Below, piece after piece: positions 1 through 64,000 of a DNA stretch of 64,000 nucleotides (within the stretch, counting starts at the first letter, position 1; each line of letters starts with the position of its first letter). The translations under genes and the position numbers were made by a program. The notes under the pieces were generated by a model. The model had not been told where the DNA came from, did not search any database, and saw only the letters and a program-made list of their open reading frames with translations. The stretch is from Eledone cirrhosa. Taxonomy: Eukaryota. Location of the stretch: the NCBI GenBank assembly GCA_964016885.1, contig OZ024741.1, positions 184,698,001 to 184,762,000 of the forward strand, given 5' to 3'.

Positions 1-530
1 TTTGCCACGGCTCTAAGACGTAGAAGTAAATTGATGTTTTCTCATTTTTGCATAGAATGTTACAAACACTAAAGTTTCTTAAACCTTTTGTCACCTAATT
101 TGGTATATAAAATATAGTAAAAGAGTGCAGCACTTAAGTTGTGCATGGGTGAATTGTTGGTCCATATTCCATTTTCTTAAAACGTTTCCAGTTTTAGTAA
201 ATTTGACTGACGGGTTGATAAATTATAAAGATGTTCTCTGATTGTTTGTTCTTGTAGCAGTTGGTGAGTGATATATTTTAAGCATCGACTCAACGTCTGA
301 ACGCAATGGAATGAAATTTCCATTGTCACTGCCTCCGCCTCTCTCGCTCTCTCCATCTATCACTATTATAAGGAAATGGGGGTCCACGTGTTGGCTGCCC
401 TGCGGCGCCGGCGGACAGAATAGAGAAGCCTTACTGTCAAGTTATTCAACGTTTATGAAATTCACGTAAGCGAGTAGTCTGCACAGAAAAAGTAAAGATT
501 CTTGGTTGATTGATCTGTAAACATATTACA

Positions 531-532
<2 letters not shown>

Positions 533-592
<60 letters not shown>
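533..592. repeat. (GA)n microsatellite
   Basis: Pure GA run; source of the poly-ER ORF 510..692. Confidence 0.95.
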
Positions 593-597
<5 letters not shown>

Positions 598-1062
598 GTA
601 TAGGTCACCATAATGAAACAACAACAACATCAAATAGTTGTGGTGACCTTATGACACATTTAACAAAAGAAATTATCAAATTCAATAAGTAGATATAAAT
701 AAAACAATCTATTAAGAGAAATAGATATTTCCGTCACAATATGCATCTTTAGTGCATAGCTAGTCCATGAAAATTTAAGGATTTGAACAAATATTCGTAA
801 GAATTGTTTAGAAAAAGAAAAATGAGCTCAAATTCTTTAAGATGGAATTATAGATAGGGAATAAAATTGAACAGAAGAAAAAAACTTGTGTAGGATGCTT
901 AGTTACATACTAATATGGTAGTTCTCTTTTGTTTTTCGTATTTATCCGAATGTACAATGCAACAACCACCTCCGAATATGTTTACAAATAAACCAATATA
1001 CAGTAAAATATACCAACCAATATACAGTACAATATTATTCTTGAATCTGGTCAGAATAATTA

Positions 1063-1730
1063 CAGGGATGTTCAGTTATTTCAGGGATATTTGCATGAAT
1101 TTAATGAAATATGCATAAGTCATGAAAGAAGAACTTTATTTCAGCAAAAAACTGGCATGAATAATCTTGAATCCGTTCGTGGCGCATCAACCCAATGAGT
1201 CTGCTGTTAGCATTGATGACTGTTTTAATACGATGTCTGAACCGTTGGCATACCCAAATCAGGTGATCTGTATCTATTTTGGACATTGTGCTAGTTATAG
1301 CAAACCTCAAAGAATTTATAGTGCTATGGGGATGTTGATTGACTTCCTTCTGGACTATGCCTCACACAGGTCTGAAGAAATAGGCCATGTGACGTGATTG
1401 TGGAAACTGATCCATTTATGGGTCGTCTTGACCTTATGTGATGATGCATAATTTTGTTCCCAGGTGTACGGACTTTCGTTGCTCAGGCTCACCGCCCAAG
1501 GCCTCACAACCACCACCAACACCTCCTTACGCCCCGAGAAAAGATGTGGGGGTGCCATGAAATCTCCTTCGCTGTTCATGACTCTCAGAACTATCACAGA
1601 TGTCAGTAAGTTTGTGTGCATGATAGTATCTCTTTAGAGTTTCTGCGTAATCATTTGTTATTCCTTCACTGAGGAAAAGCCAAATATTCCAGACTCTTGG
1701 ATGATTCAACTTGCTCACCAAGTGCTATGC
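1063..1730 (-). mobile_element. Degenerate Tc1/mariner-superfamily (maT/DD37D-like) transposon, 3' half
   Basis: Minus-strand ORF pieces resemble a transposase catalytic domain: SKLNHP..WLFLSEG, TSVIVLRVMNSEGDFMAPPHLF, YTWEQNYASSHK, TWPISSDL, DHLIWVCQRFRHRIKTVINANSRLI. TA + CAGGG at 1061-1067 looks like a TIR end. Confidence 0.7.
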
Positions 1731-2420
1731 ACGGTTCAGTATGGTCCTAGGGAATTAGTCTGCTCTCAGTAGGCACGTATAGGCGGGGGATGAAAACGGA
1801 ATGAGGACACCTTCCCAAATTAGTGAGTCTGCTATTTTATTGGATACCCTAACCTTTTGACATCTTATAGTCATTTATTGGTGTTGATTTCAACTAGGTG
1901 CCCCAGGCTATGCTTCTATTTTTATATCCTATGCTTGTACTGTTTCTTACGATTTGGGACCTTGCGGCCAATAAATGAAATTCTTAATTCTTAACATGTG
2001 GAATTTTATACCGATGAAATAAAGCGCTCAAATGTCAAGTATAAATTATCAGCGTTAGTTAGTATTAATTTCCCTAGTTGATAATAAATTGTCTAAAGGT
2101 TTCTTCCTTGATCTTAATTATTCTCTTGCCCTTTACTCTTTAATTTTTACTTCTTTCTTTCTTTTCCAGGTTTTCTTCCATTTCTTCTTCTCCCGCTCTA
2201 TCCCACCTCAACAATTTCTCTCTATCCTCCCTTATACAGATTCTAACACAGTTATTCTCTCTTGTCATCCCACACGCCCAAACTCTGTCTCCCCCATATT
2301 TCTCTAGCTTTCACATGGATCCTAACACAACCTTATATTTATGTAGCTATACACCTATTCAACTACTCTCCTCTCTCACACACTTTCTGTATGTAAGTAT
2401 GTATTTATGAATCTGAGTAT

Positions 2421-2581
2421 GTGTATATATATATATATAAATATATATAGATAGATATATAAGTACAAATATATATATATTTATGTGTGCGTGTCGTGTG
2501 TGTGTATATATATATATATATAATATTCATATATATATAATATACATATATATATGTATATATATATGTGTGTGTGTCTGT

Positions 2582-2626
<45 letters not shown>

Positions 2627-2630
2627 TGTG

Positions 2631-2702
<72 letters not shown>
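2421..2702. repeat. Compound (TA)n/(TG)n microsatellite
   Basis: Direct inspection. Confidence 0.95.
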
Positions 2703-2705
<3 letters not shown>

Positions 2706-3559
2706 TTATATATTTTCTGGATTTAGTTTTCTCAATATATGCGTGTAAATATGTATTTCAATGTATGTAAATTATCCCTTTTAAGTTTTATTGCAAAATT
2801 ATCACGATAGATGAGAAATGCATTTACATCAAAATGAAAAAAAAAACAACATATATGGCCATCTACCGAAAGAAAATTAAATAGAAAAATACGAAACAAA
2901 AAATACCATTACAAGTAATAGAAAGGCAAATCAACAACAATAACAAAAAAAGTGAAGAAAATGAAATTTGAGTAAAATGGAAAATAAATTAAAAAAATAC
3001 CAAGAAAAAAGATGAAGTGAAAGCTAGAAGAAAAACAAGAAAAACCGCATAGATATATAGAGGAAACAGCACATGCACGGAGAATTGAGAATGAGTAACA
3101 ATAGAAACACCAAGAAAAGGAAGTAATAAGAACCAATGAAATGCAGTAGAATCTTAGAAATTCTAATCCGAGTTTATTGCCGTTATCTTTTATTTAGAGA
3201 AAATCCAATTAAAATCTGACCTAGAGAGGTGATAGATGACGGATCAGGGATAGATAGATAGTCGTTTAGCACGAAACAATATTTCAATTTTTGTTTTTCT
3301 TTTTTTGAAATTTACAAATTTATTTCTAGGATAGAATTACATAAAAATAATAATGAATAGAATATTTAGTCAAATATAAATAAAAATTAACTAGCATTGG
3401 AAAAGACTATAGAAGAGAGGAAAAGGAGGTAAAGTGGAAGGATTATTAAGTAACGAAAGAAAGGCGAAGGAGAGAGGGTGACAAAGCAACGAAAGAGAGA
3501 AAGGGGGTGGGGAGAGGGTGACAGACTCTACACCTATGTGAGGGTGGTGTTTCGACTCC

Positions 3560-4290
3560 GCTCTGTGGTCAAAATGTTAAAGGCATTGCCGTGGACAATG
3601 AGCAGCGGCATACGTTGCAACAGCCATCCCACTTCACCGGGCTCCTTCCTCAGACAGATGTCATTCTGATTTTATGGACGAGATCACTTGTACGAGGTGC
3701 GGGAAAGACTGAGGTTTCGACGCAAATCGATGTAATGAGGAAGCGGCCGGAGAAGCCCCGGTATTTGCTTATCTTCCTGTCCTCTGCATTGCGGGACGCG
3801 GTACTGGGGTTTGTGGCCGAAGCAACAAGGCTATAGGGGAAGAATGTGTCATAGCATGTCACCTTCCATATAAAGGATTTACCTCCCTCGAATGCGAAGA
3901 GGGGAATTCCATCGTGGTTCTTGCCGTTTCCACGGTCGAGGTCCGCTGTTTCCAGTTGTGATGGGAAGCCAGCTGCATCTAGGCTAATTTTTATTATGTC
4001 GTTTAAAGTGACATAACGGCAAAACCGGCCTCGCGCTCTGGCGGCATTATATTGGGTGCAGGCCGAAATCGTCGATGACAGCTCCAAAACGGCGTTTGTG
4101 TGGCCCACACATGCAAAAGGTTGAGACGTTTGGATACTCCGATATGAGTGCAATCATCATCAATAAGGATGTCGGTTGTTGAAGGGAGCACCAAATTGAA
4201 CCACGCGTCACTGTTTGCTTGTGAAATAGAACGGTGGCAAGCAAGGTGGTATTGGTCTAAGCAAGTCTCAATCCACCTGAAGGTAGACAT
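3560..4290 (-). mobile_element. Degenerate CRE-clade-like non-LTR retrotransposon, C-terminal zinc knuckle + restriction-like endonuclease
   Basis: ORFs 4003..4290 and 3650..4153: SDAWFNL..LIDDD..IGV..RL, RGRFCRYVTLNDIIKISLDAAGFPSQLE..LDRGNGKNHDGI.LF.FEGGKSFIWKVTC.DTF, AEDRKISKY, CVETS. A final piece near 3580-3640 reads WLLQRMPLLIVHGNA. Confidence 0.75.
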
Positions 4291-5325
4291 TGAATGAAGA
4301 ATCGTTAAAAGGGAGAGTTCTTATTACTATATAGCGTGGGGGCACAGTGGGAGGTTGTGAAAGAGTAGAAGGATGTACAAGAGAAACCGAATACACAACA
4401 TATGTCGTCTAAATAAGACTGAAACTCTCATAAGAAACAGCCAGATGAACCTACCAATCTGAAACCTGGAAGTTACAATCACTTTCCTTCTCAGAAAATA
4501 AAATTTACAGTCTAGTTATATGTATTGAGTGCTCATTCGGTTAATGTTTGAATGTTTTGAGTACTCTCAATATGACAGCTACCTTCTAATGGTAAGCGTT
4601 GTCCAAACATTGATTTCTACAATGATTAATACTGCAATAACCTCAAATACATTTCTCAATGAAGAGCATTTCTATACTTTCTACTCCATTACATATAGAT
4701 TTTCCATGTTCCCAATTTCCACTACTACGCAAACATACTGAAACGTGTATAAGTAAGCCTGATACCTGCACATGACACAACCAGAGGAAGTGGTCAAGCT
4801 GTGACTCCGAAATTTCAGTTTGGGCATAATGAGTGGAAACCTTATAATCTTTTTTGGCCTTTTATAATCTGTTTTTTGAGTGAGGTGTTTGTGTGTTGGG
4901 GGTATAAGCAATATTCTCTTTAAAACCGTTATTTGTAGAGTAGAGCTGTATTTCGTTTTTGGAAGAAAATATCTTGTAGATCACTTTGATTATATTAGTA
5001 TTCAAATGTTTGAATTCTAGGCATGGATTGCACAAACGTCATTTTATACATTTTAACCTCTTGTTCAACATATGAGAATACTTCTCTGACTTATAATCTA
5101 GTGTCTTATAATCTGTCTTATAACCAGTGTCAACTAATATGTTGACACTGGTTAGGTAGTCTAATTTGTTACTAGAGTGTGGCCATATTCAATCCGTTCT
5201 GATTTAAATTTCAAATATGTTATTTCGTTGAATTCAGAAATAGAGCCTGATGAATGAAATATCGAAAATATATAATTTTCAAAATGTATTGGCGCGGTCA
5301 TCTAATATTATACTTTAAACCAATA

Positions 5326-5516
5326 GCGGTGGATTGGCAGTATCGGTAGAGGGTCGGACGCCGTGCTTTAACGCATAGAGTTAAAGCCCTTGCCATTCTG
5401 AGTTCACATCCCACCGAGGCTAACTTTGCATTTCATCCTTACTGGGTCGATAAAATAAAGTACCAGTAATGCACTGGATAATTGCTGGCCTTGTGCCAAA
5501 AGTAGAAACCATTATT
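5326..5516 (+). mobile_element. tRNA-derived SINE (window family S1), full length
   Basis: A-box-like TGGCAGTATCGG, B-box-like GAGTTCA.ATCC, central TTTGC.TTTCATCCTTAC.GGGTCGATAAAATAAAGTACCAG (resembles the MetaSINE-type domain), tail GGCCTTGTGCCAAAAGTAGAAACC + ATTATT. Many other copies in the window. Confidence 0.85.
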
Positions 5517-6629
5517 CCTTAAAACTATTTTATTATACATCTAAAGAACTTTAGCAGCATTTCTGCAAGTCTAATATATCAAGGGCTAGATTATCGAATG
5601 CGTTCTTTGGGGGAATATCGTATGCTTAAAGGTTGATTGACAACGTAGAGATTCCCCCATATTCTTGTTTAACTGATTAATAGAACTAACTAAATACACT
5701 CACAAGCAGTGGCCCAACGTGAACGCAGCACAGTAACGAAACCAGTAAAAGTAATTAATGAAAAGTTCTTTTTGTTTTTGTAAAAATAGCATCTCTATAT
5801 GTTATTGTTGCTAATTAAACATGTCAGGTCTAATGGTGTAGAATTAGATTCAAAACCTTTCCAAACTTGGCCATCACACCTTTTTCTCCTATGTCTATTA
5901 ATACATTGTTCAATGTATCTTCCATATTAAAAAAAAAAAATAGTAGTTTATGATTTAACAGGGGTATCGGTGTTACTTCTAGCAGATCGAGCCACTGCGT
6001 AGAGGTTTATAAGGTTAGCTTCTGAGGTCTCATGTTCATTAATAAGGAAAGAAAGACAGAAACACAGAATGCGCCATTAAACGAAGTCGTATGGACTTAA
6101 CACAAAGTACACGCAAATACACATACACAGACGCACACACATATCCATGTACATGAATAAAAATGTACATAGGCACACGCATACATATATATCGACACAG
6201 ACACATGCACTTCTACATATGCATATATATGAATATACATTCACATAAGTGTGTCTGTATGTGGTATGTGACACGCAAGGTGATATTTCCCTCTTTTTAT
6301 TTCCCCTATTTGGAACTAAGATTAAAGAGATATTCAAGATAAGAATTATGGCTGATAAATGATGACAATATCAGCAACGACAACAACAGCAATAAAACAT
6401 ACAACAACAGCGACAACGACCACCAACACCTCAACAATAACAACGACATCAACAACAACGACTACCAGGGCTACAGTATCATGGACCACAACAACAGTAG
6501 CAAGTGCAATGGCAATAATTACAACAAAGAGAATATAATATCAGTCAATTTCCTCTCAGCATTGAAAATGCTTTTATGGTGTTGTTTTTTTTTTGTACTT
6601 TTTATATATTCCTGTTGTTAGTTTTTATG

Positions 6630-6661
<32 letters not shown>

Positions 6662-7449
6662 TTCCGTATTTCTTCCTCCCTTTGTAAACGGCTGAATTCC
6701 GCTCACAATTCACTCTCCGCGTGTTATTGAGCTAAAGACAGCAGCAGCGACAACCTAACTACTTGTAATAACTGTTATCTGTACTTAGGTTATAACTTCT
6801 TTTATCGTTAATGTTGAAAGAATATATTCTATTGTGTTATTAATAAAATGAATACATGAAGATAGGGTAGTCATACCTTGAATGCCTTTAATTATCCCCT
6901 TACACGACCAGGTCTTATCGAGAGTTAATCATAAACAATAAGATATCATCTACGTGATAGCTTGACCATTAGAAATAACAGCCAAATATCCTATCAAATT
7001 CCAGTTAAATGTCTTGAAAAACGTTCTCATTGCCTATTGTAATGCGAAAAGAACTCCGTACCCTAATGACAGGTTGTCCGTGGTGGGAACACATTTGTTC
7101 AAAGTCAGTTAGATCAGTGAGAATGAGAGAGAGGGGGGGGGGGGATAACAGCAACAATATCAATGAAGAAATCCTCAATGTGATAGCAAGAGCCGATATA
7201 AATATTCCTCGAATAGCACTTAAAGGCATTGAAAAGGGTAAGGCTACACATGAGATTATATAGCCTTATATACTGCCCTGACCCTTAAAACCATGGGTTG
7301 GTCACGGTTGGATTTAGTTTGCTTTTATGGCTGTTCGATCAGGCCTAATCTGGGCTTAAATAACAAAAATACTAACAAAAACAAAGGCAACAACAACAAC
7401 GTCAACAGGAACAACAATAATAACAATAACAACATCATCAACAACAGAA

Positions 7450-7450
<1 letters not shown>

Positions 7451-7510
<60 letters not shown>

Positions 7511-7511
7511 T

Positions 7512-7548
<37 letters not shown>
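7451..7548. repeat. (CTA)n microsatellite preceded by an AAC-rich tract
   Basis: Direct inspection; source of the poly-Y and poly-V ORFs. Confidence 0.95.
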
Positions 7549-7549
<1 letters not shown>

Positions 7550-9945
7550 TATCATCATCATTATCATCAACAACATATAATAGTTTCTCAAATAGGAACA
7601 AGGCCAGAAATCTTGGGGAAGGGAAAGTTGATTTCTTCGACTTAATACTTGACGTACTTTATTTTGTTGACCCCGGAAGGATGCAAAACAATGTCGGTTC
7701 TTGGGTGCTTTTGTAGTGCTTACTCAGTAGCAAGTATTCGGGGCAAGTCTTCGGTTCAAAGATAGCTTTCTTCCACCAGTTTCTGGATTCTCTCACAAAG
7801 ACCATGGACACTGCTCTTTCTCCCTCAAATTGTATTTGAAAACAACGACAATATCGTGTGTTATACTGTAGACGTACAACCTATTGCTTATGGGCGTCGT
7901 GCTTACGATCGAGAGTATGATTCTCGGATGCACGGTCTGCAAGAATTGACATTATATGTTAGTAGTTTACTCATTTGGGAAAACGGCTACCAGAGAGATG
8001 TGGGATTAGTTAGGTTAATCTTGTGACTGTATGTGGTCTTATCAAAAAGGAAGTCTCGAAACCCAATATGTTGCGGCCCGATAACTTTCGAAGGTATGGA
8101 CAAATTTAACATTCTTTTTATTCACCTGAAAGCTGCCCCTCAATCTGTTATCGTTTATTCATCCGCTTCGTTCCTTTACAGAATCCTAAAATACCATGGT
8201 ACCAGCAGATATCTCCAGTTTCCATAGCATTATTATGCACGATAAATCTCCATCCCACTGCATTGTTGGAGAGAAAGCAAATCTGTTGTAGGTAACGGCT
8301 TTGTCCCAGCGAATGGATGTTGTATTGTTATTGTTGTTATTTATCGAGTTGTGCCCTTAACGGGAAGATCTTAGATCAAAGTTAATCCAGCTATGATCCT
8401 ATATTCTTTGTTTTTCAGATATACGAGTAGGGTGTAATTGCAATGAGAATTCCAAGCTCATGTTAGCGGGCCCGCATGACTGTATATGTTTCCTCATGCT
8501 CGTGTTTTAGAATTCACACTCATTCATTTAAGAATGCTTTCATTGTTTACAAGTAGATCTGCTCAAAATATCAATAAAAACCTCCCAAATAACACCCTAC
8601 CATATTATAAAATGAAAACGTATTGGTCATGTGTTCATATCTTACACTGTGTGGAGGTAAAATACAGGAGAGTCAGATCATGATGCACCTTAGATCATAT
8701 CTAATCTTTATCAAGACAGACTTAGGTATAAGTATCAATGATGGTTGTGGTGCGAATTGAATGTTGGTATTAACGACATTTTAGCCTCTTATATGTCTCA
8801 TATACACCGCCCCATTTAAAATTCATCATCTTGTTTATTGCAAGATTACTTTGTTTTGTATATTATAATCAGAGCAGAGAGGAAGTCACACAGAAAATGT
8901 TTAGGGCTTCCAGAAATGGTTGTGGAAATGTAGAATGGACTCCACTGCAGATACCCAGTGGAATAAGGCCAGTGGACACATTTTTAAGAATATAAACCAA
9001 TGTATCCAATCAAACATGAGTCTATATATGCTGTTACTTAGACCTTCTGCAAGGCTTGTCGTAAGTAGTAAAATCAGAGAGTCGGTACATACACTTAGAT
9101 AGCAAAACTATCAAAGAGAGGTGTTAGCGCCTGTGACGAATTATGAACCATGTCTTTTATATATTTCTAAATCATTGTATGTCTCGGTTCGAACTATATA
9201 ACGAAGAAACTGTAAGCTCAGTTGATTATTGCTAACAACACGAAGACATTATGGAGTTGATTTCGATTTTCTTCTTTCTGTTTATTCCTCTATTGTTTAA
9301 ATGCACACTTTTATGTTATAAGTTTGATGCTTGCTGAGATTGATTTGATCCTTATTGTGCCAACATAGAGAATTCAATTATGTTTAACTTAAACATTAAA
9401 ATGAATATAGTCTGAATGAATTCACTGATTCGCTGCTTTTTTTTTCATTTATATCAATAAGCCATCGGACTTAGGTTCGTGAGTGTATGCAGACATATCC
9501 AAAGAAAATAGTGTGTTTGAGTCAAATGTTTTAGGCATATACCTTATCACATTAAATCTAAAAGTCATTTGAGGAATTGCAGCATTTCAAGAAAAAAAAA
9601 ATATATAATGTCATGTTCAATAATTGTTTCAACTTGATTAAAAGTGTTTGCATACTCAGTCAATACGTTTTTCTTATTTAATACGCATGAATTAGTTATA
9701 TGACGCTCAAATAACTGAATTATGAGGTATAAATATATATTGAATGTGTATATCTAGCCAAATGCACTGGGGTGCTATAAACGGTTTCTACAAAATAGAA
9801 TTCCTTGCACAAATGATAATGTTTCAAAAAACATTTAATACTGTTATATTAAATGGAATATGCCTTCATTACGAACAATGCTGTTACAATTATAGTTACT
9901 TTTCAACCAAAGGAACACCAAGTATTCTGATTTTATAAATTGATA

Positions 9946-10133
9946 TAATTGTTTCTATTTTAGGCACAAGGCCAGCAATTATCCAGTACATTACTGGTAC
10001 TTTATTTTATCGACCCCGTAAGGATGAAAGGCAAAGTTAACCTAGGCGGGATTTGAACCCAGACCATAAAGGGGCGTAACTCTATGCTTCAAAGCACGGT
10101 GTCCGACTCTCTACCGATACTGCCAATCCACCG
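9946..10133 (-). mobile_element. SINE S1, near full length
   Basis: Reverse complement of the 5326 and 16833 copies. Confidence 0.85.
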
Positions 10134-10313
10134 AATAATTCAATATTATCTATAGAATTGCATTGATTGCCACTCTATAATTCATGTTAGCTTACAAACA
10201 TATTAAGGTTTGTGACTATTATCAACTGACCACCACGTGTCTCACGGATGTTACCCTGGTTTTACACACACATAGAGAGGCACACACAGACAAAAGGATT
10301 CACAGACACTCAA

Positions 10314-10354
<41 letters not shown>

Positions 10355-10623
10355 CACAAACACACACACACATACGCACATTCAACAGAACTTCTCAATT
10401 TTCTTCAGCCTCACAAAATGCAAATGAAATTGGGAACACTCACTATGGAATTTGAAAAAAGCAAAACTGTAACATGGAAATACCTTATGACTGGTTAGGC
10501 CAAGATGTTTCCATTCTATGTATTTACCTCGTCCTATCGGTTATATCATTTCAGTTTACAGTATCCTACATCTCATGGAATCTCTTAAGATGCTACTGAA
10601 TTGAATTCGCAAGTCCAAATCTC

Positions 10624-10674
<51 letters not shown>

Positions 10675-10675
<1 letters not shown>

Positions 10676-11494
10676 GAGATGTGTCAGAAAAGTAACAGGA
10701 TTTAGTGTGCTGTGTAAGCCATGATTGGGGTAATTATTAGCATTTTGCATCACAATGTGACTTAATGGCCGGAAAATACATAACTGCGATCTCAGCTCTC
10801 TGCAGCGCTTGTATGTTTTTCAGCATGCTTTTGATAATGGCTCCTCAATTCTAGGTTGTCGAACGATGGGCACAGAGCAACGAACCAGTTTCTGGTCCAT
10901 CTTGACATAACTCCGTCAGAGCACACTGATACGGCAGCAATTGTACGGAGATGAGATGATGTGATGCTCACGGATTTTTGAGTGACAGAAAAGGTTCCAA
11001 AGAGGGATGCGAGAACGTGGAATTCGACCCCATGAGCGGAATGCTTTAAAAAATCAGGACTGAGGCCAACGTTGGGTGTGTGTGGCAGGTGGTGCGTGGT
11101 GATTGTCGGCTAACTGTTCGACTGCTCGCAAGGGAGCTGGGCATAAACCACAACAGTGTTTGGAAGATTATCACCGAGGATTTGGTTATGCAGAAGTTCT
11201 GCGCAAAGATGGTGTTGAAGCTATTAACAAAGGATATCCTTCAGAGTCTTGAAACCGAACCAGATTTTTTTATTTTCCCCAAGTTTTTCGGACGTGGAAG
11301 TCAACAAGATAGTCGTGACGACAGAGCTGGGGATAATTCAGGGAGAATCTTTCCAGTAAGACGTGGCGGAAAAAATGGGAAAGTGCATTAGACTCGAAGG
11401 GGGATTATTCCGAAAAGGAAACTTCCAGATTGTCTTCTGGAACAGAAATAATTATTTTGCGACTCCAGTCCTGTTTCTTTTCAGACACACCTCG
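10675..11494 (+). mobile_element. Internally deleted mariner element with both TIRs and TA flanks
   Basis: Left TIR CGAGATGTGTCAGAAAAGTAACAGGA; right TIR (reverse complement) CGAGGTGTGTCTGAAAAGAAACAGGA; TA on both sides. ORF 11080..11391 has an HTH and a WVPHEL-like linker (RLTVRLLARELGINHNSVWKIITEDL..CAKMVLKLLT). Catalytic core largely missing. Confidence 0.85.
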
Positions 11495-11979
11495 TATATA
11501 TTTCGAAAACATCGTTGTTTTATGTAGGTTTGCAATCCTTAGAAAATATAGAAATCTAAAACGCAGAATATTATTGTTGCTATAGTCGATTAATATCAAT
11601 GATAGCTTAGAAAATCGAGTATACTACCCACATAGAATGAAAAAACGTGTCCAGCAGCCGCAACGAGAATTGAAATCCAAATCTCTCAAATTCGACTGAC
11701 CGCTCTAAACGACATCTGAATATAAAGGTATTTTACCCTTTTTTCTAAGCCATTATCTATAACAATCGACTGTAGGTATTTTCTGCGTTTGAGATTTCTA
11801 CAAATGTTAAGAATATGAACCAAAGTATCCTATCAAACATGAGTCTACATGTGTTGCTAGTCGGATTTTCCGCAATGATGTAGGAAAATGAGAGAAGCAG
11901 CATATACTCTTAGGTAGCAAAACTATCTAAGAGCACATAATACTGTTTTACCTGTGAGAAATCATAATATATCTATCTA

Positions 11980-12185
11980 GCACTTGCACAACACGCTCCT
12001 TGAGTTGAGGGTTGTTCTATCGACGGGGTATTAAACAACCCATTTGTGGCGCCTCCCCCCTATTGGGGATTTCGATTGTTGAAATTGTTTGTTTTTATAT
12101 TTTTTACACAACTGTATGTAAAATCCCCGGCATGTCTTTGTATTGTCCCCTTTCTTGTTGCGCCCTTGTGGCTAATAAAGAAATA

Positions 12186-12234
<49 letters not shown>
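11980..12234 (+). mobile_element. 5'-truncated 3'-UTR fragment of a Tx1-related LINE ending in (ATCT)n
   Basis: TGTATTGTCCC...CCCTTGTGGCTAATAAAGAAA terminus matches the Tx1 ends at 23786 and 29609. 14-bp AATATATCTATCTA at 11966-11979 and 12182-12195 (putative TSD). Confidence 0.6.
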
Positions 12235-12235
<1 letters not shown>

Positions 12236-12326
12236 ATCTAGTAGACAAAATCACAGAGATCGCGTAGAAGCGTATGTTCATTGGAAAGAGAGAGAAAGAA
12301 AGGGAAAAAAAATATATATATATTCC

Positions 12327-12419
<93 letters not shown>

Positions 12420-12423
12420 CTGC

Positions 12424-12468
<45 letters not shown>

Positions 12469-13333
12469 GAGAAAGTGAGAGGGGGGGGGGGGACGCCTTT
12501 AGTAATGGTCTGGTACTTTATTTGTTGGTAATTTATTTATCGAACCCGAAGGGATTACATACATAGTCCCTGCACAGAGGAAAAAAAAAACGGGGTTGTC
12601 ACGCTTGAAATACCATTAATTAAATATATCCGCAATGAAGTTTGACCTGGAACTAAACAATATCAAAAATACTGCAAGGCATTTGAAAACAGAGTGCAGT
12701 TACCCAGAATAAATACTGTAATGCATTATATTCGTTACTTTAATTGGCCGCCTGATGTATAAGTATATATTACATTACGATGAGAAAATTGCAAAAATTA
12801 TAGTTCGTCGTAGAAAAATCATAAAGAATTGGTATTTATTGTACTGAAGTTACACATATATTTTTTGTTAATCTGGCCGTCATAAATGCAATTGACCAAT
12901 GCATCATCCGTTATAACATATAACTAACATTTCTACCCACCACAAATACTTCATATCAAATACATCTAACAAAAGACTTCATCTGTTATCAAGTTAGGGT
13001 CGATAAAATCAAGTAACAGGCAAGCATTCCCCTTACAAAATTTGTGGTATTTTTCTTTTATAATATATCGATATTTAAAGGTATTTGTCGTATATATTGC
13101 GAACGGTGTTAGACAATTAATTGTAGCGAGAACTTATGGGCTATGTGTTACCGGATATATTTCTTTCTATAATACATCCAACAGGATTCAATTTCATCTC
13201 ATTTCCAAATAACATCATTTCAGAAGTTGATGAGAAGCGGTCAATTTATAAGGGATGAGGTCGATGAGAAATACAATTATACAATATCACAACTGTGCTT
13301 AAAGAAACAAGCCAACATGCTATATATACATGC

Positions 13334-13660
<327 letters not shown>

Positions 13661-14057
13661 TTTATTTCACGTTGCTCCTTCTACCTGGAGTTGCGACCGA
13701 TAGATAGTACTAGCAACTGGAAAGACCAATGGAAACATTGTTTCCTCGGTCCGATTTGACGAAAGTCGATCGTTAAGGGGGATATATATATATATATACA
13801 TGAAATTTGTGGTCTTGTTTTGCTTAACTAATGAATATTTCCAGCTCTGCGCACCTAACTTCTGCATGAACCCAGCCACCTCTTTCTACTGCATATTGCA
13901 CATTGAGCACATGCCTTTACGCTTTCGCTTCTAACTAATTTACCAATCTCTCCTCTCATATCTCCTCTCCTATCTCCATCTCTCTCTTTAAGATTGGTTA
14001 CTTGAACTGTGTATACTTGAGCTCCTGTAGTTGAGCTATTTACTGTTAGAAGTCACC

Positions 14058-16468
14058 ATGTTGAGCAAGCAGGAACTCAGAATCTCACTTAAGTCCATAC
14101 CTATCCCGGACAGGAAGACATACCTCAAACTCCTAATACAGAGTATCAACTCTTTCATCCGAAGAATAAGATGGAAAGCGTTCCATTTTGACCGTGCGGT
14201 TGCTGCTGACGCCGGAAGTACAGCAAATAGATATGGATTTACCACCTGCAAGAACTCTCCACACAACATCCTGCTGGACCCTTTTGAGAAAGATCTATTC
14301 AACTTCGTCAGGAGCATTAAATTCAAAAATTATTATAGACACAAGAATAATTTCCTCACTAAATTAGCAACAACTATAACAAAATTTAAAGATAGCCACC
14401 TCTTACATGTTATGTCTGACAAAACTAAAAATCTATACACCATGACTCCTGAAACTTACAACTCTTTCCTTCTTAAAGAACTCAATAAAAACTATTAAAA
14501 AAACTATATCCTCCAGTGTAAACGTACTTAACCGAAAAGCCCAGGCTTTGGTTAAGGACTTGCATCTGGATAGATTTACCTACCCTTATGTAACAACAAC
14601 CCCAAGGTTCTCTCTCAAGGATCATAAGCCAAACTTTATAGAGAACCCATCTATTAGACTTATAAGCCCAACTACATCTGACCTGGGCTGCATCAGTTAG
14701 AACATCCTTGATAGGATAATCCCTGGGCTACGGGATGATATCACCTACAAGTTGTGGTCCAACACCGGCCAAGTCATTAGATGGTTCTCCGATCTAAGGT
14801 CCAAGCAATCTATGAGGTTCATCCAATTTGACATCGACAGTTATTACGCGTCAATAACCCCGGAACTGCTCAACAGAGCATTAACCCTAGCCAGCACCAA
14901 CTCGGACATAACAAATAATGAGATTAACATCATACTTATGGCTAGGCAGACTATCATTGAATTCAACGGAGCACTCGGAATTTATCTATTACATAACATC
15001 AGCCGAAATCCAACCCTTGCAAGGCCAGGGACGACGCCCTATTTGCAGTCCACAATTGCACTAATCGGGGCATCGATTTGCTAAAAATACAATTACATAG
15101 ATTCTTTAAAAATAACGGTCTCTCTATCACCATCGAGCCGAACCATAAAGTAGTAAACTTCCTAGACGTCACCCTGGATCTCAACAATAATCTATATTAC
15201 TCTTACCATAAACCAGGTGATATACTCACATATATTAGCCCACACTCTAGCCACCCACTGGCAGTCATCAGAGCAGTAATCAAATCTATCTCGTATAGGA
15301 TCTCAATGCTCTCAGCAAATGAGGAGATATTTATAAACCATGCACAATATTATAATAAGGCTCTTTCTGAATCTGGTTATGAACAATCAATTTATTACAT
15401 ACCTAAATGCCATAACACAGCAATTCACCAAAATAAACTTAACACTAGAACTAGAAATACCTATGCATATAGCCAGATTCGCCGGAATTTTAGCAGTAAC
15501 AGCACATATACAGGGAAGTATAAAGGTGGCAGCGGCCTGCTCCCCACTCCAAGAAGCAAACTAAAAATCAACCCTAGAATAGGAATAAGAAATGGGATGA
15601 CAAATAACAAATCCCCAGGTAATAATAACCCTAGGAAGGCCCCTACCAACTCCACTAGAAACCCTAGAAGGAATAGACCTAGAAATATCACCTGGCTCAA
15701 CCCCCCATTCTCATCTAATCTAGCCACTAATATCCCCAAACGCTTCTTCTCTATCCTATCTACCCCCCCCCCCCCCCAACCATAGATATTACAAACTGTT
15801 TAATAAAAATAGGATTAAAATCTCATTCTCCACAACACCTAACCTAGTTAGCCACATCGCATTCAGTAACCATCATAAACTAAGACAGTATAACTCCCAC
15901 ACCGCGGTACCACCACCCCTATCAAATACACCACGCCACTACACCAATATTAACTCTAGTAACACACCTCCCCCATCTAATCCTTCTAGCACTGACCTAC
16001 CGCTTAGGTTAAACTACCCTACTCTCACTAACCGCAGAAGCAACTGCAACTGCCGTTACCCCAATGCATGCCCATTAAATGGACACTGCCTGAAACCCAA
16101 CATAGTCTATAGGTGCTCGGTTAAACTGCTTCAAATACCAGCTCTTATATCGGGTCCACCCTTTTAAGGTAGGCTATAACGCACACTCTTTTTCCTTCTG
16201 AGACCCTAGCAACAGATGTTCGACATCGCTAGCTAGGATCATTAAAAACCTTAAATTAAACAACGTTCAACACTCAGTAAAATGGAATATCGTGGCTAGG
16301 GCCCAACCGTTCAATGGACGAAGAAAATTGTGTGATCTCTGTATTACAGAAGCATATTACATAACTCTATCACGACCTTTACCGATTATCGATAGAACGG
16401 AGGTAACTATTAGCTGTCAACATCGAAGGGCTAATTCCTTCGCCAATAGAATATTTGACCCAAATTAG
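14058..16468 (+). pseudogene. PLE RT / GIY-YIG polyprotein with stops, frameshifts and an internal RT deletion
   Basis: SLKSIPIP..FIRRIRWKA, SDKTKNLY, LKDHKPNF, FIQFDIDSYYASI, RDDAL, VNFLDVTLDL, YHKP..SSHP, RNITWLNPPFS, Cys-rich CNCR..ACPLNGHC linker, IVY..YIGST, CDLC..E. Confidence 0.88.
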
Positions 16469-16832
16469 TCATCTAGCCCCATTTTTACTTGTAGCTAATA
16501 AGTTAAATAGCTATGAACAATTTAGATAATTATAAGTTACCTCCCCTACATTGTCTCTCAAGTAAAAAATTAAAAAATTAAATACCCACAATTTCTAATC
16601 TCTCGAGGTGTTACTTCCCCTGAAACCACCCTCTATTTAGTAAGGTAAATATGTCCTCTGGCAGCCATCTTGTTACCCATAGGTAGATCTCATATAATGC
16701 AGCCTCGACAGATGAATACTGCTTGATTATGGCTGACAACTGATGCAACCAAGACACCATAGTGAAAAACCAATATATGGAACATTATATTATGTAACAT
16801 TCTCTCATTATTTTAATTTATATTTATATGTA

Positions 16833-17023
16833 GGGCGGTGGATTGGCAGTATCGGTAAAGGGCAGGACGCCATGCTTTCTAGCATAGTTACGTCCCTTTA
16901 CAGTCTGAGTTCTAATCCCGCCGAGGTTGACTTTGCCTTTCATCCTTACTGGGTCGATAAAATAAAGTACCAGTAATGTACTGGGTAATTGCTGGCCTTG
17001 TGCCTAAAGTAGAAACAATTATT
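16833..17023 (+). mobile_element. SINE S1 inserted in the PLE 3' region
   Basis: Full-length copy; 18-bp TSD ATTATTTTAATTTATATT at 16807-16824 and 17018-17035. Confidence 0.92.
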
Positions 17024-17189
17024 TTAATTTATATTCCGTTGAACTTCCGATGAGCCGCTCTGTCTTTTAAATACGTTAATTATTTTCAACTGAAGCAGAT
17101 CAATTATGATATATAGTCATCTGATCCAGAAATATTATATGGAGTAGTGAAACAATTGTAAACGGACATTATTATTATTAATATTATTA

Positions 17190-17380
17190 GGGCGGTGGAT
17201 TGACAGTATCGGTAGAGGGTCGGACGCCATGCTTTCCAGCATAGTTACGTCCCTTTACGATCTTAGTTCAAATCCCGCCGAGGTTGACTTTGCCTTTCAT
17301 CCTTACGGGGTTGATAAAATAAAGTACCAGTAATGAACTGGGTTATTGCTGGCCTTGTGCCTAAAGTAGAAACAATTATT
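17190..17380 (+). mobile_element. SINE S1 inserted in the PLE 3' region
   Basis: Full-length copy; 19-bp TSD ATTATTATTAATATTATTA at 17171-17189 and 17375-17393. Confidence 0.92.
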
Positions 17381-17583
17381 ATTAATATTATTACTATTAT
17401 TCTCTACATTCCTTACATCAAACTAAAATATGTTGACAATCTTTTAATAATGTCTTCCTTGTGAAGTTTGTGGCCTTGTTTTGCTTAACTAATGAATATA
17501 TATATATACATCTATATATATGTATATGTATATATATATATAAATGTACATATATACATATATGTATATGTATATATATATAA

Positions 17584-17773
17584 AATAATTGTTTCTACTT
17601 TAGGCACAAGGCCAGCAATTACCCAGTGCATTACTGGTACTTTATTTTATCGACCCCGTAAGGATGAAAGGCAAAGTCAACCTCGGCGGGATTTGAACTC
17701 AGATCGTAAAGGGACGTAACTATGCTGGAAAGCATGGCGTCCGACCCTCTACCGATACTGCCAATCCACCGCC
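17584..17773 (-). mobile_element. SINE S1, full length
   Basis: Near-identical to the 17190 copy, reverse strand; (TA)nAAATAAT on both sides. Confidence 0.9.
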
Positions 17774-18075
17774 TTATATATATATATATAAAATAATGTA
17801 TATAGATATATAGATATATACATATATACATCTATATATGTATAGATGTATATATGTATATATCTATATGCATTACTTTAACCATTTAACACAACTAATC
17901 AACCTCCCTCCGGCCTCAAACGTAACGTCCATTGGCAAAAAGTTGAATTAATAAACCAAGAAGCATAAAGAAGCCTACACATACGTATCTGTATGTGTTT
18001 GTATGTTTGCATGAATATGTCGGCTTATATAGATTGACACAAACACACACATACTTACATACGCACACACACACG

Positions 18076-18127
<52 letters not shown>

Positions 18128-18136
18128 CATACATAA

Positions 18137-18169
<33 letters not shown>

Positions 18170-18400
18170 CATATCATATCGTATATATAACTGTGTATAA
18201 ATCGATCGATCTATCATGCGTGTATATACCTGTATGTCTTTCCGTCTATCTGTCCTTCAATCTACCAAAACAACTACCGGTCTATCTATCTCTCTGTATG
18301 TATACATGTGTACGTTTAAATAAATAAATTGATATTCATATATATATATACTCGTATATATGTATATATGTATATTAATATACATATATATATATACTCG

Positions 18401-18477
<77 letters not shown>

Positions 18478-18625
18478 ATATATATACGAGTATATATGTA
18501 TATTAATATACATATATACATATATACGAGTATATATATGTATATTAATATACATATATACATATATACCAGTATATATATATATATATATATTAATTTA
18601 TTTATTTAAACGTACACATGTATAC

Positions 18626-18691
<66 letters not shown>

Positions 18692-18876
18692 GATTCTACA
18701 TACGTGCGTTCTTATAGGTGTGTGCATGTGTTGATCGCACTGTAGGCTTCATGTGTATTTATATGTAGGACTCTCTGCATGGCCACATTCTTCTATATAC
18801 ATTTATACATATATATGTATACACGTACACTCACACGCAGAGCCGCACACAATACACGGACACATACATACATACA

Positions 18877-18954
<78 letters not shown>

Positions 18955-19697
18955 TATATATATATATATATATGCATATATATTTATATATATATATATA
19001 TATATATATAAATACGCACAAATGCCAAACCGCCTCCAGCCGAAGTCACCCAAACCTACAGCCACCCATCACCTACAAACCTAGCAAACACCCTACCCTG
19101 CTCTTGGTTGCACGTGCAATAAAATTACTGTTAAACCAGCAACAACAAGGACAATAACAACGACAATATTGGAACAACAACAACAAAAAACTACAAAAAA
19201 GAAAACAAAAACAAAGAATAAAAACATCTAACAATAAGCAAACATTAAAACGAATCAGTCACATGAACAAAAGCAACAATAACAACAACAAATACAACAG
19301 CAACAAAAGCAACTCCGATAATCGCAACAAGAACAACAGCGGTCGCAGCTGCAAGATAAAACAGTGACAACAGCCAAGACCACACTACCAACACCAACAC
19401 CAAACACCACCAACACCACCAACACCACCTTCACCATTAACACCACAAGAACAGCAATGACAACAACAACTGCTACAAAAACAACAACGATAAAAGCCAG
19501 CACCAGCAGAAATAATACAGTGAAATCGTAAAGAAAATTCTAGATGAATAATAAATGAAGAGGGAAGTGGTGGGAGAGGTGATGCATGAAGGTGGAATAG
19601 TATTGGTGATTGAGAACGAGAAATAAGAGGGGTCGGTGTGCAGTTGCGGTGGTGTGGTGTGGTGTTGGTGTTGGTGGAGGGGGACTTAAGAGCAATG

Positions 19698-19805
19698 GAA
19701 GAAGAAGAAGAAGAAGAAGAAGAAGAAGAAGAAGAAGAAGAAGAAGAAGAAGAAGAAGAAGAAGAAGAAGAAGAAGAAGAAGAAGAAGAAGAAGAAGAAG
19801 AAGAA
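19698..19805. repeat. (GAA)n microsatellite
   Basis: Direct inspection; source of the poly-E/R/S/F ORFs. Confidence 0.95.
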
Positions 19806-20094
19806 AAAAAAAGTAGGAGAAGAGGAAAAATAATGGAGCGATTTTGCAAAGAAGAGAGAGGAAATGATGAAGGGGGAGAAGAATGGGTTGCAGAATAGAG
19901 GAGAGATGGAAAAGAGGCGTTGTGTAAACGAAAGGGTTTGTTGATAAAGTACGTTCATCTGACTAGCGCCATCCATCAAATGAGACAGCGCCGGCCGCTG
20001 GCTCTCAAGCAGACTCTTGCTAGTAATAAGGCTTTTCACTCTGACAACCTACCCAAGCGTTACAAAAAGCGACTCCAATGATTGCTGCTCATCA

Positions 20095-20133
<39 letters not shown>

Positions 20134-20583
20134 GAGACACACATACATACATACACGCATTCACACATACACCGACACATACACACAGACACACAGTCAC
20201 AGACACACAGTCACAGACACACAGTCACAGACACACACACACATTCACGCTTACACACAGGCACACGTACACAGACACACACACACTGACATACATACAC
20301 AGACACACACACACACACAGACACAGACACATACACACATACACAGACACACATACACATACACACATACGCAGACACAGACACATACACACAAACACAC
20401 ATATGATACTACATACATTTTCACACTAACATTTTCGCGTGAGCATACATTGAGACAGACATATATGTATGCATTTGTACATACACATCAAACATACTAT
20501 AGTCTGAAAAAAAAACGCACATACAGACACACACACACACGCGCACACATACACACACGCACATACACACACACACACACACA
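20095..20583. repeat. Degenerate (CA)n-rich tract
   Basis: Direct inspection; source of the HT-rich ORFs. Confidence 0.9.
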
Positions 20584-20891
20584 AATATATATATTTACAT
20601 TAAATCGTAACAGGATTCAGAGAGATCAATAATGATCTGGCCAGCGGATTCTCCTGGGAAAAGCATCACGACAGGCATGAATCGGAAATTATGATAAAGG
20701 GAAAACGTGTGTATGTGCATATATGCATATATGCACATACACTACACCTGATGTCCGCCCCTTCATACATACGCACACATGTATATCATGACTCGTACAC
20801 TGTTCATTTTCCTGACATTTGTACATTATTCTATATACTATGCATGCACCTTTGATGAGTTGTAGTGCACCTGAGCACTGTACACAATAAT

Positions 20892-20986
20892 TTTGCCTTT
20901 CATCCTTACGGGGTCGATAAAATAAAGTACCAGTAATGCACTGGTTAATTGCTGGCCTTGTGCCAAAAGTCGAAACAATTATTATT
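20892..20986 (+). mobile_element. SINE S1, 5'-truncated (3' half)
   Basis: TTTGCCTTTCATCC...GAAACAATTATTATT. Confidence 0.85.
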
Positions 20987-20987
20987 A

Positions 20988-23810
20988 AAACGAGTAGGGT
21001 GTAGGACCTGGTTACTGGAAGCTGAACATATCACTTACGGCACTTAAGGCTTACAGGGACCGAGTCAACAATTTAGTTAAGCACAATTTGACAGGGGGGA
21101 TCGTCAACAACAGATGGTGGTTGAGGGGGGGGGGCTCTCAAAAGAGAGATTACCGTAACTTCGATAGGGTTCAGCAAAGAACTAGCGTTAGAGAAAAATA
21201 AAAAGGAGGATAAGCTAGTAGATAAGTTACACGAGGCTATTTGTAGTGGCAATCATGCATTGTCAGAGCTAAGGCGCGTGCGCTGTGAAACGAGGGAACC
21301 AAAGCTGTTCGATGGGCTCGCGTGGCGGAGGCGCAGCGTGGTAATAAAACCACAATTCGGTCTTTGGCGGACCGAGACGGACACAGGATAAGTGATTCCA
21401 AGCGGATGTGTGAAGCCTTTCGCCAGCACTTTTCTCGGTTGTTCAGGGAGAGTGGCGGGTCAGAGAGATTAGCGGATTTCAGTCCCTACCTTGACGGCTT
21501 GCCGCGCATCTCGAAAGTCGAAGCTGAGCGCTGCGAAAGGCCGATTACTTCAGCCGAAATTTAGGACGCCCTTGTCGGCTGCATGAGGCGCAAGTCACCC
21601 TGTTTGGATGGCCTGCCCTACGAACTTTACGTAAATATGCTAGACTTGTTCTCCGATATCCTCGAAGCCCTCTACTGCAACTGGCAGCAGAATGGGAGTA
21701 TTCCCAGTCCTGTGAGCAGGGGAGTGGTGACGCTGATGAGAAAAGACGATAACAAGAGGGATACATTAGCCAACTACAGGCCCGTAACTCTGCTTAACAC
21801 AGTTTAAGATTTTAGCCAAGGTGCTAACAAAGAGATTGGCGCTTGCCGTCGAGGATTTGGTTGGGGAGGCGCAAACTTGCGCAATCCCAGCCAGGTCCTT
21901 ACACGACAACATCCACCTCATATAGAGAGGGTAGGGTGTAAACCTGGCTTCGGTGGGGCACTGATCAATTTAGATCAATCGAAAGCATTCGATAGAGTCG
22001 ACCATCGGTATTTGTCCTCAAAGCAGCTGGCTTCGGCCCTCTCTTCAGAAGCTGGATCACTGCAATGCACAGCGGCACCTGCTCAGTGATCAAGGTTAAT
22101 GGACATTTCTCGGAACCGGGTCGGTCCAAGAGTTCCCTCTCTCTTCCCTTCTGTACGTATTGACACTCGAGGTTTTACAGAATGGAGGAGACAGGGCATC
22201 CCTGACGGATGGAATGCATGATTTGGAATGGCTCTGATAGGTAGCCATTCACCTTGACTGCCGAGCAGATGGTGGTGTGCACGGCAGCGATCCAGCCTCT
22301 GAAGACGGGACCGAAGCTCGGAACCTTGAGAGGCAAGTCCATGCCGCCCAACAGCGTCGTGGGGCGCTGGACGGACCGGTAAATTTGCACGGGGTTTGTT
22401 TTGGACCAGACCTCCAGGTGGAAAAGAATTCGGACGAGGTAACGAGCAAGGTAGCCTGTCTCACCCAAAAATGGGGTGCGAGGAAGCTATCACTGAAAGG
22501 TCGCGCGGAGGTGGAGAATGCGTGCATCGCATCTGTCATCTACTACCGCCTGACCATTGCGCCTTGCCCCTGTCCGCACCTCGCCAAGATGGAACGGCTC
22601 CTCTTCAAATTCTTGTGGAGAGGACAAGTTCCGTTGGAGAGGCGGTCCATCTGCTGCCAGCACCCTCTGCGCGGAGGGCTGGGCATGCCGTGGCTAATGA
22701 TGCGCAGACATGCACTGAGGCTCCGACATCTCCAGATATTCTGCTTAAACGGTGAACAGGTGTGGTCGCCGTTTATCAGACGGGCCTTTCCACAGCTCGT
22801 TTCTTTGACTGAGCTGCAGTCCTGTCCTGGTTGGATGAAGAAACTGAGACTGGGTGACTAGCACCTGGAATGTTACCAGGCACCTACTGCCCTCTACTAA
22901 GCGGGCAATGCGATCAGTGGAACTTCCACTCTCGTGTTCTATAGAGGATAAGTGGTGGGCACGTGCGATGACGCACTCGGAGTAGCTTTGGGCCTCGACG
23001 AAGTCGAACTACCCAGTCTGTTCTGGAGGTCTTTCGAGCCGAGGACGATGGACAGTTTCTAGAAATCCCTCGCTTGGTAGTGCTACCAGGGGGCATTGTC
23101 GGTTTGGGTTAAACTCTACAGGCACGGAAGTGCTGTCAGGCGGACCTGCCCGAGATGCGCACAGAGCGACGAAACCGTTCTGCACGCAGTAGTCCAATGT
23201 CTGTGCATTACTGACTTGTGGAGTTATGTCGAACAGCTACTCTCGCGTGTAGAACGGATCCGGCTATCGGCCCGCCGCCCTCCTTTGGCCAGGAAGTGCA
23301 GGCAATTTTCCTCTGTCTGGTGGCAGTTGCGAAAGAGGTTATATGGTGGACCAGATCGAAAGGACTGAAGACAGACACTTTTCTCTTCGGCCAATGCCTC
23401 ATCAACTTCTTCAAATTTCACCTGAAAAGTAAGATGAGGGTGGAGAGAGAAGTGCTTCCCCCCAGTACATTTGGTAAAAGGTGGATGAATGTGGCGAGAA
23501 TCGCCCGTGTGTTGGGCCTACACTGACCTTGCGCCTATAGGCTAGCTAATTTGAAGAGAGGGGTGCTCCCCTGGGTGCCCTAGAAGCGCAGGGTGGTTCA
23601 GGATCGGTGGGGTACCTGAGTCAACCCTGGATTGTCCACCCCTATAGAGAAAATATTTTGTTATATTTATGCACAGTTTATTTTATATTTTTATATCTTC
23701 ATTGTTAAATTAGTCTTGCCATTTTTACTAGACCTTATTGTAAACCCCCACTATCTGTGTCTTTGTATTGTACCCTACATGTCGGCCTTGTGGCCAATAA
23801 ATGTGAATCA
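20988..23810 (+). mobile_element. Tx1/L1-clade LINE, 5'-truncated and degenerate, with an internal inverted segment
   Basis: GPGYWKLN, KSPCLDGLPYELY, NYRPVTLLN, LDQSKAFDRVDHRYL, LSLKGRAEV, RGGLGMP, CPRCAQSDETVLHAVVQC; 3' end GGCCTTGTGGCCAATAAA. Homologous to the copy at 23915-29654. Confidence 0.88.
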
Positions 23811-23914
23811 TTTGCCTTTCATCCTTACGGGGTCGATAAAATAAAGTACCAGTAATGCTCTGGGTAATTGCTGGCCTTGTGCCAAAAGTAGAAACAATTA
23901 TTATTATTATTATT
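23811..23914 (+). mobile_element. SINE S1, 5'-truncated, with (ATT)n tail
   Basis: Starts at the same base as the 20892 fragment. Confidence 0.85.
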
Positions 23915-24093
23915 GGTCTATTCGGACGTCTTTTTGTTCGCTCCCAGTAAGTCGCTTTATTTACCTGTTATAATTATTTGTTGTTAAATGTTTCTTGTTG
24001 AGTTAGGGATACAAGCCCTTGGACTTTGCGCTGTGAAGGGGAAAGTATAATATTTGGGCCTTTTAAAACTTTTAAAAATGTTTTAAAGAAAAC

Positions 24094-25900
24094 ATGGCCG
24101 AGCCACGCCCCTATCCCCCACCCCAGCAATAGGTCTGCTGTCGTGTGACAACGGAGTAAAAGTTGAGAGGAGTGTTACAGAAATTGATTCAACAACACCC
24201 CCACAAACAACGTGATCAAATTCAACAACACTGAGAACACTAATTTAAAAATAATGACCACACCAACTACAACAATAACAACGTCAACCAAAATACAGAC
24301 AACAGAGAAAAATGACAACAAATGCTACAACGAAATTAACACCACTAACAAGAAAATAAACAACGACAACACCAACAGCAACAATACAAATTGCACCGAA
24401 AATAATAACAACAGTGGCACCAAAAACACAACCATCTACAACAGTGATAACAGCAACAACACCAACAACACCTTTTGTAGCAGTAGCAACAACAACAGCA
24501 CCAACAACAAGACCAGTAGCAGTAGTAGCGGCAGCAATAATAGTGCCGCTGAAAAAGGGGCCACTTCTTTCGCAGGTGTGGCCCGCAATATAGAAACAGT
24601 AGAGTTTACCTGAAACCCCCACCCGATTTCTTCAAAGACCAACAGCTGCAAGCAAAATGTCACATCAGGTGGAGAGAGCAACGGAGGCTCAAATCCCAAA
24701 GGCCTTGGGGTGCGTCTGGGCGCGCAGAACCCACATCATTCGAGGCAAAAAGTATGCCACAGTAGACATACTTGCGCGACCCCCCCCCCCCCGAGGCAAA
24801 GTCTCACTCTTTGGAAACCCTAAAGAGTGAGGAGATATTCTTGGACCCCTCCTACTGCGGGCAGAAATTTGTGAGGGTCAAAGTGACCCAGGTCCCGCCC
24901 GACGTGCCCATACCTTGGTTGGCTGCGTCTTTACTTGCTGGAATCAAGGACACCATACTGCAAATACAGAGAATGGGAAGAGAGAACTGGTCAGGTATAG
25001 GCATGCAAATGCTAATACAAATTGAGCAGGAGTTCATCGAGACCACCCCAGATATCATAGACCTCGAGGAAGGACTCCAACTCTCTATAAGCGTGGAAGG
25101 AAGGCGTCCAAAATTCTATCTCTGTGGACAGAAGGATCACCTCAAGGCCTTCTGCCCGCAGAAGACAGCCAAGAAGAGGGCCCCACTCCTTCCGACGCCT
25201 CATCCACTGCTGACAAGAGCAGGGCAAGCAACAGAGGCAGAAGACCGTTCCATGGTGCGTAGGAGGGCAACGTCCGTGGCACCGATACAAAGGCCACGGA
25301 CAACTAAAACAGCGGCAGCAGTGGCGGCAACACCAACAGTCGCAGTAGCTACACCGGCTGCCAAATCGCTGTGGCGGGCTCCACTACCACCAGCAACAGC
25401 CGTGGAGCTCATACCACTCCCAGATGCCATGGAATCCGATATGGAGTATGAGGCGGGAGTGAAGAGGCAAGAGGTCTGCCACAAAAAACAAAAACGAGAA
25501 AAACAATTAGCTTAGCCCTCCAAAAGCGAAGACAAACAAGGAAGGGTAAAGGCTGCAAGGAGACTTGGAGCAACAGCACCACCATCACCACCACAAGCAT
25601 CACCAACAACAACAACCACACCACCACCAGCATCACCAAAAAAACCAACATCGCAAACACAATAAAGTACACACACCCAACAGCAACAACATGAAAACAG
25701 CAACAAAACCACCCCTCCCACCAAAAGTACACAGCCATAAACATTGCACACCAAGGACTACTCAAATTACCACACACCACCAACACCAAGAACATTACCA
25801 AAAACATTAACATAGTGGAAATTTAACTCGAAGACTACAAACAAATAACACAAAAATTCCCCAACTGCGTTGGGTATTCCAGGAGCTCACTCTCCAAGAG
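24094..25900 (+). pseudogene. Tx1 ORF1 (gag-like), frameshifted
   Basis: N/T-rich N-terminus, SFAGVAR motif, degenerate zinc knuckle FYLCGQKDHLKAFC, low-complexity C-terminus. End boundary approximate. Confidence 0.7.
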
Positions 25901-26020
25901 AATCTATAAAGATATCGTCTTTGAGGCACCGATGACCAGCCGAAGAGACGGTTCTACTGTCCCTTCCCCACACGATCAAGGTAAGTGATCCTTTCTCACT
26001 CACCCCGTTCCTCATCCAAC

Positions 26021-29000
26021 ATGGTCGTACTTAGAATAGGCAGTATAAATGTACGTGGCCTGTGGTCATCTTGGAAGCAGGGTCACCTGCTCAACGACAT
26101 TAGATCACTAAACATAGATGTGGTGGCCATCAGCGAGACCAGAATCTCTGAAGTACGAACCTTCGCACCGATATTCGGCGGCTACGATGTATACGCATCT
26201 CCCAGCCGTCCATGATCGAGGTGGGGGGGAGTTGCTGTGCTTTTTCGGAGAGGTTTCGATCTCGCCATACGGGCCATTTTCCTGGACCCAAAAGGAAAGT
26301 CGGTGGTGCTGGACGTGACCGGCAGCGAAGGCAATGCGTTCAGGCTAGTAGCCGTCAATACCCCAACAGGAGCAGGACGTCTAGATTTCTTCAGACGTCT
26401 AGAGACCTTTCTTGGATCGTCCCGCTCTTTAGTGTTAGTGGCTGGCTGAAACGGTATCTTAGTTGCATGCTGGTATTATGTGGTGCTAGTAGACAGGGCA
26501 GGAGGGTGTAAAAGCCTCAACAACCTTCTTAGGCGTTTTGAACTGTCTGACAGGTATAGACTAGGTTATCCGAATGTGCCAATGTGGACATGGGCAAACT
26601 GCATCGTGTCATCCAGATCATATTTAGATAGGGTATTATGTAAGGAAACAGATAAGGCTAGTGTAGGTTGTTCACATTTTAAAGTAGTCGACTACACGGA
26701 CCACAAATTTGTAATCTGTGAAGTTGACATAGATAGACTCCATAGGCAAGGGCCCGGTTACTGGAAGCTGAACGCATCGTTCCCGGTGCGCATAACTTAC
26801 AGAGACCGGATCAGCGAATCAGTTAAGCGTGCGTAGACGGGTGCGATCGAGGAGGTGGTTTACCCTGAAAAGGGCTATTAGAGTAGAATCCATAAGGTTT
26901 AGTAAAGGAGTAGTGATAGAGAGAAATAGAGTAGAGGGAGAGTTAGTTAGAAATCTAGAAGAAGCGTTTAGGACAGGCATCACAACCGACGTGCTTGCAG
27001 CGAGATTGGCACTCGACCAATTCTTCACCGCAAAGCGTTGTCAGAGCGCGTGCTCTAAGACGCGAGGTGACGAAAGCCGTTCAATGGGCTCGGGTGGTGG
27101 AGGCGCGACGTGGCAACAAGTCTACAATTCGGTCTTTGCCTGATCAAAACGGGCGCATGTTGCTCGAACCCGAGCAGATGTGTGCGGCTTTTCAACAGCA
27201 CTTAGCTCAATTGTTCGGGGGGTGGGGGGATCGGGGTATGGACTTCGGTGCATACCTCGACGGACTGCCGCAGCTCTCGACGATCACAGCGCAGTGCTGT
27301 GGAAAGCCTATAACAGCAGGTGAAATACGGGAAGCGATGTCTGACTGCACGAGGGGTAAATCGCCAGGTTTGGATGGTCTGCCCTACGAGCTTTATGCGT
27401 ATATGTCAGACTTGTTCGGTGACCTCTTGCCAGATGTCTCTACTGCAATTGGCAGCAGAACGGAATCATTCCAAGTTTTGTGAGCCGGGGAGCGGTGGCG
27501 CTGCTGAGAAAAGAGCCGAACAAGGTGGACGTTATAGACAACTTCAGGCCCATAACTCTGCTAAACGCATAGTTTAAGATTTTGGCCGAAGTGTTAGCAA
27601 AAGATTAGCGCTTGTCGTCGGTGATTTGGTGGGAGAGGCGCAGATATGCGCCATTCCGGACAGATCCATCCACGACACCTCCATCTCATGCGATACATCA
27701 TAGAAATGGTGGTTAAGGAACCTGGCACGGATGGGGCCCTGATCAACTTGCATCAATCTAAAGCATTTGATAGGGTCGACCATCGGTACCTGGCTGTGGT
27801 CCTCGAGGAGGCCAGCTTCGGGCCCATTTTTAGGGGCTGGATTGCTGCGATGCACAGCGACATGTGCTCGATTGTGAGGGTGAATGGTCACCTGTCGCAG
27901 CCTTTCAGCATCATGCGCTCGGTCCGCTAGGGTTGCCCCCATATCGTCCCTCATGTACGTACTGGCCCTGGAGCCGTTACTGCACAAATTGGAGACGATG
28001 ACAAACCCACGCGAACTGGGATGCTGGAGATCCGGGTCAGCCTACCCCGACACGTCACCGTGATGGTGTCGATCACCAAACTTGTCCAGATGCTCGGCAC
28101 CACTCTCAAGGAATACGAAGCGGTGACAGGAGCAAAGATAAACCAGGAAAAGTTGGTGGGCTTGCAGCTCGGCACCTGGAGAGGCAAGTCCATGCGGTCC
28201 GACAGCGTCGTGGGGCTTTGGACGGAAGGACCGGTTAAATTTCTCGGTATCTGGTTCGGTCCGGTCCTCCAGATGGAGAAAAACTGGAGCGAGGTGACGA
28301 GCAGGGTGGCCTCCCTCACCCAGAAATGGGCTGAGAGGAAGCTGTCCCTGAAAGGCCGGGCGGAGGTGGCGAATGCGTACATAGCGTCCGTCATCGGGTA
28401 CCGCCGGACCGTTGTACCTTGCCCCCGCCCAACTCTGACCAAATTGGAGCTTCTTCTCTTCCGTTTTTAATGGAAGGGGCGTGCTCTGATGGTCAGAAGA
28501 TCCATTTGCTGTCAACACTCGTTGCGTGGAGGACTAGGCATGCCGTGGCTGATGATGCGGTGAGGCTGCGACATCTCTGGTGCTTTCTTGACGGTGAACA
28601 GGTGTGCTTGCCATTTGCCAGACGCGCTTTTTCCCAGCTCGTCTCCTTGACGGATCTGAAGTCTTGGAGCAGGAAAAGACCGAGGGATAGCGCTTGGAAG
28701 CTGGAATGTCTCCAAGTGCTCACCGCCCTCTACCAGCTGGGTACTAGTATCGGTGTAATATCCACCTGGGCGTTCTATAGAGGGCTAGTGCAGGGAAAGA
28801 GTGACGACACTTTCGGGGAGACCCTTGGCGTCGAAGACGATCAGCTGTTCGCTGTCTTTAAGAGAAATTTCAGACCGGGGCCTATGGACAACTTCCAGAA
28901 ATCCCTGGCCTGGCAGTGCTACCGGGGAGCGTTGCCGGTTCGGGATAAGCTCTACAGGCACGGAGGTGCTGTCAGCCCAGCCTGTCCGAGATGCGCACAG

Positions 29001-29383
29001 GACGACGAAACCGTCCTGCACGCACTCGTTCAGTGCCAGAGGATTGCTGACTTGTGTAAGTGTCGAACAGCTGCTGTCGCGTGTAGGATGGTCTCACCAT
29101 TGTGCAGATGGTCTCACCGTCTTCCTTCGAGGAGGAAGATCAGGCAGTTTTCATCTGCCTGGTGGCCATGGCGTAAGAGATTGTGTGGTGGACAAGGTTG
29201 AAAGGGTTGAAGACGGATACTTTCCTCTTCGGCCAATCCCTGATTAACTTTTTCAAGTTTCACTTGAAGAGGAAAATCAGGGTGGAGAGGCAAGTGTTGT
29301 CTTGTAGTAAGTTTATTGAAAGTTGGGTGAAAGGGGCGAGTCTAGTCCGAGTGAACGGGCTCGCCCTGAGTATGCGCTTGTAG
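26021..29383 (+). pseudogene. Tx1 ORF2: AP endonuclease + reverse transcriptase + zinc knuckle, disrupted
   Basis: MVVLRIGSINVRGL, DVVAISET, SRSYLDR, TDH, GPGYWKLN, GKSPGLDGLPYELY, NFRPITLLN, SKAFDRVDH, SVRxGCP, CPRCAQDDETVLHALVQC. Many stops and frameshifts; YADD region not recognisable. Confidence 0.9.
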
Positions 29384-29793
29384 ACTGAGTAGTGGCAAAA
29401 CTGAGAGAGGGCGCTTGCTCTGGTGGTCAGGGTGGCCTTGGTCTTTTTTGTGGTTTTCGCCACGAGTGGCCCTCGGAAGTTTCCCCCCCTATTTGGGAAT
29501 TTTTGTTGTTTGAATTTTTTTGATATTTCTATTTTTTTTACACGGCCAAAACCCACTTTCTATCGTCCTGTACCCTTCTGTGCCGTCTGTACTGTTTTTC
29601 TTCATGTTAGGCCTTGTGACCAATAAAGAAACCATTATTATTATTATTATTATTGAATGAATATGGTTTTATAAATATAGTTTCCATTTATTTAATATCA
29701 TTGAATATTTACTCCATAAATTTGTCGAGTGCTCTGAATCAGTTATAAACATTTATATTTGTTGAATTTCCAACAAATTAAATATCCCTTCTA

Positions 29794-29844
<51 letters not shown>

Positions 29845-30414
29845 AATATGGGGAGAAGAATACTGCAAGGTTGCACATGGATTACATATTTCAAAAATTA
29901 GCCCCTCATCAGTGATTTGCCAACGATCATTGGTATTTCATCGCATATATATATATATATATATATATAAGGAGCTCTTAAGAGTCAATGGCCATCCAAA
30001 ATCACCGGGAGAGATGACCCCTTAGCCTTTGTCAAGGCAGAATTCTAGGAGAAGGAAAACTCTGATATAACACCTGCAAACCTGATGGTATCCAATGATG
30101 TTGACTTGTTCTTCTTTTTGGTAAATATCATCTTGGTTAAGAGAGTGGGACTGGCTTTGTGCAGTGCCTTTGCTCACTATAAAAGCTTCACGGCACAGGC
30201 ATTGCTTTATATCTGGAGATCTCTCTGCACTTGTCGTCACATGGTACCATGGGCCCAGCACTATGTGTCAACAATTGTCACAAGTGTAGTGTTTGTACCA
30301 GAGTCTTCAAGTCGCTGGCTGGACTAAAAAGTCACACTTGTTCAGCACATCGGTAGGGGTTCTCCTACATGGATATAAAGTAGTGGCCGTACTCGAAAAC
30401 GAGTTGGCAGCCAC

Positions 30415-30500
<86 letters not shown>

Positions 30501-30506
<6 letters not shown>

Positions 30507-31925
30507 TTAGTTAAGCAAAACAAGGCCACAAACTTCACAAGGAAGACATTATTAAAAGATTGTCAACATTTTTTAATTTGATGTAAGGAATGTAGAGAAT
30601 AATAATAATAATATTAATAATAATAATGTCGGTTTACAATTGTTTCGCTACTCCATATGATATTTTTGGATCAGATGACTATATAGCATAATTGATCTGG
30701 TACAGTTGAAAATTATTAAAGTATTTAAAAAACAGAGTGTCTCATCGGACTTCAAAATAATATAAATTAAAATAATGGGATAATGTTACATAATATAATG
30801 TTCCCTATATTGGTTTTTACTATGGTGTCTTGGTTGCATCAGTTGTCAGCCATAATCAAGCAGTATTCAACTGTCGAGGCTGCATTGTGTGAGATCTGCC
30901 TATGGGTAACAAGATGGCTGCCAAGGGCATATTTACCTTACTGACTAGAGGGTGGTTTCAGGGGAAGTAACTTCTCGAGAGATTAGAAATTGTGAGTGTT
31001 TATAGTTAAGTGCTAATTTTTATATTTTTTAATTGAGAGACAATGTAGGGGAGGTAACTTATAATTATCTAAATTGTTCATAGCAATTTAACTTATTAGC
31101 TACAAGTAAAAATGGGGCTACATGACTAAGTTGGGTCAAAAATTCTATTGGCGAAGGAATTTGCCCTTCGATGTTGACAGCTAATAGTTACCTCCGTTCT
31201 ATCGTTAATCGGTAGAGGTCGTGATAGAGTTATGTAATATGCTTCCGTAACACAGAGATCACAAGATTTTCTTCGTCCATTGAACGGTTGGGCCCTAGAC
31301 ACGATATCCCATTTTAGTGAGTGTTGAACGTTGTTTATTTAAGGTTTTTAATGAGCCTAGCTAGCGATGTCGAACATCTGTTGCTAGGGTCTCGCAAGGA
31401 AACAGAGTGCGCATTATAGCGTACCTTAAAAGGGTTAGAGGTAGACTCGATATAGGAGCTGGTATTCGAAGCAGTCTCAACCGTGCACCTATAGACTATG
31501 TTGGGTGTCAGGCAGTGTCCATTTAATGGGCATGCATTGGGGTAACGGCAGTTGCAGTTTTTCTGCGGTTAGTGAGAGTAGGGTAGTTTAAGCTAAGCGG
31601 TAGGTCCGTACTAGAAGGATTAGATGGGGGAGGTATGCTACTAGAGTAATTATTGGTGTAGTGGCATGGTGTATTTGATAGGGGTGGTGGTACCGCGGTG
31701 TGGGAGTTATACTCTCTTAGCTTATGTTGGTTACTGAACGCGATGTGGCTAGCTAGGTTAGGTGTTGACATTAGAATGAGATTTTAATGTTATTTTTATT
31801 AAAGAGCTTGTAATATCTATGGTTGGGGAGGGGGAGAGTGTTTGGATAGGATAGAGAAGAAGCGTTTGGGGATATTAGTGGCTAGTGTAGATGAGAATGG
31901 GGGGGGGGAGCCAAGTGATATTTCC
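30501..31925 (-). mobile_element. Second PLE copy (3' 1.4 kb: GIY-YIG + 3' region), same family as 13801-17498
   Basis: Reverse complement aligns with ~15683-17498 minus the two SINEs; ends at the same AATGAATA base next to (TA)n. Confidence 0.92.
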
Positions 31926-32150
31926 TTGCCACCGAGCAAACTATGGTGCGCTTTCATCAGATAAAATATAATATAGGTTAGTTTTATAAAGGAAATTCCA
32001 ACCAGAATGGTTGCATTTTTTAAGGGTATGTCAATATTTATTTATAAAACTAAACTATATTATATTTTATCTGATGAAAGCGTACCATGAAATATGTATA
32101 ATGAAATAAATATGGTTTTATAAATATAGTTTCTATTAGTTAATATATTG
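31925..32150. mobile_element. Inverted pair of hammerhead-bearing PLE-type terminal fragments (family H1)
   Basis: 31943-31990 is the reverse complement of 32041-32088; 31991-32150 matches 59849-60030. Confidence 0.7.
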
Positions 32151-32170
32151 TACATATGTATATATATATA

Positions 32171-32202
<32 letters not shown>

Positions 32203-32256
32203 TAGGAGAGTGTGCTTGTTTATATATGTGTGTATATATACGACAAACTAGGAGAA

Positions 32257-32557
32257 TTAACAAGGTATAACAATACAATACAATGATGATAACTTAGTTT
32301 AACGTTTGATAGAGTTGGAAAAGAGGAAACAGCTTTAACTTTTCGCAAGCTAGTCCTTCATCGGAAGATTGGTTGAGGAAAAGTAAAGAGGGTGTTTGGA
32401 GGGGAGAAGAACAATCAAGCTTGATGGGAAGAAAATATGAAAGAAAACCGATTTGGAGAACATGCCTGTTGTTGTTAGTCATATATATGTGGGGGTGGGG
32501 GTGGGGGTGGTGGTGGGGGTGCTTGTATGCATATTATAATAAAAATAATAATAATAA
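32257..32557 (-). repeat. Left arm of a ~280-bp inverted repeat (partner 44937-45255), PLE-terminus-like
   Basis: Highly similar reverse-complement match; contains the degenerate hammerhead-like motif CCGATGA-AGGACTAGCTTGC-GAAA. Confidence 0.85.
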
Positions 32558-33136
32558 TTGTTTCTACGTTTGGCACAAGGCCAGCAAATACTCAGTGCAT
32601 CACTGGTACTTTATTTTATCGACTCCGTAAGGATGAAAGGCAAAGTTAACCTCGACGGGATTTGAACTCAGATCGTAAGATCGTAAAGGGACGTAACTAT
32701 GCTGGAAAGCATGGCGTCCGACCTTCTACCGATACTGCCAAATCAATAATAATAATAATAATAATGATAATAATAATTGTTTCTACGTTAGGCACAAGGC
32801 CAGCAATTACCCAGTGTATTACTGGTACTCTATTTTATCGGTAATACACTGGGTATGTTGCTGGCCTTGTGCCTAACGTAGAAACAAAATAATAATAATA
32901 ATTGTTTCTACGTTTGGTACAAGGCCAGCAATTAACCAGTGCATTACTGATAATTTATTTTATCGACCCCGTAAGGATGAAATGCAAAGTTAACCTTTCA
33001 TCCCATTATTATTATTATTACATTCTGAGTTCAAATCCCGCCGAGTTTAACTTTGCCTTTCATCCTTACGGGTTCGATAAAATAAAGTACCAGTATGCAA
33101 TGGGTAATTGCTGGCCTTGTGCCAAACGTAGAAACA

Positions 33137-33137
<1 letters not shown>
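32555..33137. mobile_element. Cluster of five SINE S1 copies/fragments in both orientations
   Basis: About 32555-32741 (-), 32772-32840 (-), 32841-32886 (+), 32898-32996 (-), 33022-33137 (+), mostly separated by AAT/ATT runs. Confidence 0.85.
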
Positions 33138-33169
<32 letters not shown>

Positions 33170-33181
33170 GTTATTGTTATT

Positions 33182-36100
33182 CCTTGAATCTCAGTCATTG
33201 ATGTTGGTTAACTGGAAAGTCCGTTGGATTGAATATCAAGCCACTACCTGCAGCCTCAGATATTCAGGACGTATCGGAGGGTTCTTGCCGTTCCAAGCAA
33301 GCATGCCTTTTGAAGCGTTCCAAAAAGCGTGAAGGGGCCGATTTTCTTTAACCATCCCTGGAAACCTTTGGAGATAGTCCCCAGTGCGCCTATGACAATC
33401 GGGATCACTTTGACTTCATGGCAGTTCCAAATCCTTTTCACCTCCCACTTTAGGTCCTGGTATCGGTTAATTTTCTCCCTCTCCTTCTCTTGCACTCTCG
33501 TGTCGAACGGGCAGGCCACATCCACAATCAGGCACGATCTTTTTTCTTTGTCCACAACCACCAGGTCAGGTCTATTGTGCTCCAGTTTTTTGTCCGTCTG
33601 TATCCTAAAATCCCACAGCACCTTCACCTGACTGTTCTCCATCACCGCCTCTGGCCTATGCTCATACCATTTCTCAGAATGTGGTAGATTGTTTACTTTG
33701 CACAGGTGCCAGTGGATCACCCTGCCCATCACATCGTGTCTCCAGCCCTTATAGTGGGTCTGGGCTAGGTGTTTACACTCGGACACAATGTGAGCCACAG
33801 TCTCCTCTCTCTCTCCACAGATCCTGCACAGTGGGCTAGCCTCCTCCTTGTAGATATGGTGCTTCAACCACTTCGTTTTGAGGGCCTGCTCCTGCGCAGG
33901 CATTAGCATTCCTTCTGTAGCCTTTTTGAGGTCTCCTCTTCTCAACCAGTTCCATGTCTGTGGATCTCTAAATTCAGTTTTCTCAAAGAAGGTACTATGA
34001 AGGGATTTTCCCTTAAGGCTGCTCTTCCTCCTTGATGTTATTTCCTCCTTGGGTATCCCCTGGCCTACTGTCCCCTCCTTCAGTACAGCTCTGAGCATTG
34101 GCTCCTTACTATAGGTCACGTATTTGTATAGGTTGTTTTTCTCCATCTGAACACAGTCCTCTATGCTGATAAGACCTCTTCCACCCTCAGATCTCCTTAG
34201 GTAGAGTCTATCGACATCACTCCTCTTGTGGAACATGTTGTAGATAGTCAATAGCTTCCTAGTCTTCCTATCCATTTCTTTTTGTTCAGCAACATTCCAT
34301 CTCAGAATTCCCGCACTGTACCTAATAATAGACACAGCTCGGGAATTTACTGCGCTTATGGCATTTCTGCTGTTCAGATGTGACTTCAATACGCTCCTTA
34401 CTCTCCGAATGTATTCAGTTCTTAACAATTCCTTCATTTTTTTGTTCTTTATGCCATCAGCCTCCAGAACGCCCAAATACTTGTATCCTTCCTCAGAGTC
34501 AATTTCCTTTATCATCTCACCTGTTGGTATCTGGATCCCGTTACTTCTGCTCAACCTACCCCTCCTCATCACAATGACTCCACATTTACCAATACCAAAC
34601 TGCATACATATATCACTGCTGAAAATACGGACAGTGTCAACAAGCACATCCAACTCCTTCTCACTTTTCCCGAAGAGCTTAAGATCGTCCATGAAGAGGA
34701 GGTGATTGATGGTAAGCTCTCCCCTTCCCAACTTGTATCCTGCTCTCACTTTTCGCAGCATAATGGTCAAGGGCATCAGGGCAAGGACAAACAACAGAGG
34801 GGACAGGCTATCTCCCTGGAAGATACCTCTCTTGATCTTCACGCTTCCCAAGGATACTCCAGTTGATGTCAACTCTGTCTCCCAGGACCCCATACTCCTG
34901 CCCAGCAACTGTCTGATGTTATCTGCCACCCTGAAGATCTCCAGGCTTTTGGTGATCCAGGAATGAGGCACCATGTCAAATGCCTTTCTGTAGTCTATCC
35001 ATCCCATGGCAAGATCAGTGTGTCTCCTCCTGCAATTCCCCATTACCATCTTATCAATAAGCAACTGGTCCTTTGTACCACGTGACTTCTTTCGGCATCC
35101 TTTCTGTTCGTCCGGCAACAAGTTGTTTGTGTGGAGGTGATGGTAGATTTCCTCAGACACAATGCTCGTCAACAGTTTCCACATTACGGGCAGACATGTG
35201 ATAGGTCTATAGTTGGTAACATCATTACCCTTGATTCGGTCTTTCATTATCAGAACTGTGGTACCTTTTGTCAACCACTCTGGCACCTCACCCGACACCA
35301 AGCAGTCATTGAACATGGCCGTCAGCTTCGGGTGGAGGGATGTTAAATGTTTAATCCAATACCCCTGCACACCATCTGGGCCTGGTGATTTCCAGTTGGT
35401 TAGTTTTTTGGCTTGCCCCTTAAGAGTTTCAACTGTGATACTCAAATCAGTCTGTTGCTGTGCCTGCTCACCGATCTCCCTCTGTACTGTCTCAATCCAC
35501 CCTGCCTGGGCATTGTGTCTAACATCCTGCTCCCATATTCTTCTCCAGAATGTTTTAGCTTGTTCCGCCCCAGGGATCAAGTCGTTGCCTCTTTCTTTCC
35601 CCTCAAGCTGTCCAAACAGCATCTTCTGGTTGTTGTCGAACATGCGGTTCTGTTTATACTGACTGACTCTGTTCTCGTATCGCCTGATTTTGGCACTCTT
35701 TGCTACAATGCGTTGCTTCAATTCCTCTATGATAATATTTAGCTTTTTACTCCTAGTTTTGTATTTTATTTCCAGTCTATTTTTAGTGCCTATGTTTTTT
35801 AGTGTCCCATTCAGTAGTGACTCAAGCTTTCCTATGTCATTTCTCATTTCCCCGATTTGCCCACTCAGTCGCTTCTTCCACCACGGCTCTGCTCTTTCTT
35901 GTCTGTTGTTTCCTCTCGCTTTTATACCAAGTAGTTTCCTCACCGTATTTGCTGTTGCTTTGAGGATGTTGTTGCACTGGTGAAGACTCCTCGCCTCAAG
36001 GTATGGGATGACTTTGTTTACCTTAGCTGTTGTTTCTTTTAACTTTTTCCTGTCTACAAATCTTAGGTTCATAGGTCTCCCACTATCATTGTTCAACTCA

Positions 36101-36556
36101 TCTACCACTAAATTTAGGATGTCAACCGAATCTTGTCCTAGCCCGTCAGCATTCATCTCCTCAGTGGCCGTTTCTCTGTTCCAGGTATTATTTATCTCAG
36201 TATTCAGATCATTGTCTGCTTCGGGTGGTTCCTCCGTTCTCAGGACCTCCTCACCTTCATTTCCCGCCGGCTCGCTTGTCTGGCATACTACACCCGCCAT
36301 CTCCAAGCCATTCTCTCTGCTCAGTTCCTCCAGTTCCAGCTCGCTTATCCACCCATTAGTTCTTATTACCCGAGCCTGCCCGGCCAATTTTTGTTCATCT
36401 AATTTAAATAAACCAATCTCGTTCCAGATGTTATGCATCCGTCTCCTGTAGCCCCTCTCCTTGGGGTTACTTTTCAGGTAGCATTGCATAACAGTTCTAT
36501 TCAATTCTTTCGTCCAGTTGGTTCTGGCCCCTTTCCTTCTTCTTCTTCCTCCAACA

Positions 36557-36558
<2 letters not shown>
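33182..36558 (-). mobile_element. R4/Dong-type REL non-LTR retrotransposon, family A, slightly 5'-truncated
   Basis: Single long ORF, short 3' UTR, (TAA)n on both sides in element orientation. Dong elements are known (TAA)n-specific R4-clade elements. Confidence 0.9.
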
Positions 36559-36596
<38 letters not shown>

Positions 36597-36639
36597 AGCT
36601 GCATTTATCTTGCTTTATATTCATACGAGTTATCACCAT
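33256..36639 (-). CDS. Uninterrupted RT + CCHC + PD-(D/E)xK restriction-like endonuclease polyprotein (1127 aa from first in-frame ATG)
   Basis: WKSPGPDGVQGYW, NYRPITCL, EQKG, WIDYRKAFD, GIFQGDSLSPLLF, LLFMDDLKL, YKYLG, GGRGL, CRICGEREETVAHIVSEC, RHD, RPDLVV..IVDVACP..EKINRYQDL. The N-terminal ~27 codons come from the neighbour's 3' UTR and (AAT)n. Confidence 0.9.
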
Positions 36640-38997
36640 GTCACAACCAGTGACCTCAAGAGACAACAAGGTCCGCCATCTTCAAGAAAGAACATACATA
36701 CTCACACATGCATCTTTAGTGTTTAGACTTGTGATCTACTTATATTGACAGATTCTTCCTTAGTATATGGGCAGTTCCCATTAGTACTATCTTTTGTATT
36801 TCTCCTATACGCGGGTTTCCTGGGATTTGCGATAAGTAATCATTAGACCCCTTAGGTATCATTCCTAGAGCGCCTACAACTACTGGTATTGTTTTAGTTC
36901 TCAATTTCCACATTTTTCCAATTTCTATGTCCAGGTCCTTATACTTGCCCAATTTTTCAAATGTTTTTATAGATACATTCTTGTCTATTTGAACGGACAT
37001 ATCAATTAGCAGGCATACCCTCTTTTTAAAGTCCTTCAATATTATATCAGGTCTATTTGCATCTATTTTTCGGTCTGTTTTGATGCTAAAGTTCCACAAG
37101 ATTGAGATGTGATCTTTTTCAAGTATGGGAGGTGGTTGATGCTCCCACCAATTCTTTTGATGGGGCAGGTCAAAATGCTTACACATTATCCAATGTATGT
37201 ATTGTGCAACTCTGTCATGCCTGTTTAGGTATTCGGTTGGACTGAATATTGAAATTATATGGTCAATGGTCTCTGGTTGTTTTTTACATACACGGCACAA
37301 TGGGTTGCATCCATTTTTTATTATGTTGGCTTGGTAATTTTTTGTTAGCAGACACTGATCTTGTGCTGATATAATCAGTCCTTCCGTCTCCGATTTCAGT
37401 CCAGAGGATGCCAACCACTGATGGGTTAAAGTTTTGTCAACATCAGGATTGTTAGCTCGTTCTGGGTATTTTCCATACAGAGGCTTTTCTTGCCATTTCT
37501 TAGCCAGTTTCTGTAGCAGTTCTTTCTTTGCAGTTACTTTTACCTGCTTTGCTTTTTCTGTGTTTTCCATTTCAGCAGTAAATGGGACTTCTGAAATGTG
37601 TAGTCGATTACTGTATCTTTGTGCATCTTTTGTAATGGAATATGATCTTTTGATGCTTTCGTGTTTCAAAACGAGTTTGATCATCCAATCATGTGATTCC
37701 CTTAGATATGTAGATAATCCAATTGTTGCAGTTTTCAACGCAATGTCTAACTGGATTAACCCACGTCCTCCTTCTTTCCTAGGGAGATATATTCTATCTG
37801 TATCTGCCTTAGGGTGATGCATTCTGTGCATGGTTAAGAATTTTCTAATTTTTGTATCGAGCCTACGGATCTCTGTGCTTGACCAGTTGATGACATTGTA
37901 ACTGTAGGTTACTACTGGTATGGCAAGCGTGTTTATGGCATCGATCCTATTCCTTGCATTCAATTCCGTTCTTAACATTGCTCTTACTCTGCGGTAACAT
38001 TCCTTCCTTATCCTTTCCCTCATTGTCGAGTGCTTGATTCCGTCTCCTTCACAAACACCTAGATATTTGTAACTTTCCTCTTGATCAAGTTCTCTTATCA
38101 CATTCCCTCGATCAAGATTAATGTCTGAACTCTTCAGGAGCTTTCCTCTGGTGAACGTTGCTTTGGCGCATTTATATAGTCCAAACTCCATTTTAATGTC
38201 ATCACTGAACTACTCCACAGTGGATAATAGCCCTTGCAATTGTTCATCATTTTTTGCAAAGAGTTTCAGGTCATCCATGTAGAACAAGTGATTAATGGTT
38301 TTATCATAGACTTTATATCCATGTTTTGTTTCATTGAGCATTTTACTTAATGGTATACGTGCGATGCAGAATAAAGCGGTGATAAAGAGTCACCCTGAAA
38401 AATTCCACAATTAATATTAACTTCTCCAGCTTCCAGTGATTTTGTTTCACTATTCAAAAGGAGTGTCGTTTTCCATATCTTCATACTGAATGACAAAAAC
38501 CTCCTGACAACGGGGGATATTTTGAAAATCTCTAAACAATTTTTCAATCCAACTGTGTGGCAAACTATCGAATGCTTTTTTATAATCTATCCAAGCAATT
38601 GATAGATTTTTGTGTCTATTATGACAATCTTCCAGTATCATTTTGTTAACCAAAAGCTGATCCTTACAGCCATATGAGCCTCGTTTACAGCCTTTCTGCT
38701 CAATGGGAAATAGGTCATTTGTTATCAGGTGGTCATATGTATATTCAGTTAGGACTGATGTTAAAATTTTATACATTGTGGTCAAGCAAGTTATCGGTAT
38801 GTAATTTTTGGGATTGTTTGTCTCATCATTCTTCGGAAGCAGGAATGTAATGCCGTTAACTAGCCATGATGGTATCTTTTCTGGCTCCTTAACTATTTCA
38901 TTGTAAAGTTGGGCTAACAGCTCATGAGACTCTGTGAAGGCATTTATCCAAACATTTTGTATTTTGTCCTTTCCTGGGGAATTCCATTTGCTGGTTT
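36596..38997 (-). mobile_element. R4/Dong-type element, family B, copy B1 (5'-truncated, frameshifted)
   Basis: ORFs 38450..39136, 38347..38547, 36740..38191; HLFYMDDLKLF at ~38260-38295; RHD and RPD motifs. Confidence 0.9.
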
Positions 38998-39035
38998 TAT
39001 TATTATTATTAATATTATTATTATTATTATTATTA

Positions 39036-42000
39036 CAGTTGCATTTATCTTGCTTTATGTTCATACGAGTAATCACCAAGTCACAACCAATGACCTCAAG
39101 AGACAACAAGGTCCGCCAATATTCAAGAAAGAACATACATACTCACACATGCATCTTTAGTGTTTAGACTTGTGATCTACTTATATTGACAGAATCTTCC
39201 TTAGTATATGGGCAGTTCCCATTAGTACTAACTTTTGTATTTCTCCTATACGCGGGTTTCCTGGGATTTGCGATAAGTAATCATTAGACCCCTTAGGTAT
39301 CATTCCCAGAGCGCCTACAGCCACTGGTATTGTTTTAGTTCTCAATTTCCACATTTTTCCAATTTCTATCTCCAGGTCCTTATACTTGCCCAATTTTTCA
39401 AATGTTTTTATAGATACATTCTTGTCTATTGGAACGGACATATCAATTAGCAGGCATACCCTCTTTTTAAAGTTCTTCAATATTATATCAGGTCTATTTG
39501 CATCTATTTTTCGGTCTGTTTTGATGCTAAAGTTCCACAAGATTGAGATGTGATCTTTTTCAAGTATGGGAGGTGGTTGATGCTCCCACCAATTCTTCTG
39601 ATGGGGCAGGTCAAAATGCTTACACATTATCCAATGTATGTATTGTGCAGCTCTGTCATGCCTGTTTAGGTATTCGGTTGGAGCTATAGGACTGCACATT
39701 GAAATTATATGGTCAATGGTCTCTGGTTGTTTTTTGCATATACGGCATAATGGGCTGCATCCATTTTTTATTATGTTGGCTTGGTAATTTTTTGTTGGCA
39801 GACACTGATCTTGTGCTGATATAATCAGTCCTTCAGTCTCCGATTTCAGTCCAGAGGATGCCAACCACTGATGGGTTAAAGTTTTGTCAACATCAGGATT
39901 GTTAGCTCGTTCTGGATATTTTCCATACAGAGGCTTTTCTTGCCATTTCTTAGCCAGTTTCTGTAGCAGTTCTTTCTTTGCAGTTACTTTTACCTGCTTT
40001 GCTTTTTCTGTGTTTTCCATTACTATATCTTTGTGCATCTTTTTTAATGGAATATGATCTTTTGATGCTTTCGTGTTTCAAAACGAGTTTGATCATCCAA
40101 TCATGTGATTCCCTTAGATATGTAGATAATCCAATTGTTGCAGTAAAGAGTCACCCTGAAAAATTCCACAATTAATATTAACTTCTCCAGCTTCCAGTGA
40201 TTTTGTTTCACTATTCAAAAGGAGTGTCGTTTTTCCATGTCTTCATACTGAATGACAAAAACCTCCTGACAACGGGGGGTAGTTTGAAAATCTCTAAACA
40301 TTTTTCAATCCAACTGTGTGGCAAACTATCGAATGCTTTTTTATAATCTATCCAAGCAATTGATAGATTTTTGTGTCTATTATGACAATCTTCCAGTATC
40401 ATTTTGTTAACCAAAAGCTGATCCTTACAGCCATATGAGCCTCGTTTACAGCCTTTCTGCTCAATGGGAAATAGGTCATTTGTTATCAGGTGGTCATATG
40501 TATATTCAGTTAGGACTGATGTTAAAATTTTATACATTGTGGTCAAGCAAGTTATCGGTATGTAATTTTTGGGATTGTTTGTCTCATCATTCTTCGGAAG
40601 CAGGAATGTAATGCCGTTAACTAGCCATGATGGTATCTTTTCTGGCTCCTTAACTATTTCATTGTAAAGTTGGGCTAACAGCTCATGAGACTCTGTGAAG
40701 GCATTTATCCAAAAATTTGGTATTTTGTCTTTTCCTGGGGATTTCCATTTGCTGGTTTTTCTTAGAGCCAAGCGCAACTGTTCAACTGTGTTATATTTTC
40801 CCATATTTGTTCCTCAAGTTGAGCTGTCTGTCCATGGGGCATGTATGTTATAAACTTTTTCTTCGGCCCAGATCTTTTCCCAGAATTCTTGCACTTCCTT
40901 CTTGGGTGGTATTGATTTAGCAGTTATTGTTGACTTACCAATTTTTCTGTAGAAGTTTCTTTGGTTGTTTTTGAACATATTATTGTCCTTATAGAATCTA
41001 GATCGTTTTTCAAAGCGCCTTATACGAGCAGCTTTGGCCGACACTTTTTGCTTGATTATTTCTATCAGCATGTCTATGTCACTTGTTGATTTTATACTGT
41101 ACTTTCTTTTCAATTTTCTAAGTTGAGTTTGTTTAACATGTTCACCTACTTTATAGTTTGTTAAAATTTCTATGTCAGATCGGAGAACGTTTATTTGTCG
41201 ATTGATGTTCTCTTGCCAAGTAGATTTCTTGTGGCAATTCCTTTGTCTTTTCATCTTCACTCCACATATGTGAGTGGTGACTTTATGCGATGCATTATAG
41301 AGATGATTTAAATCAGTAATGTTTAGTTTGTTTGTGATGATAATGTTTTTGAGAATTATGTTAGTCTTGTGTATTATCTTTCGGTTCTGTTTGGAGTTCT
41401 GGATCTTAGGGAGGGTGTCTCGTTGCCCCATGTCAGATTCTTTCATTTTCATCCATTCGATCATAATTTCATCCTTCAAGTTGGCAAGTTCATTCTCATT
41501 CATTTCTTTATCATTTACGATCTCATTATTTTCATTTGGAGTTTCATCTTGAGCATGCACTCCCTCCACTTTTTCGATCCTTTCTTTAATTTGTTCTGTT
41601 GCCAGTGATTCCGCCCCAACCCTGGGATTCGAAGTGTTACAATTTACCTCGGTTTCACTGACACATGTTTCATTTTCCCTTCGCTGACTTTGTGGTAATA
41701 GTTTGATCTGATCAATTTCTATATGAGTTAGTAACTTTTTTTTTACAATATTTCTTCGTATATTGGCTAGTTTGTTACTGTCAATATAGCCTCTGTTTTC
41801 GGGATGTTTCTTTTTCCAGTTGATATATGTCTGTTCTGTATTCGATGTATTTGATGGGTAGTACATGGCAGTGTAGAAAGCCTCAAGGACTTCTTTATTA
41901 TCTTCCCTTGACCATTTTTCTCTCTTTTTCTTTGGATTTCTTTGTGGTGAGCATGGAGGGCCAACGGTAGGAGTATTCCGGTTATGGGAGGTCTCCAGCT

Positions 42001-42292
42001 CCGAAGTGATGGGAAGGTTTGAACGATTAGCTGATTTTTCGACCCCAGTCTGGTTCCTCTCTGAGGGACGCGGCCCTCTTTTACCCGGGTGGCGGCCGAT
42101 CCGGTATGAGATGTTATCATTAGACATTTACTTTATTTTGTCGTGTTTTATCCTTATCCGCCAAGGGGTAATAATTCCGTGTTACCACTTCTAGAACGAG
42201 TGTCAACCAAGACTAGAGGGGTCGTTCTCCCATAGAGACACGGCTATTCCCCGCCGGCCGCCATCCCGGTATTTCTTGGTCACGGGGTTTTC
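39036..42292 (-). mobile_element. R4/Dong-type element, family B, copy B2 (5' end retained, internal RT deletion)
   Basis: ORF starts MSNDNISYRIGRHPGKRGPR at 42127; REKWSREDNKEVLEAFY. The junction at ~40145 joins QGDSL directly to TATIGL. Confidence 0.9.
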
Positions 42293-43266
42293 TTTTTTGT
42301 TGTTTTTTTAATTTGTTATTATCATGAGTGGTTCCTTAATGTGAGCATTGCGTGGGTTAAGAATGAAATTATTAATAATTGTCTCCACTCCAGGCACAAG
42401 GCCAGCAATCATCCAGTGCATTACAATAATATAATATACTTTTTGCCGAAGTTGCCTGTTATTGTTGTTGGCTATGTCGGTGGTGGTGCTGGGGCCTTTT
42501 ATATTGTTGGTGAGGAAGGGGGGAGCCAGCAGTGCCATAGTTGTTGACGTTTGGCCGGTGGCTGGGTCACTAAGTCAATCTATTCATATCTTTTGCTAGC
42601 CTCTCCCTTGTCTAGTGATACCGCCACCTTCCCCTTTCTTAAGTTAACAGGGGAATAGTGGTGGTAGCAATGAAGGAGTGGTGGCGGCGGTGATGGGATA
42701 GTGGTAGCAATGATGGATGGAGTGGTGGCGGCGGTGACGTTGTCGTTACTGAGTTTTGTAGAATGGACTAGTTTTGTTTGATCTGTAGTATCTATGCGTT
42801 TGTGTCGCGTATGTTTAATATATGTGTTGACATATTCCCGTAATATTGGAATTAAACATTTTGTTAAAACTTGAGACAATAATAATAGTAATTATTATTA
42901 TGATGCTGAGATTGGTGGTGGTGGTGGTGAAATTGCCGTTATCTGGCTGTTATATTTAGTGTACACAGCGGGGTGATGGGGTAGGTGGTGTATCAAGTTT
43001 CTGGTGTTGGTGAAATTGCTGTTATTTGGCTGTTCTATATAGTGTAGACAGAGGGGGTTTTCTTCCATTTATAACCATTTTCTTTTTTGAATATAAAATA
43101 TATAATACAAAATTGAATATTTGAGCGATATAACAATATATTATGGATCCGAAATTTTATGAGACTTGATTCGGTGGTTTATGCATCATTTGTACTAAGA
43201 ATTGTTATGTCATAATTGATTTAAATATGTTAAAAATTAAAAACTTACCGGAGCGATTTCATGACC

Positions 43267-43324
<58 letters not shown>

Positions 43325-43453
43325 TGTTACATCCTCTGTTTTTGTTTTTTACACGCAGAAATGCCCATTTGTACCGTCCTGTATTGTCCTGTACTGTCCT
43401 TAATGTCTACTTTATGTAAACCCTTGTGGTTAATAAAGAAAGCATTATTATTA

Positions 43454-43503
<50 letters not shown>
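43325..43503 (+). mobile_element. Tx1-related 3'-end fragment embedded in (ATT)n
   Basis: TGTATTGTCCTGTAC...CCCTTGTGGTTAATAAAGAAAGC(ATT)n, with (ATT)n also upstream (43267-43324). Confidence 0.6.
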
Positions 43504-43504
<1 letters not shown>

Positions 43505-44935
43505 AGTTGCATTTATCTTGCTTTATGTTCATACGAGTTATCACCAAGTCACAACCAGTGACCCCAAGAGACAACAAGGTCCGCCATGTTCAAGAAAGAA
43601 CATACATACTCACACATGCATCTTTAGTGTTTAGACTTGTGATCTACTTATATTGACAGAATCTTCCTTAGTATATGGGCAGTTCCCATTAGTACTATCT
43701 TTTGTATTTCTCCTATACGCGGGTTTCCTGGGATTTGCGATAAGTAATCATTAGACCCCTTAGGTATCATTCCCAGAGCGCCTACAACCACTGGTATTGT
43801 TTTAGTTCTCAATTTCCACATTTTTCCAATTTCTATCTCCAGGTCCTTATACTTGCTCAATTTTTCAAATGTTTTTATAGATACATTCTTGTCTATTGGA
43901 ACAGACATATCAATTAGTAGGCATACCCTCTTTTTAAAGTCCTTCAATATTATATCAGGTCTATTTGCATCTATTTTTCGGTCTGTTTGGATGCTAAAGT
44001 TCCACAAGATTGAGATGTGATCTTTTTCAAGTATGGGAGGTGGTTGATGCTTCCACCAATTCTTTTGATGGAGCAGGTCAAAATGCTTACACATTATCCA
44101 ATGTATGTATTGTGCAACTCTGTCATGCCTGTTTAGGTATTCGGTTGGAGCTATAGGACTGCACATTGAAATTATATGGTCAATGGTGTCTGGTTGTTTT
44201 TTGCATACACGGTATAATGGGCTGCATCCATTTTTTATTATGTTGGCTTGGTAATTTTTTGTTGGCAGACACTGATCTTGTGCTGATATAATCAGTCCTT
44301 CAGTCTCCGATTTCAGTCCAGAGGATGCCAACCACTGATGGGTTAAAGTTTTGTCAACATCAGGATTGTTAGCTCACTGGGTATTTTCCATACAGAGGCT
44401 TTTCTTGCCATTTCTTAGCTAGTTTCTGTAGCAGTTCTTTCTTTGCAGTTACTTTTACCTGCTTTGCTTTTTCTGTGTTTTCCACTTCAGCAGTAAATGG
44501 GACTTCTGAAATTTGTAGTCCATTACTGTATCTTTGTGCATCTTTTGTAATCGAATATGATCTTTTGATGCTTTCGTGTTTCAAAACGAGTTTGATCATC
44601 CAATCATGTGATTCCCTTAGATATGTAGATAATCCAATTGTTGCAGTTTTCAACGCAATGTCTAACTGGATTAACCCACGTCTTCCTTCTTTCCTAGGGA
44701 GATATATTCTATCTATATCTGCCTTAGGGTGATGCATTCTGTGCATGGTTAAGAACTTTCGAATTTTTGTATCGAGCCTACGGATCTCTGTGCTTGACCA
44801 GTTGATGACATTGTAACTGTAGGTTACTACTGGTATGGCAAGGTGTTTATGGCATCGATCCTATTCCTTGCATTCAATTCCGTTCTTAAGATTGCTCTTA
44901 CTCTGCGGTAACATTCCTTCCTTATCCTCTCCCTC

Positions 44936-44936
<1 letters not shown>
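43504..44936 (-). mobile_element. R4/Dong-type element, family B, copy B3 (3' 1.4 kb)
   Basis: ORFs 43648..44331 and 44369..44746 near-identical to B1/B2; (TAA)n on both sides. Confidence 0.9.
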
Positions 44937-44983
<47 letters not shown>

Positions 44984-45255
44984 GCATACAGGCACCCCCA
45001 CCCAAACCCCCACATATATATATGACTAACAACACCAGGCATCTTCTCCAAATCTAACTTGCCGGTTTTCTTTCATATTTTCTTCCCATCAAGCTTAATT
45101 GTTCTTCTCCCATCCAAACACCCTCTTTACTTTTCCTCAACCAATCTTCCGATGAAGGACTAGCTTGCGAAATGTTAAAGCTGTTTCCTCTTTTCCAACT
45201 CTATCAAACGTTAAACTAAGTTATCATCATTGTATTGTATTGTTATCCTTGTTAA
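44937..45255 (+). repeat. Right arm of the inverted repeat (partner 32257-32557)
   Basis: Reverse complement of the left arm, including the inward-facing AAT/ATT run. Confidence 0.85.
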
Positions 45256-45434
45256 CCATTCATAGCGTTTAAAATAACGGTTTTTCAATCATATAACCCA
45301 ACCATATTTACATATTCCTTTGCATATTCATCCATAAGTTTGAAAAATCCGTCCTTTAATCTCACTACCGAAGGAAAATTCAGCTGATACGGTATGTTTG
45401 CTTGGCTATGTCAAAATTTCTAAAACAATCTTTG

Positions 45435-45496
45435 TATGTTATCTGATGAAACCGTACCAAAGTTTTTGGTACCCTTGAAATAAATATAATAGAATA
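45435..45496 (+). ncRNA. Type I hammerhead ribozyme motif (family H1)
   Basis: TATGTTAT-CTGATGA-[AACC GTACCAAA..TTTGGTAC CCTT]-GAAA-TAAATA-TA-ATAGAATA; some stem mismatches. Confidence 0.6.
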
Positions 45497-45535
45497 AATA
45501 TGGTTATATAAATATAGTTTACGTTTATTTAATAT

Positions 45536-45640
<105 letters not shown>

Positions 45641-45733
45641 ATGTATGTAAAATGTAGATAGAAATAACAACACAATCGGTTCAGTATATCGGAGGGATAT
45701 ATTAGGTTAACGCTCGATATAGAAGGAAGAGTG

Positions 45734-45769
45734 TCTTAACGTTTCGAACGCTAGTCTTTCATCAGAAGA
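45734..45769 (-). ncRNA. Minimal hammerhead ribozyme motif
   Basis: TCTT-CTGATGA-AAGACTAGCGTTC-GAAAC-GTT-AAGA; palindromic AACGTT stem III, weak stem II. Confidence 0.5.
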
Positions 45770-46447
45770 AAGAACGAGAAATTAGATAGATTGAGGGGAC
45801 GGGCCGGATGGAATTGGAAAAAATGTCTTTAGATAAAATTAACAGGTCCATTCATGTTGACATCTCTTGCAAAACTGTTGGTGCTGGCTGTTTGTGTATG
45901 ATTTATTATTTAGAGAAGTGGATGATGGAGTGCATCTACCTGAAACGGGAAAAATACCATTTTGTTAAAGGAGCTATATTTGTGCGCGTGCATAAGCATG
46001 TGTATTTATATGTGCGCGCTCACGCGCGCGCGAGCGCGTGTGTGTGTTGTTATAGGTCCGTACAAAGCTCAGAAGAATAGTGTGTGTATATATGTGAGTA
46101 AAAGAGTGTGTGTATGTAAGTACGAAACCATGAGCAAAAGTACGTTAATATAAGGGTGTGTATGTGTGTATGCAGAGCAGTGAAAGGAAAAGTGGAGTGA
46201 GCATATTTAGTCGGCATGTATTAGTTGTAAGAGAAGCTGCTAATGATCAAGAGAAAGCGATAGGAATCTAGGGGTGAGATAATGGACGGGGTATTAGAGA
46301 AATTGGGGAGGTGATATATATATATGGTGATATATTGCAACGTTTTTTGAAATATTCTTTCTGCATTCACAGATTGACTTTGTTTCAGAAGATCCCGTTA
46401 AGGGTGAAATCAGCGATTCTTTGCTTAAACTTTAATCTGTTATTTTA

Positions 46448-46502
<55 letters not shown>

Positions 46503-47003
46503 GTATTTCCGTCGGAAAGTATACGTCTACGTACTATTACGTATAAGCGGGTGGTTGAGTATGTGTATTTACTCTTTTACCCTTTTACCTGTTTCAGCCA
46601 TCCGACTGAGGCTATGCTGGGGCGCCGCCATGTTTATGTTATTTATGTATTTTTCCCCTAAATCCTTTTTGCCCGTTTTTTCAGCCTCACTTTCATATTT
46701 CCTAAATTTTGTTTTCAAATCCAAATTAAATAAAAACACCATGTTATTTATTCATTCATTCCGACGACTGAAGACAGACATAACATCTGCCATCAAGAAA
46801 CCACTGGTAAATGAAATAATTATCTTATGTTGTTTATTACATAACTATATATATATATATATATATATATAATTATATCCTTAATTTGTTTTGCGAGATT
46901 TCTCATCTGAAAACGTGTGTTGAAACATATATTTTTATACTTTGGGAGGGTCATGTTTCCAATAAATACACGCACTTCTTGGTTTTCACTTCAACTTATT
47001 ATA

Positions 47004-47072
<69 letters not shown>

Positions 47073-47124
47073 GACGTAAAATAAGAAAATCTTAAAAATT
47101 AAAAATTAACTTACTAAAATTTTC

Positions 47125-47206
47125 ACTCCAACTAATTAGTTTCTGTAATGGGATAAAGATAGTTACGCAATGTAACCATCGAGAATTCATTACGTCATCA
47201 GGGAGT
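47125..47206 (-). ncRNA. Type I hammerhead ribozyme motif (family H2), minus-strand copy
   Basis: ACTCC-CTGATGA-long stem II-GAAAC-TAATTA-GTT-GGAGT. Confidence 0.72.
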
Positions 47207-47557
47207 CTATTCTCAGCTAAGTCTCCAGGCAATGCGCGGACACTAGGGACTCATATAAAAATAATAATTCGGTGGATGGAACAGCTAGCGGGGGGCTGAA
47301 TTCCATAGCACTACTAATTCATTGTAGTGAAAAAGTTCACTGTCTCTGGTTAAATGGCAGATTCTAAAGAATCAATCACGTGACACTGAGGCTAGTCAGA
47401 AGGAGTGGGATGGTATAATGACAAAAGCCTACTACCAATACAATGAATTAGTAGTGCTATGGAATTCAGTCCCCGCTAGCTGTTCCATCCACCGAATTAT
47501 TATTTTTATATGAGTCCCTAGTGTCCGCGCATTGCCTGGAGACTTAGCTGAGAATAG

Positions 47558-47639
47558 ACTCCCTGATGACGTAATGAATTCTCGATGGTTACGTTGGGTA
47601 ACTATCTTTATCCCATTACAGAAACTAATTAGTTGGAGT
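47558..47639 (+). ncRNA. Type I hammerhead ribozyme motif (family H2), plus-strand copy
   Basis: Stem I ACTCC/GGAGT; core CTGATGA 47563-47569; stem II GTAATG/CATTAC extended by GATGGTTAC/GTAACTATC; GAAA 47621-47624; palindromic AACTAATTAGTT; predicted cut after 47634. Confidence 0.72.
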
Positions 47640-47809
47640 GAAAATTTTAGTAAGTAAGTTAATTTTTTAATTTTTAAAATGTTCTTATTTTACGTCTTTT
47701 ATATAATTGTTCTGCATCCTCCTGCATTGAACCACATAGGTACTATGACATAACTTATGTATTTGCTAGCATTAGTGTACATCTGTACGCATATGTTGGT
47801 AAATATACT

Positions 47810-48576
<767 letters not shown>

Positions 48577-48627
48577 TATATATATATATATATCATCATT
48601 ATCATCATCATCATCGTTTTTGCGTCC

Positions 48628-48719
<92 letters not shown>

Positions 48720-50161
48720 TCTATAAATGAATTGAAAACAAAACTGAATTGCCATACACTATTAGTGGACTCTATGGAGAATTTCTCACTTAATCTATCC
48801 TACTAAAATATAAATATGTTATGAGATACAAATACATATAAGAAATACTACTCGTTATTTGGAAGCCAGATAATGCTTATTTGGAACGCCAAGGTAATAA
48901 GAAAATAGGAAGAAAAAAGAACACAGTGAAGTAAAGTTCTCTTGACCCATTCCATTGCTATGAAGATTGATAGGAGAAAGGAAAGAAATTATCCTTAGAT
49001 AGAAGTCCTGACGCGAATATTTTAAAACTAGTGTTGACTGTTTAAGACACCGAAACATTAAATATTGAGATTGTGCGTAGCTTTTATTTCATGAAATAAT
49101 CAGATAAACTGTGGAAAGTGTGTTCATCATCTTTTCAGAAGCTTCCAGGCAGGTGAGATTCATACGGTTGATGTTCAGCTGAGAGTCTGAAAGGTGATAT
49201 TTGCACATCAATGCCTGCAAGGAAAACATGGACATGGAACCAATTCCCAAACGTTTGCAATATTTATGGATCAATGAGTTATTTTCTGTAAGATTTTGTT
49301 TTCTTGATGGTTACGGTGGTGATAGATCTGCTAAATTCCAGGACTGCTCTGTCCAACGAGACTTTTCTGTTGTTTAGAGCTCTTCATGGCCAACAGAGAC
49401 AATTTCTATGAATTATTGAGACGGCAATTTGGTGCATAAAACTCTACATTAGTCCGCAGTGGTCATATTGCTAGACGTCGGTCTGAAGAGGACCATTTTA
49501 ATGTTTTACGATTTTGATGACATTACCGAATTATCAGTCTTTTATCAATCATTGTTGCCGCATTCAACAAACCCCAAAAGCTTATTCTACACTGGACAAG
49601 TGGATTTTACTGAATGTTGCGATCCTGATCAATCTGACTTTATATGCCTCAAAGAGTGGAACCATTATCACTTGATGTAGCTAATAAACTACCTGCTGCA
49701 CTATAACATACGTTTCTATAATCAATGGAATTAGAGCTGTGAAAGTGCCTCTTATTGTTTATATATGTACAATATATTCATGAAAATAATTAACTTATAT
49801 CGAGAGGGCAGAGAATGGATTTGAATGACATTTGGCTGATAAGTCCAGTAACTAACATTCATGGATGTGTGTATGAGTTTGTCGTAGGCACATATGCATA
49901 TTTGCAAATACCTGAGTATAGAATGCGATTATACATGAACGTGGCTCTGTTTCTGTTCGTGTATATATATCCGTATGCGTCTCTGATCAAATCATCGTAT
50001 TCCGATGATTTGATCAGAGACGCACACAGTATTTAAGGTCGAGTGACGCAATTTCGAGTGATCAGCGGCCTTTAGACTCACCTGATCATTGAAACAATTG
50101 TTAATACTGTAAATAAAACCCTTTTTGTACAGCAGACCATGTTATTCTTCACACTTTCACT

Positions 50162-50831
<670 letters not shown>

Positions 50832-51141
50832 ATATAAGTGTGTGTTTGTTTGAGCGTGTACGGGCGTGTACGTGTATGTATGTGAATATATGCACATCTT
50901 TCTCGATTGTTATCCATGATTTCTCTTATCTTTTTTTTTTTTTTTTCATTCTCTGTCAAGTACAACAACTATTTCATCCTGCAAGAGTTTAATAAGTACA
51001 GAAGGTACTTCCGTTACAACGGGAGAGCAAATTACTCATTAAGCGTCAAACGAACAGATGCAGTGAAAATCGAACGGAGGCTGGCAATTGATCTAAAGAT
51101 ATGAGTGCAATAAATATTTCGCCGACGCCAATGCGAGGCAA

Positions 51142-51183
<42 letters not shown>

Positions 51184-51267
51184 GAAAAGTTCGGATTAAT
51201 CGATATTAACTGCATGTAAATACAGACCCATACACGTACACACACATATGATATGAAATATATGTAT

Positions 51268-51336
<69 letters not shown>

Positions 51337-51465
51337 ACATATATATATATGCATATATATATATATATAATATATATATATACATATATATATATATAGA
51401 CACACATATATATATATATGTGTGTATACATATATATATATATATATATATACATATACACACAC

Positions 51466-51570
<105 letters not shown>

Positions 51571-51849
51571 TGTGTGTGTGTATATTTATATATTTATATA
51601 TATATATATCTTATATATCATACGATCCAAAGTTAGGCTGTTTTCTTTCATCGATGTTGCGATAGATTCAATAAACGGCAATTACCCGTAGTGTAGTTTT
51701 CTTTCAAACACGCACGAACAATCACAAATACAAAACACACTACTCTGTTTGTTGTTTGTATGTATGCATGAATCTATGTTTGTATGTATGTAACTATGCA
51801 TAGGTGTATGTATGTATCTATAAACGCATACCCCCCCCACACACACACA

Positions 51850-51923
<74 letters not shown>

Positions 51924-52104
51924 TACACATACACACACACACAATACACATGTATATTAGTGTGTTTCTGCGTATGGGTTGGAAGTACTTCAAACAATGT
52001 CGTACATAAATGTTTAACACAGTCTACCTCATATCAAAGCAACTATTGATATCGGTGTGTGTATGTTAAGATATAATAACCTTTATATGTACGCTTATAT
52101 ATAC

Positions 52105-52200
<96 letters not shown>

Positions 52201-52265
52201 GTATATGTATGTATATATCTATGTGAGCATTTGTGTGTATATATATATGTATATATAAATATACA

Positions 52266-52306
<41 letters not shown>

Positions 52307-52509
52307 ACACCGATCAATAAAGATCAGAATAGTTTGTCGAAAGGAATCGGATAGAAATCAAGATTAAATAAGATTTTCAGTAAATTGTTAGAGAAGAAAC
52401 CTATATATTTCATGTGAAAATTACTTCTCCGGGAGAATTGTTTCATCAACAATGTCATCTACATTTCTTTTTACTTCATACAAATGAATCAGTGTTAGTC
52501 CTGTTATGT

Positions 52510-52572
<63 letters not shown>

Positions 52573-53109
52573 TTGATATAGATATATAAACATATTTATT
52601 TTAGGTACTGATTAAAGTTTAAGCAAAGAATCCTACTTATAATAAATGTTTGCTCTATGGGTGTTTATATGTATATTGTATATATATATATATATATATG
52701 TATATAATCCTTATGGAGTCCTCTTCGTATTTTATATATATGTATATATATATATGCAAGCATACATAATACACATATACATTTATACATACACACACAC
52801 ATTCATACATAGTATATACATTTGTGGTAGACTAATTGTAGAAAATGACGAAATGGTTGATGGCATTAGGATATACGATAACAATAAGTATCATGGGGTA
52901 ATGTTTTTTATATACCACGCCCATTAAGGAATTGGATAATATTCTTTAAAAAATCTCCAAGAAATAAATCTTAATCATGGAACGGACCTTGAGTATTACA
53001 GCTTCAGATATTGTTGCAATTGGCTTTATACAGAGAGGTTTATCATGAACATTAATTCTGAACGATATTCAGCGTGACGCAGTATGTGATAAGGTTTCAG
53101 TCTACCCTG

Positions 53110-53236
53110 TTCTACTCACATGGCTCTGTTCCACTCAAGGCAATGGTAATTGAAACTTGCGCAAGATGATACAGTGCTGTAGTGAACTTGTGATCTAATG
53201 GTTACGAAGCGAGCTTTTTAAACATTTGGCAATGCT
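53110..53236 (-). mobile_element. Highly degenerate CORE-type tRNA SINE head
   Basis: Reverse complement reads GCATTGCC..AAGCTCGCTTCGTAACCA..AGTTCA..CATCTTGCGCAAGT, reminiscent of a CORE-SINE ACCTTGGGCAAGT layout. Confidence 0.4.
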
Positions 53237-53659
53237 GCGTTCACAATAACAATATTAATGTCAATGTACTTACTGAACTATCTTACCTAACTAGTTAGTG
53301 CATGCTGCTCCAAGATTATAGGCCTGTTTTCAGTATATTATTTTCCCCAATGCACACTGAATCATTCCGTAATGCTGCACACGCACTCATTATGTAACCT
53401 GCTGGGAGGTTTGGGGCGTCTAGTAAAGTATATTATAGTTTTGCGTTGCAGTTGATATGCGAATTAGTGGTATACAATTCCGGAATATTTTCACGTGTCT
53501 ATCAAATGATAACAATTACAGATAAAATATTTAAAGGGTCTATATGATTCTCTTATGACAATAATATTGATATTCTGAACAGTCTACAAGTCTACACACA
53601 TACATACATACACACACACGCAGGCACAGAAACGCGCACACATACGCACACACACACAT

Positions 53660-53730
<71 letters not shown>

Positions 53731-53920
53731 ATAATTGTTTCTACTTTAGGCACAAGGCCAGCAATTACCCAGTGCATTACTGGTACTTTATTTTATCGAC
53801 CCCCTAAGGATGAAAGGCAAAGTCAACCTCGGCGGGATTTGAACCCAGATCGTAAAGGGACGTAACTATGCCGGAAAGCATGGCGTCCGACCATCCACCG
53901 ATACTGCCAATCCACCGCCC
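53731..53920 (-). mobile_element. SINE S1, full length
   Basis: Full-length copy; (TA)nATAAT duplicated on both sides. Confidence 0.9.
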
Positions 53921-54274
53921 TTATATATATATATAATAATGTAATAGAATTAGGAAAATCAACAAAGAGAAGACAAGACAACGAACCAAAACAAGGCAAA
54001 ACGAAAAATTAAAAAAAAAAAAAAAATGTAAAACACAGAACTCCAGCGTCTTTAGTCTTTGATATGGACTTTGGGAGTTTCATCCGCTACCAACGTTGCT
54101 GCTGGTCCAACAGGGGTCACAGAATTTGACATAAGCCAAAGCGCTGTTCGTGGAGTAAGAGCCAAGAAAAAAACAATTAAGCTATAACACGTAATACACA
54201 CACACACAGACGGACACACACACACACACAGACACACACACACAAACACACACATACACACATACATGCGCGCG

Positions 54275-54321
<47 letters not shown>

Positions 54322-54791
54322 ACACAGCATTGAAGAGATGGTGTCAACAAGATTAGATGATGTGTGCTATAGTTTTTGTAGTAGGCACTCATAGCGTAAT
54401 TTTCTCCCGATGATTTTGCTCAAACTATTTAGTATTGAACAATGAAAATAAAATAAAAATAAAACAAAAGTCGAAGGTAGGTTCTTAATTCATTCATTGT
54501 TTATGCTCGTTTCAGAGGGTTGATTGATCATGGTAGTGGTTATGTCACTACCTACCATGTAGTGATTATATCACTACCTATTTCTAGTCTACAGAAACTA
54601 TCATATATGTTTTTTTCATATAACCGAATTGGCAGGCTATCCCCGATTAGAATTGTTCGTCTATTTTTTTAATTTTCTATTCTGTGTTTATGTTCAGCGT
54701 GATCTTGTCTAATTCTGCAAATAACACCTGATAACACCTGATGTAATCGTTTAGTCTTGCAGCATGTTCAGGTGATAAAGCTGGGTGGTCG

Positions 54792-55270
54792 AAATTTTCA
54801 AGTCCGCGCTTCCGTTGTTTTTTAATATATATATATATATATATATATCAGTAGAAGGAAAAAAAAATTCTGACAAATTTTTCCCAGTGAAAAATACTTT
54901 AATTAGGAATAAATATAAATTAGTAATAAGTATTGGTTAGAATTCAGTTTTAGTTTTAAGTTTTTACCGGTTGCTCATTTCTAATGCTTTTCAAAAATAA
55001 TTTTGAGATAGAGCGCTCGTGATGTTTGCTCTAATCAGATTAGAGCAAACATCACGAGCGCTCTATCTCAAAATTATTTTTGAAAAGCATTAGAAATGCG
55101 CAACCGGTAAAAACTTAAAACTAAAACTGAATTCTAACCAATACTTATTACTAATTTATATTTATTCCTAATTAAACTATTTTTCACTGGGAAAAATTTG
55201 TCAGAATTTTCTTTTCCTTTTACTAATATATATATATTAAAAAAACACGGAAGCGCGGACTTGAAAATTT
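54792..55270. repeat. ~480-bp near-perfect palindrome with a 1-nt centre (55037)
   Basis: ...GATGTTTGCTCTAATC-A-GATTAGAGCAAACATC...; symmetry extends to AAATTTTCAAGTCCGCGCTTCCG / CGGAAGCGCGGACTTGAAAATTT. Confidence 0.95.
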
Positions 55271-55723
55271 ACTTTCAATTTTATTTTGTGTTTTATGTAG
55301 ATAAATAAATAAATAAATATGTAGTTCAAGTTTTAGGTGGTTGTTCTTAATATGAGTTACGAGGGGCGTTGATTTTGCATTTTATGTAAATAAATATGTA
55401 GTTAAAATTGAGAATGTTTTAAATTAAATTAACGGAGTTAGGTATAATAAGTTTATATGATTGAAAAGGAAAGATGACTCTCATTTTTTTGTTAATCGTT
55501 AGTGTGAGATTAATTAATTATTTAGTCGAAAGAAATATGAATGTTTAAATACCGTCTTGAATAGGATACATTTTGCTAAAATCAGTTAATGGTTATTAAT
55601 TTACGTTTAAAATAGCTTTAGAGGGTGTCATTGGAAAAATAACTGATAAGGTATGATTTAAGAAAATTCAACTGATAAGGAATAATTTCCTTGGCTATGT
55701 CAAAATTTATAAAACACTCTTTG

Positions 55724-55786
55724 TATTTTATCTAATGAAAGCGTACCAAAGTTTTTTGGTACCCTTGAAATATATATAATAGAATA
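55724..55786 (+). ncRNA. Hammerhead motif family H1 with a core substitution (CTAATGA), probably inactive
   Basis: TATTTTAT/ATAGAATA stem I, GTACCAAA/TTTGGTAC stem II, GAAATATATATA. Confidence 0.55.
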
Positions 55787-55826
55787 AATATGGTTTTATA
55801 AATATAGTTTCCATTTATTTAATATT

Positions 55827-55864
<38 letters not shown>

Positions 55865-55870
55865 GATGAT

Positions 55871-56010
55871 AATAATTGTTTCTACTTTTGGCACAAGGCC
55901 AACAATTATCCCAATGTAATACTGGTACTTTATTCTATCGACTCCGTAAGGATGAAAGGCAAAGTTAACTCCGGCGGGATTTGAACTCAGACCATAAAGG
56001 GCCGTAACTT
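55871..56010 (-). mobile_element. SINE S1, 5'-truncated
   Basis: Matches the family 3' 140 bp; AAT-rich flanks. Confidence 0.85.
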
Positions 56011-56877
56011 AATAATATTAATAATAAGTATGACCGAACTTGCAGCTGCGAGTAGCAGATTTCCCTCCGATTTTCAAAGGCTCTCACAAAGCACTCAATG
56101 AGAAAGTAGTCAATAAATTACTCCTCAGAGTGAACACAATAAGTTAGGTAATAGTGATACAATTAAAAATGCGACCAGGTGAATGTTGCCACCTTAATAC
56201 TACAACAACGAAAAATTCAGAAAGGTTTAAAGATAAATCTGGACCTGTTCGATAGATATTAGATATTAATCGATAAATATCTTCGATAGGTTTTTGGGAA
56301 ATCCGGAAGTTACACTCCACGTTGCGTAATGTATATGCAAGTCAGTAATGTACCCCAGGATGGAACGGGGATTTCCCTTCGTCAACGGGTCTTTCGTTGC
56401 AATATCCACTTATCGCGGCGCGGGTTCTGAAACAACACAGCCATTCAACTGTCGTCGTAAATATGGCAGTGAGGTCACGTGTTCTTTCTCAAAAAAAGAG
56501 GAAGGTCACATCCGGGTTTTGGCGAGTACATTAAAGAAGTGTGAACAAAGGATTTATTCACAGCCTCGAAGTAAGCTCTCAACTAGGTTTACAAACAAAA
56601 AAATAAAAATCAATTAACTAATTAATTAAACAATTAATTATAAAGGCTACGAGAAAATATTAATAATAATGTGCATAACCAAATTGCAGCTGCGAGTAGC
56701 AGATTCGCATCCGATTTTCGAAGGCTATCACAAAGCACTCAATGAGAGAGTGGTCAATATACTACTTCTCAGAGTAATCACAATAAGTTAAGTAATAGTT
56801 ATACAATGAAAAATGCGACCAGAGGCAAGGCGCCACATTAATACTACAACAACGAAAAATACATATATAAACATATT

Positions 56878-57238
<361 letters not shown>

Positions 57239-57665
57239 CATTTCTTTACAAAAGCACCTAATGCACTTGCTATTAACTTGCTATTAATTAACATCGAGAT
57301 GCAGTTCCACTTCTGCAACCTTATTGATTCATTAAGTGAGTTAAGTATGACCAGAGATCGCTGAAATAACATTAATGACGTTCGTAAAACACACACACGA
57401 CCTCTTTTATACCATAACGTGTTTCTGTCTTTGCGCATAATTGTTTTTCACCGCTCCTATTAATGACGTATTATATTCGTTTTTTCCCGTTCTTTGCCAA
57501 GGAACGTTTCCACGAACCAAAGTATCGTCTTCCTATCTTCCTCCGGTTGCAACATTTTTTTGAAATATTCACTTCTGCGTTTACAGATTGACTTTGTTAG
57601 TTTCAGAAGATCCCGTTAAGGGTGAAAGCAGCGATTCTTTGCTTAAACTTTAATCTGTTATTTTA

Positions 57666-57755
<90 letters not shown>

Positions 57756-58171
57756 TCTGAAGTTGGAAATAGCATGGAAAATATAATTTAGGGACTGTTT
57801 TTCATTTTTTTTCTTTCTTTGATTCATCAAAGTGGCATTATTGAAAAAATGAGACGGACAATACTTTTCAAAAAGAGTTTTATAATGTATACAGAGTATT
57901 ACCTGCGTGTTTCGCATATTAATAACAATATTCGATTCGTTTACAATTATGCAAACAAGCCTCATTTTAAAAGCCATGTCAGTAGAATGAGCCCCTCATT
58001 CTTGCAGTTGTGTTTGCATGTAAAAAGAATTGCAGATACTAATATTTCTGGGTATTACCCTTGATCTGTATAGTTCACTCTTCACCTGCCAACTGTCAGA
58101 GCTAGTGAAAATATACAGTGACATTAGTGTCTGCAGTTCTGTTTACATGCCACACAAGCTCTTCTGTTGGC

Positions 58172-58227
<56 letters not shown>

Positions 58228-58443
58228 ATGTATACGTACATACATATATGTATACAGACGTACAGTAGTATGTATATATATATATAAGAGTGAGAAATGA
58301 AATTTCGTTTCATTTTTTCCGTTTATCGTTTTGGGTAGCCCGGCCGATTAACTCACCCGATATGCAAATTAGGCTGCTCAGCCGTTAAAATGCATAAGGA
58401 AAGTATATACTTTCAGACGTTCAACCATCTGGCAGGAAGGTAT

Positions 58444-58486
58444 ACGTTGCTGACGATAGCTAATAAGCTTGAAACTAGTACAGCGT
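58444..58486 (+). ncRNA. Minimal type I hammerhead ribozyme motif (family H3)
   Basis: ACGTTG-CTGACGA-T AGCT AATA AGCT T-GAAAC-TA-GTA-CAGCGT; predicted cut after 58480. Confidence 0.7.
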
Positions 58487-58624
58487 TCCTTTGTCAGTGT
58501 TGAACAAATGAGCAACGATGGTTGCTAGACACTGTACGGCTTAATTCGGGATGTTTGTTTACAAATACACCGAGCATTATAATAAACGTTCGGTGAATCC
58601 ATACGTACATATATATATGTGTGC

Positions 58625-58663
<39 letters not shown>

Positions 58664-58812
58664 CTACTGTATGTCTGTATACATATATGTATGTACGTAT
58701 ACATACTTATATTTAAGTAACAGCCGTACTAAGAGTGAGAAATGAAGTTTTGTTTCATTTTTTCCGTTTATATATATATATATATACATATATATATTTA
58801 TATTTATATATA

Positions 58813-59070
58813 TATATAAAGAAAATTTTCGCTCTACATGGCTGAATACAATAAATGTAATCTGAGTTTTTCGAATATTAATAATAACGTTCGATTCATT
58901 TTCAATTATGCAAACAAGCCTCAATTTTATAGCCATGTTAGTAGAATGAACCCTTCATTCTTGCTCCTGTGTTGGCATGCAAACGAATCGAATGTTATTA
59001 TTAATATTCGAAAAACTCAGATTATATTTATTGTATTCAGCCATGTAGAGCGAAAATTGTCTTTATATAT
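58813..59070. repeat. ~90-bp inverted repeat with ~80-bp spacer, flanked by (TA)n
   Basis: 58813-58901 is the reverse complement of 58981-59070; a related sequence lies at 57905-58020. Confidence 0.85.
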
Positions 59071-59920
59071 ATATATATATATATAAAGACAATATAAAAG
59101 AAAGACAAACACAGATATATACATATATGTGTTCAAATCGTAAGGATTCGCTAAGATGAAAAGAATACTAACTATAGATAATAGGGTTTGCCTGACTCAA
59201 TTTAAGAATAAATCAAGAAAATAAATACAAATCGGAATTGTGGTAACTACCAATCACCCAGACAGCCTTTAGTACTGCTGTTTCGCAAAATTAATTGTGA
59301 ATAGGAATGCCAATTCTTACTCATCAGTGGTTGAAGAATTAGTATCCTAGACACTTCTAAGTATATTAAGAACTGAATAGTGTGCGTATATATAACGCAC
59401 ATGGTATCTGAACCTAGCGCGTCTCACAAACTTACACCACTAAAAATAGCAGCCAGGTTTATCCGAAATTTGAATTAGCTCAACAAATTAACTCAATATA
59501 TACCTTTGATATATTCGGCTCCCTTAAACATTAGATAAATTCTTCAATTTAGCTTTATTATTGTTTATCCATATTTATTAGTATCTGTTATTGGTTATTA
59601 TTATTGTTTATCCATCTTACGGTATTAATCCACGCTATATTTATTTCTTCGCCTCTTCTCTGAAAATTACGCTATTCTCTCTCACTAAAATATACTCAGG
59701 GTTCTCTCTTTCTTTCTTACGTTTTTTTCTCTTTCTTTTCTCTTTTTTCGCTATTCCAACGGCTTAATTTAAATATACTGTTTTTAATCCTTTCCAACAC
59801 TAATTTGCATAATAAACCAACAATAAATCTAATAACTCCACTCTCCAGGAGATTCCAACCAGAATGATTGCATTTTTTAAGGGTATGTCAATATTTATTT
59901 ATAAAAAATAACCTATATTA

Positions 59921-59986
59921 TATTTTATCTGATGAAAGTGCACCATAGTTTGCTCTGGTGGCCCTTGAAATATGTATAATGAAATA
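59921..59986 (+). ncRNA. Type I hammerhead ribozyme motif (family H1)
   Basis: TATTTTAT-CTGATGA-[AAG..CACCA...TGGTG..CTT]-GAAA-TATGTA-TA-ATGAAATA. Confidence 0.65.
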
Positions 59987-60024
59987 AATATGTTTTTATA
60001 AATATAGTTTCCATTAGTTAATAT

Positions 60025-60106
<82 letters not shown>

Positions 60107-60279
60107 CATATATATATAGGAGGAGGTTATAGTTCACTTGAAGCATTGTGTAATGAGGTATAAACGTTTGTATATGAAATAATAAAGCCAAAACAATGCA
60201 GGTATGGACATAGAATAAAGAATGCAAATGCAAAAGATATTGTTGACAATTAGTCTTTTACCTTAGATTTATTTAAATG

Positions 60280-60700
60280 TTCTTAATTTTCGAGATAATA
60301 TCTCTTCTTCGGAGGGAAGTAAAGCGGTTAAACCAGTGTTCTAAATAGCTTGCCAAGTCATGCTGACAAGAAATGGTATAGAGTATCTGTTCTATCTCTA
60401 ATGTCAAAGAGTTAAGGTTAGGTGGATAAAGAGTAGTCTCCCTTTAAAAGGGTTTTTTTTTCGTACATGCCTGTTTAAGTGTGTGGGAGAATGCATGAAG
60501 GTGTAAGTATGTGAGTGTGTGTGTGTGAGAGTGAGAAGACGCAGAAGAAACCTTCTTCCAAAAGATGCTATATTTAATATTTTTGTCTTTCAAGGACCAT
60601 ATGAGTTCTGAGAGAGCCGTGTTGGTTCTTTTAAGTTTGTATTTAAAAGACGAATGATGGTTATAAAGACGAGCTTTAAAAGAAGTGGAGCCAAATGAAA
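60280..60700 (-). mobile_element. PLE fragment (GIY-YIG C-terminal half and downstream region), different family from 13801
   Basis: GSTSFKARLYNHHSSFKYKLKRTNTALSELIWSLKDKNIKYSIFWK; degenerate hammerhead-like CCGAAGA-A-GAGAT/ATCTC-GAAA at ~60283-60316. Confidence 0.7.
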
Positions 60701-60917
60701 AATTTACCATTATCTCTAATCTAGATTCTATAATAAATAAACGCACTGACTTGTTTTCTATCTGCTTGCATAAATTCCATAAAACATTTCACAAAGTATA
60801 CAGCTAATATTCAATTCTTTATCAATTTAGAATCTTTTTCTCAAAGGCACATATATATATATACACTTCTTTTAAAAATATACCCATCTTTCTACCTTAT
60901 TTCAAAGGTTATTATAC

Positions 60918-61640
60918 ATTCTATAATACTTGTCTACTCTTTCTACATCACCCCTATTTATCACTTCCCTTTCTTCTCTTCTTCTTCTAATGTCTAACCC
61001 TAATCTGTACCTTTTCTCACTCCTGCCTAACATAGAATCAATTATTACATAATACAATACACTCTTACTCTATATCACCTTGTAAAAATCGTTCGTAAAC
61101 ATATACATTTTTTTTTGACGTTAGATTATTCATCCTCAATTCATTATTCTTTCTCCCTTTCATTTAACTCATTATTCTCAATACATATTAACATTTTCTT
61201 TTTCTTCGCACATATTATCAAACCCTTCAATATACAAACCTTAACTTTACATTATTTTTCTCTTCGTTAATTTTCAAATTCTATAATACTTGTGTACTCT
61301 TTCTACATCACCCCTATTTTATCACTTCCCTTTCTTCTCTTCTTCTTCTAATGTCTAACCCCTAATCTGTACCTTTTCTCACTCTTGCCTAACATAGAAT
61401 CAATTATTACATAATACAACACATTCTTATTCTATATCACCTTGTAAAAATCGTTCGTAAACATATACATTTTTTTTGACGTTAGATTATTCATCCTCAA
61501 TTCATTATTCTTTTCTCCCTTTCATCTAACTCATTATTCTCAATACATATTGACTCTTTCTTTTTCTTCGCACATATTATCAAACCCCTCAATATACAAA
61601 CCTTAACTTTACATTATTTTTCTCTTCGTTAATTTCCAAA
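60918..61640 (+). repeat. Tandem duplication, two ~360-bp units
   Basis: Units start ATTCTATAATACTTGT at 60918 and 61278; few substitutions and indels. Confidence 0.92.
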
Positions 61641-62044
61641 TTCTTTTAATTTATACATTATCTTCCAACGGTTTTCAACCTCTCTATGTAAAACAATATA
61701 TCTTTCTCAGTTATAAAAGCTATCTCTCTCTCTCTATCACCCATCTCTCCTCCTATCTCACCCTTCCTCATTATACTCCTCCCTCTCCACCTTCACTCTC
61801 ATCTCCTCCTTTTTTTTCATCCTTTCCACCCCCCCTCTAAATAAAATATTTTTCCCAATATCACACATCAATCTAAAACTACTTCTCATATGTTGATTTA
61901 AAACTGAACTATCCACAAGTGTTTTTTAACCTTCATATCATGTCCTGTTTTATCTGATAAAAACACAAATATTATTGCATGATGATATTTGTTTTTGAAA
62001 TGCGCATAATAAAATACATGGAGCTCTTCTAACCATCTTTTGTT

Positions 62045-62093
<49 letters not shown>

Positions 62094-62133
62094 TTATATA
62101 TATATATATGACAACATTCTAAAGCGACATTTA

Positions 62134-62305
62134 TGCCAGTATCGGACGCCATACTTTGTAGCTTAGAGTTACGGTCATTTACGGTCTGAGTTCAAATCCC
62201 GCCGTGGTTAACTTTGCCATTTATTCTTACAGGGTCGATAAAATAAAGCCCCAGTAATGCACTGGGATAATTGCTGGCCTTGTGCCCAAAGTAGAAATAA
62301 TTATT
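62134..62305 (+). mobile_element. SINE S1, diverged
   Basis: B box, central domain and tail recognisable. Confidence 0.8.
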
Positions 62306-62469
62306 TACTGAAAACATTCTTAAGTAATATTTTTATAGTTTTCAAAATGATATTTATTTGCCAAACCATATGTGAATTAAAGAAATTATATGTATCTATA
62401 CGGAATAGTATCGAAGGAATTTTTTGAAAGTATATCTAGCTCATGTGTTGCAGTAGTTAAAAGAATGAT

Positions 62470-62645
62470 TTCTAGTATAGGCAATATTCGACCCCAGTAC
62501 GTTATTGGTGCTTTATTTTATCGACCCTGTAAGGCTGAAAGGCAAAGGTAACCTCGGCGGGATTTGAACTCAGGCAGTATAGGACCAGAATTCTATACTA
62601 CACAGCATGGTGTCCGGCTCTACCGATACTGCTAATCCACCACCC
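62470..62645 (-). mobile_element. SINE S1-related, diverged copy with rearranged 3' end
   Basis: Head, B box and central domain recognisable on the minus strand. Confidence 0.75.
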
Positions 62646-63036
62646 TTGGCAGTAGTTAAAAGCATGTCGGTTTTCTCATAATTCAAAATTCGGTTTTATG
62701 AGCGTTTGGTTATTTGTCCCTCTCCTACACACATACAGACACACACAAAAACAACAACACACACACTGGGAACAAGGGGTGCAGACTTTCTGTACATACT
62801 GGTATATGAATTCGTCGTAATAGTCTTACGTGACAAAGATGCTCTTGACGTTAAAAGAAAACGGAGAGGAGAGTAAAAGGTGGTCATGCTGGATAGAACA
62901 TAAAACACCTACTACCTCTAATGTGTGTGAGTGTGTATGTGTGTACACATATTTATGCATACGTGCATTTCTCTCTCTCTCTCTTTATCATATATATATA
63001 AAAATCTATATCTATATGTATATCTATATCGATGCA

Positions 63037-63137
<101 letters not shown>

Positions 63138-63279
63138 ATATATATATATATATATATAGTAATGATAATAAATTTGAAGTCTAAAATCCAAAGAGGGCTC
63201 GATAATGATAAAGTTCAGAAGCTCCCGTTAAGGGTGAAAGCAGCGATTCTCTGCTTAAACTTTAATCTGTTATTTTAAT

Positions 63280-63340
<61 letters not shown>

Positions 63341-64000
63341 GTTCGACTTTCTTCACTATGTTCCAACATTTTCAACTTATTGCGTGTGAAGATTTTGCAT
63401 GTAAAGGTCATAGATTTGGTGAGCAAGACGAAATTATCCATTCTTACATTGATCACAGAATTATAAACTGGCATTACACAAAAGATCAATTATCTATTTA
63501 ATATTTATGATAATGTCGCCACAACACCCATACATGCACATATAGAATCACACCATAATACGAAATAATGATGGCAGAATTCTAAAAGCAAATCGTGAGA
63601 TTTCTACCAAGACAGAAGGCCATTAATTATTGTATATTGTTCCTTTAATGTTGTGTAAGGAGAAACCTGCAACAGGGAATATCATTAATAGCAACAACAA
63701 CAACAACAAAAGCAGTGACAGCAACAATGACATTAATAACCACAGCACCACAGCAATAATAGCAACAATAATAATCAAAACTACAATTGTAACAGAACAT
63801 GAAATATAACAACAACAGCAACAACAAAAAACACAACAATAAAAATAATTATATTTATGGCTTCTTTATCCTGAATACGTCATCCATTTTTCAAGACGCT
63901 ACAGATGAAATTTGAAGGAGATTTTGGCGGCAATTTCTAGCAGGTCTACCGACATTGTAAGATAATATCTTCCGTTGGTTGGAAGGCGAAACAAAAAGGG

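Follow-up and report, generated by a model that had tools for sequence, protein, structure and literature searches.

In Eledone cirrhosa, families of Tx1 LINEs and a SINE insert into ATT, and two Dong families insert the opposite way round into the same duplex. We consider it likely (probability about 0.8) that this reflects nicking of opposite strands and that the duplicated targets are re-used by later insertions. The window analyzed was a stretch of 64,000 nt of contig OZ024741.1 (positions 184,698,001 to 184,762,000), and the survey was extended to the 3.0-Gb genome. A preliminary description of the window had proposed a shared ATT/AAT target with fixed opposite polarity, and this held genome-wide. 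In the sets of best 30 matches, (ATT)3 or more stood upstream on the sense strand of 29/29 full-length copies of Tx1 family a (Tx1a), and (TAA)n formed the 5' flank of 47/59 Dong copies, with ATT in none. At random positions, (ATT)3 was present in the 25-nt upstream window in 0.31%. Enrichment of the 5' flanks and orientation had been chosen beforehand as the points on which the proposal could fail, and neither spoke against it.

The elements and ATT tracts of the window were all confirmed at the coordinates first assigned to them, with some amendments. The 3' half of a SINE (20888–20977, plus strand) is followed by ATTATTATTA at 20978–20987, and a 5'-truncated copy of Tx1 family b (Tx1b; 20988–23810, plus strand, with an internal inverted piece near 22194–22318) starts within the ATT of this SINE. 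Immediately 3' of Tx1b lies a 5'-truncated SINE (23811–23896, plus strand), whose 3' end has (ATT)6 (23897–23914, plus strand) in common with the 5' end of Tx1a. The junction at 23914/23915 reads ATT|G, matching other full-length copies. This Tx1a copy (23915–29633, plus strand) is full length but broken: an ORF1 remnant is present at 24766–25515, and ORF2, which starts at 26021 and comprises APE, RT and zf-RVT, contains many stops. (ATT)7 (29634–29654, plus strand) follows its 3' end.

A fold-back rearrangement (32783–33128) contains a SINE end at 32888 with AAT after it, an exception to the earlier statement that the SINEs end in ATT. The left edge of the Dong pile is the tail of a 5'-truncated SINE (33018–33136, plus strand). 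It shares an ATT/AAT tract (33137–33181) tail-to-tail with Dong A; positions 33137–33169 are ATT tract, and 33170–33181 are the imperfect tail of Dong A itself. Dong A (33182–36567, minus strand, 5'-truncated) has a frame of about 1100 aa with a possibly Myb-like N-terminus, RT, CCHC and REL, open as far as a stop at 33256, and its 3' end is 100% identical to the nearest sampled copies. Its 5' end is separated by (TAA)n (36559–36595) from the tail of Dong B1 (36596–38996, minus strand, 5'-truncated), and the 5' end of B1 by (TAA)n (38997–39035) from the tail of Dong B2. Dong B2 (39036–43266, minus strand) is about 26 nt short at its 5' end, has an internal deletion of about 0.65 kb at 40144 and carries a captured SINE tail in its 5' UTR (42366–42424). 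Since this nearly full-length B2 copy extends to 43266, the ATT/AAT tract at 43267–43324 is its 5' flank, head-to-head with a fragment of Tx1 family c (Tx1c), of which only the last 130 bp are present (43313–43443, plus strand). This amended the layout first given around the Tx1 tail at 43325; the tail-to-tail tract between Tx1c and Dong B3 (43444–43503) was retained. Dong B3 (43504–44935, minus strand) is 5'-truncated, and its 5' flank, (TAA)15 (44936–44981), is the right edge of the pile. Thus the window holds four Dong copies of two families, all on the minus strand and with (TAA)n on their sense strand, as described before.

Next to the pile lies flank Y (44982–45255, plus strand), for which the only close genomic copy found is inverted (32257–32509, 93%). 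It belongs to an inverted paralog of the outer ends of the pile (32257–32741, minus strand) with the order full SINE (32741 to 32559), (ATT)5, flank Y, which is an unfilled version of the pile site. In total, three empty/filled paralog pairs were found in the window. A full SINE inside a Penelope-like element (16833–17017, plus strand) has an 18-bp target duplication beginning ATTATTTT, and its paralog at about 30776 is empty, with just two ATT units. Another full SINE (17190–17374, plus strand, 19-bp duplication) lies in an internal ATT run of the same Penelope-like element; at the empty paralog (30592–30632) the ATT run is already present. Three contig sets over 28800–46200 were swamped by repeat copies and provided no usable orthologous empty allele. 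The joints from 32087 to 45464 in that comparison indicate no more than an interruption of a high-copy repeat by the entire block.

Genome-wide, 5' flanks of Dong A were TAA in 28/30 and GAA in 2/30, and those of Dong B were TAA in 19/29 and GAA in 3, with 7 unscored and no ATT. ATT|G was present at the 5' start of all Tx1c copies (7 distinct sites) and of all copies with a fourth type of 5' end (12 sites). Tx1a copies truncated at the 5' end inside their locus had an ATT 5' flank in just 7/16. A control RTE family with a (GAT)n tail showed ATT or TAA in 0/17 truncated 5' flanks and GAT abutting in none. Because this control scored zero, the 5'-flank test discriminates tails from targets. The predicted polarity was observed for 153/155 5' ends in the targeted loci, for 27/30 in 80 systematically sampled stretches of 10 kb (800 kb), and for 9/9 in a further 20 such stretches (200 kb). 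In the 800-kb sample, a wrong-polarity tract stood beside three SINE 5' ends, and two matches labelled as Dong were SINE tails and were dropped before counting. The targeted sets comprised the best 30 BLAST matches per query and thus favoured young, intact copies. Loci L001, L031, L041, L042, L141, L171 and L201 (window overlap or duplicates) were left out of the stack and polarity counts; the 5'-flank counts (29/29 and 47/59) retained L201, which is not the window. The 3' end of Dong A and both ends of Tx1c gave no match as genome queries despite being common in the sample, and these families were studied via other loci.

The preliminary description had treated Tx1 as a single family. The three pieces in the window belong to three families, 71–76% alike, and at least three Tx1 families take part. 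In an intact copy (L140), Exo_endo_phos, RVT_1 and zf-RVT were all found, and the layout of two ORFs, with APE, RT and zf-RVT in ORF2, is that of the Tx1 clade. The catalytic motifs of the APE are conserved, and the closest solved structure to ORF2 is L1 ORF2p (E 2e-52). Insertion is target-specific and accompanied by duplication, as in the Tx1 clade, with target duplications that include unique bases at L015 and L021. A quick RT tree, from which the Tx1a and Tx1b copies were left out because they were too broken, grouped our Tx1 copies with an Argonauta protein (support 99), sister to another protein group (100). The enclosing assemblage (84) included a protein annotated as TX1 149 kDa and Keno-like loci flanked by U2. 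These U2-flanked loci (L241, L244, L248) formed a separate branch (99), and the flanks of the Tx1 copies studied here are ATT, not U2 snRNA genes as for Keno. Likewise, the target is (ATT)n and not the (TC)n or (TTC)n of Kibi and Koshi. The Tx1 lineage groups with the Argonauta protein and with other proteins at about 48% identity, and the closest non-octopod Tx1 relatives were likewise at about 48%. A metagenome scan, which covered distant relatives (about 30%) and not the close group, revealed an ATT tract at 0 of 20 loci examined among 80. The earlier proposal of an ATT-specific Tx1 lineage with its SINE is supported by the ATT|G starts and by a shared 3' stem-loop.

This 3' end, common to the SINE and the Tx1 families, consists of a CCTTGTG core, a stem of 3–4 bp and a terminal GAAANC, and it shows compensatory changes among nine sequences, on which the model was both drawn and scored. 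Shared 3' ends and the same ATT start of the duplication are features of SINEs with LINE-derived tails, and judging from the sequences the Tx1 families are likely the partner of the SINE. The SINE head is tRNA-like, with A and B boxes identified by eye, and the SINE presumably resembles octopus SINEs. The pad of the SINE was not the microsatellite that had been claimed. Bases 1–5 past the 3' end were ATTAT in 55/67 full-length copies, with at most two ATT units in 62/67. Target duplications of 8–27 bp, mostly 12–16 bp, were detected for 38/67 and were not detectable for the remaining 29; in a held-out set they were seen in just 3/9. Only 4/38 duplications began with (ATT)3, and C or T preceded the called duplication in 36/38. 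Thus the SINE is not microsatellite-specific: its pad is the short motif C|ATTAT, and its "tail" consists for the most part of the first bases of a 12–16 bp target duplication at this motif.

The Dong elements have a single ORF with a central RT (RVT_1) and C-terminal CCHC and REL, and they insert in sense orientation into (TAA)n, as is typical of the R4/Dong clade. The motifs CRxCG..H..EC, RHD and PD..D..KE.EK...Y are conserved across 32 aligned Dong proteins. R2 proteins were the best matches by sequence and fold; unlike in R2, a C2H2- or CCHC-like pattern was present in the first 330 aa of 0/32 aligned proteins. R4/Dong proteins characteristically carry a divergent Myb/SANT-like domain at the N-terminus; in the Dong proteins studied here, residues 48–119 are predicted to form a conserved four-helix block (pLDDT about 85). 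No Myb match at E up to 1 was among the 25 Pfam families listed for a query that was not the N-terminal domain alone, and the 120 homologs listed did not include the names B. mori Dong or Ascaris R4. Families A and B share 38% identity across 524 aligned residues of the C-terminal part, and their 5' UTR starts are 78% alike over about 330 nt, which indicates template exchange between A and B. The SINE-tail piece belongs to the 5' UTR of Dong B: 28/30 B 5' loci contained it, and in the remaining two the truncation had gone past it. A sharp common 5' start was seen in 30/59 Dong copies. An HDV-like ribozyme has been shown at the 5' end of B. mori Dong (PMC3774820). Rfam gave no ribozyme match across the window, where the Dong copy is missing its first 26 nt, and a custom descriptor did not match the Dong 5' end (folding z 1.09). 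A few Dong 5' junctions carry (GAA)n. The protein P0001, considered as a fused Dong, turned out to be an internal duplication, and an in-frame poly-Asn read-through over two Dong junctions was judged to be chance (1 in 9).

The claim that the lineages feed one another held for re-use above chance but not for symmetry. A SINE directly followed a SINE or Tx1 end in 14/67 cases, versus 2–7% expected, and 22/29 Tx1a 5' ends had a family neighbour, versus 23/61 among the long tracts. The same duplication was found three times around tandem SINEs, once flanking two different subfamilies (L139). In 18 tail-to-tail pairs, Dong looked younger in 12 and Tx1 in 2, with 4 ties, in a set biased to young Dong, and a Tx1 or SINE target duplication extended into a Dong end in 0/21. 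Dong was thus mostly inserted after Dong or into Tx1 and SINE tails, and entry of Tx1 or SINE into Dong-made tracts is weakly supported. In the 800-kb sample, the families abutted 34/61 ATT tracts of at least 15 bp, and the remaining 27 had no Tx1, SINE or Dong end alongside, so slippage and other repeats supply pads too; a Penelope-like element and one other repeat carry ATT runs of their own. With such tracts available, the lineages might target them independently and without feeding, the tracts arising by slippage and the piles being insertions that survived in repeat-rich neutral DNA. We regard this as quite improbable, since adjacent elements meet across a tract with single-base precision, keeping register and a fixed orientation: another family member adjoined 26/27 Dong B tails, none of them the wrong way round, versus 23/61 long tracts expected from the tract pool (Fisher p 7e-8). 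Moreover, the triple duplications represent re-use of one site, and the pile in the window grew from a SINE-(ATT)5 site that is unfilled in the paralog.

Template jumping, in which the RT leaves one RNA for the 3' end of a second, is known for R2 and could generate head-to-tail Dong arrays in single events instead of successive insertions into regenerated tracts. The commonest stack, Dong-(TAA)n-truncated Dong (37/112 two-sided tracts), has the structure expected of a jump, and the common 5' UTR start of A and B demonstrates exchange of templates. This origin is nevertheless unlikely, because arrays mix divergences (87, 99, 97 and 92% to the reference in array L382) and because jumping offers no route to the tail-to-tail joints with Tx1 or SINE seen at 10/27 Dong B tails. 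Finally, the repeats could be nothing but synthesized tails, with ATT versus TAA a coincidence of tail sequence. This does apply to the RTE control, which has (GAT)n as its tail and nothing corresponding at its 5' end, and the empty paralogous site has 15 bp versus 33 + 46 bp in the filled Dong tracts, so some repeat is added on insertion. As an explanation of the ATT/AAT tracts it was refuted by the empty paralogs, in which the target is already present, by 5' flanks in the predicted sense and by the RTE control.

For insertion from opposite strands, we propose that the nick would fall on the AAT strand for the Tx1 endonuclease and on the ATT strand for that of Dong. With the target duplications as observed, Tx1 ORF2p (APE type) may make its nick opposite C|ATTATT and prime on an RNA that has AUU at its end; its top-strand cut would lie 12–18 nt further on. 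At the newly formed 3' junction, the terminal GAAANC of the element would re-create the C|ATT context; with this context restored and the 5' duplicate intact, one target would become two. The SINE would use the Tx1 protein through the shared 3' stem-loop (loop CUUGU), accept short ATTAT sites and duplicate ATTAT seeds at a number of places estimated at half a million. No full-length Tx1 copy was found after fewer than three ATT units. Dong (REL type) would use longer tracts and insert inside them, leaving tract on each side. Fixed polarity is expected if the enzymes choose opposite strands and use target-primed reverse transcription. Piles would grow mainly by insertion of Dong into Dong and into Tx1 or SINE tails, and of Tx1 and SINE into each other's junctions. 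A self-amplifying loop, in which Tx1 and SINE seed ATTAT, the seeds grow into tracts that Dong then enters from the opposite strand and extends, and Tx1 inserts again, is a tentative extension, and it is doubtful that long ATT microsatellites and about one tenth of this octopod genome come chiefly from such a loop.

Targeting of (TAA)n by Dong and of microsatellites by Tx1 elements is already known, and each part of the system has a close precedent. In most insects, molluscs and cnidarians, Dong targets (TAA)n (PMC7998251), and recently active LINEs of Octopus vulgaris include Dong-R4 and L1-Tx1, with targets undescribed in the accessible part of PMC13282606. As in R4-clade Dong (Bombyx mori; insects, molluscs, cnidarians, ostracods), the elements have a single RT + REL ORF, no N-terminal zinc finger and a (TAA)n target. 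Unlike known Dong, A and B have one 5' UTR start at 38% identity in the compared region, lie in nested insertions with an unrelated clade that uses the same repeat, and show a few (GAA)n 5' junctions. The available text of PMC4494074 describes the Tx1 families Kibi on (TC)n, Koshi on (TTC)n and crocodilian families on (TTCC)n or (TTTC)n. As far as described there, these are likewise APE-type two-ORF LINEs with a microsatellite target and fixed orientation; compared by target, not sequence, ours differ in using (ATT)n rather than a pyrimidine repeat. Crocodilian SINEU was inferred, in the same text, to be moved by Tx1-Mar from a common target preference, with tandem insertions at the target (PMC4494074). 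Our SINE shares the inferred Tx1 clade partner and the tandem insertions, but it has a tRNA-like head, an actual 3' stem-loop and GAAANC in common with the LINE, and a short motif instead of a transposon as target.

L1 and Alu insert into earlier poly(A) tails; the duplication and the tail re-create the endonuclease site, retroelements cluster and microsatellites are seeded. Here, unlike for L1/Alu, the target is a trinucleotide, and the product serves, on its other strand, a second class of endonuclease that is unrelated to the first. Our search of the open literature, outside Repbase and subscription journals, brought up neither an ATT-targeting Tx1 lineage paired with a SINE of the same tail nor a target shared by Tx1 and Dong; the supplements of PMC4494074 may list further Tx1 targets. 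The Tx1 clade thus likely gains (ATT)n as a new target and a tail-sharing SINE partner. APE and REL enzymes converge on a single duplex, each from its own strand, and make a clean pair for studying the recognition of one simple repeat by two unrelated nucleases. The re-used target copies from earlier insertions likely build piles many kilobases long. As the families make up about 10% of the sampled DNA (Tx1 5.7%, SINE 2.6%, Dong 2.0%) and lie directly beside more than half of the long ATT tracts, this rule may help to explain repeat hot spots and the origin of microsatellites in octopods.

Whether the ATT/AAT microsatellite is a target or only a tail was discriminated by the 5' flanks. All 29 full-length copies of Tx1a, one of three APE-type Tx1 LINE families (Tx1a, b and c), had (ATT)3 or longer at the 5' flank. 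Dong A, one of two REL-type R4/Dong families, showed TAA in 28 of 30 copies and GAA in two, and Dong B (n = 29) showed TAA in 19, GAA in three and ATT in none; seven flanks were unscored, four of which resemble breaks in the UTR alignment. The background rate of this test was 0.31%; the three sets consist of best hits and are biased to young copies. An ATT|G start is likewise seen in Tx1c and in copies with a 5' end of a fourth type. These copies, apparently also Tx1, lie behind (ATT)n in every case (loci L022, L038, L076, L088, L105, L197, L199, L202, L203, L211, L215 and L229). Truncated Tx1a copies were less uniform, with an ATT flank in 7/16. An RTE family ending in (GAT)n served as control, and none of its 17 truncated 5' flanks held ATT or TAA. 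For Tx1 and Dong the microsatellite is a target, as the preliminary description had proposed, and not merely a tail. The control family is young (L311–L340) and lies mostly inside (TA)n tracts; long, nearly pure (TA)n-rich arrays occupy 18040–19020, 50160–50840 and 51140–51620 of the window. At L032, L120, L172, L186, L188, L194, L202, L208 and L210, (TAA)n is separated from the Dong 5' end by (GAA)n, in full-length and truncated copies; this may reflect either another target or slippage at the bases with which the element begins.

The two sides use the tract with fixed opposite polarity, as had been proposed. Tract-abutting 5' ends were on the predicted strand in 153/155 cases at targeted loci, 27/30 in the 800-kb systematic sample and 9/9 in a further 200 kb. 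Past 27 Dong B tails we found a same-sense Dong (16), a reversed Tx1 (7), a reversed SINE (3) or no recognised neighbour (1); past 29 Tx1a tails, a same-sense SINE (10) or Tx1 (4), a reversed Dong (3) or nothing (12). The forbidden orientation did not occur among these neighbours.

All tracts and elements previously named in the window are present. A head-to-tail chain on the + strand (20888 to 29654) comprises SINE, Tx1b, SINE and Tx1a. It starts inside the 3' end of another, unclassified repeat (20760–20891), whose other copies terminate in TTCATTATTAT; L022 has Tx1a at the same place. The second pile (33018–44981) reads SINE(+), Dong A(-), B1(-), B2(-), Tx1c fragment(+) and B3(-), with a tract after each. 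Dong B2 extends to 43266 and is nearly full length; therefore, an ATT/AAT tract lies at each joint of this 12-kb pile. The pile sits within a local inverted duplication, found nowhere else in the 3.0-Gb genome, whose other copy is SINE-(ATT)5-flank, i.e., the unfilled site. The entire block (32088–45463), with inverted flanks and a SINE fold-back (32783–33128), splits a high-copy repeat, the joined form of which is common among read sets.

For the SINE, the idea of a microsatellite tail had to be replaced by a short motif. Among 67 full-length SINEs of the systematic sample, ATTAT followed the 3' end in 55, and 62 had two or fewer ATT units there. A target duplication of 8–27 bp was detected for 38; it starts at this ATTAT and runs on into unique sequence, so the apparent tail is mostly the target itself. 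The preceding base was C or T in 36/38. Two window SINEs lie within a Penelope-like element, and of their empty paralogs (30515–30776) one site has just two ATT units and the other a pre-existing run. This element (14000–16830 and 30515–31924, also L061) carries its own internal ATT run, into which SINEs have inserted in one of the window copies. CCTTGTG, set in a stem-loop of 3–4 bp, and then GAAANC are common to the SINE and all three Tx1 families; the stem-loop shows compensatory changes, the structure being drawn from those same sequences. Since these 3' features and the duplication start are both shared, Tx1 is, judged from sequence, the likely partner of the SINE.

Insertion sites are re-used. 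At L100, L114 and L139 the same target duplication occurs three times around tandem SINEs, as predicted for successive use of one site. Fourteen of the 67 SINEs come after another SINE or Tx1 end, against an expectation of 2–3% from sequence or 4–7% counting both duplicates (p about 1e-4 or less). Another member abutted 22/29 Tx1a 5' ends (read by inspection) and 26/27 Dong B tails, compared to 23/61 long tracts in the sample. These families adjoin 34/61 tracts of at least 15 bp in the 800-kb sample and contribute about 10% of the sampled DNA.

The commonest stack was Dong after Dong (37/112). Template jumping may contribute to such arrays, but adjacent copies differ in divergence, which favors successive insertion. 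In 18 tail-to-tail pairs Dong appeared younger in 12 and Tx1 in two, with four ties; in seven pairs from neither the Dong search nor the window the numbers were four, two and one. At L150 and L151 the SINE inserted second, because its duplication takes in the first bases of Tx1a. A SINE or Tx1 duplication extending into a Dong end was seen in 0/21 cases, although long tracts would mask these. That the families feed one another is well supported where Tx1/SINE supply targets to Dong and among the members of either side, and plausible, though weakly supported, from Dong to Tx1.

An intact Tx1c copy (L140) encodes APE, RT and zf-RVT with catalytic residues present; its nearest solved structure is L1 ORF2p. 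Among named Tx1 homologs the closest, at 73%, comes from Argonauta hians, which makes an octopod the probable source of the DNA. A quick RT tree built without Kibi and Koshi placed Tx1c-type copies with the protein from Argonauta; an unnamed group was their sister, and U2-flanked Keno-like loci lay apart. Metagenome loci L244, L241, L248 and L245 carry Tx1-type elements beside U2 snRNA (Keno-like) and 5S rRNA sequences. In an intact copy of Dong A (L120, 1131 aa), RT, CCHC and REL motifs are combined with a predicted R2-like fold, and the N terminus lacks a zinc finger. The C-terminal halves of Dong A and B proteins are 38% identical. The first ~330 nt are common to both families at 78% with one sharp start base (42940–43266 (-); L178, L205), likely by a 5' UTR swap. 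The Dong B 5' UTR has captured the 3' tail of a SINE, which lies in sense orientation (42366–42424 (-)) and is present in 28/30 loci; the other two are truncated beyond that point. At 33256–36681 and 38450–39142 (-) two Dong junctions keep an open frame that runs from the 3' UTR of the upstream copy across a poly-Asn tract and on into its neighbour, probably by chance.

Targets, orientation, duplications, register and re-use were observed in the copies. APE would nick the AAT strand and REL the ATT strand, the freed primer would pair with the RNA ends, and the SINE would borrow Tx1 ORF2p. Dong on (TAA)n in molluscs (PMC7998251) and Tx1 families on (TC)n, (TTC)n, (TTCC)n and (TTTC)n as well as a SINE moved by Tx1 (PMC4494074) are already published, and Dong-R4 and L1-Tx1 are listed as active in an octopus, with targets unstated in the text covered (PMC13282606); the literature covered also includes PMC4640811, PMC3774820, PMC4824008, PMC3747384 and PMC4758252. 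The literature searched, with Repbase outside it, yielded no ATT-targeting Tx1 and no target common to Tx1 and Dong. The pattern is real, genome-wide and cleanly ordered, and the ATT/AAT system is a variant of known target-specific retroelements.

Follow-up and report, generated by a model that had tools for sequence, protein, structure and literature searches.

Head-to-head truncated copies of a 537-bp hammerhead repeat within a (TA)n tract of Eledone cirrhosa: a probable PLE-type twin insertion

The window, by which we mean the whole stretch of 64,000 nucleotides that was analysed, carries two copies of one repeat in inverted orientation with a microsatellite at either side. Positions within the repeat are given as u, counted along a reference unit of 537 bp (L019:1520-2056); the window locus itself is L001, of which 1500-1873 corresponds to window 47064-47437. 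The features of the locus are as follows.

46994..47068, no strand: (TA)n microsatellite, directly next to the left arm at its outer (3') end (from the sequence).
47069..47437, minus strand: left arm together with the stretch formerly read as a spacer, forming one unit copy, u1-360 (blastn to L019:1520-2056).
47125..47206, minus strand: left-arm hammerhead motif, predicted cut between 47130 and 47129 (covariance model R1, 122.4 bits, E 3.7e-28).
47312..47327, no strand: 16-nt insertion mirroring 47438-47453, carried by the window copy alone out of 43 family copies compared here.
47438..47453, minus strand: head-to-head junction (from a comparison of the junction with the reverse-complemented unit end).
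47453..47828, plus strand: right arm, a unit copy of ~u110-483 (blastn, 95.5% over u110-483).
47558..47639, plus strand: right-arm hammerhead motif, predicted cut after 47634 (R1, 119.1 bits, E 2.6e-27).
47813..47915, no strand: (CT)n(TA)n microsatellite on the outer side of the right arm (from the sequence).

A repeat search of the window finds ungapped inverted arms at 47104-47293 and 47471-47660, 190 nt long and 98% complementary, and gapped alignment that allows small indels extends them to ~47070-47331 and ~47439-47699 around a spacer of ~105 nt, in agreement with the ~260-bp inverted arms described in a sequence-only reading of this DNA. The adjacent (TA)n of that reading is present directly left of the inverted repeat, and the absence of coding capacity that it reported is likewise borne out: stop-to-stop frames overlapping 47069-47705 are all of 91 aa or less, and the single 117-aa frame, at 47678-48031, is for nearly all of its length outside the inverted repeat on the right and passes through the microsatellite. 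The right limit, put at 47705, has to be moved, as homology to the family unit runs on to 47828, at the start of (CT)n(TA)n. The right arm thereby exceeds its former end by 123 bp, and the additional stretch is a one-sided 'tail' (u361-483). The CT part of 47813-47915 continues the unit's own short CT/TA stretch at u472-483, and other ends at u472-483 likewise run into (CT)n(TA)n. On the left, the 3' end of the arm (u360) points outward to (TA)n, so that the outer ends of the two arms differ, u360 against u483. At the junction the minus-strand array runs beyond u1 into the end of the preceding unit (~u537-522) and is followed by the plus-strand arm at ~u110. The left and the right-hand (TA)n are likely to be the target tract, within which target-site duplications are illegible. 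The 16-nt insertion in the left arm mirrors the junction sequence and thus lengthens the palindrome; we infer that it arose by a template switch at the inverted repeat during replication. We considered it as a subfamily marker and dropped it, since it is unique to this copy.

The anatomy of two full type I hammerhead cores, with CUGAUGA, GAAA and a GUU site in both arms, is confirmed from the sequence, and each arm shows the 5-bp helix I, the palindromic helix III and the ~50-nt helix II that had been claimed. In the plus-strand copy helix I is formed by ACUCC/GGAGU; the core CUGAUGA (47563-47569) is followed by a C at 47570; helix IIa is GUAAUG/CAUUAC; an A stands at 47620 and GAAA at 47621-47624; helix III is the palindrome ACUAAUUAGU, and the cut is predicted after U47634. 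Helix II consists of 6 bp, an internal loop and 9 bp. All traits of the PLE-type 'minimal' hammerhead are found, namely a short helix I, an enlarged helix II, an unpaired nucleotide after A9 (C230), a G10.1-C11.1 pair (G231-C279) and a palindromic 15.2-16.2/loop 3 (AACUAAUUAGUU), which supports the assignment of the motif as a predicted type I hammerhead of the PLE type. The C-A mismatch previously noticed at the base of stem II is also real, with a C after A9 and an A before G12 in 154 of 157 copies and a G-C pair next to them in 150 of 157. In those 154 copies the G10.1-C11.1 pair does not directly adjoin A9 and G12, the C and the A intervening. The same feature occurs in subfamilies only ~70% identical, and it is not damage. 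The C corresponds to a nucleotide inserted between A9 and G10.1, a trait described as characteristic of PLE hammerheads (PMC4209133), whereas the extra A between C11.1 and G12 is absent from the description of these hammerheads in the part of that paper on which we draw.

We find that helices I and II co-vary, compensatory changes preserving the RNA helices. The family alignment (A2) has 95.5% of its cells paired and 38 double-change cells as against 10.2 in shuffles, none of 500 shuffles reaching the observed value; in the superfamily alignment (A3) 93.9% of cells are paired as against 80.2% in shuffles, with 162 double-change cells as against 62 (again 0 of 500) and 10 to 21 in slid controls, the rows of both alignments being related copies from one genome. 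Within A3, helix I is paired in 96.7% and helix IIa in 98.3% of cells, and one pair of helix II is found as GC 15 times, CG 13, UA 13 and AU 7, and never unpaired. Helix III is 97.6% paired in A2 with no double change; in A3 its three pairs are invariant, but they lie inside the 18-mer by which the copies were selected. The core varies across subfamilies only at N7 (U or C). When the reference is compared with six copies 69-87% identical to it, the longest invariant block is CAGAAACUAAUUAGUUGG, and the cut-site triplet and the helix III palindrome do not vary. In a larger second sample these two elements are fixed by the search motif; CTGANGA is found upstream of 72 of the 98 anchors, the other 26 being 5'-truncated or carrying point changes.

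Each arm of the window is a 5'-truncated copy of a repeat whose unit, according to blastn, is a 537-bp direct repeat; the reference unit stands in direct tandem, and the units adjoin directly. Its GC content is 35.8%, it has no long frame, and its RNA is predicted to be strongly self-paired, with a circular fold of -131.1 kcal/mol (z = -6.0). Exact matches in the genome number 653 for a 25-mer of the 5' half of the motif and 12,847 for an 18-mer of the 3' half, as against 0 for reversed control patterns, hence the hammerhead motif is not a product of chance. The repeat is present in hundreds to thousands of copies in this 3-Gb genome. Statistics of ends and pairing come from 163 arrays in 99 loci, all on one contig and chosen by exact motifs, except that 4 of the 99 were chosen for a match to the whole inverted repeat. 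The median array is 535 bp long, 82 of 161 arrays are shorter than one unit, and the longest measures 3,429 bp. Contigs of unknown kind from four runs aligned to u1-307 as short fragments only and are uninformative on RNA ends, strand and circles.

Tandem arrays of up to 3.4 kb raise the question of whether this is DNA of satellite type, spread and inverted through processes at the DNA level such as unequal exchange, template switching in replication and hairpin repair, with no RNA intermediate and with the hammerhead as a relic; the palindrome-extending insertion of the window copy does resemble a DNA template switch. We regard such an origin as very improbable. The copies are dispersed, the 100 listed 25-mer matches on contig C1 falling in 78 separate places, half of the arrays do not reach one unit, and the compensatory changes keep helices of RNA. 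The arrays also combine fixed 3' ends with variable 5' ends. Finally, neither arm can have been folded back from the other when their outer ends differ, which excludes a fold-back DNA copy as the origin of the second arm.

The 3' ends fall at two places, with 66 of the 163 arrays ending at u360 and 69 at u472-488. They are followed within 40 nt by (TA)>=4 in 138 of 161 arrays, as compared with 76 of 389 random flank positions. Inverted neighbours in the 99 loci stand head-to-head in 65 cases and tail-to-tail in 3, and 61 of the 65 head-to-head pairs have a gap of at most 30 bp, mostly from -10 to +22. Furthermore, 49 of the 50 pairs that could be classified join one arm ending at ~u360 to another ending at ~u480 (binomial p = 4e-14), a rule to which the window pair conforms. 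The arms of one pair differ at 1.6 sites of helix II as against 5.7 in random pairs (24 pairs). PLE-style inverted pairing, which the sequence-only reading had invoked, explains the layout.

Does the arm-spacer-arm unit constitute an element in its own right? On this view it would be a mobile or functional mini-element of MITE or foldback kind, serving to place a ribozyme on each strand or to form a dsRNA hairpin feeding ADAR or siRNA pathways. Its arms are indeed long and 95-98% alike, a read-through RNA would fold at -459.5 kcal/mol (z = -43), and four other loci match the whole 641-nt query at 85-87% identity. These loci are joined at u473/106, u17/64, u29/52 and u442/195, however, whereas the window pair is joined at u1/110, and the only junction that recurs among the 61 close head-to-head pairs belongs to a locally duplicated locus (L079/L080). 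Junctions thus differ in every independent pair. The outer ends of the two arms correspond to different parts of the unit, so that true terminal inverted repeats are lacking; homology runs 123 bp beyond the proposed end, and the true unit of 537 bp is far commoner as direct tandems and single copies than as an inverted pair. We give this possibility almost no credence, and the involvement of dsRNA, ADAR or siRNA would be pure conjecture. The layout is a one-off truncation, an outcome envisaged from the start, except that its source is a 537-bp non-autonomous unit and not a long PLE.

We propose instead that the window holds two 5'-truncated copies of the 537-bp hammerhead repeat, placed head-to-head within (TA)n, probably by a single integration event of a PLE reverse transcriptase/endonuclease in which both strands served as primers. 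The combination of fixed 3' ends with variable 5' ends is the signature of target-primed reverse transcription. In accordance, the anatomy known from PLE insertions is found here in full, that is, copies truncated at the 5' end, partial tandems, an inverted and 5'-truncated neighbour, an extension or tail at one end and a bias to microsatellites (PMC8557442). For one PLE protein it has been shown that both strands are cut and extended and that reverse transcription starts at two internal sites (PMC11167929). The template would be unit RNA that originates by transcription of tandem copies. Cleavage of the (TA)n tract would leave two 3'-OH ends, and reverse transcription would start from each of them at a UA-rich site inside the unit, either u355-360 or u476-483; the two cDNAs would extend towards the 5' end of the RNA and be joined centrally, often at a microhomology of a few bases. 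Cleavage of the RNA between u294 and u295 by the hammerhead, for which the 12-nt palindrome predicts dimeric action, may limit how far towards the 5' end a copy can extend. Hammerheads on both strands are a by-product of twin insertion and not design.

A trace of such cleavage may be present in the genome. The 5' ends are scattered except for a cluster of 29 of 163 in u295-314, where ~6 are expected, just 3' of the predicted cut; its upstream edge is sharp, with 8 ends in u285-294. In the second sample, 9 of the 77 occurrences of a downstream probe stand at a 5' end between u293 and u306. An apparent peak at 'u309' was an alignment artefact of a 4-nt indel, the true ends lying at ~u298-308. 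Against a role of cleavage, the ends of the cluster are spread over u294-310 instead of being concentrated sharply at u295, and a typical copy, which runs from u295 through one unit to u360 or u480, holds an uncut internal site. We therefore put forward only tentatively, and with more doubt than confidence, that these ends are an in vivo read-out in which both ends of the cut (TA)n prime at fixed positions, u~360 and u~480, and the cDNAs run to a 5' end made by the hammerhead. If this is true, a hammerhead with a C/A loop and a long helix II is active in vivo and defines the template, in contrast to the one PLE examined in vitro, and twin priming by PLEs, rather than simple rolling-circle copying, is how animal retrozymes are copied.

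The same footprints could be left by a repeat that is mobilised by PLEs and carries a motif that does not cleave but acts as a structured protein-binding or priming signal, the cluster of 5' ends then marking a transcription start or a hot spot of microhomology joining. The cluster overlaps the AAAAUUUU palindrome, and this AT-rich region with its small palindrome could favour joining there. Rfam, moreover, does not recognise the motif: the proposed Infernal check gave no match of any kind at the gathering score in the whole window and no hammerhead family at E<=10 in 46900-47900, where the E-value scan of 1 kb returned only microsatellite-driven matches and a spurious mir-998 match produced by the hairpin centre of the repeat. 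A 1x1 C/A loop lies at the base of helix II in nearly every copy, and the predicted energy minimum of the motif taken alone is a structure other than the hammerhead: a competing fold that pairs core CUGAU with helix III is slightly more stable (-21.8 against -19.3 kcal/mol). PLE hammerheads are described as cleaving poorly in vitro (PMC4209133), and in the sole PLE studied in vitro insertion has no need of cleavage and no reads end at the cut site (PMC11167929). Nevertheless, the only core position that varies between subfamilies is the one free position of the hammerhead consensus, and the cut-site triplet and helix III palindrome are held constant in the six divergent copies compared with the reference. 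The sharp upstream edge of the cluster likewise speaks against a motif that does not cleave, and an axolotl hammerhead cleaves despite a U-U mismatch where its helix II begins (PMC7229834). Taken together, we judge a non-cleaving motif to be unlikely, while giving it real weight.

Among the PLE loci and the frames near arrays that were sampled, no autonomous partner came to light. GIY-YIG candidates are abundant in this genome (10,597), all 150 that were scored lie above the cut-off, and the long GIY-YIG frames combine RVT_1 with a C-terminal GIY-YIG. Against a partnership with any of those sampled, 20 GIY-YIG PLE loci show no blastn match to the unit and no R1 match (R1 being built from 99 family copies), and a scan of six PLE loci by Rfam E-value gave no hammerhead among the best 150 of 239 matches, nearly all of which were microsatellite-driven miRNA models. 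The frames adjoining arrays that we scanned (24 of 62 of at least 170 aa, and all 18 of at least 200 aa) contain RVT_1, PHD, GIY-YIG, DDE and endonuclease matches, which belong to other insertions. The reverse transcriptase and GIY-YIG frames next to arrays were rejected as partner, as they look like separate insertions; the most promising candidate, a reverse transcriptase frame ~100 nt downstream of a copy of the motif (L146/L197), belongs to an unrelated element, with (TA)n between the two and no hammerhead after the stop. No frame with reverse transcriptase and GIY-YIG lies between units, unlike in PLEs, and the element is therefore non-autonomous. The claim of a non-coding, non-autonomous, retrozyme-like or PLE-derived DNA is supported, and the repeat belongs as an ordinary member to a class already known.

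At the level of the window the outcome is sobering, as a 'two-ribozyme mini-element' turns into a routine by-product of PLE-type insertion. Opposite-strand pairs of PLE hammerheads separated by 100-700 bp have been on record since 2014 (PMC4209133), and the window pair is no special two-ribozyme element. The rule of head-to-head pairing, the rule of one arm with each kind of end and the targeting of (TA)n provide structural, and not merely correlative, support for the proposal that PLE machinery moves animal retrozyme-like repeats. Whether hammerhead cleavage shapes the template, a point left open by the only in vitro study of a PLE, could be addressed cheaply from genome sequence through the cluster of 5' ends. 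Given that Rfam misses a variant whose 3' half occurs ~12,800 times in one genome, counts of animal ribozymes are likely too low.

How does this repeat compare with known systems? With the type I hammerhead of Rfam (Hammerhead_1, RF00163) it shares the CUGANGA and GAAA core, a NUH site (GUU), the three-helix junction and 5' and 3' ends in helix I. It differs from RF00163 in giving no match to the model even at E = 10, in a helix II base broken by C/A and in a helix II ~ten times longer than in that model of 45 positions. Canonical hammerheads do occur in this genome, where 18 of 74 scored at or above the gathering score, all from a different repeat. The animal non-LTR retrozymes (Cervera & de la Pena 2020, PMC7229834; Li, Clavereau & Pollet 2026 preprint, 10.64898/2026.07.22.740005) are described as non-coding direct tandems of a few hundred bp with a type I hammerhead each, of low GC, with strongly self-paired unit RNA and with many PLEs in the same genome. 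The present repeat resembles them in all of these respects, with its 537-bp tandem unit, arrays of at most 3,429 bp, GC of 0.358 and no long frame, and its unit falls within the range of 51-972 bp reported for vertebrate retrozyme families. It departs from them in that its hammerhead is of the PLE-like 'minimal' kind with a helix II of ~50 nt, whereas that of retrozymes is canonical with loop-loop contacts, and in that most arrays here hold one unit or less; inverted twins, a one-sided tail and (TA)n targeting find no mention in the portions of the two retrozyme sources used here. As for PLEs (Cervera & de la Pena 2014, PMC4209133; Craig et al. 2021, PMC8557442; Frangieh et al. 2024, PMC11167929), the 'tail' is ~120 bp here and 30-40 bp there, helix II here contains an internal loop and a second 9-bp hairpin, and the 20 PLE loci sampled from the genome have no similarity to the unit. 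The likeness to PLEs lies in the anatomy of insertion, with its 5' truncation, partial tandems, inverted neighbour, one-end extension and microsatellite target, as described in PMC8557442, and in the hammerhead, where the 5-bp helix I, the long helix II, the nucleotide after A9, the G10.1-C11.1 pair and the small palindromic helix III are those described in PMC4209133.

The hammerhead-bearing inverted repeat first noted at 47065-47705 is confirmed. A repeat search recovers arms of the ~260-bp class: the ungapped arms, 47104-47293 and 47471-47660, span 190 nt and are 98% complementary, and when a few indels are allowed they extend to ~47070-47331 and ~47439-47699, leaving ~105 nt between them as spacer. 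The left end adjoins (TA)n, and coding capacity is indeed absent, the longest overlapping frame reaching at most 91 aa from stop to stop. The sequence-only reading of a PLE- (Penelope-like element) or retrozyme-like hammerhead repeat is right in kind; a separate inverted-repeat element is not borne out, as the arms are copies of a 537-bp tandem unit (u numbers, unit positions) and their junction does not recur among the sampled pairs:

47069-47437, minus strand, left unit copy, u1-360
47453-47828, plus strand, right arm, u~110-483

Past the left copy, ~16 nt of the preceding unit follow before the sequence switches to the plus-strand right arm. Since homology to the unit in the right arm runs on for 123 bp past 47705, as far as 47828, where it meets (CT)n(TA)n, the element does not end at 47705 as had been proposed. 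The left arm also carries 16 inserted nt (47312-47327), seen in 1 of 43 copies, that mirror 47438-47453 beside the right arm and so make the palindrome longer. The insertion has the look of template switching during replication of an inverted repeat.

In the 3.0-Gb genome (G000; 1,796 contigs), most matches to a 641-nt query span only its first 392 nt and are often spaced 537-543 bp apart. Dissection of 30 loci (L numbers) yields a 537-bp unit that directly follows itself in tandem, with L019:1520-2056 as reference (u1-u537). No frame lies between successive units, and the repeat is therefore non-autonomous. The genome contains 653 instances of a 25-mer that runs from helix I through the core into the beginning of helix II (reversed control, 0), and 12,847 of an 18-mer made up of A, GAAA, helix III, cut site and GG (control, 0). 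Tandem neighbours of the 18-mer are spaced 471-571 bp, which suggests that related units make up a superfamily.

Is the hammerhead genuine? Read by sequence, both strands carry the core, the GUU-type site and the palindrome described earlier for each arm. On the plus strand the motif runs ACUCC, CUGAUGA, C and GUAAUG, then an internal loop, a 9-bp hairpin, CAUUAC and A, and finally GAAA, the helix III palindrome ACUAAUUAGU, U and GGAGU. Cleavage is predicted after U at 47634, and between 47130 and 47129 in the mirror motif on the minus strand; in unit numbering the core begins at u223, with cleavage expected between u294 and u295. The Infernal-type search proposed by the sequence-only reading, run with Rfam models, misses both window copies, whether the cut-off is the gathering score or E<=10. 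Among 99 distinct haplotypes of the 537-bp family (the covariation rows being related copies of one genome), 95.5% of cells are paired, and both-side changes occur in 38 cells vs 10.2 shuffled (0/500 shuffles as high). Across subfamilies (48 haplotypes picked via the 18-mer, an anchor within which helix III and two bases of helix I are fixed), 93.9% of cells are paired vs 80.2% shuffled, and double-change cells number 162 vs 62 shuffled (0/500) and 10-21 in slid controls. In these 48 haplotypes one helix II pair is seen as GC, CG, UA and AU and never unpaired, helix I is either ACUCC/GGAGU or ACUUUC/GGAAGU, and unrelated hairpins, some with a UUCG cap, take the place of the distal hairpin. The core varies at N7 only. 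In six copies that share 69-87% identity with the reference unit, the cut-site 18-mer forms the longest invariant block.

In 154/157 copies A9 is followed by C and G12 is preceded by A. Cervera & de la Pena (2014, PMC4209133) list an extra nucleotide, to which the C after A9 corresponds, among the hallmarks of PLE hammerheads, together with short helix I, long helix II and palindromic helix III. PMC7229834 describes an active retrozyme hammerhead from axolotl whose helix II has a U-U mismatch at its base. Long-helix-II variants may already be on record, for example among the "HHR_half_core" cases of PMC8557442. The isolated motif is predicted to be most stable (-21.8 kcal/mol) when some of the core pairs with helix III, the hammerhead fold lying at -19.3 kcal/mol. 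The 12-nt palindrome is predicted to allow an intermolecular helix of -10.8 kcal/mol, in line with the proposal that such motifs act as dimers. RNA transcribed across the window pair is predicted to form a ~260-bp hairpin (-459.5 kcal/mol, z = -43) that would bury both ribozymes.

Other hammerheads occur in the genome. A different repeat (L051-L060, e.g. G000:C3:10277077-10277121) carries a canonical type I hammerhead with short helix II, which reaches the Rfam gathering score in 18 of 74 candidates scored. L056 and L060 have core motifs on both strands, ~56 nt apart, and this family therefore also forms inverted pairs. A further hammerhead-like motif (L200:7936-8031, minus strand; 34.5 bits with R1, a covariance model built from 99 family copies) has a long helix II and a GUA site; its helices are different, and its G10.1-C11.1 pair is direct. 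A family copy lies ~200 nt away, within the (TA)n-rich stretch that the two share.

The anatomy of insertion was read from 99 loci: 76 in positional order, the first 25-mer places among the matches listed on contig C1, and 23 from matches to the 641-nt query, 4 of them picked for matching the whole inverted repeat. Among 163 arrays (runs of one or more unit copies) clear of locus edges, 66 have their 3' end at u360 and 69 at u472-488. At least four TA repeats lie within 40 nt past the array in 138/161 cases vs 76/389 random flank positions. Median array length is 535 bp, 82/161 being shorter than one unit. Adjacent opposite-strand arrays in the 99 loci are head-to-head, 5' ends facing, in 65 cases vs 3 tail-to-tail, the latter with gaps of 55-963 bp. 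Sixty-one head-to-head pairs meet within 30 bp, frequently with an overlap of a few bases. One arm ends at u~360 and its partner at u~480 in 49 of 50 classifiable pairs (expected 1/2, binomial p = 4e-14), and helix II differences average 1.6 between the arms of a pair vs 5.7 between random copies (24 pairs). The window pair (left u360, right u483) obeys every insertion rule counted for the family. Junction coordinates differ among all head-to-head pairs with the sole exception of L079/L080 (G000:C1:111936967-111947263), where the same insertion is found twice, 5.3 kb apart, with a shared junction of u186 to u239 and identical arm lengths; this is a local duplication that took the insertion along. 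The arms of L105 (536 and 543 bp), the left arm of L002 and the right arm of L013 measure almost exactly one unit, their 5' end meeting the arm's own 3' start position. One round of a circular template, with the polymerase halting at its own start, would yield such arms.

Array 5' ends are scattered across the whole unit, with a pile-up just downstream of the predicted cut: 19 at u295-304, 10 at u305-314 and 8 at u285-294, the mean being ~3 per 10-nt bin. When the 39 arrays with BLAST 5' ends at u280-u316 were read by eye, about nine were placed at u294-297. The arms of the L016 pair start at u295 and u296, and a 26-nt inverted stub at L093 ends exactly at u295. A spike at u309 was rejected as an artefact of a 4-nt indel. 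In an independent second sample, 9 of the 77 matches to an immediately downstream probe coincide with a 5' end in the range u293-u306. Arrays starting in the cluster are mostly ~590-625 or ~700-737 bp long, equal to one unit plus the run to u360 or u480, and others are 60-91 bp. We infer a template whose 5' end frequently lies at u295 or close by, as hammerhead cleavage would give; the cluster may also come from the start of transcription, or from preferential joining within the AT-rich stretch. A typical copy retains an uncut internal site, and cleavage would therefore be partial or regulated. In the PLE studied by Frangieh et al. (PMC11167929), hammerhead cleavage in vitro was protein-assisted and dispensable. 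A minor pile-up at u214 (6/163 arrays), four bases upstream of helix I, could reflect either a halt once the structured motif has been copied or common descent of the copies.

PLEs abound in the genome, with >10,000 GIY-YIG candidates; no similarity to the family was found in 20 sampled PLE loci, a small number against that total, and no autonomous partner emerged. The frames scanned next to arrays were rejected as partners, being other insertions sharing the same (TA)n tracts. Two 5'-truncated PLE frames ending in GIY-YIG (L015:353-1255 and L137:3529-4380, both minus strand) lie beside family arrays, a (TA)n tract adjoining the array at L015, and such tracts may be common landing sites for several PLE-type elements. 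In the window, an RT-domain frame of 1,141 aa (33256-36681, minus strand; RVT_1, E 5.8e-23) is probably a LINE-type retrotransposon; the nearby minus-strand frames 36740-38209 and 40814-42127 gave no match in a Pfam search.

The interest of the feature is modest and lies at the family level: an abundant hammerhead variant that escapes Rfam detection, footprints of PLE-type twin integration that are unusually clean in the genome, and a possible genomic trace of ribozyme cleavage. PLE insertions, as described by Craig et al. (2021, PMC8557442), are strongly 5'-truncated, often partial tandems, often accompanied by a neighbouring inverted 5'-truncated copy and by a 30-40-bp "tail", often at a single end, and biased to microsatellites, (TA)n in the Naiad clade. 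One purified PLE protein cleaves and extends both DNA strands and has two internal sites on the RNA where it begins reverse transcription; what lies between them is the tail (Frangieh et al. 2024, PMC11167929). The 537-bp family shares all the insertion features described in these sources, whereas its tail is longer, ~120 bp (u361-483). As a non-autonomous repeat it also fits the concept of animal non-LTR retrozymes, as outlined in PMC7229834, for which an origin from PLE pseudo-LTRs is proposed in preprint 10.64898/2026.07.22.740005. Retrozyme circles are reported to be strongly structured, and so is the circular unit RNA as predicted (-131.1 kcal/mol, z = -6.0, 61% of bases paired).
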